Shown here: piece by piece, positions 1 to 64,000 of the stretch
Position numbering within the stretch: position 1 is the first letter of the stretch
Layout: each line of letters opens with the position of its first letter
Notes under the pieces: model-generated
Told to the model about the DNA's origin: nothing
The model's input: the letters and a program-made list of their open reading frames with translations, nothing else
Databases searched by the model: none
Program-made: the position numbers and the translations under genes
Assembly: GCA_018401615.1 (NCBI GenBank)
Contig: JAGYKN010000009.1
Span: 136 to 64,135 of the forward strand
DNA from: Burkholderiaceae bacterium
GTDB taxonomy: Bacteria > Pseudomonadota > Gammaproteobacteria > Burkholderiales > Burkholderiaceae_A
Length of the DNA stretch: 64,000 nt
Direction: 5' to 3'

Positions 1-462
1 GCGACGGGCAGCATCCTCGTGGTGCTCGCCAAAGATGTTGTCTCTGAGCACCCGTCCGTGGGCATCTGTCTCTTGGTGGGTTGAGGCAGGCGCCCTGAAG
101 GTGGAGACCTCGATGGTCTCGGGCCCGAACATGACATGCACGATCTGAAACCGGCGCCCAATGATGCGGGCCCGCCGAAAGAGTCTCTGGACATCGTCTG
201 GGGTGGCGTTGGTGGCAACGTCAAAGTCTTTTGGACGCATGCCAAGCATGAGGTCTCTGACTGCCCCGCCCACCACGAAGGCCTTCCAGCCGGCCTTCTG
301 AAGGCCCTCGACGGTTCGCAGGGCCGCCTGTGATACCAGCCGACGGTCGATTCCAACCTTGCTGGCTTTAAAGATCTTTGGGTCGTGTCGATTGGCCGGC
401 GCATGGCCCTTGGAATGTCCGGGTGCCAGACGCGCCAGGGAGCGAAGGAGTTTCCTAATCAC
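1..462 (-). CDS. pcnB: Poly(A) polymerase PcnB, 5' part (runs off the window)
   Basis: Not in the ORF track. Manual translation from GTG at 462 gives MIRKLL...FVVGGAVRDLMLGMRPKDFDVATNATP...IIGRRFQIVHV...IEVSTFRA...RVLRDNIFGEHHEDAARR. Confidence 0.92.
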   Translation of the reverse strand, partial: MIRKLLRSLARLAPGHSKGHAPANRHDPKIFKASKVGIDRRLVSQAALRTVEGLQKAGWKAFVVGGAVRDLMLGMRPKDFDVATNATPDDVQRLFRRARIIGRRFQIVHVMFGPETIEVSTFRAPASTHQETDAHGRVLRDNIFGEHHEDAARR

Positions 463-467
463 AGCCG

Positions 468-1148
468 TCAGGGTAACAGGATCATCGGCCAGCCTTCGGC
501 CTTCGCATGTGCAGCCAGGGTGGGGTCGGCATTGACGGCGACGGGGTGCGTGACCCGTCCGAGAAGGGGCAGGTCGTTGCGAGAGTCGCTGTAGAAATAA
601 GAGGTCTCGAAGGCCTCGAGCTCGGTGCCTCGGGTGGCCAACCACTGGGCCAACCTCACCACCTTGCCCTCTTGGAAGCTCGGCACGCCAAGGGGCCTGC
701 CGGTAAAGCGGCCCTGTGGGTCTGTCTCTAGCTCGGTGCCAATGAGGTGAGGAACATGAAAGGCCTCTGCAATGGGGGTGGTGATGAAGGTGTTGGTGGC
801 CGTCACGATGGCCACCAAATCGCCCGCATCAAGGTGCCCCTGGACCAGGGCGCGGGCGGGCTCGCCAATGTGGGGCGTGATGCAGGTGGTCATGAACGCC
901 TCTCGCCAGGACAAGAGTGTCTCAAGCGGGTGGGCCGCAAGCGGTGCCAATTGAAATGCCAGGAACTCGAAGATGTCGAGGGTGCCTGCCGTGTACTGTG
1001 CGTAGAAGTGGTCATTCCTGCGGCTGTACCAGTCTGGATCCACCACACCGAGGTCGATCAGGAAACGGGCCCAGGCGACATCGCTGTCAATTGGGATCAA
1101 GGTGTTGTCGAGATCGAAGAGGGCAATGCAGGTTGGATTTGAGGTCAT
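468..1148 (-). CDS. HAD-IB family hydrolase (SerB-like / histidinol-phosphatase-like)
   Basis: DLDNTL motif I and YSDSRNDLPLL motif; usual pcnB-HAD-hda synteny. Confidence 0.85.
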   Translation of the reverse strand: MTSNPTCIALFDLDNTLIPIDSDVAWARFLIDLGVVDPDWYSRRNDHFYAQYTAGTLDIFEFLAFQLAPLAAHPLETLLSWREAFMTTCITPHIGEPARALVQGHLDAGDLVAIVTATNTFITTPIAEAFHVPHLIGTELETDPQGRFTGRPLGVPSFQEGKVVRLAQWLATRGTELEAFETSYFYSDSRNDLPLLGRVTHPVAVNADPTLAAHAKAEGWPMILLP

Positions 1149-1217
1149 GGCGGCCGACTTTGGTTGAAAGAGGATTGAGCGAGGATTTAGCGAGGATTGG
1201 CCGGGGGCTTGATTGGC

Positions 1218-1988
1218 CTAGGGCTTGGTCTGGCTCGCAAGGGTCTCATCGATGAGGCTGCGCACCAGCGGCAGGGAGATCGGTCGCTTCAGGGACAGGG
1301 CTCGACGGTCAACGATCTGCAACAACTCGGTGAGCAGAGACAGGTTCCTGGGCAGGCGGCTCAGGAGGTAATCAAATAACCTGTCAAAGCTGTCTTGCTC
1401 GGCATGTGAGAGCCAGCCCAGCACGAGTGCGCGCTCCCGCAGGGCGTCTCGCATCTCGGGCTCGGAGAGTTCTGCCAACTCAAAGACCAGGCACTGGCCA
1501 AGGCGCGTTCGAAGGTCCTCTCGGCTCTTCATGTGTCTGGGGGGCCGGTCTGCCGCAAAGACAATCGGGGCGTTGTGCTGCATGGCCTGGTTGTAGAGGG
1601 TAAAGAGGCAGGCCTGCTCATCTGGGTTGGCGAGGTGGACGTCGTCAATCAGCCAGACCAGCGGTGCATCGGATGCCTGGGCCTCAAGTGCATGGGCTGG
1701 GGAGTCCCTGGACACGGGCTGTCCGCATCGAAGCAGGCGTCGGACCTCGGGGTGTTCTCGGGCGAAGGCGCTCAGCCAGAAGGTCTTTCCGCAGCCAGGC
1801 GGCCCCCAGAGATAAACAGCACGCGGGCCCACAGGTGTCTGAGTTGCAGGATGCCCACGCAGGGCAGAGTCGAGGGCCTCGAGTGCGGCGGCGTTGCGGC
1901 CCACCACCCCATCGGCCCGACTCGGCGCAGGCAGACTGCTCAGGCCAAGGGGCAGCTGATGCGAGGGGGAGTCGAGTGGTTGTCCCAT
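1218..1988 (-). CDS. hda: DnaA regulatory inactivator Hda
   Basis: Clamp-binding QLPL, YLWGPPGCGKT, IDDVH, DLRTRL; divergent from purM. Start set at ATG 1988. Confidence 0.85.
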   Translation of the reverse strand: MGQPLDSPSHQLPLGLSSLPAPSRADGVVGRNAAALEALDSALRGHPATQTPVGPRAVYLWGPPGCGKTFWLSAFAREHPEVRRLLRCGQPVSRDSPAHALEAQASDAPLVWLIDDVHLANPDEQACLFTLYNQAMQHNAPIVFAADRPPRHMKSREDLRTRLGQCLVFELAELSEPEMRDALRERALVLGWLSHAEQDSFDRLFDYLLSRLPRNLSLLTELLQIVDRRALSLKRPISLPLVRSLIDETLASQTKP

Positions 1989-2014
1989 AAAATGCAATTT
2001 TCCGGGTCTCTGCC

Positions 2015-3100
2015 ATGAATTCAAAATCAACCAGCCTGACCTACCGCGACGCAGGCGTGGACATCGATGCCGGCGACGCCCTTGTGGACCGCATCAAGCC
2101 CCTGGCCAGGCGCACCATGCGGCCGGAAGTCCTCGCGGGCATCGGCGGCTTTGGGGCCCTCTGCGGCCTTCCCAAGGGCATGGTCGACCCCATCCTCGTC
2201 TCTGGCACCGACGGTGTGGGCACCAAACTCAGGCTCGCGTTCGGCCTGGATCGCCACGAGACAGTGGGCATCGACCTCGTGGCCATGAGTGTGAACGACA
2301 TTCTTGTGCAGGGCGCCGAGCCCCTGTTTTTTCTTGACTATTTCGCCTGTGGCCGCCTGTCAATTGACACCGCAACGGCAGTCGTCAGTGGCATTGCAAG
2401 CGGCTGTGAGGCCTCTGGGTGTGCGCTCATTGGTGGTGAAACGGCTGAGATGCCGGGCATGTACCCCGATGGTGAATACGACCTGGCCGGCTTTGCAGTG
2501 GGTGTGGTGGAGCGAGCCCAGATCTTGGATGGCCGCAAGGTGGCTGCGGATGACGTGGTCCTGGGCCTGGCCTCTAGCGGCTTTCACAGCAATGGCTACT
2601 CGCTGGTGAGGGCCGTCTTGGCCCGGCACTTTGGTGAGATCACGCGGGCTGCATTGTCGTCGGTGGCCCTTGAGTCGTCCCCAGGATCGGGCCTCACGGC
2701 CACGCTCGACGACCTCGTCATGGCACCCACACGGCTCTATGTGAAGCCTGTTCTGAGTGCGTTGCGGGCGCACCCTGGCCAGATTCATGCCCTGGCCCAC
2801 ATCACAGGCGGGGGACTGATTGGCAACATTCCCAGGGTCCTGCCGGCCCACCTCATGGTGCGACTCGATGCGGGTGCGTGGCCCCTGCCGGCGGTGATGT
2901 CCTTCATCCAATCTGAGGGGCAGATCGCGGGCGATGAAATGCACCGCGTCTTTAATTGTGGAATTGGCATGGTTGTGGTGGTGCCCAAGGAGGCTGCAGA
3001 GGCTGTGGCAGCAAGCCTCACCGCTGCTGGCGAGCGGGTCTATCGGATTGGGGAGGTCTTGGCGCGGCCCATCAACTCCGCGCAGACCGTGATCAGCTGA
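2015..3100 (+). CDS. purM: Phosphoribosylformylglycinamidine cyclo-ligase
   Basis: [32 protein letters not shown]. Confidence 0.97.
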
Positions 3101-4017
3101 TCGACTGTTGCCGTCTGAGGGTCCACTCGCCTGATGTCGCCAAAACTGCGCAGCCAAGTCATCTGGCGTTTGGCCAGTTGTCGGGTGGCCTCAATGGCCT
3201 TTTGCAGGCAGGCCTCTGGCGCCTCGAAACCAGCTGCGCCATCGAGGTGGGCCCAGGCCTGGCGGTAGCCCACGGCCCGCATGCTCGGGTGCTGCGCACT
3301 CAGGCCTTCTCGTTGCCTCAGGGCCCTGACCTCGTCAAGAAAGCCGCCTTGCATCATGTCATGGAGACGCTGGGCAATTCGGTCATGAAGCCAGCGTCGA
3401 TCGACGGGTTCAAGGGCCAGGGTGCGAAGGGGAGCAATGGGCGGCAGCCCAGTGCCCCGTTGCCTGCTCAGGGCAATCCATGCCGAGAGGGCCTGACCAG
3501 TCTCCTCATAGACCTCCAATGCCCTTGCAATGCGCTGGGCATCGTGGACAGAGAGCCTGGCCGCAGTGGCGGGGTCATGCTCGGTTAGTCTGGCGTGCAG
3601 GGCTGGCCAACCGAGCCGACGGGCATCGTCTGCAATGCGCGCTCGAGTCTGTGGCCTGCAGGTTGGCAGGTCATCGATGCCATCTCGCAGGGCTTTAAAG
3701 TAGAGCATGGTGCCCCCCACCAGCAGCGGCGTGTGACCTCTTGACGCAATGCCCTCGACTGCTGAGCGAGCCGCCTTGAGGTGGTCGGCCACCGAGTGGG
3801 CTGCCTCGGGTGCGCAGAGGTCGATGAGGTGATGGGCGACCTGGTCTCGATCGGCCTTCGAGGGCTTGGCGGTGCCGATGTCCATGCCGGTGTAGACCAG
3901 GGCCGAGTCGATGCTCACAATCTCGACGGTGCCAAGTTGCTCGGAGCGCGCCAACGCCATGGCCAGGCCCGACTTGCCGCTGGCCGTCGGACCCAGGATG
4001 CAGAGCAGGGGGCTCAC
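3040..4017 (-). CDS. miaA: tRNA dimethylallyltransferase
   Basis: [30 protein letters not shown] start overlaps the mutL stop (GTGA). Confidence 0.95.
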
Positions 4018-5810
4018 TGGCCGCGAAGAAACAGCCGGTCGATGTCTGCGAGGCTCCACTGCAGCCAGGTGGGCCGACCGTGGTTGCACTGATCGGCTCG
4101 CGCGGTCTGTTCCATGTCTCGCAGGAGCTGGTTCATTTCAGGAAGGCTCAGATGCCGATTTGCTCGGACCGATCCGTGACAGGCCATGGTGGCCAGGAGG
4201 GCATCGCGTTGGGCCTCGACCCCATTGGCGACACCCTGCTCGGCAAGCTCCCGAAGGGCATCGCGCACCAGCGGCTCGAGGGGGACGTTTGCCAGAAGGC
4301 TTGGGACCCCACGAACGGCAAGGTGATCGCTCGACAATGGCGTGAGAACCAGACCGAGTGCCTCAAGTGCCTGGGCCTCCCGTGCGGCGACCTCTAATTC
4401 TTCGGCAGAGGCCTTTAGGACGACTGGCTCTAAGAGTGACTGGATGGTGTTCTTGGTGGTCGATTTGAGTTGCTCATAGAGCACCCGTTCGTGGGCGGCA
4501 TGCATGTCAATCAGCACGAGGCCCTCTGCGTTCTGGGCCAGGATGTAGATGCCATGGACCTGCCCAATGGCAAAGCCCAGGGGGTGGGCATCGGCAGCCG
4601 AGGGCGCCGGTGCCTGAGTGACCCACTGCGGCCGTGCAGCAAGAGGTGCTGCATCCGAGGCCACAAGTGGCATGCTCGATTGAAGATGGGCCCAGGCAGA
4701 TGGCAGGCGAGGGCCCACGCGGACGGGGGCCTCCGAGGCCATGCCGGGGGCCAAGGCCGCGCCGGGAGCCAAAGCCTTGCCGGGAGCCAAAGCCATGCCG
4801 GAGGACATGCCTAAAGACGAGGCTGGGGCACTGCTGCTCGAGAGCGCAGCCTTGCAGGCAGACATCACGGCCTGAAAGACCGCCTGACCCTCTCGGAATC
4901 GGACTTCTGCCTTGGCTGGATGAACGTTCACATCGACGAGCCCTGGGTCAAGGGTGAGTGAGACCACCGCAGCTGGCTGACGGTCTCCGTGCAAGACGTC
5001 TGCATAGGCCATGCGCAATGCCTGGATGAGCAGGCGATCGCGAACGGCTCGCCCATTGACAAAAAAGTACTGCTGATCTGATCGGCCTGCGACATCGGTC
5101 GGGGTCTGCAGCCAAGACTCAATGTGCAGCGGCCCCCTCACCTCATCGACGATCCGCAGCCGAGCCTCGGGGAGGTCGAGCACCTGGGCAATGCGTCGGC
5201 CAGGCTCGCACGGCATGAGTCGCATCACCAGTCGATCTTGATGGGTGAGTTGCCAACCAAGGTCTGCGCGAATCAGTGCCTGCCGAACAAAGGCCTCTCG
5301 GGCATGGCCCCACTCGGTGCCTGCGGTCTTTAGAAAACGCCTGCGGGCCGGAACAGCATGAAAGAGGGCCTGTATGTCGACAGTCGTGCCCACACCAGCA
5401 GCCGTTGGACCAAGGATCCACGCGCCACTGATGTTGCTGATCTGGCTTGCATGCGGCGCATCTTGGGTGCGGCTTGTGAGAGTGAGCTGAGAGACCGATC
5501 CAATCGCCGCGAGGGCTTCACCGCGAAAGCCATGGGTTGCAATCTGTTGGAGGTCTTGCATGGATTGAATTTTGCTCGTGGCATGCCGAGTCACGGCCAG
5601 GCTGAGATCGACCTGCGGGATGCCGCAGCCGTCGTCCTGGACCCTGATGCGCCGAATGCCGCCATCTTCGAGGGTCAGGTGGATCTGCTGGGCGCCAGCG
5701 TCGACCGCATTTTCGAGCAACTCTTTGACCACCGAGGCCGGACGCTCGATGACCTCGCCGGCTGCGATCTGGCTGATGAGGAGGTCTGGGAGCAGGCAGA
5801 TGGCGGCCAT
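4014..5810 (-). CDS. mutL: DNA mismatch repair protein MutL
   Basis: IAAGEVIERPASVVKEL, GFRGEAL; endonuclease motifs DMHAAHER, ACH and CNHGRP. Confidence 0.97.
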   Translation of the reverse strand: MAAICLLPDLLISQIAAGEVIERPASVVKELLENAVDAGAQQIHLTLEDGGIRRIRVQDDGCGIPQVDLSLAVTRHATSKIQSMQDLQQIATHGFRGEALAAIGSVSQLTLTSRTQDAPHASQISNISGAWILGPTAAGVGTTVDIQALFHAVPARRRFLKTAGTEWGHAREAFVRQALIRADLGWQLTHQDRLVMRLMPCEPGRRIAQVLDLPEARLRIVDEVRGPLHIESWLQTPTDVAGRSDQQYFFVNGRAVRDRLLIQALRMAYADVLHGDRQPAAVVSLTLDPGLVDVNVHPAKAEVRFREGQAVFQAVMSACKAALSSSSAPASSLGMSSGMALAPGKALAPGAALAPGMASEAPVRVGPRLPSAWAHLQSSMPLVASDAAPLAARPQWVTQAPAPSAADAHPLGFAIGQVHGIYILAQNAEGLVLIDMHAAHERVLYEQLKSTTKNTIQSLLEPVVLKASAEELEVAAREAQALEALGLVLTPLSSDHLAVRGVPSLLANVPLEPLVRDALRELAEQGVANGVEAQRDALLATMACHGSVRANRHLSLPEMNQLLRDMEQTARADQCNHGRPTWLQWSLADIDRLFLRGQ

Positions 5811-5814
5811 CGGC

Positions 5815-7044
5815 TCACATCATCCGTGACTTGGCCAACGGCGGATTCTGGGCAAAGTAGGCCTTGATGCCACTTGCCAGTGCACGGGCCATCTCTTGTT
5901 GGTAACCGTGATCGCGAAGCCGCTGCTCTTCCTGCGGATTGCTGATGAAGGCTGTCTCGACGAGGATCGATGGAATGTCGGGTGCCCTGAGCACAGCAAA
6001 GCCAGCCTGCTCGACCTGCTGTTTGTGAAGGCTGTTGACACGTTTCATCTGGCCCAAGACGGCCTGTCCAAGCTTGAGGGAGTCTTTTATCTGCGCGGTG
6101 GTCGACATGTCCAAGAGGGTCTGGGCGAGTTGTGAATCCTTGCCCATGAGTCGAACCCCCCCGATGCCGTCAGCCGAATTCTCTTTCTGCGCCATCCATC
6201 GGGCGGCCGCGCTGGTGGCGCCGCGGTCCGACAGCGCATAGACCGATGAGCCTCGCGCCTTGGGCGATACCCAGGCATCTGCGTGGATGGAGACCATGAG
6301 GTCTGCCCGCACCTGTCGTGCCTTTTGGACCCGCCGGCTCAGGGGCACAAAATAATCGCCATCTCGGGTGAGGAAGGCCCGCATACCGGGCTCACGATCA
6401 ATCTCTTTTTTGAGCAGGCGCGCGATTCGCAACACAACATCCTTTTCTCGGGTGCCTCGCCTGCCGATGGCGCCGGGATCCTCCCCGCCGTGGCCTGGAT
6501 CGAGGGCAACGGTGACCAGGCGATGCACCTGTGCCGGGCCACGCGCAGCAACTGGGGGATCTGTCGGGGCAGGGGTACTGGCCTGTTGCTCTTCGTAGCC
6601 CTTGAGAAAGGCCAGCAGCGGGTCTTGTTCCTCGATGGGGTAGAGGTCCAGCACCAGCCTGTGCTGGTATTGCGCCACTGGGGGCAGGGTGAAGACCGAT
6701 GGCCGTATGGTCTGCTTGAGGTCAAAGACCAGCCGCACGGTTGTGGGCAGAAACTGCCCAACCCGGACCTGCGCAATATAGGGGTCGTTGGCTTGTATGC
6801 GTGCCACCAGGTCTCGGAGCGTGGGGTTGAGGGTGAGGCCTTCGAGGTCGACCACCAGTCGATCGGGAGCGGTCAGCAGGTGGGTCTTGTAGGAGAGCCC
6901 CGGTGTGTCGTGTTCAATGGCCACTCGGGTGTAGTCGGGCGCGGGCCAGACCCTCACGGCCACAACGGCCAGGGCGTGTGCGGGGGTCTTGAGTCCCAGT
7001 AAAAGGGTGGCGCCAGAGGCCAAGAGAAGGTCTCGCCGCTTCAA
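5815..7044 (-). CDS. amiC: N-acetylmuramoyl-L-alanine amidase with Tat signal and AMIN domain
   Basis: KRRDLL Tat motif, LDPGHGGEDPGA, SIHADA, LVETAFISN. Confidence 0.93.
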   Translation of the reverse strand: MKRRDLLLASGATLLLGLKTPAHALAVVAVRVWPAPDYTRVAIEHDTPGLSYKTHLLTAPDRLVVDLEGLTLNPTLRDLVARIQANDPYIAQVRVGQFLPTTVRLVFDLKQTIRPSVFTLPPVAQYQHRLVLDLYPIEEQDPLLAFLKGYEEQQASTPAPTDPPVAARGPAQVHRLVTVALDPGHGGEDPGAIGRRGTREKDVVLRIARLLKKEIDREPGMRAFLTRDGDYFVPLSRRVQKARQVRADLMVSIHADAWVSPKARGSSVYALSDRGATSAAARWMAQKENSADGIGGVRLMGKDSQLAQTLLDMSTTAQIKDSLKLGQAVLGQMKRVNSLHKQQVEQAGFAVLRAPDIPSILVETAFISNPQEEQRLRDHGYQQEMARALASGIKAYFAQNPPLAKSRMM

Positions 7045-7550
7045 GCCTCAAGCCCCGTCAGGTTGCGCGCAAGGGCATCCACAGCATCGTGGATGTCCTG
7101 AGAGGCCGTGGTGGCCAAGAGCAGCCTTGGCCCCTCGGGATTGGCCCGGTCTGCCCAGTCAATCGAGATGGCCAAGTCTGGGTCGGGCAGGCCCGCAGCG
7201 CGTTCAGGCCACTCCAAGATCGCCAGGCCCTCCGAGAGGGTCTCGCGCAGGCCCGCGCTGCGCCATGCATGAGGATCCTCGAGTCGGTAGAGGTCAATGT
7301 GATGAATCACCAGCCCGGGAAGGTCGTAGCGCTCGGCCACCGCGAAACTCGGGCTCCTGATGCGCCCGGTGATCCCAAGGCCCTGCAGGAGGCCGCGGGC
7401 AAAGCTTGTCTTTCCGGCCCCAAGCGAGCCAGACAAGGTGAGTCGCCTCAGAGACCCCTGTCTCACCAGCGGGACGAGCCCATTGGCAACGCCGAGCATG
7501 GCGTTTTCATTGCAGGGTTTGAATTGAACCTGCAGGCGGTCAACAATCAT
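7041..7550 (-). CDS. tsaE: t6A biosynthesis ATPase TsaE
   Basis: GSLGAGKT, SPSF, HIDLYRL, EWPE; start uncertain. Confidence 0.9.
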   Translation of the reverse strand: MIVDRLQVQFKPCNENAMLGVANGLVPLVRQGSLRRLTLSGSLGAGKTSFARGLLQGLGITGRIRSPSFAVAERYDLPGLVIHHIDLYRLEDPHAWRSAGLRETLSEGLAILEWPERAAGLPDPDLAISIDWADRANPEGPRLLLATTASQDIHDAVDALARNLTGLEA

Positions 7551-7553
7551 GGA

Positions 7554-8663
7554 ATGTCCGGTCTCCAACACAACACCATTGTCCCCGATCCATCAGATCT
7601 CGCATCGCTCAAAGGGTGGGCAACGGGCCTGGGTTTCTCCGGGCTTGGCGTGGTGCCATTGTCCCAGGAGTGGGCGCAATCGGATGCGGTCACGCGCATG
7701 AGAGGCTGGTTGAGCCAGGGCTTTCATGGCGAGATGACATTTCTTGAACACCACATGCCCCTTCGCGCCCAACACGATGCCCTGCTGCCTGGGGCTCGCA
7801 GCGTGGTGATGGTGACGATGGATTACCTGGCGCAGCCAGAGGATTGGCAGCAGCGGGAGGCTGAGGCGATTGACCGCCCAACCCGGGCGGTGGTGTCGGT
7901 CTATGCCCGCGGGCGGGATTATCACAGGCTGATGCGCCGCCGACTCGCGCAGCTGGCGCGCGCCATGGTGGCCGCCTGGGGGCCAATGGGCCATCGGGCT
8001 TGCGTGGACTCAGCCCCACTTCTAGAGGTCGAATTGGCCCGTCGAGCCGGCCTGGGATGGCGAGGCAAGCACACCCTGCTGCTGTCTCGGGAGCAGGGCT
8101 CGATGTTTTTTCTCGGGGCGCTCTTGACAGACCGAGTCTTGCCGGCCTCGCAGCCCATTGCCGATCATTGCGGGCGTTGCACCGCATGCCTGACGGCCTG
8201 CCCCACCAACGCCTTCGTGGGCCCCTATCAACTCGATGCCCGGCGCTGCATCTCTTACCTCACGATCGAGCATGCTGGCGAGATTCCGCAGCCGCTGCGG
8301 CCCCTCATGGGCAACCGAGTCTATGGTTGCGATGACTGCCAGCGGGTCTGTCCCTGGAATCGGTATGCCAAGGCAGCGAGCCTGCCGGATTTCGATGTCC
8401 GCAATGGCCTTGATTGCGCAGACCTCATCACGCTATTTGCCTGGGATGCAGCAACCTTCAAAGCAAGGCATGCAGGCAGCGCCATTGCCCGAATCGGCCA
8501 TGAGCGTTGGCTTCGCAACCTTGCCGTGGGATTGGGAAATGCGCTTCGAGTGGCAGTCAATGCTGCCCCCATTCGGGCGGCCTTGGCCTCAAGGGCACTC
8601 GATGCGAGCCCACTGGTGCGCAGTCATGTTGCCTGGGCCCTTGCCCAGGGGGATGCCCCATGA
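7554..8663 (+). CDS. queG: Epoxyqueuosine reductase
   Basis: YARGRDYH, CGRCTACLTACPT, CISYLTIE, GCDDCQRVCPWN; start trimmed from the ORF track. Confidence 0.95.
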   Translation: MSGLQHNTIVPDPSDLASLKGWATGLGFSGLGVVPLSQEWAQSDAVTRMRGWLSQGFHGEMTFLEHHMPLRAQHDALLPGARSVVMVTMDYLAQPEDWQQREAEAIDRPTRAVVSVYARGRDYHRLMRRRLAQLARAMVAAWGPMGHRACVDSAPLLEVELARRAGLGWRGKHTLLLSREQGSMFFLGALLTDRVLPASQPIADHCGRCTACLTACPTNAFVGPYQLDARRCISYLTIEHAGEIPQPLRPLMGNRVYGCDDCQRVCPWNRYAKAASLPDFDVRNGLDCADLITLFAWDAATFKARHAGSAIARIGHERWLRNLAVGLGNALRVAVNAAPIRAALASRALDASPLVRSHVAWALAQGDAP

Positions 8664-9577
8664 GCAGGCCCATCGTCGACCCAGTCGATGCCGCTGTGAT
8701 CGATCACTTCATCGAGGGCCTCTGGTTTGAGGAGGGGCTCGCCAAGAACACGCGTGAGGCCTATCGGCGTGACCTCGTTGACCTTGCAGCCTGGCGGCTC
8801 TCAGAGGCCACGAGCATGAAGGGTCTGGCGGACCTGGTCTTGGTCGACCTACTGGCCTATCTGCAGAGTCGACACAGCAGCCTGCGGGCCTCGAGCTTTA
8901 ATCGTCGGCTCTCGTGCATGCGTCGCTTCTATGGATGGCTGGTTCGAGGGGGCCGTCGCGCAGACGATCCCTCGCAGGATTTGCAGTCGGCCCGTCAGCC
9001 CGAGCGCTTTCCAAAGGCACCTGCAGAGGGACAAGTCGAGGCACTTCTGGCAGCCCCAGATTCAGAGTCGACGCTGGGTCTTCGGGACAAGGCGATGATC
9101 GAACTCCTCTATGCGACAGGCCTTCGTGTCTCCGAGTTGGTGGGCCTCACCCTCCAGCAGGTGGGTCTCTCAGATGGCCTGGTGCGGGTGATTGGAAAAG
9201 GCAACAAGGAGCGCCTGGTGCCCTATGGGCAGGAGGCAGGACACTGGCTCTCAGCCTATCTTGTGCGTGGCCGCCCGGCGCTGCTCGGCCCGCGCCTCTC
9301 GGAGGCGGTCTTTGTCACAGAGCGAGGCTGCGCCATGACCCGACAGTACTTCTGGCAACTGATCAAGCGCTATGGCCAGCTGGCCGGTCTGCCCGCAACC
9401 CTCTCTCCTCATGGCCTTCGCCATGCCTTTGCGACCCACCTGCTCAACCACGGGGCAGACCTGCGGGTGGTGCAGATGCTGCTCGGACATGCGGACATTT
9501 CCACCACGCAGGTCTATACCCATGTGGCCCGAGAGCGCCTCGCCAAACTCCATGCGCTGCACCATCCACGGGCGTGA
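8660..9577 (+). CDS. xerD: Site-specific tyrosine recombinase XerD
   Basis: LYATGLRVSELV, HGLRHAFATHLLNHGADLRVVQMLLGH, TQVYTHV, HHPRA end; ATGA overlap with queG. Confidence 0.93.
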   Translation: MSRPIVDPVDAAVIDHFIEGLWFEEGLAKNTREAYRRDLVDLAAWRLSEATSMKGLADLVLVDLLAYLQSRHSSLRASSFNRRLSCMRRFYGWLVRGGRRADDPSQDLQSARQPERFPKAPAEGQVEALLAAPDSESTLGLRDKAMIELLYATGLRVSELVGLTLQQVGLSDGLVRVIGKGNKERLVPYGQEAGHWLSAYLVRGRPALLGPRLSEAVFVTERGCAMTRQYFWQLIKRYGQLAGLPATLSPHGLRHAFATHLLNHGADLRVVQMLLGHADISTTQVYTHVARERLAKLHALHHPRA

Positions 9578-9610
9578 TGTTGGGCTTGGACTGGGGGGCA
9601 TAATTCCGCG

Positions 9611-10252
9611 ATGGATGCCAACAATCTGATGCAGGTGGTGCTGGGAGTGCTCGCAGCCTATCTCATGGGTTCTGTCTCCAGCGCCGTTGTTGTGAGCAAG
9701 TTGCGAGGCTTGGCAGACCCCCGCAGCTACGGATCCGGCAATCCAGGCGCCACCAACATGCTTCGAAGCGGCGACAAACTCGCGGCTGCACTCACGCTGC
9801 TTGGTGATGCAGCAAAGGGGCTGCTGGCGGTCTTGCTGGTGCCCAGGCTGATGGGCTCAGACTCTCCCGCGCTTTTGGCGGCGGTTGCTCTGGCCGTCTT
9901 TCTTGGCCATTTATGGCCTGTCTTTTTTGGCTTTCGGGGTGGCAAGGGTGTGGCCACCGCCCTGGGGGTGTTGCTCGGGCTCTCTATTTGGGTGGGCCTG
10001 GCATGCCTGGCCACCTGGCTGCTGGTCTTTCGTGTGAGCCGCACATCCTCTCTGGCCGCCTTGGTGGCCGCCTCAGTGGCGCCCTTGGCCTGGTGGGCGC
10101 TTCATGGGTTGGATCCTGTCTTTGTGGGGGTGCTGTTGATGACCATGCTCTTGGTCTGGCGACACCGCACAAACATTCGTGCCCTGCGCGCAGGCGTTGA
10201 GCATGGCTTTCAGACCGACAGGCCCACAGACGACAAATCCCACCGGGGCTGA
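9611..10252 (+). CDS. plsY: Glycerol-3-phosphate acyltransferase PlsY
   Basis: GSGNPGATN, GGKGVAT, RHRTNI. Confidence 0.95.
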   Translation: MDANNLMQVVLGVLAAYLMGSVSSAVVVSKLRGLADPRSYGSGNPGATNMLRSGDKLAAALTLLGDAAKGLLAVLLVPRLMGSDSPALLAAVALAVFLGHLWPVFFGFRGGKGVATALGVLLGLSIWVGLACLATWLLVFRVSRTSSLAALVAASVAPLAWWALHGLDPVFVGVLLMTMLLVWRHRTNIRALRAGVEHGFQTDRPTDDKSHRG

Positions 10253-11292
10253 GCCAGGATCACGCCCGCTGGCTTGGCCGGCTCGCCCGCGAGGTGGCGA
10301 AGTCCCGCAGCCCACGCAATCATCACGCCGTTGTCCGTGCAGAGTGCAGGGGGTGGAAAGAGGACTCGCACTTGCCTGCGCTCGGAGGCCGAGGCGAGGG
10401 TTGAGCGGAGCATCTGATTGGCGCTCACCCCGCCTGCAACCACCAGTGTGTCGATTCCGGTCGCATCAAGTGCTGCCATCGACTTTGAGACCAAGACATC
10501 GACAATGGCCGCCTGAAGGCCTGCGGCAAGGTCTGAGCGGTCTTTGGGCGTGAGCGGCTGATGCCTCTGAACCTGGGTGAGCACAGCGGTCTTGAGGCCT
10601 GCAAAGCTGAAATCAAAGCCTGGCCGATGTTTCAGGGGTCGAGGAAGCTTAAAGCGCGCGGCAGTCCCGTTTTCTGCACAGGCCGCGATGGCTGGCCCCC
10701 CGGGATACCCAAGGCCCAATAGTTGCGCCGTCTTATCGAATGCCTCTCCTGCTGCGTCGTCAATGGTGTCGCCGAGCAACTCATAGGCCCCGATCCCGTT
10801 GACGCGCATGATCTGCGTGTGACCGCCTGAGACCAGCAGGGCCAGAAACGGGAAGGTCAAGGCCCGAGCGGCCGGATCGATCAGGGCAGACAGCAGGTGG
10901 GCTTCGAGGTGATGGATGCCGACGATGGGCTTTTGAAGGCCAGCGCCGATGCCGTGAGCAACGCTGTTGCCGACCAAGAGTGCCCCGGCCAGCCCTGGCC
11001 CCTGGGTGACGCCAATCAGGTCGATCCGCGCCAGCGGGATCTGGGCCTCGACAAGACAGGCCTGCAACAGGGGAACGATGCGCAAGAGGTGGTCTCGAGA
11101 GGCCAGCTCGGGGACCACGCCACCATAGAGCTGGTGGAGGCTGACTTGGGAATGAAGGGCCTGGCCCAGCAGGGTGGCCCTGGGCAATTCTCCTGCAGAA
11201 TCAGCCGCAGAGACCGCCAGAATGGCGATTCCGGTCTCATCACAAGAGGTCTCGATGCCCAAAACAATGAGCTGGCTTGCAGAAATCGTCAT
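10210..11292 (-). CDS. tsaD: tRNA threonylcarbamoyltransferase TsaD
   Basis: [36 protein letters not shown]. Confidence 0.96.
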
Positions 11293-11334
11293 GGTCAGTC
11301 ACAATTTACCCCTTTGCCCAGACAGTCTCATTCC

Positions 11335-11547
11335 ATGCCCTTAGTCCGACCCAAAGAAAACGAACCCTTTGAAGCCGCCATGCGGCGCTTTAAACGCACC
11401 ATTGAAAAGATTGGTCTTCTCAACGACCTTCGCGCACGCGAGTTCTATGAGAAGCCCACTGCAGAGCGCAAGCGCAAGAAGGCGGCTGCTGTGAAGCGCC
11501 ATTACAAACGCGTTCGCAGCCAGATGTTGCCCGCCCGCAAATATTGA
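11335..11547 (+). CDS. rpsU: 30S ribosomal protein S21
   Basis: [21 protein letters not shown]...[19 protein letters not shown]. Confidence 0.97.
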
Positions 11548-11657
11548 ACCGCAAGGCCTGAACCGCAGGGCCTAAACCCCGAGGCCTGAACCGCAAGGCC
11601 CAAGCTCCAAGGCCCCAGTTGCGAGGCCACAGCGGCGAGGCCACAGCAGCGCAAACC
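11545..11657 (+). repeat. Degenerate 14-bp tandem repeat, about 8 units (consensus TGAACCGCAAGGCC)
   Basis: Units: tgaaccgcaaggcc, tgaaccgcagggcc, taaaccccgaggcc, tgaaccgcaaggcc, caagctccaaggcc, ccagttgcgaggcc, acagcggcgaggcc, then a decayed unit. Confidence 0.8.
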
Positions 11658-11718
11658 TCCAAAATCAGGCCCCTCGGGGCAGATGTTCAGCCCGCTGCAG
11701 TTGGCCCACAATGGCAGC

Positions 11719-13536
11719 ATGATCCCCCAGTCTTTCATCGACTCGTTGTTGCAGCGAGTCGACATCCTCGAACTCGTTGGCGCACACGTCCAACTTAAAA
11801 AGGCCGGCGCGAACTACAGCGGCCTGTGCCCATTTCACACCGAGAAATCGCCGTCGTTCACGGTGAGCCCATCCAAGCAGTTCTATCACTGCTTTGGCTG
11901 CGGTGCCCATGGCACGGCCATTGGGTTTGTCATTGAACACCTTGGTCTGAGCTTTCCTCAGGCGGTTGAGGACCTGGCCCGCCGGATCGGGGTTGAGGTG
12001 CCGCAGGAGGCCTCACCAGAGGACAACAAGCCAGCGCGGGAGTCTCAGGCAAGGCTTCAAGACCGGATGCTTGCCGCTGCAAAGTTTTATCAGAGACGCC
12101 TCAAGGAGTCGGTCGAGGCGATTGACTACCTCAAAGGCAGGGGAATCACAGGTGAGACGGCTGCCCGCTTTCACCTGGGCTTTGCACCAGAGGGGTGGCA
12201 GCCCCTTCAGGCGGTCTTTGGGGATTACGACCATCCGGAGTTGGCGCAGGTTGGGCTGGTGATCACCTCCGAAGATGACGGTCGTCAGAAACGTTATGAC
12301 CGATTTCGCAACCGCCTGATGTTCCCAATTTTGAGCGCGCGAGGCGATGTGATTGGATTCGGTGCGCGGACCCTGGGCACCGACGAGCCCAAATATCTGA
12401 ATTCACCTGAGACACCGCTTTTTGTCAAAGGCCTCTCGCTCTATGGGATGTTCGAGGCCCGACAGGCCATTCGAGCCTCGGGAGAGGTCTGGGTGGTGGA
12501 GGGTTACATGGATGTGGTGGCCCTGGCCCAGCACGGCATCGGTCATGTTGTGGCAACCCTGGGCACGGCAACCACCGCAGAGCACCTTCGGGTCTTGAGT
12601 CGCCTCACGAGTCGACTTGTCTTTATGTTTGACGGCGATGCAGCTGGTCGGGGAGCGGCCGCCAAGGCGTTAGAGGTTGCGCTGCCGTATGCGCAGGAGC
12701 GACTGCTCATGCGGTTTGCCTTCTTGCCGGCCGAGCATGACCCAGATAGTTTCGTGCGGGCACATGGCCCTGAGGCGTTGCGGTCGCACGTGGATGCAGC
12801 CGCACCCCTGAGTGCCTTTCTGGCAGCCCGGGCCACCGAAGGTCAAGACCTCTCTGCCCCAGAGGGGCGAGCAGCAGCAACCGTTGAGGCGCGACGGCTC
12901 CTTGGCCTCATGCCGCCATCGGACCTGCGCAACCAGATTGCCAGCAGCATGGCGGCGCAGCTGGGTGCGGACGCAGTCAGTCTGGGAGCGACCAGGCTCA
13001 CGCGGGCCGCAGCTGAGCCCCCACCTGCAACCGGGGTGCGTGGGCTCGGGTTCTCCCAACGGTCTGCGGGCAGGGCATCCGCCGGGCGCAGAGCCTCGCC
13101 GGTGACGCCGCTTTCTGTGAGGTTGCTGCAGATCGCGGTGCGCATGCCAACCCTCGCGCAGACCCTTTCGGAGCCCGCTCGGGCCCAGATGCCGCGCGAA
13201 CAGCTCATTGCGTTAGATTGGCTAGCGGAGCGGGCTGCTCATCAAGGGGGTGGGTTTGCTGCACTCTACGAGGCCCTGCAGCGAGATGCGCCAGCCCCCA
13301 TCGGCCGCCTGGTCTCAGAGGCCATGGCGCCTGAGCCGGGATTAGATGACTCGGCCGAGTCGGCACCAGACCAGCTCCGAGATGCGTTTCTTCAGGCCTC
13401 CAGGGGCCTTGAATTGCGTGAACTCGAGGCCAGGGCTGCCGTGCTTGCCGGCAATCCCTCAGATGTGGTGCAGCTGGCCGCCTTGCGAACCCTGCATCAG
13501 GAGATTGCAACGCTGCGCAAATCGCTGATGCGGTAA
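11719..13536 (+). CDS. dnaG: DNA primase
   Basis: CPFH...CFGC zinc finger, KYLNSPET, VEGYMDV, FDGD; start MIPQSFID. Confidence 0.96.
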   Translation: MIPQSFIDSLLQRVDILELVGAHVQLKKAGANYSGLCPFHTEKSPSFTVSPSKQFYHCFGCGAHGTAIGFVIEHLGLSFPQAVEDLARRIGVEVPQEASPEDNKPARESQARLQDRMLAAAKFYQRRLKESVEAIDYLKGRGITGETAARFHLGFAPEGWQPLQAVFGDYDHPELAQVGLVITSEDDGRQKRYDRFRNRLMFPILSARGDVIGFGARTLGTDEPKYLNSPETPLFVKGLSLYGMFEARQAIRASGEVWVVEGYMDVVALAQHGIGHVVATLGTATTAEHLRVLSRLTSRLVFMFDGDAAGRGAAAKALEVALPYAQERLLMRFAFLPAEHDPDSFVRAHGPEALRSHVDAAAPLSAFLAARATEGQDLSAPEGRAAATVEARRLLGLMPPSDLRNQIASSMAAQLGADAVSLGATRLTRAAAEPPPATGVRGLGFSQRSAGRASAGRRASPVTPLSVRLLQIAVRMPTLAQTLSEPARAQMPREQLIALDWLAERAAHQGGGFAALYEALQRDAPAPIGRLVSEAMAPEPGLDDSAESAPDQLRDAFLQASRGLELRELEARAAVLAGNPSDVVQLAALRTLHQEIATLRKSLMR

Positions 13537-13555
13537 GGGGTTTTTACCACCCCTC

Positions 13556-13564
13556 TGGTATAAT
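13556..13564 (+). promoter_or_regulatory. Extended -10 sigma-70 promoter upstream of rpoD
   Basis: TGGTATAAT (TGn-TATAAT) about 30 nt before the rpoD start region. Confidence 0.6.
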
Positions 13565-13595
13565 TGAGGGTTCCCCAGCGAGCGGAGTGACCCCT

Positions 13596-16285
13596 GTGGC
13601 CGACAGCCGAAACAAAAAAACACGCCCAAAGAAATCAGCCTTGAAGGCAACGTCATCGGCCAAGATTAAGGCCAAGACATCAGCCAAGGCATCAGCCAAG
13701 ACGGCAGCAAAGCCGGCGGCATCAGCGCAGCCTAAATTGCAGAAGGTTGGGTCTGCTGACGCGGCCCTGGCCAAGGCAATTGCCAAGCTAAGGGGCTCTG
13801 GCGAAAAGACCGCGGCGAAGGCACCTGCTGCAAAAGCGCCTTCGTTACAAGCCTGTGGCCAAGCCCGTTGCAAAGCGCCTGCGGCCAAGGCCAAGGGCAC
13901 CTGCTAAAGCACCCGCCAAGCCTGTGGCCAAGCCCGTTGCAAAAAGCGCTGCGGCCAAGGCACCTGCTAAAGACCCGCTGCTCGGTGGTCAAGCCCGCTG
14001 CAAAGCGCTGCGCCAAGCCTGTGGCCAAGCCCGCTGCAAAAGCGCCTGCGGCCAAGGCACCTGCTAAAGCACCCGCCAAGCCTGTGGCAAAAGCGCCTGC
14101 TAAAGCACCTGCTAAAGCACCCGCTAAAGCACCTGCTAAAGCACCCGCTGCCAAAACAACTGCCAAGCCCGTGGCCAAAGCACCTGCCAAAGCACCTGCC
14201 AAAGCACCTGCAGTCAAAGCCCCTGCAGTCAAAGCCCCTGCGGTCAAAGCACCTGCAACCAAGGCGGGGCGCCCAGCAAAGGCGGTGCTCTCTGGGGGTG
14301 ATGAGGCTGTCCCTGAGGTCGATGACGAAAGCGGCGAAGATGCCGATGCTGCCGTTGTCGTGGAGCCCGTTGTTGCGCCCAAGCGTGGTGGTCGACGCTC
14401 CCGCGACAAGAAGCTGCTGGAATTCATGCCCTCGGGCCCGCTCACGGCTGAAGAGCTTGAGGCACGAAAGGCCCGGCTGAAGTCCCTCATCTTGTTGGGC
14501 AAAGATCGCGGCTACCTCACCCATGCCGAAATCAGCGATCACCTGCCCGACATCCAGATTGACTCCGATCAGATGGAGTCCATCATCGCCACCTTCCAAG
14601 AGTGGAACATCACCGTCTTTGAGTCCACCCCAGACACAGAGACCCTGCTGCTCTCGAGCAACACACCGGCGGGCGATTCCGATGATGCCGAGGAGGAGGC
14701 TGAGGCAGCCCTCTCCACCGTGGTGGACTCAGAATTTGGCCGCACCACGGACCCCGTTCGCATGTACATGCGCGAGATGGGGTCTGTCGAACTCCTCACC
14801 CGCGAGGGCGAGATCGCAATTGCGAAACGCATCGAGGCCGGCCTTCGAGAGATGGTCCTGGCCATCTCCTCCTGCCCCACCACCATCAACGAGATCCTCG
14901 ATCATGCCAAGAAGATCCGCGAGAGTGTCATGCGGGTGGAGGAGGTGGTCGATGGCCTGGTGGATCCAAATGCACCGGAGGAAGATCTACTGTCTGCCGC
15001 CGACGCGGAGATCGCCATCGAAGAAGACGACGATGCAGCTGAAGACATTGCCACTGCTGCTCGGCTTGCGGAACGCCGCCAGGCCTCGCTCGAGAAGTTT
15101 GATGTGATCGAAAAGCAGTTCGACAGAATGCGCAAAGCCTTCACAGTTGAGGGCTACAAATCGCCGGCCTACAACAAGGCCCAAGATGCCATCAGCAATC
15201 AGCTCATGGGCATTCGGTTTACCGCCAAGATGGTCGAGCGGCTCGCCGACACCCTTCGGACGCAGGTTGACGAGATCCGGCTCACCGAGCGCAACATCCG
15301 AAATCTGGCGGTCGACAAGGTGGGCATCACGCAGGAGTGGTTCATCAAGCACTTCCGTGGCAATGAGACTCGGATGGATTTTTTCACCAAAAAAGTGACC
15401 CCATCCACGGGGGCAAACGCCGCTCTGTTGGAGCGCAACATGCCCGCCCTTCAAGAGATGCAGCAGCGTCTGACCGACATCCAGACCCGCGTGGTCCTGC
15501 CGCTTGCAGACCTTCGCGAAATCAATCGCCAGATGACCGAGGGGGAGAAACGCGCCCGAGCCGCCAAGCGTGAGATGACGGAGGCCAACCTTCGACTGGT
15601 GATCTCGATTGCCAAGAAATACACCAACCGGGGCCTGCAATTCCTTGATCTCATCCAGGAAGGCAACATCGGTCTGATGAAGGCGGTCGATAAATTTGAG
15701 TACCGCAGGGGTTACAAATTTTCAACCTATGCGACCTGGTGGATTCGGCAGGCCATCACCCGCTCCATTGCCGACCAGGCGCGCACCATCCGCATCCCAG
15801 TGCACATGATTGAAACCATCAACAAGATGAATCGCATTTCGCGTCAACTCCTCCAGGAGACGGGCAAGGAGCCAGACCCAGCTGAGCTTGCGATCAAGAT
15901 GGAGATGCCAGAAGACAAGATTCGCAAGATCCTCAAGATCGCCAAGGAGCCGATCTCCATGGAGACACCGATTGGAGATGACGATGACTCGCATCTCGGT
16001 GACTTCATTGAGGACACCAGCACCCTTCAGCCTCATGAGGCGGCGCTTCAGGATTCCATGCGGGATGTCGTCAAGGAGGTGCTTGACTCCCTCACGCCTC
16101 GCGAGGCCAAGGTCTTGCGGATGCGATTCGGAGTGGAGATGACGACCGACCACACCCTTGAGGAGGTTGGCAAGCAATTTGATGTCACCCGCGAGCGGAT
16201 CCGGCAGATTGAGGCCAAGGCCCTGCGAAAACTTCGGCACCCCAGTCGCAGCGACAAGCTCAAGAGCTTCCTCGATACGCTCTAA
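13596..16285 (+). CDS. rpoD: RNA polymerase sigma factor RpoD with a long Lys/Ala/Pro N-terminal extension (frameshifts in the repeat part)
   Basis: Regions 1.1-4 intact ([45 protein letters not shown]). KAPA-type repeats run across three frames from 13596 to about 14270. Confidence 0.92.
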
Positions 16286-16291
16286 CGGAAT

Positions 16292-16342
16292 GGGGTCAGG
16301 CACGTGCCAGGCTCGAACCTGGCACGTGCCTGACCCCTTTTT
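16292..16342 (+). terminator. Perfect 20-bp hairpin plus U-tract after rpoD (REP-like element doubling as a terminator)
   Basis: GGGGTCAGGCACGTGCCAGG-ctcgaa-CCTGGCACGTGCCTGACCCC-TTTTT. Confidence 0.85.
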
Positions 16343-16386
16343 GGTCTTTTTGGCCCTTGCGGTGAACAAGTACACTTGTGGAGAAC

Positions 16387-16459
16387 GGGCCCCTAGCTCA
16401 TGCTTTGTTAGAGGCAGCGGACTCATAATCCGTTGGTGCGGGGTTCGACTCTGGGCCCA
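16387..16459 (+). tRNA. tRNA with CAT anticodon, probably tRNA-Ile2; T-arm and acceptor 3' half look damaged
   Basis: GGGCCCCTAGCTCA..., anticodon arm GCGGA-CTCATAA-TCCGT, GGTTCGACTC, ends GGGCCCA; typical position after rpoD. Confidence 0.8.
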
Positions 16460-16493
16460 ACTCATCTTAGTCCAAACAATGAGAGGGTGTTGA

Positions 16494-17284
16494 GTGGTTA
16501 CTTTAGCGAATCTAGTTGTTACAGCCCCAAGCTGGGATGACGTGAACCAGAACCCCTGGGAAAATCCATCGCTGAACGTGGCAAAAGTTCTGGATTGACG
16601 TCTTCCTGTCTTCCCAAACAACTGCTGAGGGTCTCACCTGCAGCAGTGCAGCCCCGATATGCGACTGATGACCTCTCCGACACGCGCCTGTCAACTGCTG
16701 CCACCAGTCCTCACGCGGCAAGGGCCCTCGGAAAATCAAGCCATTGGTGGCAAGCCTGCTCAAGCGCAAGTCGCGTCTTAAATATGCTGCGGTGGGTGAC
16801 GACACCGCCCTGGAGTTGGTTTTCTCTTCGAGTCGGCATCGTCAAGCTCAAGGTCGAAGACATCCTCAAGCCACCGGTCTCTGGACACATCGATAAGCTA
16901 GCCGACATGCTCACAGAAGAACTCAAGCCCGGCACGATGGTGGCCCTGCTCGAGGCCCGTGGTGATCGGGTGGATTTTGCTCAGAGGCTTGTCACCGGAG
17001 GCCTTCGCGTGACGCGGCTTCCCGTCTTTTCCCGTGAGAATCAAGAGCTTGTTGCCCTTCCACAATCCGATGACCCCTGGTGGTTCTTAATCACCTCATC
17101 ATCCTATTTGAAGTCGCTTGCAGACGACCTGGTCATGCAGAAGATGGACCCCAATGCTGTGCATTGGATCGGCAACGTCCTCACGTTAAAAGAGGGGGTC
17201 TCCCGAGTGGCGCCAGAGGCTCGTTACCACGTGGTGGAAAATTTTATCCCTGAACGCGTTTTGGAGACTGTCGCAAAGCAGTGA
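16494..17284 (+). CDS. Divergent uroporphyrinogen-III synthase (HemD)-like protein, frameshifted in the 5' half
   Basis: HemD-like segments across frames: NLVVTAP, ATSPHAARAL, YAAVGDDTA, VALLEARGDRVDFAQRL...LPVFSR, LITSSS. Confidence 0.5.
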
Positions 17285-17325
17285 TGGCATGGCTCTAGAC
17301 GTCACAGAAGCATCGGAGAATTCTC

Positions 17326-17973
17326 ATGTTTTCGATTTTTGGCTCTCAGTCTAAAAAACAACTCGAGCAGGCGAAATCCCACTTCGAGTACGCACGTGAC
17401 CTTCAGGGCGACAGCAAGGAATATCGTGCCGTGCGGGTGAGGGCAGCCATGCGATGCAAGCTTGTCCTCGATAAGATTTTCATCGAGGCTGCCCAGATGG
17501 AGGCAATGTTTCAGGAGGAGTCGATGATTGCGGCAGCAGCGGGTGAGGCTTCTCCGAAGAAGCTCGAAGAGACCGCAAAGGAATCCATCTGCTTTCAGGT
17601 CATCAAGTCTCTCAACGGACTTGTCATGGCCTATGTGCCGCAGCCCTACGCTGGTGAGATGGCCCAACTGGGCGTCCGATTTGAGACGGGATTGATCAAC
17701 ACTCGCCAGGCCATTGAACTGTCTCAGAAAATAGCGGATCGTCTGGCCGACGAACTCCAGATGGACCGCTATTTAATTCAGCCCATCGAGCCCCTGAGTT
17801 TCATGCGAGAGAGAATCGATGAATTCGATGCCATGCGTCGAGACCCTGAGGAGGCCTCCGAGGAGGTCGACAAGCGCCAAGACAAGGGCACAGCGGCAAA
17901 ACCACCGTCAGTCGAGAACGCTCCAAAAAAGAAAAAAGAGTCTGCCCCGCAGGACAGTCACTCCTGGGACTGA
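17326..17973 (+). CDS. Hypothetical protein, paralog of the genes at 37475-37999 and 36644-37399
   Basis: GGAG RBS; clear manual alignment to the ORF at 37475-37999. Confidence 0.8.
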   Translation: MFSIFGSQSKKQLEQAKSHFEYARDLQGDSKEYRAVRVRAAMRCKLVLDKIFIEAAQMEAMFQEESMIAAAAGEASPKKLEETAKESICFQVIKSLNGLVMAYVPQPYAGEMAQLGVRFETGLINTRQAIELSQKIADRLADELQMDRYLIQPIEPLSFMRERIDEFDAMRRDPEEASEEVDKRQDKGTAAKPPSVENAPKKKKESAPQDSHSWD

Positions 17974-18011
17974 TCAGGCACCAGCGGTGGCTGCTGCTTG
18001 CTCCGACCAGT

Positions 18012-18929
18012 CTATTCGCCCACACTTGTTGGGCCAATGCGGTGATCAAATAACCACTGCTTGAACGCCAGTGCTGCCGGAGACAAGCGCTTGCCGCTGG
18101 GATAGACCAGTTGCCAGCGGCGGATCAACGGAAATCCCACGACATCGAGTTTAACCAGCTCACCCAGGGCCAATTCAGAGACCACCGTGGTGGCGGACAG
18201 GACAGCCAGTCCAAGGCCACCGGCGACAGTCTGCTTAATGGCCTCGTTGCTGCTGACCTCAAGACGATTAATGGGACTAAAACCCTCCTGGGCAAAAAAC
18301 TTCTCGGTGGTCAGGCGCGTGCCAGAGCCAGGCTCACGCAGAATAAAGGGCTCATGACGCAACCGCTTGGCTGCAATGCGGCGCTGACCCACCAGGGGGT
18401 GGGAGGGCGGCGCAACCAAGACCAGCTGATTGTCAGCAAAGTGTTCGCTGATCACATCCAGATTGTCCGGCGGCTGTCCCATGATGTAGAGATCGTCTTG
18501 ATTGGCCATGAGACGCTGCAGGATGCTCTCGCGATTGACCACCACCATCGCAACCTCGATGCCCGGATGGGCCGCGCAGAATCCACCCAGCAGTTTTGGA
18601 ACGGTGTATTTCACCGTGGTGAGGATGGCAAGCCGAAGGGTGCCCCGCTCCATTCCCTGAAGGGCCGCTAGGTCCTCACTAAGAAGGTCCATGCGCTGGG
18701 AGATGTCATGGCAGGCTTCGGCCAGTGTTCGACCAGCCGCCGTGAGAAAGATCTTCTTGCCCAGCTGCTCGAACAGGGGCTGGCCAATGTTTTCAGCCAA
18801 CTGCTTGACCTGCAGCGACAGGGTGGGGGGTGCGAGATGCAACGCCTCTGCCGCCCGAGCAAAACTGTTGTGCTCAGCCACGGCCTGAAAGATGCGCAAT
18901 TGATGGAGCGTGGTGTGTCGAAGCTTCAT
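18012..18929 (-). CDS. cbbR: LysR-type regulator CbbR
   Basis: TLHQLRIF...SFARAAEALHL HTH, REPGSGTR, SNEAIKQ, all CbbR/CmpR-like; sits at the end of the cbb locus. Confidence 0.85.
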   Translation of the reverse strand: MKLRHTTLHQLRIFQAVAEHNSFARAAEALHLAPPTLSLQVKQLAENIGQPLFEQLGKKIFLTAAGRTLAEACHDISQRMDLLSEDLAALQGMERGTLRLAILTTVKYTVPKLLGGFCAAHPGIEVAMVVVNRESILQRLMANQDDLYIMGQPPDNLDVISEHFADNQLVLVAPPSHPLVGQRRIAAKRLRHEPFILREPGSGTRLTTEKFFAQEGFSPINRLEVSSNEAIKQTVAGGLGLAVLSATTVVSELALGELVKLDVVGFPLIRRWQLVYPSGKRLSPAALAFKQWLFDHRIGPTSVGE

Positions 18930-18980
18930 AAGATGATTCTATGTGGCGCTAGGCTGACACCAGACCTTAAATGGGAGGCC

Positions 18981-21215
18981 TCATTCGGCTGTGGACAGGG
19001 CCTCAGCCAGCTTGGCCAGTAACTGCGCGTGATGCTCGTCTTCAAGCTCGCGGCTCGGTGAGAAGGCCAGCAACACGCCGTGCCTGATCTCAATGTAGAG
19101 CGGGCCAGCCTGTCTGAGGGTCTCAAATATATGAGGCGGAACCTTAGGAACAGGACTGTCAGCTGGAACATAGAGCCGATAGCCGGGTGCCTCCTCGAGG
19201 TGAGCGCTCTCATTCAGGTTGACCAGATAGCGCTCTAGATAGTGACCTGGCGTGAGAACAAAATCAGGTAGCGTGACGCCGGCAGGCAACTCATGGATGA
19301 CGAGCGTGTGGCGGTGTGGCATGTGGTAATCGGGTGCCGACGTGTGGCTGTAATCGAACAATCGAATCTGCCCACCTGCCCAGGAGCCGTGAATCAGATT
19401 GCTCAGTTCACGGTGATCGCCGCGACGTAGGTAGACAAAATCATGCCGGTTGATGCTGGCGGCAACCTCAGGAGAGAACCCAAGCCCGAGGCGCTGAGCC
19501 AGGGAGGCCATCTGCTGCGCACGTCCGTCGCGTTCGGCAATCTGATGGGCAATGCGTGATTCCTGCATTCGGGCAGCCAGAGGGTGCGCAGAAAATGCAT
19601 AGAAGTGTTCCATGCCCTCTACGTTAAAAGCCCTGCCATGAGATGCTGCCTCTTCTTCGAAATGCTGCAAGAACTCAGCCGATGTGTGGTCGACAATCCG
19701 TGCAGACTCAGTAAACCGCAGGAGCACACCGTCTGACTCGGGCAATCGTTCCAAGGATTTTTGCAACGGCAGGAGATTAAAACCCACCAAGGACCCTAGG
19801 GTGAAGACATGGGTTGTGCGACCGTCATCGTCTTGTGATCGATGTTTAATGACTGGGTTACGAAATAGGCTTGCAAAGTTACCAGCCAATAGGCGAAAGG
19901 ATGATTGTGGGTCTATTCGCCCGTTTAGCACATACCGCACAGACGGCATGAGCAGATAGATGAGTAGGGCCAGCTCAATGGCCACACCAATGAACATGCC
20001 CCACAACAAGTCGGTGAGCAGAATGGCAACCACGGTGCTGGTAAACACCAGAAAACGATCTCTGCCCACGGCCAGCATGCGAATAAACAGCGCAGGCTCG
20101 CACAGCCGCCAGCCTATGTAGATGAGAATGCCCGCAATTGCAGCCAGCGGAATGAGCTTGAGCAGTTCAGGCAGCACAACAGCGAAGACCAATAAAAACA
20201 AACCGCTGTAGAGGTTTGACCACAGGGTGTGGGCACCGGAATCGATATTGGAGCGGCTTGGAACTGCATTGGGGATGACCGTCAGGCCGCCAATCATGCC
20301 CGACGTTAAGTTACAGACCCCCATGGCACGCAGCGTTTTATTGGCATCTGATTTTCGCCGCCATGGGTCTATCTTGTCGACTGCCTTGACGCTGGCCACT
20401 GATTCAACCGCATCAATCATGGTGAAGGTAAACACCACCAGTGCCATGGTGATCCAGAGTTCCGAATTGGAGAAAAATTGTGCAAAGGCAGGCAGGTGGA
20501 TGCCGTCGACGATATTTTCAGGCATGGCAATGCGCAGGCTGGCATCAAAACCCAACACGGTGCTGCTCAGAATGCCGAATGCGGCCACAACGATGGCTGC
20601 GGGAATCCAGCGCCATAGCCCACTGGCCTTGCGACGCAACGCAAACATCAGGCCGAGGCTGATCACGCCGACTGCGGCCACCTGCCACTGGGCCGATAGA
20701 AGCTGGCTGGGCAATATAGACAGTGAGTCCAGCACGGATCCCGACGGCACTGCAGGAGCCCCCAACCAAGCCGGGATCTGACGAACAATGATCATGATGC
20801 CGATTGATGCCAGCATGGCCTCAACGACCGTTGCGGGCAGCATGGTTGCATATTGCCCTGCACGAAGACCGCTCAAGAGGAGTTGGAAGGCCCCAGTCAG
20901 CACGATGGCCACCAGCACCAGGGGGTAGCCGACGGCAAGATCACCCTGACCAAGCAGCAGCATGCCCCACAGGAGGACAGGGGCAAGTGCTGCAGCAGGC
21001 CCACTGACCGTGACGTGCGAGCCCCCCAAGAACGGAGACAATAGGCCCGCCACAATTGCGGAAATTAATCCAGCAATGGCAGGTGCGCCAGATGCCAGCG
21101 CCACACCGAGCGAAAAAGGCGTCCAGAGCAACGCAACCTGTAATCCAGCCACCAGATCATGGCGCCAGTGCTTCAGGCCAGCAAGGCCACTCGAAGGCAT
21201 AGAGGGCAGGTTCAC
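18981..21215 (-). CDS. SulP/SLC26 anion (probably bicarbonate) transporter with STAS-like domain and an extra C-terminal domain
   Basis: DLVAGL...GVALASGAP...VSGPAA, multiple TM segments, IVDHT STAS motif; GTG start overlaps the upstream stop. Confidence 0.85.
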   Translation of the reverse strand: MNLPSMPSSGLAGLKHWRHDLVAGLQVALLWTPFSLGVALASGAPAIAGLISAIVAGLLSPFLGGSHVTVSGPAAALAPVLLWGMLLLGQGDLAVGYPLVLVAIVLTGAFQLLLSGLRAGQYATMLPATVVEAMLASIGIMIIVRQIPAWLGAPAVPSGSVLDSLSILPSQLLSAQWQVAAVGVISLGLMFALRRKASGLWRWIPAAIVVAAFGILSSTVLGFDASLRIAMPENIVDGIHLPAFAQFFSNSELWITMALVVFTFTMIDAVESVASVKAVDKIDPWRRKSDANKTLRAMGVCNLTSGMIGGLTVIPNAVPSRSNIDSGAHTLWSNLYSGLFLLVFAVVLPELLKLIPLAAIAGILIYIGWRLCEPALFIRMLAVGRDRFLVFTSTVVAILLTDLLWGMFIGVAIELALLIYLLMPSVRYVLNGRIDPQSSFRLLAGNFASLFRNPVIKHRSQDDDGRTTHVFTLGSLVGFNLLPLQKSLERLPESDGVLLRFTESARIVDHTSAEFLQHFEEEAASHGRAFNVEGMEHFYAFSAHPLAARMQESRIAHQIAERDGRAQQMASLAQRLGLGFSPEVAASINRHDFVYLRRGDHRELSNLIHGSWAGGQIRLFDYSHTSAPDYHMPHRHTLVIHELPAGVTLPDFVLTPGHYLERYLVNLNESAHLEEAPGYRLYVPADSPVPKVPPHIFETLRQAGPLYIEIRHGVLLAFSPSRELEDEHHAQLLAKLAEALSTAE

Positions 21216-22036
21216 TGTGCCCACTGCCGGAGGTAATGCTCAACCACCTCAACCACCGCCTTGGATTTGATCACCAACCCAAGGTCAATCATCTCTGAAC
21301 CCATGACCAGACCGTGATTGTTTGCCGGAACCGGTAAAGACACCAGATGATTTGCCTCCTCACGAAAAAAGACGGCCGCAACAACACCCACAAATAAGAA
21401 ATGTCGACCAGCACTCTGCCCAAATCGGTGCACATCGGGCAGGTACACAAAGACGGGGCTGCCGCTTGACCCAGGGTACACGGCCGCATCAATCAGAAAC
21501 TCGGCACGGCCTTCAAAGTCTAGCGCCATGGGGGTGGCTGTGGTGCCCCGACGTAATATGGGCATGAGGTTGACCTGATCCCAGACCCCGCTGGGATAGC
21601 CCACAAACAAGACCTCTTCTAATGCATCAAGTGCGCGGGTGGCTTCTTCGTTGGGCACGAGCCTTGTGTCGATCACCTGGTAGTAGAGCTCGACGCCCTG
21701 TTGATTGGCGGCCTGCTCAAGGGGTCGCATGGGAATGATGGCCAGATCAACCGCGGGATCAGGGTGCAGATACCAGGCCTGTGGAAAGTCATCGATATTG
21801 AGTTGAAACCGCTGGCCCAGCAGGGGCCGGCCATGGCGCTTCTGGGTAAAGACCAGACCCCCCCGGCGGACACCGTCAACGAGATGTCGGTTGGTCACGA
21901 TGAAGGTGTGAGTGCCGTGCGCATTGGCATGACTGACCACGAAGGCGGTGCCCGAGCCTTCGCTGCCGTCGTCAAGAACGGTGTCGACCCGAATGGTGTT
22001 AAAGAGCAGTCGTTTGGTGGTCGAGTTGATTTCCAC
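21212..22036 (-). CDS. Trypsin-like serine protease, no signal peptide
   Basis: GSGTAF, TNRH (His), DLAI (Asp), VGYP, PGSSGSP (Ser). Confidence 0.85.
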   Translation of the reverse strand: MEINSTTKRLLFNTIRVDTVLDDGSEGSGTAFVVSHANAHGTHTFIVTNRHLVDGVRRGGLVFTQKRHGRPLLGQRFQLNIDDFPQAWYLHPDPAVDLAIIPMRPLEQAANQQGVELYYQVIDTRLVPNEEATRALDALEEVLFVGYPSGVWDQVNLMPILRRGTTATPMALDFEGRAEFLIDAAVYPGSSGSPVFVYLPDVHRFGQSAGRHFLFVGVVAAVFFREEANHLVSLPVPANNHGLVMGSEMIDLGLVIKSKAVVEVVEHYLRQWAQ

Positions 22037-22041
22037 AGGGC

Positions 22042-22671
22042 TTAGTCTTGCCGGGCATGAAGATTGAGCTGCGCAATGGCGCGATGGGCTGCATGCATTG
22101 CGGCCTCAGCCTCGGCCTCGGTGCCCATCATGGTGAGCCGCCCAAAGCTGCCGAATGCCTTGACATCCACCAGCGTGACGTTGGCCGCCTTCTCCGCCTC
22201 ATTGGCTGCAAAGACAATGTATCCAGCAGGCTCTGTCTCGAGGATGAACATGCTCTTGCCAGGCAACAACATTGAGCCTTTTCGCATCTGCCGATTGATC
22301 AGCGTGGCATGGTCTGGGGTCACCGCGCAGATGACCTCGCTCCAGGCGATTCGACACGCCATACGATCACCCACGCTTGCGCCCAACTGCTCCAAGATGA
22401 TGCGGCTTGCCTCCTGGACCTCGCTCTGATTGCGATAGTGAATGCCCATGGAGCCGAATGCGCGCTCAACCACCTGTTCACCCATGCGAACGTTGGTTCG
22501 TTTGAGCGCAATATCAGACAGGCGGTGGACGGCCATGCCGGGTGAGACCTCGATCCAGACACAGGCGTCACCCGGGATGGGCAGGAAGCCCTGCGACGAC
22601 GTCGCCAGATACGAGGCCAACTGCGGCTGCAGAGAATCAATGAAGGAGAAGGTTCGTAGGCTAATGTCCAT
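22042..22671 (-). CDS. csoS1D: Tandem-BMC carboxysome shell protein CsoS1D
   Basis: [43 protein letters not shown]. Confidence 0.9.
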
Positions 22672-22679
22672 GGCTCATC

Positions 22680-25034
22680 TCACCGGGTCAGGCCCATGTA
22701 GAGCATGGGGAGCTTTTCGGGAAGACGTTCAACCTGATCGAGCACCGTAAAGTTCTTTGCGCCAAAGATACGCGAGACATATTGGTCTGCGTGTGGGTCC
22801 AGGCTGAGTGCATAGACCGTGATGCCATCACGCGTGAGCCCCTCAACGGCGCGTCTGGCATCAAAGCGCAGGTAATGAGGATCGCGGACATCGTTGTCAG
22901 CTGGCTCGCCATCTGTGATGACAAACATTATTTTTTTACGCTCTGGCCGCAGCTTAAAGGCTGACCCCGCGTGGCGCAGGGCCGCACCCATGCGTGTGGA
23001 AAAGGCGCCGCTCATGCCAGCGAGCCGAGCCTTGACCTGATCGTTGTAGGGCTGATCAAAATCCTTGAACCGGTAGTAATGCACGTCGTGTCTGCCGTCT
23101 GAAGAGAATCCATTGATGGCAAATGGGTCGCCAATCCGATCCAATGCACCAGACAACATGACTGTTGCTGCTCGTGATAGATCCATGATGCTGTATTCCT
23201 GACCACGGACCTTGTCATTTGACGACTCGGACATATCAAGCAAGACCATCACCGATAGATCGCGTTGATTGCGCTGATTGCGCATCATGATTCGGGTGTC
23301 GGGCTGCTGGCCCATTCGGATATCGATCATGGCCCGAACGGCTGCATTGATATCGAGCTCATCGCCATCTTCGACCCGACGAATGCGCTGCATGCCCTGC
23401 GGGATCATGGACTCGATCAGAAACTTCAGACGCGAAATGACCGGCTTATTGTCCTGCACGATCTTCTCGATGTCGGCCAGATCCCCCATGGGCGGGCGAC
23501 GCTCCAGCACGGTCACCCAGCTGGGTCGATCGAGCTGAATTTGATAATCCCACTCGCTGTATTGCACGGGGTCAGCGATCGGTTCACGCCCCTCAATGGA
23601 ATTGATGCTGATGCCTTCTTGGTCGAGGATGAATTCGGTTGGCAATACCCAGATCTCGTCGGCATTGTCACCAGCAAACTCGTTATTGGTCTCGTTGATC
23701 ATCTCCATGATGTTGACTTTTCGCCGAACCTGCTTGGGGGTCCATGTTGCCTCGAGCGCCTTGTCAATGTCGTAGGCATCAGATTCCCAGATCGTGCGAT
23801 TGTCGTCACGGTATCTCGCACGCAGGCCGTCTGTTTTGGGGTTGAAATCTGGTAACGCCAACTGATCCAAGCCCTGCGATAGCGCAAGGCCAATCTTCAG
23901 ACTGATCTGATTGCTTGTGAGGTCACTCTCATCTGAGAACAACGCGACGCCGTCACGCACCCAGGGATGCAGGTCGGTGGACTGCGGGTCGAGCAAGGCT
24001 CGTGCAAGCCGGTTCAGGAGATCGCCCACCGTTACGGGTTCGTGGGCATCCGGTGATGGATGGAATGCCAGCCAGGCGGCACGCATATTTGGAAATTGGC
24101 GGCAGGCCAGGGTCTCGACGCGGGCATCTTCGATCACCTCAATGATGGCCTTCTGTGTGGTGGTGAGGGCCTGCAGTGACAAGGGCGCCTGGGTGAAGAC
24201 CAGGTGCGCAGCGCAATGGTTCACCACCGCACGATAGACCTCTGGGCCCAGGATTGGCTCCAACTCATTGGGGTTGTCGGCCTGCGGCCGATAATCGTCA
24301 TAGGCGTCTGGAATGTAGATGACATAGCGTTCGATGTAAGGCTTCAGACCATCGCGGTTTTCATAGTCACCAGAGGTTGGGCGCAGGAAGAAATCGCGGC
24401 CCCAGATTGCCCGAAGATAGATGTTGAGTCGTCTCTGGACATCAACAAAAAGCGTGCCCTTGCGCTCCTGCTGCAGCACCTGCAGAGCATCAGGGCTCTG
24501 GAGCCCAAAGTAGCGCACCTGGCCTTCAAGATCATCCTTATAGGCCTGTGCACCCCACATCACCCACCGACGTAGGCCCCCGAGTGTGAGCTGAGAGAGC
24601 AGTGGTTCGATATTTTCCAACATGGGTCGCAGGCCCCGTGGCGCCTGTGTCAGCACGAGCGAGAGCACATTTAGAAAACGGCGAAACAGCTCCTCATCGG
24701 CCAGGCGATCTGCAGCCTTGGGTGCCGCGCTGACGATGAGGGTGAGCATCGAGCCTGATGCCTTAGAGGCCATGCCCAGGATGAAATTCACCACCTCTGG
24801 CAGGACATCTTCCCCGATTGCATTTGCAACGGCGGGCATGCACTCAATGTAGCTCGTCACCAGTGATTGATCTCGGCCAAGCTGATTCAGGGCAATTGCA
24901 CCCTTGATGTAGTTATCCATTCCCCTAGACGAGAAGGCACGAGAGGCCTCTGTCCAGCCAGCGGCAAGCGTGGCCTGGGCCTCGCTCGGTAGGTCGGTCA
25001 GCAGCTCTTGGTAATCGTCGAGATAAATTGCCAT
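22680..25034 (-). CDS. cbbO: Rubisco activase adaptor CbbO (VWA domain)
   Basis: LTLGGLRRW, YSEWDYQ, MIDAS DMSES, STRMGAALRHAG, TDGEP. Confidence 0.93.
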   Translation of the reverse strand: MAIYLDDYQELLTDLPSEAQATLAAGWTEASRAFSSRGMDNYIKGAIALNQLGRDQSLVTSYIECMPAVANAIGEDVLPEVVNFILGMASKASGSMLTLIVSAAPKAADRLADEELFRRFLNVLSLVLTQAPRGLRPMLENIEPLLSQLTLGGLRRWVMWGAQAYKDDLEGQVRYFGLQSPDALQVLQQERKGTLFVDVQRRLNIYLRAIWGRDFFLRPTSGDYENRDGLKPYIERYVIYIPDAYDDYRPQADNPNELEPILGPEVYRAVVNHCAAHLVFTQAPLSLQALTTTQKAIIEVIEDARVETLACRQFPNMRAAWLAFHPSPDAHEPVTVGDLLNRLARALLDPQSTDLHPWVRDGVALFSDESDLTSNQISLKIGLALSQGLDQLALPDFNPKTDGLRARYRDDNRTIWESDAYDIDKALEATWTPKQVRRKVNIMEMINETNNEFAGDNADEIWVLPTEFILDQEGISINSIEGREPIADPVQYSEWDYQIQLDRPSWVTVLERRPPMGDLADIEKIVQDNKPVISRLKFLIESMIPQGMQRIRRVEDGDELDINAAVRAMIDIRMGQQPDTRIMMRNQRNQRDLSVMVLLDMSESSNDKVRGQEYSIMDLSRAATVMLSGALDRIGDPFAINGFSSDGRHDVHYYRFKDFDQPYNDQVKARLAGMSGAFSTRMGAALRHAGSAFKLRPERKKIMFVITDGEPADNDVRDPHYLRFDARRAVEGLTRDGITVYALSLDPHADQYVSRIFGAKNFTVLDQVERLPEKLPMLYMGLTR

Positions 25035-25092
25035 GGTCGATCGGTGTGTTGTCACCAGGCCAAGCCGCCTGGAAGGCCAAGCCTTCTATGTC

Positions 25093-26130
25093 TTAGAAAT
25101 AGGTGCTAGCAGCGGAATCGAGTGCATCTCGCATGTCGGGGTCGTCGGTGATGGGGCGAACCAGCGCCACACGGCAGGCCGACAGGGCCGGCACGCCCTG
25201 CGCAATCAGAGAGCCGGCATAGATGAGCATGCGGGTGGACAGACCCTCATCAAGGCCATGGCCTTTGAGATTGCGCGCCCGTTCCCCAATATGAACGAGT
25301 TTTTGTGCGGTCTCTAGATCAACGCCTGACTCATGGGCCACGATTTCGGCCTCGGTGTCGTGCTCTGGATAACTAAAATCGAGCGCACCAAAACGTTGTT
25401 TTGTGGATTGCTTTAAATCCTTCATCAATGACTGATAGCCGGGGTTGTACGAGATGACAATCTGGAAATCGGGGTGGGCATGCAACAACTCACCTTTTTT
25501 CTCAAGCGGCAACACACGTCTTGCATCTGTGAGCGGGTGAATCACCACGGTGGTGTCTTGCCTTGCCTCAACGACCTCGTCGAGATAGCAGATGGCACCA
25601 TATCGGGCGGCCAGCGCAAGAGGGCCGTCTTGCCAACGCGTGCCGCTGGCATCGAGCAGAAACCTGCCCACCAGGTCGGAGGCCGTCATGTCTTCGTTAC
25701 AGGCCACGGTGATCAAGGGCCTATTGAGCCTCCAGGCCATGTACTCCACAAAACGGGTTTTGCCACAACCCGTTGGGCCCTTCAGCATCATGGGCATGCG
25801 CACCGAATAGGCTGCCTCGTAGAGCGTGACCTCGTCAGAGACCGTTCGGTAGTAGGGCTCCTCTTGAACGCGGTAGGGCCCAAGAATCTCATCGGCCGTG
25901 ATGCTCGAAGCCTGGGAGGTGCCCCATCCACTGCCTGCCTGCGATGCGAGGTCCGTGCGCACTGAGGAGGCCAGAGCACCAGAGGGGGCCAAAACGCCGG
26001 AGGAGGCCAGCGCACCAACGGAGGCCGTCTCGGGCTGTCGGATTGGGCCAACGGTTGGCCTGGCCTGCGAACTGCGTTCAGCAGCAGGCCTGCGGAGAGA
26101 ATAAATTTGGCGCGAGGAATCGTTGGACAT
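25093..26130 (-). CDS. cbbQ: Rubisco activase AAA+ ATPase CbbQ with N-terminal extension
   Basis: KGPTGCGKTRF, YLDEVVEARQD, SYNPGYQ, KQSTKQRF, STRMLIYA. Confidence 0.95.
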   Translation of the reverse strand: MSNDSSRQIYSLRRPAAERSSQARPTVGPIRQPETASVGALASSGVLAPSGALASSVRTDLASQAGSGWGTSQASSITADEILGPYRVQEEPYYRTVSDEVTLYEAAYSVRMPMMLKGPTGCGKTRFVEYMAWRLNRPLITVACNEDMTASDLVGRFLLDASGTRWQDGPLALAARYGAICYLDEVVEARQDTTVVIHPLTDARRVLPLEKKGELLHAHPDFQIVISYNPGYQSLMKDLKQSTKQRFGALDFSYPEHDTEAEIVAHESGVDLETAQKLVHIGERARNLKGHGLDEGLSTRMLIYAGSLIAQGVPALSACRVALVRPITDDPDMRDALDSAASTYF

Positions 26131-26167
26131 GAATCAGCCTGGGAATGAGCAATCAGTCAATGAGCAA

Positions 26168-26419
26168 TCAGTCGGGCCAGATGCGATCGGGAAATGCAAA
26201 GCCACCCCCACCAGATGCTTGGGCTGCGGAAGGTTGCATGGCCTTTGCCTTCGAACCAGCAGCCTTGGGTGTCGTCTCTGAGGCCACGGGGCGTGACGCA
26301 GCATCTCTGCCCTGCGGCTTGGCGGCGTTCGGCTTGGCGGCGGTCGGTGTGGCCGCGGCTGGTGTGGCGAGCTTAGATTGCCGAACACTTGCCGAGAGTT
26401 TGTCTTTTATGTTGGTCAT
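26168..26419 (-). CDS. mcdB: Carboxysome positioning protein McdB (alpha type)
   Basis: Small and disordered, basic N-terminal helix, C-terminal RIWPD; directly after the ParA-like gene. Confidence 0.85.
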   Translation of the reverse strand: MTNIKDKLSASVRQSKLATPAAATPTAAKPNAAKPQGRDAASRPVASETTPKAAGSKAKAMQPSAAQASGGGGFAFPDRIWPD

Positions 26420-27051
26420 TTTCCAAAGGCCTCCTGAATGATGGCGTTGATGTCTGCGGCCGCCGGTGCCCCCCGCCTGCCCATCTGAAAGACCGACACG
26501 CCATCTAAGGCGGCGGTTCGAAATGCGGCCCGTCGCCGAATCGTTGAGGCAAGCAGGGGCAGTCCACAGTCTGTTAGCGCCTCATTCATGGCCGATGAGA
26601 TGGCGCTTTTCGGTTCAAGCTGATTGAGCACCAAAAATGCACGGAGGTTTGGCCGCAACTTTCGGGCCTCTTCGATCTCTTGCAAGAGGCGCAGACTTGC
26701 CCAGAGATCGACTGGAGAAGGCAGTATTGGAATCAGGGCGATATCGCAGGCGCGCAGTGCCTGGGCGGTGGAGTTGCTCTCCAATGAGGGCGGACAATCC
26801 AAGACCACATGGTCAAAGGCCCGAAAGCTCTGGCGTATGCCCTGCGCGTCCCATCTGGATTGAATCTGCTTGACTGCCACAGGAAACGGGGCTGTGCCCT
26901 GACTGGCCCACTGGACGGAGGACGCCTGAGGGTCAAGATCGATGACCACGGTTGGTCCATGCTGCGCCAGACCTGCGGCCAGGTTCATTGAGAGCGTTGT
27001 TTTCCCCGCCCCACCCTTTTGATTGATCACCGCTGTGAAGCAGGCGGGCAT
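26416..27051 (-). CDS. mcdA: ParA/MinD-family ATPase McdA
   Basis: NQKGGAGKTT, DLDPQ, DCPP; carboxysome context. Confidence 0.87.
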   Translation of the reverse strand: MPACFTAVINQKGGAGKTTLSMNLAAGLAQHGPTVVIDLDPQASSVQWASQGTAPFPVAVKQIQSRWDAQGIRQSFRAFDHVVLDCPPSLESNSTAQALRACDIALIPILPSPVDLWASLRLLQEIEEARKLRPNLRAFLVLNQLEPKSAISSAMNEALTDCGLPLLASTIRRRAAFRTAALDGVSVFQMGRRGAPAAADINAIIQEAFGK

Positions 27052-27052
27052 G

Positions 27053-27313
27053 CTAAGACTCCGCGGGGCTGTAGAGCGCACTGATGCGCAGGGCAAGGGA
27101 TGTGTCGGCCTGCCCAGCTGTGTCGGGATCCAGCGTGATATTGATGTAGTTGCTTCCAAAATTAATATTCTGTGGGTGCACCCCATGGGCCTCCGTGAGC
27201 GCGGCAAGCGCATCTAGAAAGTCACGGGTCTGACTGTAGCCGTCGAACCTGAACCGCCGAAAGAGCGTTGGCTCGCGACCCCTTGATTCCCATCCCTGGG
27301 GAATCTCAGCCAC
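27053..27313 (-). CDS. Pterin dehydratase-like Rubisco assembly factor (acRAF)
   Basis: LFRRFRFDGYSQTRDFLD, HPQNINFG; typical cso-locus gene. Confidence 0.82.
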   Translation of the reverse strand: MAEIPQGWESRGREPTLFRRFRFDGYSQTRDFLDALAALTEAHGVHPQNINFGSNYINITLDPDTAGQADTSLALRISALYSPAES

Positions 27314-27743
27314 TGCGGGACTTTCCTTGAATCACTGCATCAAGTTGGACCAGGTGCTGCTTTTCCTCGTCCAGGATGGAGGCCATTAGACTGGCTGTCT
27401 CGGTGTCACGGACCCGGTTGGCGTGCAAGAGGGCCTCTTTATAGATGCGAATCGCCTCGAGTTCCAGACCACGATTTGCCAATAAAAGCTCGTCTGCGTT
27501 TCGTCCCAGCCGGGCCACCGACAACGGCTGCGCTGCTGGTGAAACACCCATTAAGATCAGCCGCTCCATGAGTAACTCGGCATGCGCCAGTTCCTCTGTC
27601 GCCTCATGTCGAAGCCCCTTCGATAAGGCTTCATCTCCCCAGCGTCTGGCCAGCACACTCTGCGCCAAGAGCTGCTGCACAGCAGAGAGCTCGTGAGCCA
27701 ATGCCCGATTGAGCCAGCCAAGGGTGCGCGGGTCAGCACTCAT
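27306..27743 (-). CDS. Bacterioferritin-like protein of cso loci
   Basis: LNRALAHELSAVQQ, EELAHA, DEEKQH ferritin-like motifs. Confidence 0.82.
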   Translation of the reverse strand: MSADPRTLGWLNRALAHELSAVQQLLAQSVLARRWGDEALSKGLRHEATEELAHAELLMERLILMGVSPAAQPLSVARLGRNADELLLANRGLELEAIRIYKEALLHANRVRDTETASLMASILDEEKQHLVQLDAVIQGKSRSG

Positions 27744-27777
27744 TGCGACAGACGCTAAGCAGCAATCGCTTCACAGA

Positions 27778-28116
27778 TTAACTGCGGGCCATGGTGATTT
27801 CACCATCTCGGCCACCACCGAGTGACTCAGGTGACGACGGTAGGATGGATTCCACCTCATCGTGAACGCGGGCAATGATGTGGGCAGCAACCAGGCCGTC
27901 ACCCACACGCTCGCATGCATCAGCCCCGGCACGAACAGCTGCATTTACCGCACCCGTCTCGCCACGAACCAACACCGTCACATACCCACCACCAACAAAC
28001 TGGCGGCCCACCAAACGCACCTCTGCTGCCTTGGTCATCGCATCTGCTGCCTCAATTGCAGGCACAAGACCGCGGGTTTCAATCATGCCAAGGGCAATTC
28101 CTCTGTTGTCAGCCAT
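27778..28116 (-). CDS. csoS1: Carboxysome major shell hexamer CsoS1
   Basis: [28 protein letters not shown]...[23 protein letters not shown]; AAGGAG RBS. Confidence 0.96.
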
Positions 28117-28192
28117 TTACCGCTCCTTTGTTAAAAAAATAAAAAAGTCATGCTCTGCTGCCTTGATGCGTCCGGGGCCCACATCAACCCCA

Positions 28193-28304
28193 CCTGCTGC
28201 CTGCCCAAAACCTGCCTGCCCACCGAATGCCTGCTGCCTGCCCAAAACCTGCATGCCCACCGATGACCTGCTACATTCCTGCCCAATTCCTGCCCACTAC
28301 CTGC
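28193..28304. repeat. Two 37-bp tandem repeats plus a CCTGC-rich tail in the csoS4B-csoS1 spacer
   Basis: cctgctgcctgcccaaaacctgc(c/a)tgcccaccga at 28193 and 28230; further cctgc units up to 28304. Confidence 0.8.
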
Positions 28305-28347
28305 AAATGCACCGTCGTCTGCTTCTTTGCGCGCCTCAACTCCCTCG

Positions 28348-28596
28348 CTATGGTCGATCCCAGTGGTCAATGATTCCGCAGATGGTGAGGTCGGTCACAA
28401 CCAATGGATTCGACATGGCCATGCGGGCTGCTGTGCCGGTCGTTGTGAAGACCCATTTGCCAACTGGCACACCCACTGGATCGGTTGCCACTGACAGGGC
28501 ACCCTGCTCGTTCTCCACAACACGCAGCGGAGCAGCTTGGAGCCCCGGCACACGACGGGTGCAGACCAGATCATCCATGACACGCATGATTTCCAT
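28348..28596 (-). CDS. csoS4B: Carboxysome vertex pentamer CsoS4B
   Basis: LVCTRRV, VATDPVG, GTAAR, TDLTICGIIDHW. Confidence 0.9.
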   Translation of the reverse strand: MEIMRVMDDLVCTRRVPGLQAAPLRVVENEQGALSVATDPVGVPVGKWVFTTTGTAARMAMSNPLVVTDLTICGIIDHWDRP

Positions 28597-28853
28597 TACG
28601 TCTGGTCTGCCTGCCAGTGATCGATGATTCCCACAATGGTTAAATCTGACGGAAACTCTCTGCTGCCCGCAGCATCTCGTGCGGCCGAGGAACCCACGCA
28701 GATCACCCAGTCCCCTGGGATGCAGCCCACCGCGTCGACCGCCACACTGCGAGGGCCGTCGGCCTTCTCCTGCACCACCAACAGGGGGCGGTGCCCAAAT
28801 TCGCGCAATCGATTGGTCGAGACCAGTGTTTTTTCAACTCTCATAATCTTCAT
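28596..28853 (-). CDS. csoS4A: Carboxysome vertex pentamer CsoS4A
   Basis: MKIMRVEKTLVSTNR, VAVDAVGCIPGDWVICVGSSAAR, DLTIVGIIDHW. Confidence 0.93.
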   Translation of the reverse strand: MKIMRVEKTLVSTNRLREFGHRPLLVVQEKADGPRSVAVDAVGCIPGDWVICVGSSAARDAAGSREFPSDLTIVGIIDHWQADQT

Positions 28854-28880
28854 GTCGTTTTACCTTGTCATCTGGTCGCG

Positions 28881-30368
28881 TTAATGCCAAATCACCGGGG
28901 CAGCGTCATCGATCAGGGTGCAGCGTTCGCTTGCGTGTATGTCGCTCACGGCCATCTGGCAGTGCAACAGCCCCTGGGTGTGGAGTGCGGCGTAGCGAGA
29001 CTCAATGGCAGTCTTGACGCGAAGGCAACGATTGACGGCCCGCTCGCGTGCACCGGGAACCCGTGCTGAGAAATGAAAATGCACCAGAAGTGGAATGGCC
29101 AACCCACGGCTAATATTTAGGCCCTTGAAAATATTGATGCCGACATCCATGTCAGCAGTGCCCTCTTCAACGGTGTCAAGGTGAGCGAAGTAAAACTTGT
29201 TGCGCAGCTGGACCTCGCTCAGTGCCTCGCCAACACAGATGAATCGCTCCTTGTGGCCAATGTCGGTGTATCGGCCCTCGTGGTGTTGGATCACATATTG
29301 AATCTGCGAGAGATTGGCCTGCAGCAGTCGTTCAACGAGCCGCCGCATGCCGGGCCGAAGGCCTGAGCCCCCATCGGCCATGTCGACTGCACGCGAGATG
29401 GCGGCAGAGGCGGCCTGCTCATCTAGGCTGAGTGTGTCGCGAAAGACCTGAGCGCTCTCAACATATCGGCCAGGGCAGTTCATTGAATCGCCATTCGGGA
29501 TGTGCACACGGATGGCATCGGTGTCGGTGTCCATGCCAATCAGCAGTGTCTCGGGTGCTGCCCCACTGCCAAAGGTGTTGTCAATTGCAGCCCGCAATTC
29601 ATCTAGCTTTGCAGCAGCTGCCATGGTGGCTTTGTCGTCTTGAGAGCCGTGGGCTGCACAGCCCTGGTGGCTGGGATTGGACGTGCTGAAGTGGTAGACC
29701 GCTATCTTCAAATAGTTGCCGTCCTCGCCGCCGGATATGGTGCCATTGAGCCGTTCGAGTTCCCGGCGTGTCCAGTCGGCAACGTCGGCCTCAACATCAA
29801 AGAGCGCTCCCGCATAGGCCTTCACAGAGATGGCCTCAGACGGGGCGATCCGCAATACAAATGGGACGAGCCCCTGCAGGCGGCCGTCTGCGCAGGGGCT
29901 GATGTCGACTGTGTGATAGCCACAAGATTGAAGGAATTGGCGGTCGATGATCATCCGAGCAAGCCAGGGTGCCTGGTCCATTGCTGCACATTCAACACAG
30001 GTCTTGAAGGTTCGAAAAATACAAAATGAATGAAGTGCCCGCATGTCGAGTCCGACGACCCATGCGTCTTGGAGGAGCTTCTCAGGCAGCCTGTAGCCCA
30101 GCCGAGTCTGGGAGAGCTGCTGGGCTCGGGCAACAAAGGCAGTCTCGTGCTGCATGGTCGAGACCGCCATGAGCACGTCTGTAATGGGCGCAAAACGATT
30201 GCGGATCTGGCATTCGTAGTCAAAGAGCTGGTGATTGAGTTCCTGATCCACCAGCGAGTGCGCGCACCTCTGATTCGGGCCCAACACACAGGCTGGGTTA
30301 TCGAGGTACTGCGGTGGCTGGAGCCCCGCGGCTGCTCGCATGGCGACAAGGCGTTTGCGTGTGTTCAC
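28881..30368 (-). CDS. csoS3: Carboxysomal carbonic anhydrase CsoSCA
   Basis: PCADGRL, YHFS, GCAAHGS zinc ligands; DTDTDAIRVH. Confidence 0.94.
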   Translation of the reverse strand: MNTRKRLVAMRAAAGLQPPQYLDNPACVLGPNQRCAHSLVDQELNHQLFDYECQIRNRFAPITDVLMAVSTMQHETAFVARAQQLSQTRLGYRLPEKLLQDAWVVGLDMRALHSFCIFRTFKTCVECAAMDQAPWLARMIIDRQFLQSCGYHTVDISPCADGRLQGLVPFVLRIAPSEAISVKAYAGALFDVEADVADWTRRELERLNGTISGGEDGNYLKIAVYHFSTSNPSHQGCAAHGSQDDKATMAAAAKLDELRAAIDNTFGSGAAPETLLIGMDTDTDAIRVHIPNGDSMNCPGRYVESAQVFRDTLSLDEQAASAAISRAVDMADGGSGLRPGMRRLVERLLQANLSQIQYVIQHHEGRYTDIGHKERFICVGEALSEVQLRNKFYFAHLDTVEEGTADMDVGINIFKGLNISRGLAIPLLVHFHFSARVPGARERAVNRCLRVKTAIESRYAALHTQGLLHCQMAVSDIHASERCTLIDDAAPVIWH

Positions 30369-30380
30369 CCGGTGGTCTCT

Positions 30381-31979
30381 CTAGCCTCGTGCGCCGCCCG
30401 ACACCGTCACCGCAGCACCTTTGCTGGTGCTGCCCGAGGAACCCGTGATTCGGCTCTCAGGCGGGGCTGCACGCTCGACGTCACGAAACTGCTGGGCATT
30501 CATCACCACCCCCCGTGGCTCCCCACGTTGCGATGGATTTCGCATCAGAGATGAGGTGCCTTCGGTTCCCGTGACACGCCCAGATGACTGCCATGCGTCA
30601 CCGCTGATCTGGGTGCCAGCCTGGCTCCCCTCACCGGTGAGACGTTCGGCCGCAGTTGTGGCAGACACCTGAGAGGCGGCCTGAGATTTGGCCTGAAAGG
30701 ATGAGGGCTCGTGATGACGAAATTCGGGTGTTCCCGTGATCAATCCGCCTGCCTTGTTCACAGGCCCAGTGATGCGTTGTGTGCTGAAGTTCGTGCCCGT
30801 GATGGCGTCAGCAGAGTTGCGCTCTCTGGCCTGCATCGAGGGCGACTTGATGCTGAAGTCTGCGGGCGCAGGAGCAGCTGGCGGCGCGTCCTGGCCACCT
30901 GCCCTGGGCACAAAGCGGCTGCTGGTCTGACAATTCAATGGCCGGTTGTCAAGACCGATATAGGGCGATCCCGTGATGAGCTCGCAGGCACCGCGATCAT
31001 CTCCAGTCATGACAGAACCACCGGCACCGGGTCGATCGCCGGTGACAACTGCCGCCGCAATGACGCCTTCGCTTCGCAGGCGCGTCTGCTGGGCAGCAAG
31101 CTGCGGATCGTTGCAGAACTCCTTGTACTGCTTGCGGCCAATGTAGGGTGTTCCACTGATCGGCGCGCAACCACCGGGCTCATCGCCCGTCATCTTGTTC
31201 GATCGTCCGACATGGGTGCCGGTAATGGACTGGCCACGCCAGGTCTGGTCCTGTGCCAATGATGCTGGTGTTTTGGGGCCGCCCGAGTGCTGCCTGGCGG
31301 CGTTGACATCACCAACATTGGTGTATTGGGTTCCCGTGAGCTGACGCGAGGAACCGAATTCATCACCAGTAACGGCTGTAGAGCGCTCAACGTCGGATCG
31401 CACAGGATTCTTTTCGTCCTGCGATGGCATGACGCTGACCCTTCGGGGTGCGGCAGATGGCGCGCGGTTTTCGCGGGCCAGATCCAGGTGGGATGAGAGA
31501 AATTCTGTTCCAGTGATGGTGCGCTCAGAGCCTGCCTGGGTGCCTGTGACCTTGTGGGCCGCATTGACAACCTGGGCACCTGCGAGGGCTCTTGCGCCAG
31601 ATGGCGCCGCATGTTGTGAGGTGGATGCGGGCACCGATGCCGCCGGCGTTCGCATGCGGCCGCTGGGCTTGGCGGCTGCGGCTGGGCCTCCTGTGCGGCC
31701 CTTGAGCGCGCGCGCCGTTCGGCGTTGCATGGCAATCTGCCGACCCGATGAGGCGGATTGGGCCTGTGCGGCCTGCATGAGCGCAGCCTCTGATGCCGCC
31801 CTTGATGGCACCGGCTCTGAGGCTTCGGCCCGATACACGGGCTGTGATGCTCGCCGGGGTGCCTGACTCGACTTCACAGAGGCGGCCTTGCCATGGAGCG
31901 CCATGGCCTTTCGGCGCATGAGCGCGAGTTCTCGTCCAGACAGTGTCACTTGATCTGCGGTTGCGTTGGCTGTTGCCAT
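30381..31979 (-). CDS. csoS2: Carboxysome scaffold CsoS2 (short, 532 aa)
   Basis: Two N-repeats (SGRxxAxxRRxA), [VI]TG triplet M-repeats, C-terminal ITGSSG...VTVSGGARG. Confidence 0.93.
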   Translation of the reverse strand: MATANATADQVTLSGRELALMRRKAMALHGKAASVKSSQAPRRASQPVYRAEASEPVPSRAASEAALMQAAQAQSASSGRQIAMQRRTARALKGRTGGPAAAAKPSGRMRTPAASVPASTSQHAAPSGARALAGAQVVNAAHKVTGTQAGSERTITGTEFLSSHLDLARENRAPSAAPRRVSVMPSQDEKNPVRSDVERSTAVTGDEFGSSRQLTGTQYTNVGDVNAARQHSGGPKTPASLAQDQTWRGQSITGTHVGRSNKMTGDEPGGCAPISGTPYIGRKQYKEFCNDPQLAAQQTRLRSEGVIAAAVVTGDRPGAGGSVMTGDDRGACELITGSPYIGLDNRPLNCQTSSRFVPRAGGQDAPPAAPAPADFSIKSPSMQARERNSADAITGTNFSTQRITGPVNKAGGLITGTPEFRHHEPSSFQAKSQAASQVSATTAAERLTGEGSQAGTQISGDAWQSSGRVTGTEGTSSLMRNPSQRGEPRGVVMNAQQFRDVERAAPPESRITGSSGSTSKGAAVTVSGGARG

Positions 31980-32008
31980 CTCTTGCCTCTTAATTTAGCG
32001 ATAGACCA

Positions 32009-32335
32009 TTAGCGATAGACCACAAAGGCCATTCCTTGGCTCTGTGAGTAGTTGTCGTAGGCGAGGTAGCGCACCAGGTGAGATGGGAACTCACGATGGC
32101 AGGCATCGAGTTCCGCCATGACGGCATCAACCGACTCTTCGCCAAAAAGCGGCAGCTTCCACATGAACCAGAAGTTGCTGGTTGCTGCTGTGCCCTTTGC
32201 CGTGTGTTCCACGGCTGGATTCCAGCCCTGCGCAATTGAGTAGGCGATCTGGCGACGGACCTGTTCGATCGTCATGGGTGGCAGATAAGAGAAGGTCTCA
32301 AACTTCTGGGACGACTTGTAGGCTTGAACGGCCAT
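32009..32335 (-). CDS. cbbS: Rubisco small subunit (form IA, carboxysomal)
   Basis: [35 protein letters not shown]. Confidence 0.97.
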
Positions 32336-32368
32336 GTCAGTTTCCTTTCAAAGAGATGGTTAGATGGA

Positions 32369-33790
32369 TCACTTGTTTGAGAGGTCGAGTTTGTCGACCG
32401 TGTCGAATTCAAACTTAATCTCTTTCCAGACCTCCATGGCAATCTTGAGCTCAGGACTGTGTGCAGCAGCGGCCGTTAGGATTTCACGGCTCTCTCTCTC
32501 GAGCTGGCGTCCCTCGTTGCGAGCCTGGACGCAGGCCTCCAAGGCCACCCGGTTCGCATGGGCGCCCGCAGCATTTCCCCATGGGTGACCAAGGGTTCCG
32601 CCGCCAAACTGCAGCACGGAATCGTCGCCAAAGATGTTGACCAGTGCAGGCATGTGCCAGACGTGAATGCCGCCCGAGGCCACCGCAAAGACACCAGGCA
32701 TGGAGCCCCAGTCTTGATCAAAGAAGATGCCGCGTGACCGATCTTCGGGAATGAAGGACTCGCGAAGCAGATCGATCCACCCCAGTGTTGAGGCACGGTC
32801 GCCCTCGAGTTTTCCAACCACGGTTCCCGTGTGGAGGTGATCGCCGCCTGAGAGGCGAAGAATCTTGGCAAGGACACGGAAGTGGATACCGTGGTGCGGA
32901 TTTCTGTCGATCACTGCGTGCATGGCACGGTGGATGTGCAGCAGCATGCCGTTGTCACGACACCAATTGGCCAGGCCCGTGTTGGCACAGAAGCCGCCTG
33001 TGATGTAGTCATGCATGATGATTGGCGCGCCGATTTCCTTGGCATACTCGGCCCGCTTGTACATCTCTTCGGGCGTTGCAGCGGTCACGTTCAGGTAGTG
33101 GCCCTTGCGCTCGCCAGTCTCTTGCTCGGCCTGCAATGTGGCCTCTTGAACGAAATCAAAACGTTGACGCCAGCGCATGAACGGTTGGCTATTGATGTTT
33201 TCGTCGTCTTTGGTGAAATCAAGGCCACCGCGCAGGCACTCATAGACCGCGCGGCCATAATTCTTACCGGACAGGCCCAGCTTGGGCTTGATGGTGCAGC
33301 CCAGGAGCGGACGGCCGTATTTGTTCATGAGGTCGCGCTCAACCTGAATGCCGTGGGGTGGACCACCGCAGGTCTTGACGTACGCAATTGGGAAGCGCAC
33401 GTCTTCTAGCCGAAGGGCGCGAACGGCCTTAAAGCCAAATACATTGCCCACCAATGAGGTGAACACATTGACCACTGAGCCCTCTTCGAAGAGGTCGATC
33501 GGATACGCCACAAAGGCATAAAAGCAGCTCTCGTCGCCGGGCACGTCTTCAATCCGATAGGCGCGGCCCTTGTAATAGTCCATGTCGGTCAACAGGTCAG
33601 TCCAGACCGTGGTCCATGTGCCGGTTGAGGACTCTGCAGCAACAGCAGCGGCGGCCTCTTCGTGATCCACCCCAGATTGGGGGGTGATCTTAAAGACCGC
33701 CAAAATATCGGTGTCCAGCGGGGTGTAGTCGGGCATCCAGTAGGTCTGGCGATAGTCCTTTACACCGGCGTTATACGTTTTTGTGGCCAT
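32369..33790 (-). CDS. cbbL: Rubisco large subunit form IA
   Basis: [37 protein letters not shown]. Confidence 0.99.
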
Positions 33791-33897
33791 GCAGCGCGCT
33801 CCTTTTCGGGTGGTCGATATCCTCTAGCCCACGCTTAACACTTCCACTGAAGGGGTATTTCGCTGTGAACCTGAGGCCATTGTGCCAAATTCCAGAT

Positions 33898-33939
33898 TTA
33901 ATTAAAGTAAAATGATGTGACGGTTATCATTTACTTAAA
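33898..33939. promoter_or_regulatory. AT-rich putative CbbR operator upstream of cbbL
   Basis: Overlapping TNA-N7-TNA boxes (TTA-attaaag-TAA-aatgatg-TGA) and an imperfect inverted repeat aagtaaaatgat...atcatttactt. Confidence 0.6.
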
Positions 33940-34036
33940 TAAATGATCAAGCACCAAGACACCACCGCGCTCTGGGTCGAACGCAAGCAAGATGCAGGTG
34001 TTTACAGCCGCTTTGTCAGCTGCTTGCTCTGCCCTC

Positions 34037-35632
34037 TTAGGGGCCAAAGGTGGCCGCCGCCGCCTTGCCCCAGCCAGTTCGGTAGGGCTCGGGAAGCAAC
34101 AGGCGCTGCGCCTCGTCTAACAACGCACCTGCTGGCATGCTGATCAGGCTCGATGACAAGGGCACCGCTCGGCTCGAGGATTCCCGCATCATGATCAGGT
34201 CTGCGGTGATCTGACTGGCCTGGGTCAGGCCAGAGGCGCCCATGAGCTCCGCAAGATTCTTCACGGTGTTGCTGTGAAAGTGGGCGACACGCTGGGCCTT
34301 GTCTGTCACGACCAGCGCCTTCTGGCGAGTGGGATCCTGCGTGGCAACACCGGTCGGACAGTGGTCTGTGTGGCAAGAACGTGACTGGATGCAGCCCAGG
34401 GCAAACATGAAACCCCTGGCGGCGTTGCACCAGTCGGCACCAAGTGCAATGCAGCGTGCGATGTCGAAGGCAGAGATGATCTTGCCGGACGCACCGATGC
34501 GGATCTGATCTCGCAGCCCCGCCCCAACCAGGGTGTTGTGGACCAGTTGGAGACCGTCTCTCAGCGGCATGCCCATGTGGTCTGCAAACTCAATGGGTGC
34601 TGCCCCCGTGCCGCCTTCTGCCCCGTCGACCACAATGAAATCGGGCACGACGCCGGACTCGAGCATGGCCTTGACCACCCCGAACCACTCTCCCACCTGC
34701 CCGACACAGAATTTAAATCCCACTGGCTTGCCGCCCGAGGATTCCCGAAGCAGGCGCAGAAAGGCCAGCAACTCCAGGGGCGTCTCAAAGGCAGCGTGAC
34801 GCGCTGGAGAGATGCAGTCCTGCCCCATGGGCACACCGCGGGCATGCGCAATTTCCTCGCTCACCTTGGCTGCCGGGAGCACGCCCCCATGCCCCGGTTT
34901 GGCCCCCTGAGACATCTTGACCTCGATCATCTTGACCTGGGGGTCTGAGGCCTGTTCTTTGAAACGCTGTGGGTCAAACTGACCATCTGGTGTTCGACAG
35001 CCGAAGTAGCCTGACCCGATTTCCCAGATGAGGTCTCCGCCGTGGCGGCGGTGGTGAGCCGAGATGCTGCCCTCTCCGGTGTCGTGGGCAAATCCACCGA
35101 TCGCGGCGCCTCTATTAAGCGCCTGGATGGCGTTTGCCGACAGGGAGCCAAAACTCATGGCCGAAATATTGAAGATCGAGATGCTGTAGGCCTGCCTGCA
35201 GCTCGGTCCGCCCACTGTTGTGCGAAGGCTCTGAGGGTCGATGTCGATGGGCCGCATGGAGTGACTGATCCACTGGGCTTCCTGGGCATAGAGGTCTTTG
35301 ATGGTGCCAAAGCCGCGCTTGTCGTTTTGGATCTTTGAGCGGGCATAGACCAGCGCCCTCTGATGCCGAGAGAAGGGCAACTTCTCCTCATCGCTTTCAA
35401 GAAAATACTGGCGAATTTCGGGCCGTATGGATTCGAGGGCGTAGCGCAGTCGACCCGTTAAGGGGTAATTGCGCCGAACGGCCTGTCTGGGCTGTCGAAG
35501 GTCCTGCACGCCCAGTCCGAACAAGGCAATAAAAAGCAGAGAAAGCCAGGGGCTCCAGGCCGCACTGACCACTGCCAACGGGAGTGTGACGAGCCAGGGC
35601 CAATATCGAAGGGGCGGCATGATGGGGGACAC
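34037..35632 (-). CDS. FMN-binding glutamate synthase family protein (membrane-anchored)
   Basis: ISAMSFGSLS, DTGEG, KMSQGAKPGHGG, DGAEGGTGAAP, GCIQSRSCHTDHCPTG. Confidence 0.9.
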   Translation of the reverse strand: MSPIMPPLRYWPWLVTLPLAVVSAAWSPWLSLLFIALFGLGVQDLRQPRQAVRRNYPLTGRLRYALESIRPEIRQYFLESDEEKLPFSRHQRALVYARSKIQNDKRGFGTIKDLYAQEAQWISHSMRPIDIDPQSLRTTVGGPSCRQAYSISIFNISAMSFGSLSANAIQALNRGAAIGGFAHDTGEGSISAHHRRHGGDLIWEIGSGYFGCRTPDGQFDPQRFKEQASDPQVKMIEVKMSQGAKPGHGGVLPAAKVSEEIAHARGVPMGQDCISPARHAAFETPLELLAFLRLLRESSGGKPVGFKFCVGQVGEWFGVVKAMLESGVVPDFIVVDGAEGGTGAAPIEFADHMGMPLRDGLQLVHNTLVGAGLRDQIRIGASGKIISAFDIARCIALGADWCNAARGFMFALGCIQSRSCHTDHCPTGVATQDPTRQKALVVTDKAQRVAHFHSNTVKNLAELMGASGLTQASQITADLIMMRESSSRAVPLSSSLISMPAGALLDEAQRLLLPEPYRTGWGKAAAATFGP

Positions 35633-35736
35633 GGGATCCTATTTTGTGGGCCAAGAGGGATCTTAATGCCGCCTAAGTTACCTCAGGATTGCCCTCGCAT
35701 CGCAAACCCCCGCCCACCCGTGTCAAACTCAATGGC

Positions 35737-36132
35737 ATGGATGACCTCAAAAAAGCGATCATGATCGTCGGGAGCATCGTTGGCGTGGGTGCTTTTGGCG
35801 TTTTTTTGTACATGATGCTCGCCGACGTCGGGCCGCCGCGACCCATTGAGGTTGTCGTCACGCTCGACAACAAGTGTGAACTCGTCGACGACGCCTTCAT
35901 GGTGCGGGTCATGCCAGATGGGCCAACGGCCCTCTTCGAGGGCAAGACCGCCAGGGTCATGGCCAAGAAGAATCAGCGGGTAAAGCTGGTGGCCAATGCC
36001 CGTTACCCGGGATTTGATTTCGAGGGCGACGAAGACAACGCCGCCCCCCGCATCACGCTTGTGGCCATCTGCGACTCGACTGGCCGTTTCGATGCCACCT
36101 CAAGCAACATGAAAAAGCAGTTCGGCAAATAG
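35737..36132 (+). CDS. Hypothetical single-TM protein
   Basis: Hydrophobic N-terminal segment, then a beta-rich domain with two Cys. Confidence 0.65.
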   Translation: MDDLKKAIMIVGSIVGVGAFGVFLYMMLADVGPPRPIEVVVTLDNKCELVDDAFMVRVMPDGPTALFEGKTARVMAKKNQRVKLVANARYPGFDFEGDEDNAAPRITLVAICDSTGRFDATSSNMKKQFGK

Positions 36133-36151
36133 CAGCCGATCTGCTGCGAGC

Positions 36152-36574
36152 CTAGGAGGCGAGCCGGACGGCGGTGGGTCGGTTGTTGAGCATGCCTGGA
36201 ATGGTGCCCCAGGCGCTTTGAATCTCCGAGATCAGGCTGGTGACCTCTGCAAGGGCTTCGAGGTCGTTGTGCAGATTCACATGCAGGAGGCGGCGGGTCA
36301 CATAGCCATAGAGTTCGTCGAGGTTACGGGCGATTTCGCCGCCGGCATCAAAGTCCAGTGCGCCCTGAAGGCCCAGCACAATCTTGCTTGCTCGGCTCAG
36401 GCTCTTGGACTTCTCCTCGATGGCGCCACGTCGGATCTGACCCTCGGCGGACTTCAGGCTCTCCATCAACCCGTCAAAGAGCATCTGAATGAGTTGAACG
36501 CTGTCTGCAGTGGCCACGCCAGTGGTGACTTTCACATCACCGTAGCTCTCAATCGCTTTTCTCATCTGCCGCAT
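36152..36574 (-). CDS. fliS: Flagellin chaperone FliS
   Basis: QLIQMLFDG, LQGALDFDAGGEIARNLDELYGY, EIQSAW. Confidence 0.93.
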   Translation of the reverse strand: MRQMRKAIESYGDVKVTTGVATADSVQLIQMLFDGLMESLKSAEGQIRRGAIEEKSKSLSRASKIVLGLQGALDFDAGGEIARNLDELYGYVTRRLLHVNLHNDLEALAEVTSLISEIQSAWGTIPGMLNNRPTAVRLAS

Positions 36575-36643
36575 TTTGGAGTCCTCGTTTTCGTTTCACT
36601 CGGTGGGGGCGCTTTCGCGTCCAACACTGAGGGAATCGGTCGA

Positions 36644-37399
36644 TCAGGCCGAGGCTTTAGCGGGAAGTTGCATTTCGCTGCCTGCCGGGGTCGGCTGGCC
36701 TTCCAGGGCAAGGGCAGGCGGGTCGCCCATCTCCAGGGCCTGGCCCGGCAGGTTGATCAGGCGCTTGGCCCAGGCCCCGCCCTTGGCATCCACGCCGGTG
36801 CGCTGAAAGAGGACATCACAGACCTCCTCGAGTCCTTTGCGCACAGACTCCAGGTTTTTCTCGGTGACGGTGGCGCTGTCGAACCCCGCCTGGTAGATGG
36901 CGTCGGCGTGTTGTTGGGGTATCCAAGAGCTCACGACGCCTCTTAAGCCTTTGATCTTTCGGCGATTTGAGGCGATCTTGGAGGAGCCCTCCTTGCCGTG
37001 TTCGGCGCCCTCGGCCACGAGCTCCTGAATGTGCTTGGTGAGAATCACGCCGTATCGAAGCTTGAGTTCCTCGATTTTTTCGGGCTCGACCCCCTCGACT
37101 GGCTTGCCGGTCATGCCGTCCCAGAGGCGCTTGCCCTGAAGCGTGCCAAAGCTGGCGTCGGCCTTGTCTTCTTGCATGACCTGTGAGTCGGCCTGAGCCT
37201 CTGCTTTTTCATCGACTGGTGCCGCCTCACCGTCTGGCCCAGTGAGTGCCAGCGAGAATTCATCGCGCAGTGCGTCCTCACTTGGCATGGGAGGAACCAC
37301 CGCCTGGTGGACGGCCCGAACATGGTCAACCACCATGAGCATGAGCACCATCACCACAGCGAGCAAGACGAGAATTGAGAATAAAAGAACCGTGTTCAT
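36644..37399 (-). CDS. Hypothetical membrane-anchored protein sharing a domain with the neighbouring ORF
   Basis: N-terminal TM; KLRYG-x12-EGAE and IKGLRGVVSSWIPQQHA motifs. Confidence 0.75.
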   Translation of the reverse strand: MNTVLLFSILVLLAVVMVLMLMVVDHVRAVHQAVVPPMPSEDALRDEFSLALTGPDGEAAPVDEKAEAQADSQVMQEDKADASFGTLQGKRLWDGMTGKPVEGVEPEKIEELKLRYGVILTKHIQELVAEGAEHGKEGSSKIASNRRKIKGLRGVVSSWIPQQHADAIYQAGFDSATVTEKNLESVRKGLEEVCDVLFQRTGVDAKGGAWAKRLINLPGQALEMGDPPALALEGQPTPAGSEMQLPAKASA

Positions 37400-37426
37400 A
37401 TCGAGCCCCTAAAACCAGTCCAGAGG

Positions 37427-37453
37427 AAATCGACCCAGCGGCAGGCTTCTTGA
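37427..37453 (-). promoter_or_regulatory. Putative sigma-28 promoter
   Basis: TCAAG-N14-GTCGATTT upstream of the 36644-37399 gene and fliS. Confidence 0.55.
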
Positions 37454-37474
37454 GGCTAAGCCAGAGGCCCTGCC

Positions 37475-37999
37475 TTACTTGTTGGCCCCATTGTCGTCGT
37501 CCTGGTCTGCCTCGTCACCATCCTCTTCGGCGAGCTGCTCCTTGAGAAAGCCCAGGGCTTCGAAAGGCTGGTCGAGGTCGAGCGCCTCTGAGATTTTGTC
37601 AGCCACGGCCTGACAGAGTTCAATGGCCTGTTCTGGCGATGCCTCTTCAAGTTGGAAGGCAGCGCCAACCTTGAAGATTTCCTCGGCGTACTCAAGCGGA
37701 AGGTAGGCGAGGATCTCGCCGTTGACGGACTTGATCGATTGGAAGGCCCTGGGCGAGGGCGCCTTTGGCTTTTCCTCGTCGTTGGCCACGGCGAGCATCG
37801 AGGCCTCTGCATGCTCTGCGGTGCGTTCAGCCCCTTCTATGAAGGTCTTGTCGAGCACGGCCCGGCATCGCAGGCCCATGCGCAGCTTCATGGAGCGGGT
37901 CTCGCGAGAGTCGTCCTTGGCATTGATGGCGGCCTCGAATTCCTGCTTGGCCTTGACCATCTGCTCTTTATCGGCGTTACCGAAAAGCTTTCCCAGCAC
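37475..37999 (-). CDS. Hypothetical protein downstream of fliA (paralog family)
   Basis: GAGAGGG RBS before GTG 37999; aligns with 17326-17973. Confidence 0.8.
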   Translation of the reverse strand: MLGKLFGNADKEQMVKAKQEFEAAINAKDDSRETRSMKLRMGLRCRAVLDKTFIEGAERTAEHAEASMLAVANDEEKPKAPSPRAFQSIKSVNGEILAYLPLEYAEEIFKVGAAFQLEEASPEQAIELCQAVADKISEALDLDQPFEALGFLKEQLAEEDGDEADQDDDNGANK

Positions 38000-38034
38000 G
38001 ATGCACCCTCTCGGCGTGAAGGGGGCCACGCGCC

Positions 38035-38745
38035 TTAGGCATCGACCCCCAAAATTGCTCGAAGTTTCTTCACGTTTGCAGACAAGATTTGACTGACCCG
38101 TGACTCCGAAACTTCCAGTATAGAACCGATTTCCTTCAGGTTGAGCTCTTCCTCGTAATAGAGCGACATCACCAGGCGATCCCGCTCTGGAAGCTGCTCG
38201 ATGGCAGCCACGAGGGCGCCCACAAGCTGGGATTCCTCGGCCTGGACGTCTGGTCGGCGCGATGCCTCGTCGGGGATGCTAAAGGCCTGCTCGGCCACAT
38301 CCTCGAGGTAAACCGTTTGGAATTGAGCAGCCTTGCGACGATCGGTCTGAAAGTCGTCGACACCCTGGCCAAGCGAGGCAGCCAGCTCGGCCTGAGAGGG
38401 TGCCCGACCCAGCGTGGCAGAGAGCTGGCGAGATTCCTCGTTGTGCTGTTTGTGGATGGCCACCGCCGAGCGAGGCAGGGTGGACATGCGACGGACTTCG
38501 TCAATGATGGCGCCGCGGACTCGGCTGTGGGCAAAGTGCTCAAAGGGCACACCTTTGGTGGGGTCATAGCCCTTTGCGGCCTCGAGCAGCCCAATGGCGC
38601 CCACCTGAACCAGCTCTTGGAGGTCCATGACGGACATGAGCCGCACCCGAAGGTGCAGCGCAATTCGCTTGACCAGGTCGAGGTGGCCAAGGACCAGCGC
38701 CTCGACCTCGTCGGCTGGGCTGACGTAGGGATTCTTGATTTTCAG
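38035..38745 (-). CDS. fliA: Flagellar sigma factor FliA (sigma-28), probable CTG start
   Basis: LVKRIALHL, GAIGLLEAA, RVRGAIIDEVR, LYYEEELNLKEIG, VSESRVSQI; the frame is open up to a CTG overlapping the flhG stop. Confidence 0.9.
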   Translation of the reverse strand: MKIKNPYVSPADEVEALVLGHLDLVKRIALHLRVRLMSVMDLQELVQVGAIGLLEAAKGYDPTKGVPFEHFAHSRVRGAIIDEVRRMSTLPRSAVAIHKQHNEESRQLSATLGRAPSQAELAASLGQGVDDFQTDRRKAAQFQTVYLEDVAEQAFSIPDEASRRPDVQAEESQLVGALVAAIEQLPERDRLVMSLYYEEELNLKEIGSILEVSESRVSQILSANVKKLRAILGVDA

Positions 38746-39548
38746 AGCTGTCGCTCCAGAAAGAAGGAGATGCCGCCATCGATGCCTTGGGGGGGAGGCA
38801 GGTTTCGCAGGCTGGTGGCGAGGTCCCTAAAGTTACGCGCCCCGAGACTGCCGGGCGCATGGGCCAACACGGGCTTATTCTTTCGCAGCCCTGCCAAGAT
38901 GAGCTCGTCGTGTTCGATGCTCCCGAGGTAGCCGAGCTGCAGGCCCAGGAACCGGCTTGCCACATCGTTGATGCGGGCATGCAGCATGGCGCCAGCTGCC
39001 TGGTCTTCCATCATGTTGGGCAATAAGTAGATGTCGTTTGTGACGCCCTCCTGGGCGAGAACCTTGATCATGCCGTAGGCGTCTGCAATAGAGGAGGGCT
39101 CATCTTTCACCACGATGAGTCGACGCCCGACGGCCCGCATGAAGGTGATGACCTGGGATGAGATTCCAGCTGCCGCGTCGACGATCAGGACATCGAGGTC
39201 GTCTTGAATCTGGCTAAAGGCCTGGACGACCGCGCCGGATGCAACCGGATCGAGGTTTGCCAGCTCGGAGATGCCCGAGCCGCCAGGGATGAGCTTGACG
39301 CCATGTGGGGTCGCGACCATGACTTCTTCAAGCGTTTTCTCGCCTGTGAGCACATGGCCAAAGTGGAATGGCGCCTTCTGCCCAAGGGCGATTTGGGCAT
39401 TGGCCAGGCCCATGTCCGCATCAAAGAGAACCACCTTGCGTCCCTCTGCTGCCATTGCGGTGGCCAGGTTCACGGCGATGGTGGTCTTGCCGACCCCACC
39501 CTTGCCGCTGGCCACCCCGATGACGTCTGGTCTCTTCTTTGTGCTCAT
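38742..39548 (-). CDS. flhG: MinD-like flagellar number regulator FlhG/FleN
   Basis: SGKGGVGKT, DADMGLAN, DAAAGIS, EPSSIADAYG; between flhF and fliA. Confidence 0.9.
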   Translation of the reverse strand: MSTKKRPDVIGVASGKGGVGKTTIAVNLATAMAAEGRKVVLFDADMGLANAQIALGQKAPFHFGHVLTGEKTLEEVMVATPHGVKLIPGGSGISELANLDPVASGAVVQAFSQIQDDLDVLIVDAAAGISSQVITFMRAVGRRLIVVKDEPSSIADAYGMIKVLAQEGVTNDIYLLPNMMEDQAAGAMLHARINDVASRFLGLQLGYLGSIEHDELILAGLRKNKPVLAHAPGSLGARNFRDLATSLRNLPPPQGIDGGISFFLERQL

Positions 39549-39567
39549 ATGAGTGTTGGCATTCAGT

Positions 39568-40854
39568 TCAAAGGACGACGCGCCCGGCCTGCAAGACGGT
39601 CTGCGCCGACTGGGCCAGCTGGACTGTGGCGCCTCCCATTCTATCGTTCTCAGCCTGTTTGGCCTGATGGGCCAATTCACCTGCCAGGTGATCGACCGCG
39701 AGTCTGGCCAGGCGAGCAGTGCCAAAAGGCTGTCGGCCAGTTCCGTCGGATTGTCCACCCGTAAACGGGTAGAGGGCGACGGGCCGCTGACACAGCGCAG
39801 CAATGAGCCCCCAGCCGTGAACGGCCTCATCGACTTTGGTGATCATCAGGCTGGACCAACTGTGCTTTTTCAGGAGGCCTTCAACCTGGTGGCTCGCCGC
39901 ATCGAGTGGCAGGGCCAGGTGGAAGACGGCCTCGGGAATGAGTTCCTCGAGGCGGGTTCGGTGGCGGGCCATCTCGATGCCGGGGGTGTCGATGATCACG
40001 CAGGCACGGCCCCGCAATTCTTCTAGGAGGGGCATCAGAAGGCTTGTCTCTTGCGCACGAAAGCAGTCCACACCGAGTCTGGAGCAGCCCATCTGAACCT
40101 GTGCCCAGGCGCCCAGGCGAGTGTCGCACCAACTCAGGACAGCAACCTGGTCTGTGCCCATGGACTGAGCAGCCTCAGCGGCCAGCTTGGCCACCGTTGT
40201 GGTCTTGCCCGCGCCTGATGGACCCATGACCACATGGATGCCCGACAGGGGGCCCTTATAGGTGTCGGACCCCATGCTCGAGAGCAAGAGGGCCTCGGTC
40301 TGTGAGATGGCCATCTGACTGTTGCTGGCCGATTGAATGTGATCGGTGATGAGCATTCGCAGCCCAATGGGGGTGTGGTCTGCCTGCAAGGCGCGATCGA
40401 ATTGGGCAGCCAGGCCGCCGAGCAGGGGCGCTCCGAAGCCACCCATCGACTGGCTCAGGCGCAGGTCGCGCCGCAGGATGGCCATCTCCTGGCGAACGAG
40501 ATCCACAATCTCGCGGGCTCGGATCTGATCGCGACCGGAGTCGTCTGCCGGGGCCTCGGGCACGGTGGTGTCGACTGCGTGCAGCTCGCGGTGCAGGGCC
40601 TCACCGAATTTCATTGGGGCAAAGCTTGGCTCGAGTCGCTCGGGTGCGCTGACAGCTGGCTCTAGGAACTCGCGGTCGGCCACCCGAAGGGTCATGGGAT
40701 CGGCCTCGAGGTCGACGGCCACGATGACCTCGGTCTGGCCGTTGACCTGCTCATGTGAGATCACAAGAGCGTCTTTGCCGTAGAGGCCCACTGCCTTCTC
40801 GGTGGCGGCTCGTAAATCTCTGGCTAAGATGCGTCGCAGTTCCATGGTGTTCAC
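39568..40854 (-). CDS. flhF: SRP-family GTPase FlhF
   Basis: GPSGAGKTTTVAKLA, DTPG, TKVDE. Confidence 0.88.
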   Translation of the reverse strand: MNTMELRRILARDLRAATEKAVGLYGKDALVISHEQVNGQTEVIVAVDLEADPMTLRVADREFLEPAVSAPERLEPSFAPMKFGEALHRELHAVDTTVPEAPADDSGRDQIRAREIVDLVRQEMAILRRDLRLSQSMGGFGAPLLGGLAAQFDRALQADHTPIGLRMLITDHIQSASNSQMAISQTEALLLSSMGSDTYKGPLSGIHVVMGPSGAGKTTTVAKLAAEAAQSMGTDQVAVLSWCDTRLGAWAQVQMGCSRLGVDCFRAQETSLLMPLLEELRGRACVIIDTPGIEMARHRTRLEELIPEAVFHLALPLDAASHQVEGLLKKHSWSSLMITKVDEAVHGWGLIAALCQRPVALYPFTGGQSDGTGRQPFGTARLARLAVDHLAGELAHQAKQAENDRMGGATVQLAQSAQTVLQAGRVVL

Positions 40855-42962
40855 CCTTCTTGTCTGGATGTGATTTCAACGGTTTCAATGACTTTTACAG
40901 ACTGGTCGTCTGGTATTTCGCTATAAGAAATGACAGCGAGCCCGTCGGCACGGTGTTTTGCAGCCTTGGCGAGCCAGGGCCGCAGCACTGGTGAGACCAC
41001 GAGCACGGCGTTGTTGCCGGCGTCCTCGACCTTCTTTGTGCTCTCACGCAGGGCCCGAAAGAGCCCCTCTGCCAGGCCTGGTTCCAGAATAATGTTGGCT
41101 GGGTCGCCGCGATGCTGCTGAATGGTGTTGTGGAGGACCTGTTCGAGCGATGGATCGAGGGTCATGACCGAGAGGGTGTCTTGATCATCGAGCAGGGCCT
41201 GAACAATCATGCGACCGAGCTTGGGACGCACAAGGGTGGTGAGCTCTAGTGGATCTTGTGTCTTGCCGCAGGCCTCGGCCAGGGCCTCCACAATGGTGCG
41301 CATGTCTCGAATCGAGACACCTTCTTCGAGCAGGCCCTGCAAGACGCGGGTGACAACGCCCAGCGAGAGCTTGGCAGGAACGAGCTCTTCAACCAGCTTC
41401 GGAAAGCGGCTGGCGAGTTTGTCTAATAGTTGTTGGGTCTCGTCGTGGCTCAGCAGTTCAGCCGCGCCTTCGCGCAGGACTTTATTGAGGTGGGTGGCCA
41501 TGGCAGTGGCCGCATCGACCACGGTGTAGCCGAGCGTGCGGGCGTGATCGCGCTGTGCTGGGTCAATCCAGACTGCATCAAGGCCAAATGCTGGGTCTTT
41601 GGTGGCAATGCCCTCGAGGGTGCCGTAGACCTGGCCTGGGCTGATGGCGAGTTCACGCCCCACCTTGACCTCGCCTTTGCCTCGCACCACGCCGTTGATG
41701 ACGATCCGATAGTGGTCAGGATCAAGGGTGAGGGAGTCTCGAATGCGAACGGGCTGCACAAGATAACCAAGCTCGGCCGAGAGCTTCTTGCGAACGCCCT
41801 TGACCCGGTTCATGAGTTGGCCGCCTGTCTCCACGTTGACGAGCGGAATGAGGCCGTATCCAATTTCCAGGCCGATCACATCGACAGCGTCGACGTCATC
41901 CCAGTCGAGTTCCTTGGGCGCATCGGCAGCGGCCTGCGCGGCAGCCTCTTCGGCAGTCGGCAGGGGCGGTTCGGCCCTGCTCTTCATGACCATAAAACCC
42001 ACACCCGTTGCCCCAGCCGCCAGGGTGAGAAACATCATGCTGGGCATGCCGGGGACGACCCCGAGTGTGGCCAGGATGCCCCCAGAGATAAAGAGGGCCG
42101 AGGGGTTGGAGAGTTGGCTCTTGGCCTGCTCGGTCATGTTCTCTGAGGTGGTCACCCGGGTCACCACGATTGCGGTGGCCAGCGAGAGAAAGAGGGCTGG
42201 AATCTGCGCCACCAGGCCATCGCCCACGGTGAGCAAGACGTAAATTTGGGCAGCATCTGTCAGGCTGAGATCGTGTTGAACAAGGCCGATCACCACGCCA
42301 CCAAGAATATTGATAAAGAGGATGATCAGGCCCGCCACGGCATCGCCCTTTACAAACTTTGAGGCACCGTCCATGGAGCCAAAGAAGTCGGCCTCTTGTG
42401 ATATTTCCTCGCGCCGCTTTTTGGCGGTCTCCTGGTCGATGACCCCGGCATTGAGGTCTGCATCGATGGCCATCTGTTTGCCCGGCATGGCATCGAGGGT
42501 GAATCGGGCGGTGACCTCTGAGACGCGCCCTGCGCCCTTGGTGATCACCGCAAAGTTGATCAAGACCAAGATGCCGAACACCACGATACCCACGAGATAG
42601 TTGCCAGCGATGACGAATTCGCCAAAGGCCTGAATGACCTTTCCAGCCGCATCTGGCCCGGTGTGCCCCTCGACCAAGATCACCCGAGTGGAGGCCACAT
42701 TAAGGGCAAGGCGCAGCATCGTGGTCAATAAGATGACAGCTGGAAATGAGGAGAAATCGAGGGGACGTTGAACCCCGATGGCCACCATGATGATGATCAG
42801 GCCCACCAGGATGTTGAATGTGAAGAGCAGGTCCAGCAATAGCGGCGGCAGCGGCAAGACAAGCATTGCCATGATGAGCAGCACCAGGGCCGGAATCCCC
42901 AGTCCACTCAACTTAAAGTTCAATGCGCTCTGTCGTAAGCTCGACAAACTCAGACTTGCCAT
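40851..42962 (-). CDS. flhA: Flagellar export gate FlhA
   Basis: RLALNVASTR, FTLDAMPGKQMAIDADL, FFGSMDGASKFVKGDA. Confidence 0.97.
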   Translation of the reverse strand: MASLSLSSLRQSALNFKLSGLGIPALVLLIMAMLVLPLPPLLLDLLFTFNILVGLIIIMVAIGVQRPLDFSSFPAVILLTTMLRLALNVASTRVILVEGHTGPDAAGKVIQAFGEFVIAGNYLVGIVVFGILVLINFAVITKGAGRVSEVTARFTLDAMPGKQMAIDADLNAGVIDQETAKKRREEISQEADFFGSMDGASKFVKGDAVAGLIILFINILGGVVIGLVQHDLSLTDAAQIYVLLTVGDGLVAQIPALFLSLATAIVVTRVTTSENMTEQAKSQLSNPSALFISGGILATLGVVPGMPSMMFLTLAAGATGVGFMVMKSRAEPPLPTAEEAAAQAAADAPKELDWDDVDAVDVIGLEIGYGLIPLVNVETGGQLMNRVKGVRKKLSAELGYLVQPVRIRDSLTLDPDHYRIVINGVVRGKGEVKVGRELAISPGQVYGTLEGIATKDPAFGLDAVWIDPAQRDHARTLGYTVVDAATAMATHLNKVLREGAAELLSHDETQQLLDKLASRFPKLVEELVPAKLSLGVVTRVLQGLLEEGVSIRDMRTIVEALAEACGKTQDPLELTTLVRPKLGRMIVQALLDDQDTLSVMTLDPSLEQVLHNTIQQHRGDPANIILEPGLAEGLFRALRESTKKVEDAGNNAVLVVSPVLRPWLAKAAKHRADGLAVISYSEIPDDQSVKVIETVEITSRQEG

Positions 42963-43037
42963 TCGCGTGTCTCTAGACTTTTCTCTGTTAAATCAGCGGG
43001 TTGCAAAAAAACAAGGTGGGTCTCCCCGACCTCTATA

Positions 43038-43053
43038 AGCAACCGGTGTGCCA
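43038..43053 (-). promoter_or_regulatory. Sigma-54 promoter for the flhA operon
   Basis: TGGCAC-ACCGG-TTGCT on the minus strand. Confidence 0.8.
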
Positions 43054-43086
43054 CGGTCTAGGTGCATCGAGGTCCCGGGGCGGCAA

Positions 43087-43102
43087 TGGTCTAAAGATTG
43101 CT
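43087..43102 (+). promoter_or_regulatory. Sigma-54 promoter for the fliK operon
   Basis: TGGTCT-AAAGA-TTGCT (GG-N10-GC). Confidence 0.65.
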
Positions 43103-43141
43103 TATTAGGAGGCACCGGAACCCTTTTGCCCCTCACAGCCC

Positions 43142-44710
43142 ATGACACCTTCCCTGGACACCGTCTTTCAACCCGCCGTGTTGCCCGATTCCACCGAGCA
43201 GGAGAGCACGTCTCGTGCCGACTCCCGCCGTGAGGATGGGGCGGGCGGCCCTGCCTTTCGAGACACCTTTGCGGCGGCGCATCACCGTCAGCGACCCTCA
43301 GCGCCTTCAGCCGCGTCAGCGCCTTCAGCTACCTCAGCCACCTCAGCTGCTTCCGCCCCAGGGCGGCGGGCGCTTGCCGACGATGGTCCAGACACCAACG
43401 CTGGTGAGCGCACTCACGCATCGGCTCCCAAGGGGGTTCTTCGGGAGATTCCTCTGGGGCGCACGGCCACCTTATTGGTGGCGGGCGAACCGCCCTCGGA
43501 GGAGGACCTCCTGGCCTTTGCCCGAGAGGCTGGGCTGCCCGACAGTGCTGTTGAGGCACTCATGCTTGGCAAGGGACTGTCTTCGGTCCCCGATGCCGCT
43601 TGGACCCCAGGTGGAGACACCACCACGCCCCTGATCACCCCAGAGGAGGCGTTGTTGGTGGCTGTCGAGGAGGCCGGGCCCCCGGATGCGGGTGCGGCCG
43701 CAGGTGCGGATGCGGGTGCGGCCGCAGGTGCGGCAGCTTGGGCGGCAGGTGTGGCGCTCACAAACGGCCTGATGGCAACCACCACAGCCCCCACCACGGC
43801 CCCCACCATGCCAACATGGCTGACTGGCCTTGGCACGGCCGCACCTTTGCAAGCGATGGCTGCAGGACCCGTCGGTGTGCAGACTGTTGATGCGCAGACT
43901 GTTGATGCGCAGGCCGTTGATGCGCAGACCGTTGATGCCCAGGGCCTGCTCACCCCGATTCGGCTGCGCATCCCTGTTCTAGATGCCCAGTCAGCTGCTG
44001 TCTGGGCCGCCCGAGCTGAACAGGGCCTTGAGGCCAAGGGGGTGAAGCTCGATCCCCTGGTCTTGCAGCGGATTGTGTTTGAAAAGATGGCCGATGCCAC
44101 ACCCCTGCCCACCACGGCTGAGCGACTCGCCAGCATTCAGGCTGCCGACCTCGGGGCCGCCGTTCCCACCGATGGCCCCGACCTGGACCGACTCGCGGCC
44201 GATGTGGGCGGGGCGTCGCCCTCGCGCGCGGCCGGTGGGAGCCTTTTTTCGGGGCAAGGCGACAACGGCCAGGGGCGGCAGGCCAATCAGCAGTTGGCCC
44301 AGCGCTTTGGCGATCTCTTGAGCCAGCGGCTGGTTCAACAGATTTCTCAGGGCAATTGGAAGGTCAACATGGAGGTCCACCCCCGCGCACTTGGAGAGAT
44401 TCAGATTGAGTTGCACTGGAAGGGCGGGGAGCTTGAGGCCTCGTTTAGAACGAGCCAATTGGCCACGCGAGAGCTGCTGCTCGACCAGCTTCCAAGGCTG
44501 AGGGAGACACTTGAGAAGTCTGGCACAGACGTTGCTTCACTGACGGTGGGTGATTCATCTCGTCAAAAAAATGGCGATGAGAAGGGTCACAATCGGAATC
44601 ATGATGCGCAGTCTGCGGTCCAAACAGGCGATGTGATGTCTGTGGAGGGTGGCGGGGACTTGAGTTCTCAGCCGGTGGCCTCGGACGGTCGACTGGATGT
44701 CCTGGTCTAG
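43142..44710 (+). CDS. fliK: Hook-length control protein FliK
   Basis: Low-complexity body (QTVDA repeats) and C-terminal domain HPRALGEIQIEL...LPRLRETL; precedes fliL. Confidence 0.85.
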   Translation: MTPSLDTVFQPAVLPDSTEQESTSRADSRREDGAGGPAFRDTFAAAHHRQRPSAPSAASAPSATSATSAASAPGRRALADDGPDTNAGERTHASAPKGVLREIPLGRTATLLVAGEPPSEEDLLAFAREAGLPDSAVEALMLGKGLSSVPDAAWTPGGDTTTPLITPEEALLVAVEEAGPPDAGAAAGADAGAAAGAAAWAAGVALTNGLMATTTAPTTAPTMPTWLTGLGTAAPLQAMAAGPVGVQTVDAQTVDAQAVDAQTVDAQGLLTPIRLRIPVLDAQSAAVWAARAEQGLEAKGVKLDPLVLQRIVFEKMADATPLPTTAERLASIQAADLGAAVPTDGPDLDRLAADVGGASPSRAAGGSLFSGQGDNGQGRQANQQLAQRFGDLLSQRLVQQISQGNWKVNMEVHPRALGEIQIELHWKGGELEASFRTSQLATRELLLDQLPRLRETLEKSGTDVASLTVGDSSRQKNGDEKGHNRNHDAQSAVQTGDVMSVEGGGDLSSQPVASDGRLDVLV

Positions 44711-44746
44711 GGACGCGATGATGGATTAACCAAGAGGGAAACGAAG

Positions 44747-45391
44747 ATGGCGGACGAACAAGAGCAACAAGAGGGCGGCAAGAAAAAATCGCCACTCAAA
44801 TTGATCCTACTAATCGTGGGTCTTCTGGTGCTGCTCGCAGTCACCGTGGTCGGAACCCTCGCGGTAACAGGATTCTTTAGCCAGCCCGATCCAAACTCAG
44901 TCGAGGAACTTCTCAAGAAGGCCGAGGCTGACAAGGCTGCTGCTGATGCGGCCAAAGAGGGCGAGGCAGATGGCCAGCCTCAACTCGGCCCGGATGGCAA
45001 ACCACTTCCCAACACAAAAGAGTCTCCCGCTGGTCCTGAGAAAGTCACCAAGAATGCGGCCGACGTCAATAGGTTTGAATCGCGCTACAAGGAGATGGGT
45101 CGCCCCCTGCTTGCCAATGTGACTGGGTCGCGAAAGGTCATGCAGGTGACCGTTGCAATCATGACCCATTACGACGACAAGGTCCTCGAGAACATGGAAA
45201 AGCACGATTTTGCCCTTCGTAACTCTGCGCTGGATGTCATGCGTCAGGTGACAGAGGCTGAGCTCGACAGACCCACCTTTCGAATCGAACTGGCCGAGAA
45301 GATCCGGCTGGCCATGAACGCTGTGCTCGAACGCTATGAGGATTTTGGTGGCATCGAGCAGGTGCTCTTTACCGAGTTTGTGGTTCAGTAA
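44747..45391 (+). CDS. fliL: Flagellar protein FliL
   Basis: GGKKK followed by a TM; IEQVLFTEFVVQ end. Confidence 0.9.
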   Translation: MADEQEQQEGGKKKSPLKLILLIVGLLVLLAVTVVGTLAVTGFFSQPDPNSVEELLKKAEADKAAADAAKEGEADGQPQLGPDGKPLPNTKESPAGPEKVTKNAADVNRFESRYKEMGRPLLANVTGSRKVMQVTVAIMTHYDDKVLENMEKHDFALRNSALDVMRQVTEAELDRPTFRIELAEKIRLAMNAVLERYEDFGGIEQVLFTEFVVQ

Positions 45392-45417
45392 CCAACGCCA
45401 GAAAAGGCAAGAAGATC

Positions 45418-46428
45418 ATGGCCGCAAGCCCCAGCCTACTGAGCGAAGACGAGCTCGCCGCCCTCCAAGAGGGAATGGCCGACGGCTCGATCCCAGTCGA
45501 GACAGGATTCAACAGCAAGGTCAGGGTCCGCAAGCACGACCTGGCCAGCGAAGACAGCTCCCTTGGCATCAACGTGGGTGCCATCGAGATGATCAATGAG
45601 CGACTCCTGCGCCTCTTTCGCCTGGGGTTGGTTGAGGTCTTAAGGTCGACCCCGAAGATCACGCCAATGAAGGCCGAGATCGTCCGTTACGGTGACTATC
45701 TCAAGACGCTCAAGGCACCCCTTGCGGTCAATATGATTCGGATCAACCCACTGCGGGGAAACTCGCTGGTGGTCATTGAGCCCAACATGATCTTCTCCGC
45801 ATTGGATGTCTTTTTTGGAGGACTTGGCACCGGTCGCAGCCGCGGTCCGCTGCCACCCACTCGGCTCTTTACGCCAACAGAGACCCGTGTCATTGGAATC
45901 GTTCTAGATGTCTTTTTTCGCAGCCTCAAGGATGCATGGGCCCCCCTGCTCAAGCTTGATGTCGAGGTGGTGACGTCTGAGATCAACCCTCAGTTCGCGC
46001 AGATTGCAGATGAGAATGATCTCGTCATTCTGAGCCGCTTTGAGGTTGACAACCCCGAAGGGGAATCATTTGTTGACCTCGTCTATCCCTATGCCTCGCT
46101 CAAGCCCATGCGGGATGTCCTGCGCAGCAGGGTTCAGTCCAGCGAGGGCACCGAGACCAGCGAGCGCCAGTGGCGCGAGGCGCTGCGGGAAGCAGTCTTC
46201 GAGTCGTCACTCGAGGTTGAGACCCTGCTGGGCAGCCTCAAGACCAACCTCCACACACTAAAAAACATGAAGGTCGGAGACCTCCTCTATTTTAAAAAGC
46301 CAGATGCAGCCCAGGTTCGCATTGCCAATATCGCCTCCTATGAGGCCGATGTTGGTGTGCAAGACAACCAGATGGCCATTCAGATTCGCAGCTCCTACGA
46401 CGTGACCGGAAAGACCAGACAGGACTAA
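45418..46428 (+). CDS. fliM: C-ring protein FliM
   Basis: LSEDELAAL, FFGGLG, FTPTE, EINPQFAQI. Confidence 0.92.
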   Translation: MAASPSLLSEDELAALQEGMADGSIPVETGFNSKVRVRKHDLASEDSSLGINVGAIEMINERLLRLFRLGLVEVLRSTPKITPMKAEIVRYGDYLKTLKAPLAVNMIRINPLRGNSLVVIEPNMIFSALDVFFGGLGTGRSRGPLPPTRLFTPTETRVIGIVLDVFFRSLKDAWAPLLKLDVEVVTSEINPQFAQIADENDLVILSRFEVDNPEGESFVDLVYPYASLKPMRDVLRSRVQSSEGTETSERQWREALREAVFESSLEVETLLGSLKTNLHTLKNMKVGDLLYFKKPDAAQVRIANIASYEADVGVQDNQMAIQIRSSYDVTGKTRQD

Positions 46429-46431
46429 ACC

Positions 46432-46761
46432 ATGGAAAACCCAGCAGACCAACAAAACGAAACCGATGTCTTGGCCGACATGGATGTCTCAGGAAAAGGG
46501 GGGCAGATCGACCCCGAGGTCCTACAGAACATCCCGGTCACCATCTCCATCGAGGTCGGACGCGCATCACTTAAGCTGCGCGACCTGCTTCGACTTGCGC
46601 AAGGCAGTGTGGTCGAGCTCGACCGACTCGCTGGTGAGCCACTCGACCTGCTCGTCAATCAGACGGTCGTGGCGCAGGGAGAGATCGTCCTTGTCAATGA
46701 CCGCTACGGCATTCGCCTGACCCGCGTGGTCCCGGCGGCTGAGCGCCTCAAGCAGGTCTGA
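46432..46761 (+). CDS. fliN: C-ring protein FliN
   Basis: IPVTISIEVGR, GSVVELDRLAGEPLD, YGIRLT. Confidence 0.95.
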   Translation: MENPADQQNETDVLADMDVSGKGGQIDPEVLQNIPVTISIEVGRASLKLRDLLRLAQGSVVELDRLAGEPLDLLVNQTVVAQGEIVLVNDRYGIRLTRVVPAAERLKQV

Positions 46762-46762
46762 G

Positions 46763-47197
46763 ATGACCAACGGGCTTGCCAACAGCATGGACTGGCTCTC
46801 TATGGCCAGCAGTTTCCTGCTGGTCATCGGCCTGCTCGCAGTGGTCTTGTATCTGCTGCGTCGGTTCCAGCCTGGTGCGCTTGGCAGCGGACGACAGATT
46901 CAACTCATTGAGTCGCTTGCCACGGGCTCCCGTCAGAGGGTGGTCCTGGTTCGCGTGCGCGACAAAGACCTCCTGCTCGGTGTCTCGTTGCAACAGATCA
47001 CCACGCTGGCAGAGTGGCCCGCCGCCCAGGGCGATGCCCGACTGGCGCCAGGCCCCGCGTCCTCCTCCATGGCATCTGGCACCTTCGCCACATCGCCCGC
47101 ATCGCCCGCAACGGCCGGTGCTGCCGTGACCCAGGGCCTGCCTCGGATGGCTGTTCCGGCGGTCGAGGCCCTGGCCAGGTTTCTGCGGCCAAAATGA
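46763..47197 (+). CDS. fliO: Flagellar protein FliO
   Basis: N-terminal TM, RQRVVLVRV...LLLGVS; position between fliN and fliP. Confidence 0.85.
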   Translation: MTNGLANSMDWLSMASSFLLVIGLLAVVLYLLRRFQPGALGSGRQIQLIESLATGSRQRVVLVRVRDKDLLLGVSLQQITTLAEWPAAQGDARLAPGPASSSMASGTFATSPASPATAGAAVTQGLPRMAVPAVEALARFLRPK

Positions 47198-47940
47198 AGG
47201 CCTCTTATCTCTCACCAGTGGTGGGTCTGCTGCTGGCTGGCGCCGTCTGTCTGCCCGCGCTTGCCCAGGGCCTGCCGGCAGTGACTGTGCAGGGCTCTCA
47301 GTACAGCCTCACCCTTGAACTCCTTGGACTCATCACAGCACTCACACTGCTGCCATCGATGCTGCTCATGATGACGTCGTTTGTTCGCATCATCATCGTG
47401 ATGTCTCTTCTCCGACAGGCCCTGGGAACCGGAAGCACGCCGCCCAACCAGGTCCTGGTGGGACTCTCTCTCTTTCTAACGCTCTTTATCATGGCGCCCA
47501 TCTTTGGGCAGGTCTATGACACAGCGCTGCTCCCTTATTTCGAGCGGCAGATCACCTTTACGCAGGCCCTGGCAAATGCCGAGGCCCCGATCCGCGGCTT
47601 CATGCTGGCCCAGACCCGTGAGGGTGACATTGCCGCCTTTGCAGAGATCTCGAGGGCACCAGCCTTAAATGACCCAGCGTCGGTGCCCTTCACAACCCTG
47701 GTGCCGGCCTTTATCACCTCGGAGCTCAAGAGTGCCTTCACGATTGGGTTTCTGATCTACATCCCTTTTGTGGTGATCGACCTCATTGTGGCCAGCGTGC
47801 TGATGTCGATGGGCATGATGATGCTCTCGCCAATGATGATCTCCATGCCTTTTAAGCTCATGTTGTTTGTGCTCGTAGACGGCTGGACCCTGCTGATGGG
47901 CTCACTCGCTGCAAGTTTCGTCACCCCCACCATTCCGTAA
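47194..47940 (+). CDS. fliP: Export gate FliP
   Basis: MTSFVRI, PPNQVL, PAFITSEL, PFKLMLFVLVDGW. Confidence 0.96.
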   Translation: MKASYLSPVVGLLLAGAVCLPALAQGLPAVTVQGSQYSLTLELLGLITALTLLPSMLLMMTSFVRIIIVMSLLRQALGTGSTPPNQVLVGLSLFLTLFIMAPIFGQVYDTALLPYFERQITFTQALANAEAPIRGFMLAQTREGDIAAFAEISRAPALNDPASVPFTTLVPAFITSELKSAFTIGFLIYIPFVVIDLIVASVLMSMGMMMLSPMMISMPFKLMLFVLVDGWTLLMGSLAASFVTPTIP

Positions 47941-47956
47941 CCATTCGAAAGCACCC

Positions 47957-48226
47957 ATGGACACCGCCGCCGTTGTTGATCTTGCCCGAGAGGCCCTCAT
48001 GCTCACCATGCTGGTCTCGCTGCCATTGCTGGGCATTGCCCTGATCGTGGGCCTGGTGGTGGGTGTCTTTCAAGCTGCCACCTCAATCAACGAGATGACG
48101 CTGAGTTTCATTCCCAAACTGGTTGCAATTGGTGTGGCCATTGCTGTCTTTGGCTCCTGGCAGATCAATCTGGTCGTGGAATTCTGTCGAAGCGTGTTTG
48201 GGCGCATTCCAGGACTCTTCCTCTAA
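47957..48226 (+). CDS. fliQ: Export gate FliQ
   Basis: FQAATSINEMTLSFIPK. Confidence 0.96.
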   Translation: MDTAAVVDLAREALMLTMLVSLPLLGIALIVGLVVGVFQAATSINEMTLSFIPKLVAIGVAIAVFGSWQINLVVEFCRSVFGRIPGLFL

Positions 48227-48247
48227 TCTGCGTGAGATTGCCACCCC

Positions 48248-49021
48248 ATGCTCTCGCTCCTGGCCGCCGATGTTGTTGAACGGTTTCTAACCATGCTCTG
48301 GCCGATGGCCAGAATCTCGGCCTTGTTGTTGGTGGCACCCGTCCTCTCGCTCGACGCGGTCACGCTCCGAATTCGCATTGCATTGGCGCTGGTGCTCACG
48401 GTCTTTGTCTATCCGTTGTTTGACTGGCCGGTGATCGATCCGACCACGGCCCCCGGATTATTGGAACTGGTCAACCAGATCACCATTGGCATTCTCATGG
48501 GCCTGATCCTGCAGGTCGTGCTTGCCGCGGTGGCCACGGGTGGCCAGGCAATTGCCGGCTCCATGGGCCTCTCGATGGCCCAGATGATTGACCCAAATCT
48601 TGGAAATGTTCCTGTGGTGGCGTCGTTTCTGGTGATTCTTGCCAGCCTGATTTTTCTTGGCCTGGGCGGACACGTCTTGCTCTTGGAGTTGCTCATTCAG
48701 AGCTTTGAGATGCTGCCCATCGGGCAGGGGCTGCTGAGCCTCAATGCTGTTGGAGCCCTGCTGGGCTGGTCTTCGATGATTTTTCTGGGCGCAGTGCTGC
48801 TGGCCCTGCCCATGTTGGTCATTCTGCTGGCCGTCAACCTTGGCCTGGGGGTGGTGGTGCGTGCTGCGCCCACGCTCAATATTTTCGCAGTGGGCTTTCC
48901 GGCAATGATTCTGGTGGGCATGCTCATGCTCTACGTCTTGATGGGTGCCATTGGTGGGCGAATGCAGTGGCTCTGGAGCGCTGCCTTTGCCCAGGTTCGC
49001 ACTGTTTTGGGGCTGGGGTGA
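48248..49021 (+). CDS. fliR: Export gate FliR
   Basis: MGLSMAQMIDP, RAAPTLNIFAVGFP. Confidence 0.94.
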   Translation: MLSLLAADVVERFLTMLWPMARISALLLVAPVLSLDAVTLRIRIALALVLTVFVYPLFDWPVIDPTTAPGLLELVNQITIGILMGLILQVVLAAVATGGQAIAGSMGLSMAQMIDPNLGNVPVVASFLVILASLIFLGLGGHVLLLELLIQSFEMLPIGQGLLSLNAVGALLGWSSMIFLGAVLLALPMLVILLAVNLGLGVVVRAAPTLNIFAVGFPAMILVGMLMLYVLMGAIGGRMQWLWSAAFAQVRTVLGLG

Positions 49022-49033
49022 TCCCCAGAGGCC

Positions 49034-50188
49034 ATGGCTGATCAAGACTCCGACCTCGAACGAACCGAGGAACCGACCGCCAGGCGCCTGGAAAAGGCGC
49101 GTGAAGACGGCCAGATTGCGCAGTCGAAAGAACTGCCCTCTGCCGTGGTGGTGGTGGCCTCTGTGGCAGCCCTGTTCATTGCGGGCGGGTGGTTCTACCA
49201 CCATGTCTCGGCCATTTTTGCCCAGGGTCTTCAGATTGATCCGCGGGCCCTGGACACCCCGCATCTGCTGCCGGGCCTGTTTGCAAAGTTCACACTCGAG
49301 AGCTTCCTGGTCATGGTGCCCCTCTTCCTGCTGACGATGGTGGCAGCCTTTATCGGCTGCACCACCACGGGTGGCTTTAACTTCTCATGGAAGGCGGCCG
49401 CACCCAAGCCAAGCAAGCTCAACCCAATTGCTGGCATCAAGCGCATGTTCGGCCTCAATGCCCTTGTGGAGTTGGGCAAGGCCATCATGAAATTCACGCT
49501 GGTGGTCATCGCCCTCTTTCTGATGATGTCGTATCAGATGCCGGATTACCTCAAGCTCTCGAGCATGGCCATGGAGCCAGCAATGGGCCTTGCAGGCCGA
49601 CTCATCGGAGAGCTCTTTCTGGCGGTGGCCTGCAGCCTCATCCTGATCGCTGCGGTCGATGTCCCCTTTCAGAAGCACCAGTACGCTGAGCGCATGAAGA
49701 TGACCAAGCAGGATGTGAAAGATGAACTCAAAGACACCGAGGGCCGGCCAGAGGTCAAGGCCCAGATTCGGCGTCGCCAACGGGAGATGGCCTCCAATCG
49801 CATGATGCAAAAAGTGCAGGATGCTGATGTGGTCGTGACCAACCCGGAGCACTTTGCAGTGGCACTCTCATATGATCCAACTGGCGATGGGGCCCCCATG
49901 GTGGTTGCAATGGGGGCGGACCACCTGGCCTTTCAGATCCGAGAGGAGGCCAAGCGACACGGGATTGAGATTTTTTCGGCCCCCCCCCTGGCACGGGCCC
50001 TCTACTTCACCTCTGAACTGGATCGCCCCATTCACCAAGACCTGTATTTCGCAGTGGCACAGGTCATTGCCTATGTCTTTGGCTTGAACACCACGCGGCC
50101 AGACGGCACCACGCCCGCGCGGCCCTCGCCGAAGGTGCCGGCGGCCATGGAATTTGACGCCAACGGCAAGCCCGTTACCCTTCAATGA
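49034..50188 (+). CDS. flhB: Export switch protein FlhB
   Basis: RTEEPTARRL, KDTEGRPEVK, TNPEH autocleavage site, PPLARAL. Confidence 0.95.
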   Translation: MADQDSDLERTEEPTARRLEKAREDGQIAQSKELPSAVVVVASVAALFIAGGWFYHHVSAIFAQGLQIDPRALDTPHLLPGLFAKFTLESFLVMVPLFLLTMVAAFIGCTTTGGFNFSWKAAAPKPSKLNPIAGIKRMFGLNALVELGKAIMKFTLVVIALFLMMSYQMPDYLKLSSMAMEPAMGLAGRLIGELFLAVACSLILIAAVDVPFQKHQYAERMKMTKQDVKDELKDTEGRPEVKAQIRRRQREMASNRMMQKVQDADVVVTNPEHFAVALSYDPTGDGAPMVVAMGADHLAFQIREEAKRHGIEIFSAPPLARALYFTSELDRPIHQDLYFAVAQVIAYVFGLNTTRPDGTTPARPSPKVPAAMEFDANGKPVTLQ

Positions 50189-51830
50189 TGGACGACCTGC
50201 AACTCCCCCCCTCAGACGAGCTTCTCTCTTCGACCGCCTTTTTCGTTCGGGCGTCGGATAAGACACGCTTTGAGCATGTCTTGCGAAGCCTCCTTGATGA
50301 CAGGCGAGCTGCAACGCTGGTGAGTGACTGTGATGCACTGCTGGATCATTACGGTCGCATGCTGGCCGATAGCCTTCGAAAATCCAGAGAGCTGGCCGTG
50401 GAGGTCTATTTCCCAAATAGCACCGAGGCCGTTTTGGCGAGGTTTAACCGCATCCTGGCCGACCTCACCGTTGCGGAGGCCATCAAGGCCGAGGGGTCCT
50501 CGGCCCCGCAGCGCCTGCTCTTGGTCTATGACGGCAAGGGAACGGGCCTCAAGGAACTCGGGCTGCTGGCCAGGCTTCTGAAGGACTTTCCGGGGGCCAA
50601 TACCCGGTTGGTGTTGCTGCTTCAGTCAGCTGGTGCGGATGCTGATAAAAAAATAGATGCGTTTGGAAAGCTCGCGCTGCGTTGGGATGTGGAGCGCCCG
50701 AGTTCAGAGGAGGCTCGTCTGCTCCTGGAGGATGCCAGGGCCAATGGCATGGGCCCGGAGGTGCAGGCCCTGCTCGATGCCACGGGTGTAAAGGGTTTTG
50801 AAGCTGCATTGGCCCTTCGAACTGGGTTGCGTGCGCTCGCGATGGCCGATGAGGCGCTTGGCGAGGAGCCGAAAAAATCCAATCGGCCCCTTGCCCAGGC
50901 TGCGACTGGATTCGGTGCGGCGATGGTTCAGGCTGCCGCCGCTGCAGCCGAGGCGCCAAGCGTTCCTGTCAGCAGGCCAGCGGCAAAGAAAATTCCGGGT
51001 GTGCTGGTCTTGGGGATGGTGGCACTTGCCGCGTCTGCAGCCATCACAGCCCTCCAGCATGTCCCCTGGGATGACCTGTCTCCCAAGCCAGGCCCCACCG
51101 TCGCAGAGCTCATGGCAAATCCACCCAGCGAGGAAAAGCTCGCCGACCCGGCGCCGGCCGACCCAGCGCCTGCTGACCCGCCTGCCGACCCAGCGCCCGG
51201 CCCAGCGCCCGCCGATTCAGTGTCTGCCGACCTGTGCCGCAGGCCGCAGCAGACGAGCCCGTCACGTTCCCGGCGTCGAACAGATTCAACTTCCGCAAAG
51301 TCCCAGTCGGTGCCCGAGCAGCTCAGCGAACCTGAGCTCAAGCGGGAGCGTCTTGGCAGCAAACCACTGATTCAGAGGCGCGCGTCGCCCCCGGCTCCCG
51401 GTGCGCAACCCCATGGCCATTACCGCCCGTTCTCGCAACACCACCCGCACCACCGCCCCTGCTCTGGCTCGCCAAGACATTAAAGGGCGCTGATCCCAAG
51501 GGCCTTGCGCCGGCTCTTTTTATGTTCAACACGCCTCCCGGGCCACGCGCAGAGGTGCAACGGTTTCAGGCTCAGAACACGGTCTTGGCAAAGGCCAAGA
51601 TCATCGTGACCCGCCAGGGCGCTCCCGGTGACAACTGGGTGTTGCTGTTCGGCCCGTTTTCCTCGATCGACCAGGCCCGAGGTCTCCTCTTGCACGCAAG
51701 GGCGTGCCACGGATTCCTGGGTCAATCTGCCTCGGCCCCAGGGCCGCCATTGCCCTGTGGTGACCGGAGAGAGCCTTACCGTGGCCAAAGAAACTGAAAT
51801 CATCCGCTCGGAGGGCACCCACGAGGTGAG
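50185..51830 (+). CDS. Degenerate AAA-like domain + TM + Pro-rich linker + probable SPOR domain (DamX-like); 3' part frameshifted
   Basis: Walker-B-like LLLVYD, TM IPGVLVLGMVALAA, ADPAP repeats, SPOR-like WVLLFGPFSSIDQAR in a downstream frame; end approximate. Confidence 0.5.
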
Positions 51831-51832
51831 CT

Positions 51833-52535
51833 GTGAGGGCAATCAACTCTGCAGCGAGCAAAAGTCCACCCCCGCAGAGCGAAGAGGCCAGAAAAATTGG
51901 TGGTGATCGATTCGAGGGTGGCCCCAAAGACAAGGGTCCTCGGGATCGGATACGCCCGGGCGCCGCTGGTGAGAACCCAGAGATCGTTACGAGGGCCGTG
52001 GCTGGGACAGCATCCAAGATCGGCTCGAAGGCGGGGGACGCCGGCGGCATCCAAGACCGCTCGCCGGGGCGGCCCGAAGGCATCCAAGATCGACCGCCGG
52101 GGCGGCTCCGAAGGGCATCCAAGACCGGCTCGCCGGGGGCCCGGAAGGGGCAATTCAAGATCGACTCGCCGGGGGCCTGACAAGATTGAAGATCGTTTCG
52201 CCGGCGGTGCTCTCCCGGGCGGCGCATCCGACCGATTCGTGCCACTTGACCAGGCCTTGGTCAATCGCAATCGCCTGGTGCTCGAGCCGCTTGCAGAAAA
52301 ACCCAAGAAGACACATCGGCTCTATGAGGTGCTCGCCAAGGTGCCAAAGCCGGTCTTTCAGGCTGTGGAACTGTTCAAAGATGGTGAGGGTCTCAACACC
52401 CGACTACTCGGTATTCGTGAGCGAACCGATGAAATTCGCAAGGGAATGGCTCTAGAAGTGAGATCTTCTGCCGATTCCAAATCCACTGGAAAGGACAGCA
52501 AATGGCCAATGAAGAAAAAACTGCCGAAGCTCTAG
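51833..52535 (+). CDS. Hypothetical protein with DR[F/L]xGG-type repeats, frameshifted
   Basis: About 33-36-bp repeats gcatccaagatcg..cgccgggg; peptides GDRFEGG, GIQDR, EDRFAGG; boundaries approximate. Confidence 0.4.
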
Positions 52536-53533
52536 AGCCGGCCTCAGAGACAACGCAAGAGTTGTCTGACGAGCTCGAGCAGGCCATTTCTGAGGAGCCT
52601 GTCGATCAGGAGCTGATCGAAGAATTGCGTGCAGCCGAGGCCGACTTTCGCGCAGCCGAAAAGTCTCATATCGAGGCCAGACGGCAGGCCGAGAAGGCCG
52701 CAGAGCAACTCCAGGCCATCATTGCAACGGTGCTCGATGCTGCAGAGGTCGCCAACAAGGCTGCTAGCTCGGCTTCGCTCAGTCACAAATCACTCTCAGA
52801 CGCCACCACCAAGCTCACCAAGGGTTCGCAGGCTGGCACACAGATGTCCTCAATATTGCTGGGCGTTGCGGGGTTTATTTTCTTGGGATCGGCCGGCGCG
52901 CTCATTGCCATGACCATTCAGCTCAATCAGCGGGTCAATCAGGCTGATGCCCTCTTGGTTCGAATTGGCACGCAGGCCATCGGCCTCAAAGAGAGCCTCT
53001 CCAACATGGACACCGTGGGTGAGAGCGTCAAGGCCCTGTCAAACAAGAACCAGGGCCTGATCACAGCGCAGTCCGACATCTCTGGCAAGGTTGCCGAACT
53101 TGGCGTTGCCCTCAAGGCCATGCAAGAGAGTTCAACCAAACGCGATGCGGAATTCAAGAAGTCTGCTGCCGAGTCATCAAAGGCCCTGATTGATGCCGCC
53201 AAGGCGCCGGCCAAACCAGACCCCCAGCTCGCCAAGCTCCTCACCGATGTCAATGCATTGAGTGGTCAGGTCAAATCGTTGAATGGCCAACTGGTCAACC
53301 AGACCAAGGCTGTCAACGAGGCAGGGGGTCGAATTTCGGCTGTGAGCAAAGAGGTCCAAGACCTCAAGCGAGTGGGTGCCAACGTGGACACCCTTAAAAA
53401 AGAGGTGGAGGCCCTGATTGTGCTGGAGCGACAGCGCTACCGTGAGGCCCTAGAGGCTGCAACTCGACGCAATACCCAGGAAAAGGCAGTGGCCTTTCCA
53501 AGGGCAGAGCGACCCGGAACGGTGAGCCAGTAG
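52502..53533 (+). CDS. Hypothetical single-TM coiled-coil protein
   Basis: AAGGA RBS; acidic N-terminus, TM SILLGVAGFIFLGSAGALIAM, long heptad pattern. Confidence 0.75.
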   Translation: MANEEKTAEALEPASETTQELSDELEQAISEEPVDQELIEELRAAEADFRAAEKSHIEARRQAEKAAEQLQAIIATVLDAAEVANKAASSASLSHKSLSDATTKLTKGSQAGTQMSSILLGVAGFIFLGSAGALIAMTIQLNQRVNQADALLVRIGTQAIGLKESLSNMDTVGESVKALSNKNQGLITAQSDISGKVAELGVALKAMQESSTKRDAEFKKSAAESSKALIDAAKAPAKPDPQLAKLLTDVNALSGQVKSLNGQLVNQTKAVNEAGGRISAVSKEVQDLKRVGANVDTLKKEVEALIVLERQRYREALEAATRRNTQEKAVAFPRAERPGTVSQ

Positions 53534-53559
53534 CGCCGCCAACTCTGTCAAGGGACGTG

Positions 53560-54126
53560 TCAATCTTCTAACAACATGAAGAGATATCCGTCCCGCTTAA
53601 AGGCCCTACAATGACCGTGACCGGTGTAGCTAAAGATCTGACAGGCCTGGCCAATGGTTGCAACCTGCTCGGTCGAGGTCCAGAAGTTCTCAATGGGCAG
53701 TGCTGGAAAGGCGTTGGGGTTGTAGGCGGGATTCTGGCAGTCGGTTTGCCGCGCAGCCTTCATCTCGGCATAGGTGGGCAGGCGCCAGGTCTTGCCCGAG
53801 GCCTGGGAGAACTCTGCAGCAAACTGGTGGGCCTGATCCCAATTGAGGCGAAGGGGGTCTCCCTGGCAGAGCCCATCTTGAATGGTCTGGCCTGCTGCGC
53901 ACCTGAACCATCGCAGTCCAGACCGACCGTCTCGAACAACATTGTCGTTTTCGAGCACGAACTCTCGAAGCTCGCCAGCCTTAAAAAGGGTGTCACATGA
54001 GGGGGTATTTCGGGTGTCGGCGCAGCCTGAGAGGGCCATGGCAACGAAAATGAAGGCAGCGCACCATGACTTTGGAACAATTTTTGCACTATCGTCGCTA
54101 TCGTGTGTCAGACGCAGGTGGGACAA
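53560..54126 (-). CDS. DUF1566 / Lcl C-terminal domain lipoprotein
   Basis: LSGC lipobox, VRDGRSGLRWFRC, WRLPT, FWTST; start uncertain. Confidence 0.8.
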   Translation of the reverse strand: MSHLRLTHDSDDSAKIVPKSWCAAFIFVAMALSGCADTRNTPSCDTLFKAGELREFVLENDNVVRDGRSGLRWFRCAAGQTIQDGLCQGDPLRLNWDQAHQFAAEFSQASGKTWRLPTYAEMKAARQTDCQNPAYNPNAFPALPIENFWTSTEQVATIGQACQIFSYTGHGHCRAFKRDGYLFMLLED

Positions 54127-54197
54127 ATTGATTTCCTGACATGAAAATTTGTTACAAGACTATACGACAGGCTCATTGAGCAAGGAGTTCGACAGCA

Positions 54198-54956
54198 ATG
54201 GATATCGCAACAATTATCGGGTTGGTGGGTGTGTTTGCCATGGTCATCATGGCCATGGGAGATCCCGCTGTGTTTGTTGACATGCCGTCGGTCTACATCG
54301 TGGTGCTGGGAACCGCCTTTGCCGTTTTGGCGCGCTCCTCGATTCCCGAATTCATCGGGGCAATCGGCACCGGGATGAAGACGGTGAAGTTCAAGCTCGA
54401 GTCGCCCGTTCAACTCATTGAAAAGCTCGTTGAGCTTGGCACCATTGCCAAGAAAGACGGCATGATTGCCCTCGAAGGCCAAGACATCAGCAACAAGTTC
54501 ATGGCCAAGGGAATCCGCATGATGGTCGATGGCACCGATCCCAAGCTGATTCAAAAGGCCCTGGAAATTGAAGCCGCCCAGATCACCGCGCAAAACGCAT
54601 CCGCCCTGACTGTCTGGGGGGCCGTTAAGGAAATCGGCCCGGCCATGGGCATGATCGGCACGCTGGTGGGGTTGGTGATCATGCTGGGCAACATGAGCGA
54701 CCCCAAGTCAATTGGCCCCGCCTTTGCCGTGGCCCTGCTCACGACCATGTACGGCGCCATCATCGCCAACATGATCTGCATCCCGGTGATGGACAAGGTC
54801 AAGAACCTTGATGCTGCAACCTCATCAAACAATGCCCTGATCGTGGAGGCCCTGATGTTCATTGCTGGGGGTGGAAACCCACGCCTGCTGCCCACCATCT
54901 TGGCGGGTTACGTTGCACCAAAAGATCAAAAGAAACTTGAGGCCATTGCAGGCTAG
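54198..54956 (+). CDS. motA: Stator A subunit, PomA-like
   Basis: MDIATIIG, GPAMGMIGTLVGLV, MSDPKSIGPAFAVALLTTMYG. Confidence 0.92.
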   Translation: MDIATIIGLVGVFAMVIMAMGDPAVFVDMPSVYIVVLGTAFAVLARSSIPEFIGAIGTGMKTVKFKLESPVQLIEKLVELGTIAKKDGMIALEGQDISNKFMAKGIRMMVDGTDPKLIQKALEIEAAQITAQNASALTVWGAVKEIGPAMGMIGTLVGLVIMLGNMSDPKSIGPAFAVALLTTMYGAIIANMICIPVMDKVKNLDAATSSNNALIVEALMFIAGGGNPRLLPTILAGYVAPKDQKKLEAIAG

Positions 54957-54961
54957 ACCCC

Positions 54962-56212
54962 ATGGCAGACGACGACGACAAAAAACCGCAAGAGGAGCAG
55001 GCGTTGCGCCAGAAGAGGCGGCTGTTGCCCCGCTGCCGCCCGCGGAGGAGGTAGGCGCTTGCATCGGCAGCCGATGAGGCCGAAGAAAAGAAGTGTGAAG
55101 AGTGTCCCGAGTGCCCCCCGGTGGGCGCACCCGCCTGGATGGCGACCTTCGCCGACATGGCCACGCTCCTCATGGCGTTCTTTGTGTTGATTCTCTCGTT
55201 TGCCGAGATGAATGTGCCCAAGTTCAAACAGATCTCGGGCTCTTTGAAGAATTCGTTTGGTGTGCAGCGACTCATCCCAACAGTCGAGCCTCCCAAGGCT
55301 ACCAGCCTCATTGCCCAGCAATTCTCGCCAGCGGTGGCTGAGCCCACGCCGGTCAACACGGTTCGCCAGCAGACCACCGATGAGACACAGCGCGAGGTGG
55401 AATTAAAAACCGAGACCAAGACGACCGACGAGGCCACCGAGAAGGCAGCCAAGGCCGTTGAGAAGTCCCTCTCACAGGAGATTGCAAAGGGCTTGGTCGA
55501 AGTCAAGACAGATGGTCAAAAGGTGGTGGTGCAGATCAACCCGCCAGTGGCCAAGAATCCGGGTGCTGGTGGTGGGGCGGGTGAGAAGGGGGAGAAGACG
55601 GCTGGCGTGGTGCCTCAGGAGCAGGTCGAGATCTTCGCCAAGGTTGCCGAGGCCCAGAGCCAGGTGACCGCGCAGGTGGAGGTGCGGCAGGCGCCCTCGG
55701 ACAAACAAGCGTCGCCGGCGGGCAGCAACGCAGCTGGCAAATCAGGATCGGGTGCAGACCAGGCCGAGAAAGACGCCCAGTTCGAACGCATCAAGAATGA
55801 CCTGGCCAAAGAGATTGCGGCCGGTCAGGCCGAGGTCATGCGAGACGGCTCCAAGATCGTGATTCGGCTGGCCGAGCAGGGCTCCTTTGTCTCTGGTCAG
55901 GCAGACCTTCAGCCCACATTCTTGCCACTGCTCCAGAAGGTTGGAAAGACCATCTCAGACGGCAAGGGCTCTGTGAAGGTCGAGGGGCACACCGACAACG
56001 TGCCGGTCATCGAGAACCCCAAGTTCAAGTCGAACTGGGATCTCTCTGCTGCTCGATCATCGGCTGTGGCCGATTTCCTCTCGTCTCGAGCCGGGGTGAC
56101 ACCCAATCGCATCAGCGTGAGTGGGCATGCCGACACGCGACCGCTCGACAACAACGCGACCCAGCAGGGGCGCTCCCGAAATCGACGAATCGAAGTGATC
56201 GTCGACGGCTAG
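54962..56212 (+). CDS. motB: Stator B subunit, PomB-like (indels near 55000-55070)
   Basis: CPPVGAPAWMATFADMATLLMAFFVL, OmpA-like GHTDN, NWDLSAARS, NRRIE. Confidence 0.9.
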
Positions 56213-56219
56213 AGCCCCA

Positions 56220-57380
56220 TCAGCCCGCCTGGTCTTGGGCATCGACCTCGGGCTTGCATTTGAGATCGTATTTGTTGATTTTCTCAATCAGGGTGGTGCG
56301 CTGCACGCTCAAGATCCGGGCCGTCTTGGAGACATTTCCATCGGCCTGCTCGAGTGCCTGCTCGATGAGTGAGCGCTCAATGTCAGTGAGTCGCTTTTTG
56401 AGGGGCACGCCGTCTAACACCACAAGTGGTGAGCCCTGCGCCAGGCAGATGAGGTCTTCAATGGGATTTGGCGCGCTCGAGGCCATCATGATGGCGTCGG
56501 CCTGGTCGACCTGGTCCGCTTGGTCGGCGTGGGTGAGGGCGGTGGCGCCCTCTGGCGTTGGCGCAGCGGTGCTGGGGGATGCTTTGGGGGTTGCTTTGGG
56601 GGTTCGGTCTCTGAGGCCTCGGGGCAACATGTCTTGCGGGATGTCTCGATAGCAGACCTTGCGGCCGGCAAAGAGCGCGCTAAAGCGGGCAATCACATTC
56701 GAGAGTTCGCGAATATTTCCTGGCCAGTGATAGGCCATGAACTCCTCGAGCAGCGCTGGGCTGGGCTCAATGGGGCGGTGGCCATTGCTTGCATGGAGGG
56801 TGGCAAAGTGTCGCGAGAGCATGGGCACGTCTTCTCGGCGCTCCCGAAGGGGAGGGGTGGTGAGGGGCAGCACGTTGAGCCGGTAATAGAGGTCTTCGCG
56901 AAAGCGACCAGCCTCGACCTCCTCCTCGAGGTCTTTGTGGGTGGCAGCGACCACTCGAACATCGACCTTGATTGGCTTGCCCCCGCCCACGGGCTCGACG
57001 ACCCGTTCTTGAATGGCGCGAAGCAGTTTGACCTGCATGTCCAGGGCGAGGTCGCCGATCTCATCGAGAAAGAGGGTTCCGCCATGGGCGAGTTCGAATC
57101 GGCCCATGCGGTCGGCAACAGCCCCGGTAAAGGAGCCCCGTTTGTGGCCAAAGAGTTCGCTCTCAATGAGCTCTCGGGGGATTGCCCCACAATTGACGGG
57201 CACCAGGTTTTTCTGCGCCCGGGCAGAGCAGTCGTGAAGGGACTTGGCAACCAGTTCTTTTCCGGTGCCACTCTCCCCTATGATCAACACAGTGGCGTCT
57301 GAATGCGCCACCGATTCGATGAGTCGTTTGAGGCTTAAAGTCGGCGGGCTGGTGCCGATGATGCTATTGAGTGCGTTCAA
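56220..57380 (-). CDS. Sigma-54 activator, FleQ/FlrA-like, with no N-terminal sensory domain
   Basis: [36 protein letters not shown], Fis-[15 protein letters not shown]; probable TTG start at 57380. Confidence 0.85.
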
Positions 57381-57394
57381 TCGTTTTAGGCGGC

Positions 57395-57421
57395 TAAAGC
57401 CCTCTGGGTTGGGGTCGAAAC
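57395..57421 (+). promoter_or_regulatory. Putative sigma-28 promoter for the flgP-like operon
   Basis: TAAAG-N14-GTCGAAAC. Confidence 0.55.
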
Positions 57422-57456
57422 TAAGCCATAAGCATGATACTAGGGAAGCCATCACC

Positions 57457-58032
57457 ATGAAGCGTCAACTGATTCAACTCCTGATCCCATCGGCCGCACT
57501 GGCCCTCTCGGCCTGCGCCGCCATTCCGGTGGAGATGAAGTCCTCTGTCGTAGAGGCTCCAAAGGCCGTCGCGCCGGAACCCCCACCAACGCTCTCTGAG
57601 CGGTACCCCGGCTCGACTGGGGCGCGGGTAGCTGCGGCAAAATCGGCCAGCGTGAACATGGCCTCACCCATGGCGGACAGGCGTGATGCGCTCACCTCCA
57701 CGGGCTATGCCGTCGTGAGCGTTCAGAATCACCGCCTGCCAGCCCAGCAGCGCCTCATGGCCATTCGAGCCTCCAAGCTCGACGCCTACCGGGGCCTCAC
57801 CGAGCAGGTCTATGGTCAACAATTAGACGCCCGCACCACGGTTGCAGACATGGTGATCCAGAGCGATAGCTTTCGGTCCCGGGTGGAGGGTGTGATCTAC
57901 GGCGCCCGCCTTGAGAGCATCACCCCAGTGGGCGATGACACCTATGAGACCACCCTCACGCTCGACGGTGCGGTGGTCAATGACCTGCGCCTCTTGTACC
58001 TCGAGCAACTCGCCTTTCAGCGCCCTCGCTGA
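57457..58032 (+). CDS. flgP: LPP20-family lipoprotein, FlgP-like
   Basis: LSAC lipobox; RLMAIRASKLDAYRGLTEQVYG...RVEGVIYGA. Confidence 0.78.
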   Translation: MKRQLIQLLIPSAALALSACAAIPVEMKSSVVEAPKAVAPEPPPTLSERYPGSTGARVAAAKSASVNMASPMADRRDALTSTGYAVVSVQNHRLPAQQRLMAIRASKLDAYRGLTEQVYGQQLDARTTVADMVIQSDSFRSRVEGVIYGARLESITPVGDDTYETTLTLDGAVVNDLRLLYLEQLAFQRPR

Positions 58033-58074
58033 TCTGCGCCAACCCCGCCTCAACCTTGCCCCCGACAATCGAAC

Positions 58075-59247
58075 ATGATTCTGCTCGTCTCTCGATGGAC
58101 CGCTCTGATGGGGCTGGGCTGCTTCTTGGCTGCCAGTGTGGCGGCCAAGGAGCCAGTCGAGGCGGCCACCAAGGCGCAGCCTGAGGCACGACTCGAGTCG
58201 ATTCGAGCTGACCTGATCGAGGCGGCCACCAAGGCACGCACCCGAGTGCGGTCGGTGGCCTGGGTTGATGAAAATGGCAGCCTCCAAGAGGCCACCCGAT
58301 TCACCTCCGATGTTCAGGTTCGCGGTGTTCGCGGTGTCCGAGTAAATGGTTACCTCTCGCCGCAGGCCGACCCTGGCATGGGTCTCGAGGCCGTTCCCAC
58401 CCCGCAGGCAGAGGCTTGCGCGCAAGACCTGGGTGTGCACCGGCGCCACGCCTTGTTTCAGGTGCTCCCGGCCTTGTCTGGCCCTTTTTTTGGCGAGGCT
58501 CAGATGTCCCAGTTGTCCCAGAGCTTTGGTCAAGAACTCGTGAGCCTCTTGGCTGCCGAGACAGGTTGGTCGCTCACGCTTGCAAAGACACCCTCCTACG
58601 CTGGGCAGGCCATGAGTCGCTATGAGCAGGCGCTGGTGGGCCGCATCCAAGACGAGGCGCCCTATGTGGTGACGGTGCAGCTTCAAGATCTTGGGGCGTT
58701 GCCGCCACCCGAGCCGTTGGGGGACACGCCGCCCTGGGTCACGGGCACCCTTATTGCGGTGGGTGTCAAAGCCGCACCCTTGCCCAGGGGGCTCCTTGGC
58801 CTCACGGTGATTTTATCGGACCGGGCAACGGGTCAATCGGTCTTTGCCCGCCAGGTGCGCTTGGCACTCACCCGCACGCCAAAGGGATACTTAGATGCCC
58901 CCGAGGTTCAGCTGGCCGAGCCCGACATTGCCAAAACTGCTTTATCTGGCCTGCAGCGGGATTTTCGCAACCACATGGCCTGCGAGAAGCCCGAGTACCC
59001 CGTGATTGAGCGCCAAAAGGGCGGGGACTTGGTGATCAATGGCGGGGCGAGGGTGGGCATTCGGCTTGGCGAGCAACTCCTGCTCACCAAGTCGGGGCAG
59101 TTGCCCAGGCGAATTTTAGAGTCGGGCGTGGCCAACGGCCTGGCCCTTGCAGAGGTTGTGTCGGTGGTGGAAGATCGAGCTGTTGTGAAAGTGATTGCCG
59201 GGCCTCGCCCAGCGTCGCTCGAGCAGCTCGTGGTCTCGCCGCTCTGA
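58075..59247 (+). CDS. Exported protein with FlgT-like C-terminal domain
   Basis: Signal peptide; C-terminal C...LVINGGARVGIRLGEQL pattern; follows flgP. Confidence 0.55.
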   Translation: MILLVSRWTALMGLGCFLAASVAAKEPVEAATKAQPEARLESIRADLIEAATKARTRVRSVAWVDENGSLQEATRFTSDVQVRGVRGVRVNGYLSPQADPGMGLEAVPTPQAEACAQDLGVHRRHALFQVLPALSGPFFGEAQMSQLSQSFGQELVSLLAAETGWSLTLAKTPSYAGQAMSRYEQALVGRIQDEAPYVVTVQLQDLGALPPPEPLGDTPPWVTGTLIAVGVKAAPLPRGLLGLTVILSDRATGQSVFARQVRLALTRTPKGYLDAPEVQLAEPDIAKTALSGLQRDFRNHMACEKPEYPVIERQKGGDLVINGGARVGIRLGEQLLLTKSGQLPRRILESGVANGLALAEVVSVVEDRAVVKVIAGPRPASLEQLVVSPL

Positions 59248-59269
59248 TGTCCACATGAAAGGGTTTCCC

Positions 59270-59827
59270 ATGAGATCGCCGTCCGTTTTTTCCGCAGGTT
59301 CCTTAGCAGGCCTCTTGGTGGGTCTGCTGGCCTTTGGCGCAACCCATGCCCAGCCCATGCCCGACACAGCCCAGGCGCTTCGCACCCTCATGGGGCCCTC
59401 GAACCAGCCGGGCACCGGCATGGCGCCTCAGGCTGCAGCCATGCCGCAGGGCCAGATGGTGGTCACCAAACCAGGCGACACCCTGGCCAAGATTCTGGCG
59501 GCCAACATGGGCCCGCATCCTTACAACGCCAAGGCGGTCCATCAGGCCGTGACGGCCATGAATCCCCAGTCGTTTATCAGGGGCAACCCCAATCGGCTCA
59601 TTGCGGGCGTGATGCTTCGGCTGCCAAGCCCAACCGAGCTCCATGCGGTGCTCACGGGCCAGATGATGCCGACCACGATCGGGGCTCGCGATGGGATGGC
59701 ACCAGCCCAATCAGCCCATGGCCCGATGGGGGGTTCTGCCAACGGCACGTCCAAGCTCCAGAGCAACGCACCCACTGGAGCAGAAGATTTTGAGCGTCAC
59801 CGCGGCTGGGTCCGTTTCCCGCGCTGA
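59270..59827 (+). CDS. Small exported protein with a FimV-type LysM-like domain
   Basis: Signal peptide; KPGDTLAKI...NPQSFIRGNPNRLIAGVMLRLP. Confidence 0.7.
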   Translation: MRSPSVFSAGSLAGLLVGLLAFGATHAQPMPDTAQALRTLMGPSNQPGTGMAPQAAAMPQGQMVVTKPGDTLAKILAANMGPHPYNAKAVHQAVTAMNPQSFIRGNPNRLIAGVMLRLPSPTELHAVLTGQMMPTTIGARDGMAPAQSAHGPMGGSANGTSKLQSNAPTGAEDFERHRGWVRFPR

Positions 59828-59854
59828 GCCAGGCTTGACCAGGGGGCCTCTCAC

Positions 59855-60970
59855 ATGCTGACGGGGCCCGATGCCATCGGTGTGGCTGGAGCAAAGCCAT
59901 TGCCCATCTACCTTGAGGGTCGCTCGATTCCCATGGCCGACGCCTTGGGTCGGGCACTGGGCCTTAAATTCAATGAGGTCGTGCGTGGGGTGGTTGAGGC
60001 ACGCGGTGAGACGCTGCTGCTCAAACTCAATGGCCGAGAGGTCGAACTTCCCGCGCAGCTGAAATTTCGGCCGGGCGAGGTGCTCTGGTTGCGCTACACC
60101 GAGATGGGCCGGGGCATGGCGCTGGTGACCCAGCCTGGACCCGGCGCGGTGGCGGCGGTGCGGCGGGCAGGGCGGGTTGGCGGCCGGGGCAGCAGGTCAT
60201 CCAGCCCCAATTGCGGCCCCACCTGTGGGCGGGCTCGCCCGCGGTGGCAAGCTTGTTTCTTCGGCCAGCGGATTTCTCGGGGCTGCTCTCCTGCTCTCAG
60301 GGGCACCTTTGCTGGCCTGGCGCAACGGGCCCAGGGCAGTGGGAGCGCAGGGGTGGCAAATGGCTGGGCAGTGGGCCTCGCAGCGCCCTGCCATGGGGCG
60401 CACGGCCGAGGGCGTTCGACGGGGCCCTGCGAGCCAGTGGCCTTTTCACGGAATCGGCCCCGGGCAAGGGCATGGTGGTTTCAAGATCTCAAGCTGGCCA
60501 TGCGTCAGGCCATTTTGTTCAGTCCGAGGCACTCGCCTGCGGCCAGTTGGAGTCTGGCCTGCATGAGCCTGAGAGCGCTCAGGCAGACGCGCTTCGGGGT
60601 CTCAAAAATAGCGAGATGGGCTTTAGCTTTCATTCCCTTTCGAGACGCGATCTCGGTAATGTTTTTTCTGACCTCGGCGCACCCCGAGGAGCCCAATCCG
60701 CCTGCGGTGGTCAACCTCTACACCCGCAGCGAGACCCTGGGCGAAGTCTGATGAAGACTGTGATTGAGGTGTCAGACACCATTTCGCTCACGATGGGCCG
60801 AGCGGCGGCGACGGGCTAACCGCGCCAAGGCCGCGGTGGGGGGAGCTGAGACGAAATGACCAGCGCGGGATTATCCTCAAGAGCATGGTGGTGCGTATGG
60901 TCGGCGGCCTGAGGAGGGTGTGGTGGTGGCGGCACGCACCGGCGCCGTGCTGGATCTAAAGGCCCAGGGC
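59855..60970 (+). CDS. Probable second FliK-like protein, heavily frameshifted
   Basis: Coherent N-terminus, SETLGEV hairpin near the C-terminus, followed by an FlhB-C-like gene; boundaries approximate. Confidence 0.35.
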
Positions 60971-60971
60971 G

Positions 60972-61250
60972 GTGTTAAGGAGCAAAACGCGAGGCGGTCG
61001 CTCCTGGAATATGGGGTCAACAAGACCCCAGTGCGGTGGTGGCCAAGGGTTCGAGGAGATCGCCGAGCGAATTCTGGACGAGGCCCGCAAACATGGGGTC
61101 TATGTGGCGCAGGACCCTGCTGCTTGCTGCTGGCGCGGCTCGACATTGACTGTGAGATTCCACCCAACCCCATGCCGCGGTGGCGGTGATCCTGTCTTGG
61201 GCGTATTAAGTAAAGGGGCATGGAGCCCGGCGACGAGAGGGGATGGCTGA
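60972..61250 (+). CDS. FlhB C-terminal-domain protein (EscU/YscU/HrcU family), frameshifted
   Basis: Across frames: LEYGVNKTP, GFEEIAERILDEARKHGVYVAQDP, LDIDCEIPP, AVAVILSW. Confidence 0.65.
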   Translation: MLRSKTRGGRSWNMGSTRPQCGGGQGFEEIAERILDEARKHGVYVAQDPAACCWRGSTLTVRFHPTPCRGGGDPVLGVLSKGAWSPATRGDG

Positions 61251-61298
61251 CAGGTCAGGCACGCCCGGCTCGAGCCCGGCACGTGCCTGACACCATCC
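61241..61298. repeat. Second, degenerate copy of the GTCAGGCACGTGCC hairpin element, between convergent genes
   Basis: ggtcaggcacgcccgg-ctcgag-cccggcacgtgcctgac flanked by ggatgg/ccatcc. Confidence 0.7.
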
Positions 61299-61302
61299 GG
61301 GG

Positions 61303-61683
61303 TTAAGCGTCGGCGAGGCCGCGGCTGCGGCGGTTGGCGCTCATGCGCCCCATGCGGTCGTAGACCTCAACGGAGCTGGCAGCGTCTGCGCCCTGCAGGG
61401 TTTTGAGGGCCGCCCGAATGGCGTCGAGCTTGCGCTGGACCAGTATTTGATTGCGACGATGGTGATCGCGGCACTGCCGAATCACCTCTCGAAAGGGCTC
61501 CCACAACTCAGCTTGGGGGCCTTCCTCAGGCAGCGTCAATGCGCCCAGTTCATCTAAGATGGCCGCTTTTTCGGCCTGATACGCTTCAAATGCCGTGAGA
61601 TCCTGTGTTTTCAGAGCCTCGAACTCGGCGTCGAGGAGCGCCAAAAGGCGCTCCGCCTTGGGCAGGTTATCGGTCGGCAGCAC
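61303..61683 (-). CDS. flgN: Flagellar export chaperone FlgN
   Basis: LDAEFEALK, CRDHHRRNQIL, VYDRMG; downstream of flgM. Confidence 0.8.
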   Translation of the reverse strand: MLPTDNLPKAERLLALLDAEFEALKTQDLTAFEAYQAEKAAILDELGALTLPEEGPQAELWEPFREVIRQCRDHHRRNQILVQRKLDAIRAALKTLQGADAASSVEVYDRMGRMSANRRSRGLADA

Positions 61684-61984
61684 CCGAGATCATTCGCTCT
61701 AGCGAGACGAAACTCTCCGCGATGCGCCGGGCATCCAGGGGGTAATTGCCGTCCCGAATGGCCTGCTTGATGCGCTCGACTTTTTCGGAGTCGAAGTCGG
61801 GGGCCGCCATGGCACGTGCGTCGATGCCGCTTAACTCCACGCGATCGTCTGCCGGCTCGGCGGCACGAGGGGCCTGCCCAGATTGAACGGCGTTGCGTTT
61901 GTCGTCTTCAATTTTCTTGAGCCGATTTTCAGCCGCAAGGTCTGCCTGCGCGGTGCGGCCCAAACTCGAAATAGGGTCAGCCAT
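61667..61984 (-). CDS. flgM: Anti-sigma-28 factor FlgM
   Basis: DRVELS, FDSEKVERIKQAIRDGNYPLDARRIA. Confidence 0.92.
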   Translation of the reverse strand: MADPISSLGRTAQADLAAENRLKKIEDDKRNAVQSGQAPRAAEPADDRVELSGIDARAMAAPDFDSEKVERIKQAIRDGNYPLDARRIAESFVSLERMISGAADR

Positions 61985-62028
61985 GGTGTGTGTCCTTTGT
62001 GTCGGCGTTACTTTACCTGTTGTTGGAG

Positions 62029-62055
62029 GTATCGACACCATTTTGAAGAACTGAA
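62029..62055 (-). promoter_or_regulatory. Putative sigma-28 promoter of flgM
   Basis: TTCAG-N14-GTCGATAC. Confidence 0.5.
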
Positions 62056-62100
62056 GTCCTCTTGTGAAATAACCTCAGGGTTCGGTGCAGGCCCGTATTG

Positions 62101-62955
62101 TCAGGATGCACGCGCATGCCCCCTGCCCACAATCTGCCCAGTCATGATTCGACCGGACTCCTTGTTTTTAAAGCGAATTTGGTCTCCAAAGCGGCCATCT
62201 TCGAGTGCTTCTACGGTGATTTGGATGATCAGACCGGGCACCCGCTCAAGGGCAAGCACCACAGGCTGGCCCCGGCGCACAAGAGTGGAGGGGCGAAGGT
62301 CGGTGGCCCGAATCGCCTGCCCAGCGGGAATGGCCCGCACCACCTGGGCGAACTCCAGGCCATCGGTGGTGGTGAAGTAGGTGTGGGCTGGACCTGCCAA
62401 TGGCCGCTCCTCGACCTTAAAGAGAGATGCCTCGACGGGCTGGTTGGCCGATAGATTTGCCACTGCCACGACCACCCGTTTCATGGGCGGACCAGCAGGG
62501 GTTGTTTTGGCTGCGGGTGCCTTGGCCATCGACACCGCTGGTTGGTCGGTTCTCTTTAGGAAGACTGTCCAGTCGGGTTTGAGGCAGCGGGCCCGAAGGC
62601 TTGAGGGCTGGCTCGAAAAGGGTTGATCGAATGCGATGGGACCCTGACAGGCTTGTATTTGAAGTCGTGCATCGAGCGGGGCAAAGGCAATGGACGCTGC
62701 AGCACCCTGCTGCGGTGCACTTGCCAAGAGCCACTGCCGGGCCTGCTCGATGAGGGCGGCCTGAGGCTCGGATGCTGCCGGGGCCTCACCGCGGCCAGAG
62801 GGCGAGGCCGTTTGGGCTTGAACGCTGGCCAGACAAACGGCGGTGGCCAGGCCAATGCCCAGCGCCCAAGACAGGGGTCGGGGAAGCATGAGGAGCCGAG
62901 GGCGTTCGTGTGCCCAGGGCATGTCGCGGCGGTGAATGTAGGCGTTCATTTGCAT
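62101..62955 (-). CDS. flgA: P-ring formation chaperone FlgA
   Basis: LDARLQIQAC, LVRRGQPV, EALEDGRFGDQIRFKNKESGR; start uncertain. Confidence 0.88.
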   Translation of the reverse strand: MQMNAYIHRRDMPWAHERPRLLMLPRPLSWALGIGLATAVCLASVQAQTASPSGRGEAPAASEPQAALIEQARQWLLASAPQQGAAASIAFAPLDARLQIQACQGPIAFDQPFSSQPSSLRARCLKPDWTVFLKRTDQPAVSMAKAPAAKTTPAGPPMKRVVVAVANLSANQPVEASLFKVEERPLAGPAHTYFTTTDGLEFAQVVRAIPAGQAIRATDLRPSTLVRRGQPVVLALERVPGLIIQITVEALEDGRFGDQIRFKNKESGRIMTGQIVGRGHARAS

Positions 62956-62966
62956 ACCCAGGCTAA

Positions 62967-62982
62967 AGCAAAACCCAAGCCA
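62967..62982 (-). promoter_or_regulatory. Sigma-54 promoter for flgA
   Basis: TGGCTT-GGGTT-TTGCT on the minus strand. Confidence 0.65.
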
Positions 62983-62990
62983 GAATTAGT

Positions 62991-63006
62991 TGGCATGGCT
63001 TTCGCT
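62991..63006 (+). promoter_or_regulatory. Sigma-54 promoter for the LysM-lysozyme gene
   Basis: TGGCAT-GGCTT-TCGCT. Confidence 0.65.
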
Positions 63007-63018
63007 TCTGCCACTGTC

Positions 63019-63984
63019 ATGAAAGTTCATGTTCAACCCGGTGACACCCTCTCTGGCCTGACCAGGCAAGCCCTGGGCCAACTCGGCCAGATGCGGCCTG
63101 CCGATGCGCAGCGCATGCCATTCAGGGATCTCATGGCCCGCATCCATACGGTGGCCGAACACAACCAAATTCACAATCCCGACAGAATTCTGGCGGGCCA
63201 GACCATTGATTTTTCTGCGCTCATTGGCTCCCAGGGGCCTGCGGCGAAGGTGCTCAATGGTCACCCACCCCACCTCTCCCAGACCTTATCAGCCAATGAA
63301 GCTGCAGCCGTGGTGCTCGGTGAGCGCACCGGCACCCAATACCGCGTGCTCGAGCGGACCCTCGATCGCGCAGTGTCCAGGGGATTCATCCCCGCCAACG
63401 AGGCCGCAGATGTGCAGCGCCGAATTCTCGACATGTCTCGCTCGTATCGGTTTAATCCCGACGATTTCGCCCGCGTCTCACTCATGGAGAGCGATGGCCT
63501 GAATCCGCGGGCCACCAATGGCAACTGCCACGGCATCATTCAATTCTGCAACGGCCCAGCTCGCGGCGCTGCAAGCGCTGGTTACGCAAAAGACCCAGAG
63601 AAGATCCTCGACCTTAGCGTGCTCGAGCAACTCGACCTGGTGGAGCGCTACTTTGAAGACACGGGCCTGCAGCAGTACAAGCCGGCCTCCCTCGACAACC
63701 TATACCTCACGGTGCTCTACCCCGCGGGCCGCAGTGAGCGGCAGATGAATCAGTCACTCGGCGTGCCCGGCCAGCAGGCCGCAGCCCTGCACGTGGGCGG
63801 CAACCAGAATGCACCCATCACCCGCGCCTCGCTGAGAAAGGGGCTCATCGAAAATGCCAACCAGCGCCTGAGTCAATTCTCTCTGGCGCAGGCCCAGCGC
63901 GAACCACTTGCCCGAGCTGATACCAGGGCCGATGCCCAGGGCTTGCGCCGGCCGGCCACCCGAGATCTCTTGGCCGTGAGATGA
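63019..63984 (+). CDS. LysM + lysozyme/lytic-transglycosylase-like protein
   Basis: VQPGDTLS...NPDRILAGQTI (LysM); LMESDG, GIIQF, EQLDLVERYF, LYLTVLYP (lysozyme-like fold). Confidence 0.75.
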   Translation: MKVHVQPGDTLSGLTRQALGQLGQMRPADAQRMPFRDLMARIHTVAEHNQIHNPDRILAGQTIDFSALIGSQGPAAKVLNGHPPHLSQTLSANEAAAVVLGERTGTQYRVLERTLDRAVSRGFIPANEAADVQRRILDMSRSYRFNPDDFARVSLMESDGLNPRATNGNCHGIIQFCNGPARGAASAGYAKDPEKILDLSVLEQLDLVERYFEDTGLQQYKPASLDNLYLTVLYPAGRSERQMNQSLGVPGQQAAALHVGGNQNAPITRASLRKGLIENANQRLSQFSLAQAQREPLARADTRADAQGLRRPATRDLLAVR

Positions 63985-64000
63985 CATGAGCGCCATTCAA

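Follow-up and report, generated by a model that had tools for sequence, protein, structure and literature searches.

Three open reading frames, here called A, B and C, in a 64,000-nucleotide stretch of DNA from a Burkholderiaceae bacterium (the window) encode members of one protein family. The family is real, conserved and apparently undescribed, having been matched to no library family tested. Copies B and C lie in a flagellar gene cluster, and judged from sequence B appears to mark one distinct, horizontally spread flagellar system of the FlhF/FlhG type. C, together with B, may replace FipA as the membrane partner of FlhF, a reading to which we give a probability of about 40%. It leads because C occupies the same slot and has the same predicted topology as FipA, because FlhF and FlhG are retained, and because C and the DUF2802 domain are mutually exclusive. 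The relevant features of the window are:

16493..17284, plus strand: upstream of A, a HemD-like gene that carries a frameshift in the window; genome G024 and two marine genomes have it intact, likewise ahead of their A copy
17326..17973, plus strand: A, 215 aa, an accessory paralogue of the A subfamily that lies apart from the flagellar cluster, close to the left edge of an insertion next to a tRNA
36152..36574, minus strand: fliS
36635..36660, minus strand: second sigma-28-like site, before fliS; score 17.2
36644..37399, minus strand: C, the membrane-anchored remote paralogue, 251 aa; single helix predicted N-out/C-in, flexible linker, same core domain
36752..37150, minus strand: cytoplasmic folded domain of C, spanning about residues 84-216 and homologous to residues 30-143 of B
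37328..37384, minus strand: predicted transmembrane (TM) helix of C (residues 6-24); mean hydropathy 3.3
37429..37454, minus strand: putative sigma-28-like promoter, CTCAAG-N14-GTCGAT, 55 nt before C; its score of 19.9 ties for second place in the genome scan
37475..37999, minus strand: B, the core copy, 174 aa, immediately downstream of fliA; a hydrophobic Phe motif at the N-terminus, then a helical domain that includes one beta-hairpin, and an acidic tail
38035..38745, minus strand: fliA (sigma-28)
38742..39557, minus strand: flhG
39568..40854, minus strand: flhF; GTPase motifs present
40851..42962, minus strand: flhA, marker of the flagellar clade

An ORF check of the window finds all three frames at these coordinates, and the alignment blocks by which the initial annotation had grouped them are present. 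The kinship of A and B is plain from pairwise comparison (40% identity over 161 aa, E 4e-38). C is more remote: its pairwise matches are weak (E 3e-5 to B, 6e-4 to A), and comparisons of B and C profiles built from family-level alignments of closer relatives gave probabilities of 72%, 82%, 2% (untrimmed) and 15%. When marine members are added and the alignments trimmed, hhalign relates the two profiles at 96% (E 4e-9, 99 columns) with a score of 55.7, against 11.7±2.3 and a maximum of 18.4 in 100 column shuffles, so that C does align significantly; in block 1 the alignment follows the same gapless register as had been proposed. In a test against 14,792 decoy ORFs, all 27 C cores score higher with the B profile than the best decoy, as do 41 of 46 B-type proteins with the C profile; the window's own C and B reach E 1.3e-4 and 1.5e-5, respectively, with the profile of the other. 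The AlphaFold models, compared by secondary structure, have a common order of elements, namely, helix, long helix, beta-hairpin, helix, helix and short helix. In B (pLDDT 94) these are helices 2-26 and 32-72, strands 86-91 and 94-99, and helices 102-116, 122-139 and 150-157; in C, modelled at pLDDT 94-98 across residues 81-210, they are helices 89-96 and 106-137, strands 146-150 and 155-159, and helices 162-177, 180-201 and 207-214. From the end of A it is 18.7 kb to C and 19.5 kb to B, in keeping with the 19 kb first estimated, and a search of the source genome (assembly 86% complete) finds no fourth copy.

The view that the family had gone undescribed is borne out by profile and fold searches. 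A, B and C have no match in Pfam, where 63 B-family members have no family below E 0.02 and five marine C proteins likewise have no match; C members give only weak rows in NCBIfam (E at least 0.014), with no family above cut-off. PDB sequences yield no match (best E 0.054 and 0.5), nor does the ESM Atlas yield a usable one for two B proteins. By profile the family, in these 63 members and in a second search with 28 proteins, has no receiver, PilZ or other sensory domain, which rules out B as a CheY-like receiver or PilZ effector. Structure was searched with Foldseek and VIA-align. The best match of the B model has Z 4.8 (rmsd 5.0, 92 aligned), with none at Z≥5 among 48,161 chains and no Foldseek match at E≤0.001; C, searched as the full-length model only, with the TM helix filling most rows and the search correspondingly weak, reaches Z 4.4 at best. 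The B domain, confidently modelled and matching no solved fold in these searches, is thus a structure target, although a new fold is not thereby proven. Matches from B searches, where named, are called "hypothetical protein", and two C matches bear unrelated automatic labels. In a search of 1.84 billion 50% clusters, 174 representatives match the B profile at E≤0.001 and 106 at 1e-10; those with a name include marine Porticoccaceae along with other Gammaproteobacteria. The distribution is sparse and patchy: the family occurs in 7 of 401 genomes of the order, 10 of 301 of the order of the marine carrier G601, 4 of 401 of the phylum (one a weak partial match) and 2 of 400 of the class (one a fragment with stops). 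We found no literature description of the B-C pair or of its flagellar clade, hypothetical proteins being poorly findable by words.

C has one N-terminal hydrophobic helix, as had been predicted at the outset, set in a layout of short N-terminus, TM helix, helical extension, low-confidence linker, folded cytoplasmic domain and low-complexity tail. K and R residues are more numerous after the helix than before it in 74 of 75 C-family rows (some duplicated), and by this charge bias C is predicted to be a single-pass protein with its N-terminus out and its C-terminus in. B was taken to be soluble, and it has no TM helix (highest 19-residue hydropathy, 1.3). However, a short hydrophobic Phe motif at the N-terminus of 59 of 63 B-family members could form a membrane-binding helix, and B is possibly membrane-associated. 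Residues R38, R40, R46, D50, K51, F53, P101 and Q116 of B are invariant or nearly so; four of them (R38, R40, R46, K51) make up a conserved basic face, and the protein ends in an acidic tail.

B starts at a GTG behind a GAGGG ribosome site (its 174 aa are counted from this codon), 35 nt past the fliA stop, which agrees with its description as directly following fliA. Within the genus, B-family matches occur in 19 of 25 genomes and C matches in 18. At 44 loci chosen by the C profile, some of which repeat same-genus genomes, B always adjoins C in the order fliA-B-C with one locus inverted, and wherever the contig continues the arrangement is flhA-flhF-flhG-fliA-B-C-fliS. Their titles name UBA2463-like Burkholderiaceae, Limnohabitans, Hydrogenophaga, Rubrivivax and Comamonadaceae. 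Loci chosen by B are less biased. In marine genomes fliA and B are adjacent in 10 of 10 flagellar loci; C comes after B in seven, and in the other three it lies elsewhere, behind another unassigned flagellar membrane gene. None of these 10 loci has a fliS match next to B or C. The proposal of a pair inside a fliA-fliS operon is therefore right in its fliA-B half, which is constant, and not in its fliS half. C is present in 36 of 37 B-positive genomes tested, the exception being G189, where the order is fliA-B-fliS and a C match is absent genome-wide. In two same-genus genomes (L017 and L018) the B-C pair is turned around with respect to fliA. Every intact locus has B after fliA, so homologs do show flagellar linkage, and the tightness of that linkage upholds this part of the initial proposal; the hetero-oligomer of B and C suggested with it is putative.

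The relation of B to FlhA is sharper still. In a survey of 80 hand-chosen genomes, which include known positives and are not a random sample, all genomes with an FlhA score of at least 866 bits carry B, with the one exception of G014, where the contig breaks off within flhF, and none at 806 bits or less has a B match. In a FastTree phylogeny of 73 FlhA rows, the 38 B-carrying rows and G014, assigned to their group by us in view of its truncated locus, form one branch with 100% support against 34 B-negative rows. This branch unites marine gammaproteobacteria with freshwater Burkholderiales (UBA2463-like, Limnohabitans). It sits among FlhA of the marine members' order, apart from ordinary Burkholderiales FlhA, including that of four same-genus genomes of another FlhA type (G006, G007, G015 and G020), in which B was not found. 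IQ-TREE recovers the same branch from a 33-row subset (18 B-carrying rows against 15) and under LG+G4 rejects a single clade for all Burkholderiales FlhA (p-AU 1.9e-6), the constrained group having been named by taxonomy after the first tree was known. With a midpoint root, freshwater rows nest within marine rows at 82-99% support, and a marine donor of the freshwater flagellar system is likely on this evidence. The nearest B-negative sister by FlhA is G1176, which also has the next-best FlhA score, a placement with 88% support in FastTree and only 51% in IQ-TREE.

Chemoreceptors and FipA are what this clade mostly lacks. Nine of the 37 B-positive genomes, none of them among the 10 marine ones, have chemoreceptors above cut-off, against 24 of 29 flagellated B-negative genomes, and CheW was not found in three of five genomes tested (G000, G010, G021). 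A rule by which the five chemoreceptor-bearing same-genus genomes have one family copy and most receptor-free ones two was dropped, since in Limnohabitans sp. Rim47 receptors and a second copy occur together. DUF2802 (PF10975), in a search whose positive controls scored, is above cut-off in none of the 36 C-positive genomes and in 13 others; the only B-positive genome with it (1 of 37) is G189, which is also the only one without C. Its DUF2802 gene adjoins a separate fliS-fliT-like cluster. B-negative genomes have the domain in 9 of 11 cases in the order of the marine members and in 3 of 9 in Burkholderiales. All these presence/absence counts are made over kin, and stand for few independent events, and several genomes are incomplete, that of the window (86%) among them. 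In G1176, flhA-flhF-flhG-fliA is followed at once by a gene for a TM helix and DUF2802, and the genome keeps one chemoreceptor match, which indicates that FipA need not vanish with the che operon.

FipA is reported to bind FlhF, to need its TM helix and to be highly conserved among users of FlhF/FlhG (PMC11620751). As described there for Vibrio, Pseudomonas and Shewanella, it is like C in its short N-terminus, single TM helix, helical extension and cytoplasmic domain (PMC11620751). Both are encoded with flhF and flhG, and the DUF2802 gene of G1176 fills the same slot after fliA. However, C has no DUF2802 and no profile similarity to a DUF2802 protein (hhalign 0.2%), which rules it out as a member of the FipA family; its domain, of about 130 aa, includes a beta-hairpin, the TM-less paralogue B accompanies it, and its partnership with FlhF is putative. 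In the proposed replacement, C would be a single-pass inner-membrane anchor whose cytoplasmic domain holds FlhF at the membrane, and FlhF so held would let basal-body assembly begin at the pole. B would bind C as its partner or co-adaptor, with a predicted membrane-binding N-terminus in place of a TM helix, and A and the other extra copies would be dispensable duplicates relocated beside other genes. Several observations count against this reading. The sigma-28-like promoter before C points to expression at a late stage, but the action of FipA belongs to initiation. Some marine members, such as G601 (267 aa, no P-loop), have a degenerate FlhF and yet keep B and C. The exclusion of DUF2802 rests on very few independent events (one clade and G189), and 2 of the 11 B-negative marine-order controls also have no DUF2802. 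The C-terminal motif of HubP/FimV cuts both ways: that it was not found in three of four B-positive genomes tested (G000, G010, G409) is in favor of replacement, and the FimV-type motif of the fourth, G1192, tells against it. Other unassigned genes of the cluster, including a second membrane protein at 52502-53533, could equally fill the role of FipA.

The two other accessory membrane proteins that invite comparison are FlgV and SwrB. FlgV, described as small, is like C a membrane protein conserved at the junction of flhF-flhG and sigma-28 (PMC11607428). It is, however, reported to span the membrane with two TM helices and to have an Arg within the membrane and a tail that is disordered (PMC11607428). 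C has one TM helix and then a domain folded at pLDDT 94-98, so that membership in FlgV is ruled out and FlgV is a positional analogue only. The gene of SwrB comes after sigD, and we know of no soluble SwrB paralogue. SwrB of Bacillus subtilis is a monotopic flagellar accessory protein, as C is predicted to be (PMC4526659). It belongs, however, to a peritrichous system of Firmicutes, and C, with no Pfam or NCBIfam family above cut-off, is set beside it by description.

The sigma-28-like site bears on several readings. The two hexamers of the site before C, at 37454-37429 in reading direction, recur with a variable spacer upstream of C in 17 of 17 same-genus loci, and the site is a putative promoter, as the initial annotation had proposed; the pattern was written after these upstream regions had been inspected and is established for one genus only. 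The strict enteric sigma-28 consensus has no match in the window, and of 27 C upstream regions one matches it at two mismatches. A weak site precedes flgM (score 12.3), and none was found before A, B or the other extra copies, where the best scores are under 7. Outside the one genus, C often begins within a few dozen nt of the B stop.

An action of B on sigma-28, as co-anti-sigma factor, chaperone or activator of FliA, with C made under sigma-28 and sequestering B at the membrane as feedback, is unlikely. It would explain why the adjacency of fliA and B is the most constant link, kept even where C has moved or been lost, and why B is co-oriented behind fliA with no sigma-28-like site when C has one; the basic face and acidic tail of B would also suit it. 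Against it are the presence of FlgM, the inversion of B and C relative to fliA in L017 and L018, and the restriction of an established site before C to one genus. A role at the export gate, or in helping FliS deliver flagellin at the filament stage, is more doubtful again. The model would be SwrB, which is reported to activate the export apparatus via FliP (PMC4526659) and with which C has its monotopic nature in common, and in freshwater loci C and fliS are adjacent, each with a sigma-28-like site; yet marine loci have no fliS match beside C, and C itself has no family match. That the genes are passengers, riding with the flagellar operon and acting in something else, is improbable. Extra copies do occur outside flagellar clusters, and G022 (assembly 83% complete) has a family match with no FlhA match. 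However, B tracks one FlhA clade across orders, C has a sigma-28-like promoter, and synonymous codon changes exceed amino-acid-changing ones in B (59 vs 24) and C (81 vs 37), as they do in A. Of four metatranscriptomes, all examined as contigs, one from a lake has related strains in 30 of 30 bins; carry-over of DNA is possible and this is not counted as expression.

Control of the motor is a stronger rival, possible though on balance doubtful: B and C would govern switching, braking or speed of a flagellum that has lost CheY-based chemotaxis, B acting on the C-ring or stator with C as tether, and extra copies would bring in c-di-GMP, cNMP or a Che pathway acquired anew. CheY and YcgR/FlgZ are known motor effectors. 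The slot after fliA, taken by B here, is held by cheY in five control loci (L127, L128, L129, L134, L145); B itself, with no receiver or PilZ domain, is predicted to be helical with a single hairpin. The scarcity of chemoreceptors and of CheW is in its favor, and a sigma-28-like promoter suits a late motor function. So do the neighbors of the extra copies: D-type copies lie mostly behind a GGDEF-domain gene (GPDEF motif), which makes a c-di-GMP link possible, one in Limnohabitans sp. Rim47 lies between cheA/cheW and flaG/flagellin, A-type copies in G001, G017 and G019 follow a homologue of ORF 35689-36132 near cNMP-domain genes, and others are near motAB. Such surroundings fit motor signalling better than polar placement. 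However, the family has no sensory domain, all nine chemoreceptor-bearing genomes keep B, no GGDEF match was found in G000 or G601, and five B-negative flagellated genomes are also without chemoreceptors, so that loss of chemotaxis does not require B. The conserved N-terminus of FliM, which might be cited for motor control, is also explained by the reported binding of FlhG to FliM (PMC11620751).

The replacement of FipA and the control of the motor can be accommodated in a wider picture, which is possible but tentative. An unrecognised flagellar type, largely without chemoreceptors and without FipA, would have moved from marine gammaproteobacteria into abundant freshwater Burkholderiales; C (tethered) and B (peripheral), of new fold, would anchor it at the pole or switch its motor, and duplicates of B would plug in c-di-GMP, cNMP or chemosensory inputs. 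Very common bacteria of lakes and coasts keep FlhF and FlhG without FipA and mostly without chemoreceptors; for their flagellum B and C provide a clean marker and a candidate for the missing part. If C does replace FipA, a positioning pathway reported to be highly conserved would have had one of its parts exchanged for a non-homologous one. The family may be testable in culture, since named Limnohabitans carriers with RefSeq genomes exist (T6-20, Rim28, Rim47, 15K, WS1 and 2KL-51).

Copy A had been noted to bracket, with B and C, a block of carboxysome genes. A and the block are indeed co-located, but the link looks incidental. In the relative G010 (99% complete), which carries B and C, gltS directly follows rpoD and tRNA(CAT), with none of the 17.6 kb that in the window hold the HemD-like gene with its frameshift, A, cbbR and the genes of the carboxysome, and the carboxysome carbonic anhydrase was not found in the genome; a carboxysome link of the family is rejected on these grounds. 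The G+C content of the 17.6 kb is 0.55-0.59 against 0.60-0.61. A is best read as cargo of a tRNA-adjacent insertion, or else G010 lost the block. In G024, A sits at the end of a contig other than the one with the carbonic anhydrase. A HemD-like gene precedes the A-type copies of G000, G024 and two marine genomes (in one, near motAB and fliS), and the monophyly of A-type copies over fresh and marine hosts has 78% support only. The window's A differs from the copy in G024 by 86 synonymous and 50 amino-acid-changing codon differences.

The flagellar region that holds B and C includes several further features of note:

50185-51483, forward strand: gene in the flagellar cluster
52502-53533, forward strand: gene in the flagellar cluster
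56220-59247: sigma-54 activator, LPP20-type and weak FlgT-like genes
35689-36132, forward strand: small unassigned ORF, running towards the oppositely oriented fliS; its product has a hydrophobic N-terminus
38745-38743, reverse strand: possible fliA start region

The products of the first two genes match no Pfam family, and marine carriers keep homologues of both next to B and C. The second product resembles a membrane protein of coiled-coil type; in three marine genomes the homologue of its gene stands before C. The small ORF recurs next to A-type copies: in the compared genomes G001, G017 and G019, a homologue immediately precedes the A-type copy. Sigma-54 activator, LPP20-type and FlgT-like genes are typical of gammaproteobacterial polar flagella; here the set is found in a Burkholderiales genome.

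Homology to fliA extends to 38742, and that stretch begins without ATG, GTG or TTG. The CTG at 38745-38743, which overlaps the flhG stop, may be the fliA start codon. In the marine carrier G601, FlhF (locus L118:8113-8913) is shortened to 267 aa and the GTPase motifs are absent, yet flhG, fliA, B and C are all intact.

Five genomes of the same family as the window, G006, G007, G020, G047 and G353 (loci L140, L141, L158, L143 and L159, respectively), have a second, long-branch FlhA type with 44-46% identity to the window FlhA. Searches of these five for chemoreceptors, B and C gave no matches. Counting also G015, a same-genus genome with another FlhA type, one genus seems to hold three flagellar types.

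The remaining features lie on the side of A or at loci outside the window:

~16460-34030: block with A, cbbR, a SulP-type gene, CbbO/CbbQ-like genes, alpha-carboxysome genes and RuBisCO
16493-17284, forward strand: HemD-like gene, frameshifted
L037:8488-9300, L121 and L122: further loci with the HemD-like gene

A degenerate tRNA(CAT) copy (16387-16455), not called by ARAGORN, immediately precedes the block, which the 99%-complete relative G010 lacks at the corresponding site. The frameshift in the window's HemD-like gene reflects either a pseudogene or assembly indels. In a search of 47 genomes, only B-positive ones, from this genus and from one marine family, gave strong matches to the HemD-like gene (E<1e-19); in some genomes the gene occurs as tandem pairs. 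Upstream of rpoD, a long Ala/Lys/Pro-rich repeat stretch runs in frame (13868-14400, forward strand).

Follow-up and report, generated by a model that had tools for sequence, protein, structure and literature searches.

A putative accessory protease gene in the carboxysome cluster

The alpha-carboxysome gene cluster in the 64,000-nt stretch of Burkholderiaceae DNA analysed here (the window) contains an additional gene, directly downstream of csoS1D, whose product is predicted to have a trypsin-like serine protease fold (clan PA, family S1) with an intact catalytic triad. It is an accessory gene of the alpha-carboxysome locus, since its linkage to cso genes is conserved and it is confined to carboxysome-bearing genomes, all of this going back to one origin. 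From its sequence and genomic context, it is likely to encode an overlooked accessory protease of one carboxysome branch. The original prediction, made from the DNA alone, had stated that a protease is not among the established alpha-carboxysome components, and this agrees with a 2026 review (PMC12918739), which names none and in which 'protease', 'proteoly' and 'degrad' gave no matches. The gene is already tabulated in Dataset S1 of Axen et al. 2014 (PMC4207490), as a PF13365-only gene of 825-828 nt in four chemoautotroph-type loci with a conservation of 0.2; it is not discussed in the main text of that paper. No discussion of the gene was found in our literature search, which covered few of the subscription papers and bioRxiv supplements, so that an earlier mention is possible.

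The genes of the cluster are given in Table 1. The gene set is that of the chemoautotroph alpha-carboxysome locus, ie cbbL-cbbS-csoS2-csoSCA-csoS4AB-csoS1-bfr-acRAF-mcdAB-cbbQO-csoS1D with a transporter and cbbR (Axen et al. 2014, PMC4207490; PMC12918739). Beyond this set, the lineage considered here has the protease, a CbbQ with an extended N terminus and, in most cases, a 100-aa orfX.

Table 1. Features of the carboxysome gene cluster, in order of position in the window (- = reverse strand).
Feature	Position	Strand	Remarks
LysR regulator, cbbR-like	18012..18929	-	cluster end, same strand
SulP-family transporter gene	18981..21224	-	directly downstream of protease; start ambiguous (21224, 21215 or 21200)
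Trypsin-fold serine protease-like gene	21212..22036	-	274 aa, GTG start; His51, Asp97, Ser191
csoS1D, BMC-T shell protein gene	22042..22671	-	Pfam BMC; named from length and position; directly upstream of protease
cbbO, VWA adaptor of Rubisco activase	22680..25055	-	
cbbQ, lineage-specific N-terminal extension	25093..26130	-	345 aa; RQIYSLRR variant of the RTYxPR motif
mcdB-like small protein gene	26168..26419	-	no Pfam match; presumed mcdB-like from position after ParA gene and C-terminal IWPD
mcdA-like ParA ATPase	26416..27213	-	longest ORF; real start probably more internal
acRAF / pterin-dehydratase-like gene	27053..27313	-	tblastn 59% to Pterin_4a neighbour
Bacterioferritin-like gene	27306..27743	-	
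csoS1 hexamer gene	27778..28116	-	no second csoS1 found in the genome
csoS4B and csoS4A pentamer genes	28348..28853	-	
csoSCA	28881..30368	-	belongs to the protease-carrying CsoSCA clade
Short csoS2	30381..31979	-	532 aa; no in-frame X-XXY-YYZ slippery heptamer
cbbS and cbbL, form I Rubisco	32009..33790	-	

Sequence and predicted structure of the protease

Trypsin_2 (E 2e-9, above its cut-off) was the sole family match in a Pfam scan, and no PDZ domain was found in the same scan. The catalytic residues appear in the order His-Asp-Ser, at His51 (TNRH), Asp97 (VDLA) and Ser191 (PGSSGSP), the last within a G-x-S-G motif. All three are invariant in 35/35 aligned homologs and, together with Gly189-Ser190, unchanged in all 85 close sequences taken from the loci. 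His51 and Asp97 do not vary across a wider alignment of 149 rows, in which conservation of Ser191 is at least 90%. The original prediction was therefore correct in describing the triad as intact. Its further statement, that the protein lacks a signal peptide, a TM segment and a PDZ domain, also held: neither a TM helix nor a signal peptide was apparent in a hydropathy scan (a simple profile rather than a trained predictor), with maxima of 1.26 in a 19-residue window and 1.1 in a 9-residue window over the first 40 residues. HtrA proteases prefer small aliphatic P1 residues, and the same preference may be expected of this protein because Ala185/Val186 precede PGSSG and the trypsin-type Asp is absent.

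The position of the GTG start is common to the homologs, and no Shine-Dalgarno motif is visible upstream of it. Matches in the ESM Atlas were generic trypsin clusters only. One 90% cluster holds the protease together with CsoS1D proteins. Fusion of the protease to CsoS1D or to another domain was rejected, as no fused form was found among proteins of 481-2000 aa at E 1e-10, an empty result which is weak evidence.

The AF2 model built on the 149-row alignment (pLDDT 88.7) has a predicted two-barrel chymotrypsin fold; a shallow alignment of 35 rows gave a pLDDT of 52 and was discarded. The top structural matches were the protease domains of DegS, Deg1 and Deg2 (Z 18.7-18.8, rmsd 2.6-2.9, 185-192 residues), the DegS match having a Z of 18.8 and an rmsd of 2.9 over 189 residues, and Foldseek returned DegP/DegQ. 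The HtrA/Deg proteins (MEROPS S1C; DegS, DegP, DegQ and plant Deg1/2/5) are the closest structures, at Z 17-19, and the DAAxxPGxSG region is alike, but identity is just 12-22%. The hallmarks of HtrA/DegP, a C-terminal PDZ domain and an export signal or TM anchor, were not found in the protease. The NCBIfam HtrA models gave no match at E 0.01, and the PDB, searched by sequence, returned only weak matches at the N terminus (E 1e-5 to 2e-4).

Linkage to carboxysome genes

Linkage to cso genes, for which the original prediction had proposed a neighbourhood survey, proved tight and repeated, rather than rare, in the close clade (at least 63% identity). The stop of csoS1D ends at 22042, leaving the gap of 5 nt to the protease that had been predicted, and the corresponding gap in Nitrobacter hamburgensis is also 5 nt. 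Among the 30 loci with csoS1D or cbbO no more than 400 nt upstream of the protease, 28 have a gap of -1 to 17 nt, and the other two have gaps of 128 and 157 nt. We infer that the protease is made together with the operon. At the 3' end, the overlap of the protease stop with a sulP start (GTGA, with the GTG at 21215) is present as predicted, although this is one of three in-frame start options, the others being GTG 21224 and ATG 21200, and the junction is not conserved: an orfX of about 100 aa lies directly 3' of the protease in 64 of 80 related loci.

The gene directly before the protease in these 80 loci is csoS1D (15), cbbO (12), SulP-STAS (34), PII (7), or another gene or none (12). A cso or clade-type cbb marker is found near the protease in 56/80 loci, and in 27/30 where the flanks are complete. 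In some Thiobacillus loci the protease lies beyond cbbR with linkage still kept, and the linkage survives rearrangement in Alpha-, Beta- and Gammaproteobacteria.

Contigs from the RNA library of one run, from a relative about 92% identical, span the csoS1D-protease and protease-sulP junctions, and four RNA libraries gave contigs that overlap the protease gene. These contigs show neither transcription nor a single transcript, because a flagellar control stretch was covered throughout. A scan for promoters and terminators gave no excess of sites over shuffled sequences (3 vs 5.7; 16 vs 14.4).

An obligate pairing of the protease with orfX is unlikely. The window's genome, 86% complete, yielded no orfX; 16/80 loci lack it, one of these being truncated where the gene ends; and some genomes that have no protease carry it next to other cbb genes. 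Its ESM Atlas matches were unnamed clusters.

Confinement to one carboxysome lineage

The presence of the close clade was compared with that of CsoSCA, the carboxysomal carbonic anhydrase, in five genome draws, and the clade was found almost only in genomes with CsoSCA. In the window's own genus, protease and CsoSCA occurred in the same 5/30 genomes. In its own order, the protease was present in all five genomes with a CsoSCA at least 55% identical to that of the window, in none of 26 with another CsoSCA and in 0/320 without. The Thiobacillus-family draw gave 30/32 genomes with a low-scoring CsoSCA, 0/36 with a high-scoring one and 2/53 with none; the corresponding values for the order of genome G085 were 7/7, 0/30 and 0/4. 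Conversely, 45 of 50 protease genomes also have CsoSCA. The protease genomes that showed no CsoSCA, two in the family draw and five of these 50, are drafts. Fisher tests on the co-occurrence are descriptive; kin genomes are not independent.

The original prediction of a dedicated carboxysome factor is partly supported, by the repeated cso linkage, but not as a general one: class-wide, the protease was present in only 4/71 CsoSCA genomes (and in 0/329 without CsoSCA), and in the own order in 5/31. A core alpha-carboxysome component was rejected on these figures. In the CsoSCA tree the protease-bearing loci fall on one branch (SH-aLRT 100; 26/27 rows), and the close proteases group together on a single branch when compared with 131 wider relatives. 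The many protease genomes are thus not independent, because the association traces to one gain, and the same pattern could come from co-inheritance of a mobile island. Nitrobacter hamburgensis carries a protease of this lineage, NHAM_RS22205, as checked by sequence; N. winogradskyi, Nitrosomonas eutropha and Thiomonas, with YP_003641874 in T. intermedia K12, are included according to the 2014 supplementary table (PMC4207490).

The protease is under purifying selection, with a median dN/dS of 0.088 and a maximum of 0.22 in 848 close pairs. Median identity to the window over the same loci was 79% for the protease, 74% for CbbO and 67% for CsoSCA, and the end branch of the window's protease measures 0.09, the median for the tree being 0.82.

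Alternative roles

A defence role is possible because the whole protein matches the PADLOC model PDC-S45, a single-gene candidate for phage defence (E 7e-88, 292 bits, residues 1-270 to model positions 11-285 of 293; judged without PADLOC's thresholds), both being stand-alone trypsin-like proteins of about 275 aa. Wider relatives match the model at 1e-81 to 1e-98. It could accordingly be an anti-phage protease riding a mobile CO2-fixation island and playing no part in carbon fixation. Distant relatives (30-45%) occur singly in varied contexts, G309 and G161 beside transposase, resolvase or integrase genes; such distant relatives are also found on 15 plasmids and in a Sinorhizobium prophage (PMC12429752), and the cluster itself looks horizontally spread, the window's protease being 85% identical to Hydrogenophaga-labelled loci and 69-70% identical to its own congeners. 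We regard this explanation as conceivable but improbable. The PDC systems, 145 in the set, are themselves only candidate defence systems (bioRxiv 10.1101/2024.01.29.577857); the name S45 is absent from the main text of that paper, and the literature found on PDC-S45 amounts to a listing. A search of 50,697 phage records gave no match to the protease at E 1e-8. The recurring neighbours of the close clade are cso, cbb and transporter genes, which does not look like a defence-system setting. The scanned neighbours of the nine distant relatives inspected included no cso genes. Unlike the wider PDC-S45 members inspected, with their unrelated contexts, the close clade forms a sub-branch that evolves slowly and is fixed in the clusters of one carboxysome lineage, with linkage kept across three proteobacterial classes. 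Members of the wider family occur by themselves, in settings that differ and are often mobile, which makes it likely that the gene was recruited into a CO2-concentrating locus just once.

In 77/80 loci, weak tblastn matches counted, the protease has an SbtA or SulP-type gene no more than 3 kb away, compared with 56/80 for the cso/cbb marker, so a role with the transporter fits as well as one with the carboxysome. The protease might then serve the bicarbonate-uptake module alone, through processing or turnover of SulP-STAS, SbtA or the PII-like SbtB. The frequent position of SulP-STAS directly upstream is consistent with this, as are several Thiobacillus loci (L070, L072, L076 and L084) with the order sulP-protease-sbtA-PII and with cbbR between that block and cbbL. 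However, the neighbouring transporters are of three unrelated types, namely SbtAB, SulP or DAB (the last in G513 and N. hamburgensis). In N. hamburgensis, N. eutropha and T. intermedia the protease follows csoS1D with no adjacent transporter, and SbtAB and SulP also occur in many cso loci without the protease. We consider a role restricted to uptake unlikely.

The original prediction had also suggested that the protease could give a second CsoS2 isoform without ribosomal frameshifting. The csoS2 slippery heptamer was reportedly described by Chaijarasphong in 2016. The csoS2 genes of the window and two congeners (520-532 aa) have no canonical site, and carboxysomes of Thiomonas intermedia, whose locus lists such a protease gene, contain two CsoS2 forms (PMC4499774). 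A C-CCA-AA[AG] site, followed 5 codons later by a -1 stop, is nevertheless retained in 22/26 protease loci and also in N. hamburgensis, and is rarer in loci without the protease (11/52). A substitute for frameshifting was rejected on this count, and a CsoS2 maturase of this kind is very improbable; the idea may stem from the short csoS2 of the window itself.

MamE and MamO, membrane-anchored HtrA-type proteins general to the lipid-bounded magnetosomes, are likewise trypsin-fold proteins encoded within the gene cluster of a bacterial organelle; the carboxysome-linked protease, unlike these, appears soluble and is confined to one lineage. MamO has a non-catalytic binding or scaffold role in magnetosomes and its protease domain aligns to our model at Z 16.9, though no better than active HtrA domains, and a similar role here is hardly credible given the conservation of the triad and of Gly189-Ser190 in the close sequences, and of the triad in the wider alignment.

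Proposed function

On balance we lean towards an accessory cytosolic protease which would trim or turn over proteins of the CO2-concentrating system of its lineage, and which probably derives, through one recruitment event, from a scattered family of proteases that stand alone. The PDZ-less trypsin-fold protein is presumed to be catalytically active. Its substrates can be guessed at: foremost would be parts that are disordered and specific to the lineage, for example the CbbQ tail or unassembled CsoS2, followed by the PII/STAS regulators of neighbouring bicarbonate transporters. The N-terminal tail of CbbQ (RTYxPR) is an interesting candidate target because it is present in all 39 scoreable protease loci. 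The original prediction had itself proposed possible cleavage of the CbbQ tail or of McdB. The protease is presumably not needed for carboxysome assembly, as most carboxysome loci do not have the gene.

A bolder proposal, which we consider only an outside chance, is that a defence-type protease was domesticated as the first dedicated carboxysome protease in the lineage of Nitrobacter, Nitrosomonas eutropha, Thiomonas, many Thiobacillus, Thioalkalivibrio and freshwater Burkholderiales, where it would recognise the RTYxPR CbbQ tail or disordered cargo and control Rubisco-activase loading or disassembly. If such a defence ancestry were true, a conflict-type protein would have been recruited into central carbon metabolism.

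Remodelling and disassembly of alpha-carboxysomes are hardly described, and the 2026 review (PMC12918739) is silent on proteolysis. A conserved protease gene of one carboxysome lineage, present in cultured organisms, offers a single-gene handle on remodelling. It also marks a carboxysome subtype of nitrifiers and sulfur oxidisers, with a distinct CsoSCA clade, an extended CbbQ and orfX, and the subtype matters when loci are picked for engineering.

The operon

The protease gene lies in a co-oriented run that reads cbbL, cbbS, csoS2, csoSCA, csoS4A/B, csoS1, bfr, acRAF, mcdA/B-like, cbbQ, cbbO, csoS1D, protease, sulP and LysR. The gap of 5 nt after csoS1D is as originally described, and the GTGA overlap of the protease stop with the sulP start is also present, but it involves just one among three possible sulP starts. 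Base composition (GC 0.57, GC3 0.65) is like that of the neighbouring genes, and no second copy was found in the window's genome. Homologs of the window SulP, 76-77% identical, occupy the same place in loci L009-L013. The cbbR-like gene is not divergent upstream of cbbL, unlike in most loci of the lineage; a second LysR (39% identity) lies beside fbp/prk on contig C3.

Coordinates of features in the window and in two compared loci
Feature	Location	Strand	Remarks
protease gene	window 21212-22036	minus	ORF, 274-aa product
sulP	window 18981-21224	minus	~330 C-terminal residues without Pfam match, STAS included
cbbR-like LysR gene	window 18012-18929	minus	downstream end of cluster, same strand
cbbQ	window 25093-26130	minus	longer N-terminal version, ~75 extra residues
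pared-down carboxysome cluster	window 27778-31979	minus	single csoS1 gene; 1.6-Mb draft genome
orfX	L010:10878-11180	plus	unannotated, ~100 aa
orfX paralog	L041:15968-16276	plus	

Distribution among carboxysome genomes

The carboxysomal carbonic anhydrase, CsoSCA, was used as the carboxysome marker, and relatives at least 63% identical to the window protease are called close. The genome draws partly overlap each other and the GTDB scan. In the window's own genus the protease and CsoSCA occur in the same five of 30 genomes. CsoSCA is found in 31 of 351 genomes of the order, and the five whose CsoSCA is at least 55% identical to the window's are exactly the five with a close protease. The class-wide draw gave CsoSCA in 71 of 400 scored genomes (one further genome was unscored), a close protease in four, all CsoSCA-positive and including the window's own, and distant relatives only in seven. 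Among 121 genomes of the family of G073, a record titled Thiobacillus, CsoSCA is present in 68 and falls into two score classes; the protease accompanies 30/32 low-scoring, 0/36 high-scoring and 2/53 without CsoSCA. The two low-scoring exceptions are G187, whose gene is truncated and belongs to the other type, and G106, which lies on a 6.4-kb contig. The corresponding counts in the order of a record titled Thioalkalivibrio (G085) are 7/7, 0/30 and 0/4.

A quick IQ-TREE analysis, with one truncated row excluded and 80 CsoSCA proteins kept, places all 26 protease-labelled rows and G106 on one branch (SH-aLRT 100). This branch and the draw counts therefore indicate one gain of the protease; it was retained in loci whose CsoSCA identity is as low as about 51%, and most carboxysome loci sampled lack it. 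The Thiobacillus family has two carboxysome types. Within the lineage, cbbL-cbbS directly precede csoS2 in 17 of 18 Thiobacillus-type loci (L106-L118, L121-L125), one being cut, whereas a split arrangement has been suggested as possibly common to all Thiobacillaceae (PMC9164163).

Two CsoSCA matches each were seen in G069, which also has two protease copies, and in G081, G087, G089, G095, G594, G595, G600 and G601. The window cluster is closer to Hydrogenophaga-labelled loci (protease up to 85%, CsoSCA up to 73% identical) than to its congeners G011, G014, G024 and G041 (69-70% and 51-52%), and sequence comparison suggests two separate acquisitions, or replacement, of the cluster within the genus.

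Table entries in Dataset S1 of Axen et al. 2014 (PMC4207490) include a PF13365-only gene of 825-828 nt in N. winogradskyi, Nitrosomonas eutropha C91, Thiomonas intermedia K12 and Thiomonas 3As, directly following csoS1D in the N. eutropha and T. intermedia loci. No mention of a protease or trypsin was found by keyword in the main text of that paper or in the available text of PMC9164163, PMC8217296 and PMC12918739.

Gene neighbourhoods

Among GTDB species genomes, 161 protease relatives were confirmed, and neighbourhoods were counted for the best 80 of these loci, with markers called by tblastn using window and neighbour proteins. A cso gene or clade-type cbbO/cbbL is present in 56 of the 80 and a core cso gene in 53; among loci with full 9.5-kb flanks, 27/30 hold a cso/cbb marker. 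CsoSCA was found in 45 of 50 whole genomes drawn from the 80, mostly ones without csoSCA in view. The protease lineage spans three proteobacterial classes, and linkage persists while gene order and transporter type vary.

The PADLOC profile PDC-S45, a single-gene phage defence candidate, matches the whole protease (E 7e-88), and it is possible, though unlikely, that the gene is a defence passenger. The 145 PDCs were selected because they lie within loci of the BREX, DISARM or type I RM kind, and their source describes them as untested (10.1101/2024.01.29.577857). Nine distant relatives (30-43% identical) were inspected: two lie beside transposase, resolvase or integrase genes, and neither common neighbours nor cso genes were found among the ORFs scanned. 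Of 16 plasmid matches, 15 are distant. The one close copy (68% identical), on Nitrobacter hamburgensis X14 plasmid 1, belongs to a complete cso cluster, where a gap of 5 nt separates it from the preceding csoS1D and a DAB transporter is at the opposite end.

A role as transporter regulator is somewhat more doubtful again. An SbtA or SulP-type match, weak ones counted, lies within 3 kb of the protease in 77/80 loci. The gene directly upstream is SulP-STAS in 34, csoS1D in 15, cbbO in 12, PII in seven and other or none in 12; directly downstream it is orfX in 64 and sbtA in 14. orfX, which has 221 homologs, gave no Pfam, NCBIfam or PADLOC match and was not found in the window's draft genome. In protease-less genomes it also occurs next to cbbO, mcdA or form II cbbM, and it may be an unrecognised Rubisco-operon factor.

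CsoS2 and CbbQ

The protease had been proposed to give a second CsoS2 isoform without ribosomal frameshifting. After three truncated rows had been dropped, 78 csoS2 genes, each 450 codons or longer, were scanned for in-frame slippery heptamers. The site C-CCA-AA[AG], with a -1-frame stop five codons on, is kept in 22/26 csoS2 genes from protease genomes vs 11/52 from others, and is also found in N. hamburgensis; protease presence therefore does not follow frameshift loss, the proposed substitution fails, and a CsoS2 maturase is most improbable. Four genes depart from this pattern: those of the window and of two congeners with short CsoS2, and that of L167, where the heptamer is elsewhere.

The window CsoS2, which lacks the slippery site, is 532 aa long and that of the two congeners 520-522 aa; most in the lineage are 890-940 aa. 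Small carboxysomes would be predicted from the pared-down window cluster.

In 39/39 scoreable loci of the lineage, CbbQ is extended at its N-terminus by about 35 residues that include an R-[TS]-Y-x-P-R motif (four cut loci were unscored). The readable in-cluster CbbQ proteins from protease-less cso loci (L101, L176-L178, L190, L197, L198) start about 39-44 residues before Walker A, without the extension. Since the tail and the protease share their branch of origin, the tail is a candidate for a protease substrate or a co-adaptation. It may be a docking or encapsulation peptide not described so far; no mention of such an extension was found in the available text of PMC8718961.

The protease protein

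Trypsin_2 is the sole Pfam family of the protease. Hydropathy gave no hydrophobic segment, in agreement with the original observation of neither signal peptide nor TM, and the triad is indeed intact: His51, Asp97 and Ser191, as well as Gly189 and Ser190, are invariant in 85/85 sequences taken from loci. Searched against 5.8 billion proteins, the protease has 1,328 matches at E <= 0.001; the best 120 share 76-99% identity with it, and almost all of them are about 274 aa long. Among 50%-identity representatives, 813 match at E <= 1e-30, and there is an identity gap: two full-length proteins at 63% and a few partial ones at 65-81% are followed by full-length ones at no more than 45%. In a FastTree of 161 rows, a branch with support of 100 separates the 30 close sequences from the rest. 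The 90%-identity cluster of P0074 mixes protease and CsoS1D proteins, a mixture that a fused or read-through bridging record would produce; a search of proteins of 481-2000 aa found none (E 1e-10).

The structure model has a pLDDT of 88.7 (149-row alignment), with loop 227-244 poorly predicted. HtrA/Deg protease domains are the best structural match (Z 18.8, rmsd 2.9, 189 residues), although identity is merely 12-22%. HtrA prefers small aliphatic residues. In 83/85 sequences Ala185 stands at what we take to be the position of trypsin Asp189, which makes Arg/Lys specificity unlikely; by analogy with HtrA, a specificity for small aliphatic residues is predicted.

The median dN/dS is 0.088 (NG86, 848 close pairs of >86% identity, dS 0.1-1.5). 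A non-catalytic scaffold with a protease fold seems scarcely plausible. Since the triad is under strong purifying selection, the gene is confined to one carboxysome lineage and linkage has been kept, the protein is, on balance, predicted to be a cytosolic protease with an accessory, non-essential role in the CO2-concentrating regulon of that lineage.

Follow-up and report, generated by a model that had tools for sequence, protein, structure and literature searches.

The analysed stretch of DNA (the window, 64 kb) derives from a small-genome Burkholderiales bacterium and contains half of a sigma-54/FleQ-type flagellar system. The complete set is probably intact and is sister to the alphaproteobacterial Fla1/fla3 flagella; planktonic Burkholderiales probably acquired it long ago, in place of their FlhDC-type flagellum.

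Organization and integrity of the flagellar locus

Gene identities were assigned by Pfam and NCBIfam profile searches (Table 1). The gene flgB adjoins the window end, just outside, and the remaining flagellar genes are located on contigs C19 (second activator and fliE-J), C39 (flgH-L) and C59 (fliD); flagellin was not found assembled in the source genome. The homologue of the first listed gene lies within an Octadecabacter Fla1-like plasmid cluster, and the protein is therefore likely a flagellar accessory. The at least six unassigned genes counted in the earlier note are present, although most can now be given tentative roles.

Table 1. Features of the flagellar cluster in window coordinates.
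Feature	Position	Strand	Basis and remarks
Small membrane-anchored protein	35737..36132	+	Profile match OA238_RS27025, E 4e-15; adjoins flagellar cluster
fliS	36152..36574	-	Pfam/NCBIfam
u1	36644..37399	-	N-terminal membrane anchor and domain weakly related to u2; found in carriers, Limnohabitans included
u2	37475..37999	-	Helical with beta-hairpin, confident model
fliA (sigma-28)	38035..38646	-	Frame open upstream to flhG stop; start uncertain
flhG/fleN	38742..39548	-	Pfam/NCBIfam
flhF	39568..40854	-	Pfam/NCBIfam
flhA	40851..42962	-	Pfam/NCBIfam and trees
Sigma-54-type motif	43038..43054	-	Upstream of flhA
fliK	43142..44710	+	Pfam/NCBIfam
Sigma-54-type motif	44520..44536	+	Within fliK, upstream of fliL
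fliL-fliM-fliN-fliO-fliP-fliQ-fliR-flhB	44747..50188	+	Pfam/NCBIfam
u3	50185..51700	+	Conserved domain at the N-terminus, then a membrane segment and a SPOR-like domain at the C-terminus (weak DamX match); tail broken in window, 584-589 aa in relatives
u4	51775..52535	+	Poorly conserved, 128-358 aa, between u3 and u5; broken in window, 248 aa in G010/G025
u5	52502..53533	+	Membrane segment and long coiled coil
Lcl_C (PF07603) lipoprotein	53560..54039	-	Divergent from motA
Sigma-54-type motif	54072..54088	+	Upstream of motA
PomA-type stator A subunit	54198..54956	+	PDB match and key residues
PomB-type stator B subunit	54962..56212	+	PDB match; indels at 5' end
FleQ-like sigma-54 activator	56220..57458	-	AAA and Fis HTH, GSFTGA loop; true start near 57395
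flgP lipoprotein (LPP20)	57457..58032	+	PDB FlgP match
flgT (H-ring)	58075..59247	+	FlgT_C-like; fold match
Small FimV-core/LysM-like secreted protein	59290..59827	+	Profile
FliK-like-domain protein and small FlhB-C-terminus-like protein	59855..61250	+	Relatives; pair broken in window, 384 and 91 aa in relatives
flgA-flgM-flgN	61303..62955	-	Pfam/NCBIfam
Two opposed sigma-54-type motifs	62967..63006		62983 minus before flgA; 62990 plus before transglycosylase
LysM and lytic-transglycosylase protein	63019..63984	+	Directly before flgB; structure 9udh match, E 5e-5

Several reading frames are broken in the window (51.2-52.2 kb, the motB 5' end and 60.1-61.3 kb) and intact in relatives. The indel patches at 60.5-61.2 kb are contradicted by all four DNA runs, the best of which is otherwise nearly identical, and the motB 5' indels are missing from an RNA contig as well as from the relatives. 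The broken frames are very likely assembly errors, and pseudogenisation was rejected on the evidence of these runs. Retention of the genes for a non-swimming role, such as attachment or secretion, or their ongoing decay would account for the missing chemotaxis and for the Limnohabitans cultures phenotyped as non-motile in a survey (10.1101/839407), and would fit the broken frames; it is nonetheless most improbable, as no gene is disrupted in closed relatives, whether for the stators, the rings or the two flagellins, and the window sequence at the broken places is at odds with four DNA runs and one RNA run. A chimeric contig was likewise rejected, since the closed genomes G010 and G025 preserve the same order from rpoD to the flagellar genes. 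In closed genomes, the cluster is the sole flagellar system.

Control elements, stator and rings

A plain search of the whole window for the sigma-54 15-mer returned 12 sites against 8.8 expected, which is not above chance. Restricted to at least 11 of 13 consensus positions, the search places 6 sites in the flagellar cluster, where the genome rate predicts 1.9, and none in positions 1-36151. Under a lenient threshold (at least 10/13 consensus positions within 400 nt upstream of the gene), such sites recur in relatives before flhA (10/11), fliL (10/11), flgA (9/10), flgB (9/10) and, in half of the eight PomA-type relatives, motA. This excess and recurrence imply that the four sigma-54 promoters proposed earlier are real as motifs, but their number was set too low, as there are at least five. 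A sigma-70 promoter scan found nothing above chance.

The FleQ-like activator named in the earlier note does carry AAA and Fis HTH domains, and lacks the N-terminal domain, while a second sigma-54 activator heads fliEFGHIJ. In each of six genomes, a single rpoN is found in a housekeeping lptB-rpoN context, and none has a dedicated copy inside the flagellar locus. A search for FlhC recovered none in the 86%-complete source genome or in any of 24 host-family carriers. By analogy with Rhodobacter sphaeroides Fla1, FleQ and the host RpoN would induce the second activator together with fliE-J, after which both activators would drive flhA, fliL, flgA, flgB, mot and one flagellin, and late genes would be governed by FliA/FlgM.

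The earlier identification of a PomAB-like stator and FlgP/FlgT-like outer-ring proteins is upheld. The best PDB matches of the stator subunits are Vibrio PomA (E 7e-59) and PomB (E 5e-63, with the G010 orthologue as query). The window PomA has Thr at the positions of T158, T185 and T186, the three Na+-site threonines, and Ala at A190; the threonines are also present in 8 of the 11 relatives examined. In saline waters, a stator of this PomAB type would be expected to accept Na+. Na+ drive gets no backing from a search for NqrA (Na+-NQR), negative in all 37 host-family genomes, and R. sphaeroides Fla1 has been described as proton-driven (PMC9198570). In some relatives, an E. coli-type MotAB takes the place of the PomAB-type stator, and no Lcl_C gene was seen in the stretches examined of the three relatives of this kind. 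FlgP matches the PDB FlgP chains (E 1e-15). The FlgT sequence profile had no match among PDB sequences, and assignment is by fold, the AlphaFold model matching the FlgT structures 8z5n and 3w1e (E 2e-13 and 2e-12).

The protein u5 is homologous to the one that follows flhB in alphaproteobacterial Fla1-like clusters (hhalign 94%, E 9e-8), and is a candidate MotF-like stator helper; no database record named MotF was retrieved, and u5 matches only hypothetical or generic names. The u2 model gave no PDB fold match with Foldseek, no Atlas match and uninformative names; with a paralogue at window position 17326 and about 190 relatives elsewhere, u2 is perhaps not flagellum-specific. FlgP and FlgT would build outer-membrane rings that, together with FliL and u5, may recruit the stators in place of MotX/MotY. 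Opening of the wall for the rod is likely performed by the LysM-transglycosylase because FlgJ is short (152-182 aa).

Ancestry and relation to known flagella

The RpoD tree places the host inside the Burkholderiales, in agreement with the betaproteobacterial background assumed at the outset. Carriers of the system form two separate Burkholderiales clades in this tree, with a native-type Rhodoferax nested among the Comamonadaceae carriers. In the FlhA IQ-TREE, by contrast, the carriers form one group (100/100) that joins the Octadecabacter and Rhodobiaceae clusters (100/99), apart from native Burkholderiales (100/100). Fla1 is represented in the trees by stand-ins, namely the Octadecabacter plasmid cluster and alphaproteobacterial genomes, rather than by R. 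sphaeroides sequence. The branches of carriers and of alphaproteobacterial clusters are both long.

In a rooted mixture-model (C20) FlhA tree, carriers and alphaproteobacterial clusters nest in a gammaproteobacterial clade (100), and the sister link between them has a support of 92. A concatenate of FlhA, FlhB, FlhG and FliA raises this link to 100 (99 under C20). Monophyly with native Burkholderiales is rejected by the concatenate (AU p=0.003) and marginally by FlhA alone (p=0.049); the flagellar proteins thus branch outside the canonical FlhDC systems of the order, as a distinct, probably horizontally acquired lineage. A clade of carriers, alphaproteobacterial and native clusters is not rejected in the unrooted concatenate (support 35), which leaves the gammaproteobacterial root dependent on a single gene.

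The support of 99-100 in the four-gene trees renders unlikely a separate transfer whose donor was a gammaproteobacterium outside the sampling, with long-branch attraction and shared ancestral genes producing the Fla1/fla3 link. Such a transfer would agree with the long branches, the value of 92 in the rooted tree and the identity of FlhA, which is higher to gammaproteobacteria (up to 58%) than to alphaproteobacterial clusters (43-48%). Profiles of the FimV-like and 35.7 kb genes also argue against it, matching the alphaproteobacterial clusters and almost nothing in gammaproteobacterial or native loci, a weak control because those loci span about 10 kb on each side of flhA. No close donor was found, the best FliM among 400 genomes of the class being 37% identical; FliM is about 27-31% identical to native Burkholderiales.

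A second flagellum ancestral to Burkholderiales, passed on vertically and lost almost everywhere else, would explain the fully host-like GC3 (0.71 in the cluster, 0.707 in the genome), the deep FlhA divergence among carriers (69-94% identity), and the presence in other families of the order of FlgP relatives (distant homologues, 36-47%, in 29/401 order genomes) and flagella lacking FlhC (FlhA without an FlhC match in five genomes). This descent is very unlikely given that close FlgP is confined to 7 of the 401 genomes, in three families, that the RpoD tree shows the carriers dispersed, and that FlhA nests among gammaproteobacteria when rooted. Horizontal acquisition, the preferred reading, is old and common to the host family and a Limnohabitans genus, and is not peculiar to the source genome.

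The earlier note had listed features of both Vibrio-type and R. sphaeroides Fla1-type systems. Features of both are shared, but the closest kin is Fla1/fla3 and not Vibrio, as MotY_N was absent from all four carriers searched and present in a Pseudoalteromonas control. Motors of the Fla1/fla3 type are unidirectional, proton-driven and subpolar. Rhodobacter (Cereibacter) sphaeroides Fla1 is of the Rhodobacterales fla3 type (PMC7277832, PMC12363192). Common to it and the present system are two sigma-54 activators, the second (FleT-like or FleR-like) heading fliE-J, FliA/FlgM, FlgP and FlgT without MotY, a long FlgK (1246 aa in G010 versus 1363), a short FlgJ with a separate lytic transglycosylase, and a membrane/coiled-coil protein after flhB. 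The alphaproteobacterial clusters also have the FimV-like gene after flgT (in 8/8 Fla1-like clusters examined), the u5 family after flhB, Lcl_C divergent from motA (in G824), the 35.7 kb gene, tandem activators, long FlgE/FlgK and short FlgJ. The present system differs in its Burkholderiales host, its low FlhA identity, its sister rather than nested position relative to the Octadecabacter plasmid cluster, the single housekeeping RpoN instead of a cluster-borne copy, an intact FlhF, the usual absence of che genes, its status as sole flagellum in closed genomes, and accessory genes with no clear counterpart in alphaproteobacterial clusters (u1-u4 including the SPOR protein, the FliK-like pair and the LysM-type transglycosylase).

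With the polar flagellum of Vibrio, Aeromonas and Pseudoalteromonas (FlrA/FlrC, PomAB, FlgOPT, MotXY) it shares the PomAB-type stator with its threonines, FlgP/FlgT, FlhF/FlhG and sigma-54 motifs, one of them ahead of a flagellin, but not MotY, Na+-NQR, the N-terminal domain of the activator, che genes after fliA or the branch in the trees. Core export and switch genes and the order flhA-flhF-flhG-fliA are shared with the native Burkholderiales flagellum, which differs in clade, FlhC and stator. FlhF/FlhG, which the earlier note counted among the Vibrio-type and Fla1-type features, are present but not diagnostic: Rhodoferax, Limnobacter, Nitrosomonas, Gallionella and Vogesella have flhF in their native clusters, most with a recognisable flhG. 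Distant FlgP likewise turns up in native Burkholderiales. Flag-2/lateral (LafK) systems, known in some Betaproteobacteria, similarly combine sigma-54 control with a betaproteobacterial host; plasmid LfhA-type matches are 35-41% identical to the window FlhA and were left out of the trees.

Distribution and biological meaning

The lineage is present in 25 of 37 host-family genomes and in 72 of 81 genomes of a Limnohabitans genus. Its carriers are small lake and brackish-water plankton bacteria. CheW is missing from 21 of the 25 family carriers (present in 4, and in 2 of the 10 that are at least 90% complete) and from 68 of the 72 Limnohabitans-genus carriers; CheW, MCP and PilZ are all missing from closed G010, and a minority of carriers has a separate che cluster. 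The alphaproteobacterial sister has small genomes and no CheW (10/10). The motor of most carriers would thus run without chemotactic steering and may serve for dispersal, for encounters or as an escape from grazers. The FliM N-terminal motif (LLSEE/DELAAL) is identical with and without che genes, and is therefore uninformative on steering. Four metatranscriptome runs contain cluster contigs, one spanning 30/30 bins, although contigs of RNA runs may include DNA; RNA runs with a small share were left out as habitat evidence.

Passages of the survey cited above report flagellar genes in the Limnohabitans core genome, few chemotaxis genes and non-motile cultures, and do not state the flagellar type (10.1101/839407). 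The literature covered, largely papers outside subscription journals, yielded none describing such a system in Burkholderiales. A broader reading is quite possible, if tentative: a distinct flagellar lineage, steering-free and run by the host sigma-54, has spread between unrelated streamlined plankton as the standard flagellum of Limnohabitans and the small-genome Burkholderiales family, with a stator that is exchanged as a module (PomAB and Lcl_C for E. coli-type MotAB, or the reverse) between saline and fresh water.

Few freshwater genera are as abundant as Limnohabitans, and the FleQ/RpoN-controlled, Fla1-related identity of its flagellum provides concrete switches for testing in existing cultures. 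With three FlhA types in one genus, the group provides a natural example of the replacement of an entire flagellum. It likewise exemplifies the exchange of stators on a single rotor and, among oligotrophs, motility without chemotaxis, and it adds a second branch for tracing the origin of R. sphaeroides Fla1.

Phylogenetic position and genomic setting

In the RpoD tree (RpoD was obtained from 26 of the 30 genomes queried), the genome of the window and its family fall in a Burkholderiaceae-like clade (100/100), separate from the Comamonadaceae clade. The FlhA tree, built on 58 of 100 extracted rows, unites the window, the host family and Limnohabitans-type genomes at 100/100. These genomes, the carriers, split off from the native FlhDC-type flagella of Burkholderiales at 100/100 and are sister to a plasmid cluster of Octadecabacter arcticus and a Rhodobiaceae genome (100/99). 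Under C20, with 36 rows and Bacillota and Azospirillaceae as outgroups, carriers and alphaproteobacterial sister lie inside a gammaproteobacterial clade (100), the link between them receives 92, and Sphingomonas falls on the alphaproteobacterial side. The FlhA of a Sphingomonas paeninsulae plasmid (L339) occupies a long branch on this Fla1-like side.

A concatenate of FlhA, FlhB, FlhG and FliA returns the sister link at 100 (41 rows), and at 99 under C20 (28 of those 41 rows). Monophyly of the carriers with native Burkholderiales is rejected by the concatenate (p=0.003) and by FlhA alone (p=0.049); in the unrooted concatenate, a clade of carriers, alphaproteobacterial branch and native flagella survives the same test. 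The trees thus bear out the earlier note, which had contrasted the cluster with the usual FlhDC-controlled flagella of Betaproteobacteria and proposed a distinct, horizontally acquired lineage. No close donor was found among 400 genomes of the class, the best FliM reaching 37%. The acquisition is old, since the GC3 of the cluster equals that of the genome. A chimeric contig is ruled out because two closed host-family relatives, G010 (99% complete, in a single contig) and G025, show the same order of rpoD, FMN-oxidoreductase gene and flagellar cluster.

Several frames broken in the window are whole in G010 and G025. At 60.5-61.2 kb, four DNA runs from four studies all carry the same indels relative to the window, and at 51.3-52.0 kb these runs differ densely from it; outside those places, long pieces of the closest run show 0-2 differences. 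The motB start is restored by an RNA contig. The broken frames are very likely assembly errors. The metagenomes with the best DNA matches bear the labels salt lake, aquatic and marine, and the top one among them may be the sample that yielded the window.

An alpha-carboxysome/RuBisCO island (cbbL, csoS2, csoSCA, a CbbR-like regulator, a SulP transporter) lies between rpoD and the flagellar cluster. Judged from its absence at the corresponding site in G010 and G025 and its lower GC3 (0.66, below 0.71), it is a more recent acquisition, and its genes suggest carbon fixation in a 1.6 Mb genome.

Gene content and control

Family scans confirmed the flagellar genes listed earlier, from fliS to flgA; flgB starts just beyond the window end. 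The genome (1.62 Mb, 86% complete; the window is contig C78) has no assembled flagellin; two flagellins are present in each of the closed relatives, G010 and G004. The proposed PomAB-like stator has Vibrio PomA and PomB as top solved-structure matches, and the FlgP-like protein matches solved FlgP. The FlgT-like protein is weak by family scan and its sequence profile gave no match to PDB sequences; its predicted fold is that of FlgT. The gene preceding flgB encodes LysM and lytic-transglycosylase domains.

Features of the window, its genome and the relative G004
Feature	Location	Remark
Carboxysome island	16500-33900	
u2 paralogue	17326-17973	39% identical to u2; edge of carboxysome island
Gene at 35737	35737	alphaproteobacterial counterpart in Octadecabacter only
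fliS	36152	
u2	37475..37999	confident predicted model, no PDB fold match; 193 relatives at E<=0.001
u3	50185..51700	C-terminal SPOR-like domain (both supporting matches below threshold)
u5	52502..53533	candidate for MotF, judged solely on position and shape
Gene pair	59.9-61.2 kb	FliK-like and FlhB-tail-like
flgA	62955	
Second sigma-54 activator, fliE-J	contig C19	
flgH-L	contig C39	
fliD	contig C59	
G004 chemotaxis cluster	L230:9075-17600	1029-aa CheA, three-domain CheW protein
G004 repetitive protein	L040:4700-14155	3152 aa, after fliJ; sigma-54-type motif upstream

A crude count of sigma-54 motifs in the window shows no enrichment. Strong sites number 6 against 1.9 expected, and in 9-10 of 10-11 relatives motifs again lie upstream of flhA, fliL, flgA and flgB; one also precedes one flagellin in G010 and G004. 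As motifs, the putative sigma-54 promoters therefore stand. FlhC was matched in just one genome of the host family, G015, which has a native-type FlhA.

Flagellins are very long in G010 (999 aa; L035-L037) and in the alphaproteobacterial Fla1-like genome G824 (up to 1590 aa; L238), as are the hook proteins (974-1500 aa) and FlgK of both. In G010 these genes adjoin a sugar-modification gene block.

Stator, chemotaxis and expression

Na+ selectivity has been tied to PomA T158, T185 and T186, with alanine at T158 and T185 in proton stators (PMC10374538). All three residues are present in the window and in 8 of 11 relatives examined; G021, G061 and G422 have instead a MotA of 286-287 aa in which these positions hold other residues. 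NqrA was not found in the host family and Fla1, the R. sphaeroides flagellum, is reported to be proton-driven (PMC9198570), so the driving ion may be Na+ or H+. Stator type might be tied to salinity.

CheW occurs in 4 of the 25 carriers in the host family (2 of the 10 that are at least 90% complete), in 4 of 81 Limnohabitans-genus genomes at E<=1e-20 (weaker matches left uncounted) and in none of 10 alphaproteobacterial carriers, against 21 of 24 genomes from other families, counts in which related genomes are not independent and many are incomplete. CheW, MCP and PilZ are all missing from the closed genome G010. This rarity agrees with a report of Limnohabitans with core flagellar genes, rare che genes and non-motile cultures (10.1101/839407). 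Most of the carriers with che genes have a distant cluster in common, which encodes a triple-CheW protein and a CheA of about 1030-1100 aa; frames matching those of G004 occur in G003, G016, G018, G422, G1258 and G1271. This cluster may be an optional module for steering that moves between genomes. Contigs of the flagellar cluster appear in four metatranscriptome runs, and one run, from a 90-95% relative, covers 30 of 30 bins of the cluster, DNA carry-over being possible in each case.

Distribution and relation to Fla1

Among 36 host-family relatives, 24 have window-type FlhA (at least 70%), six have other types and six gave no match. A third, long-branched type, in G006 (L045), G030 (L047) and G036 (L293), all without FlhC or CheW matches, adjoins the same oxidoreductase gene as the window-type cluster, which suggests flagellar replacement at one genomic site. 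In the Limnohabitans genus, that of G061, window-type FliM is found in 72 of 81 genomes, all matches at 52-67%, against about 27-31% for native-type FliM. Close FlgP occurs in 7 of 401 Burkholderiales genomes, from three families, and distant FlgP in 29 more; ten of 401 alphaproteobacterial genomes, all of 1.4-2.5 Mb, have a FlgP match. G205 carries flg genes of the lineage (L184-L185), together with a CheW of conventional score and a weak match to FlhC, and G051, of the same genus, a native-type cluster; G205 may hold two flagellar systems.

Fla1 is described with FleQ/FleT/RpoN2 control, FlgP, FlgT, MotF, a long FlgK and a short FlgJ plus SltF, without MotX/Y (PMC7277832). Under the name fla3, it is reported to have spread within Rhodobacterales by operon transfer (PMC12363192); the word 'Betaproteobacteria' is absent from the main text of that paper. 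The Octadecabacter cluster has the Fla1 layout, and we infer that it is fla3. In both carriers and the alphaproteobacterial branch, flgT is followed by a FimV-like gene and flhB by the gene for a membrane/coiled-coil protein; an Lcl_C gene divergent from motA is common to carriers and G824 only. Unlike the alphaproteobacterial branch, carriers have a single housekeeping RpoN and extra genes of their own. The literature searched yielded no description of this lineage in Burkholderiales. The carrier lineage is a sister of Fla1, not a strict member, and its system would work like Fla1; it is a real and probably functional flagellar lineage, likely acquired horizontally.
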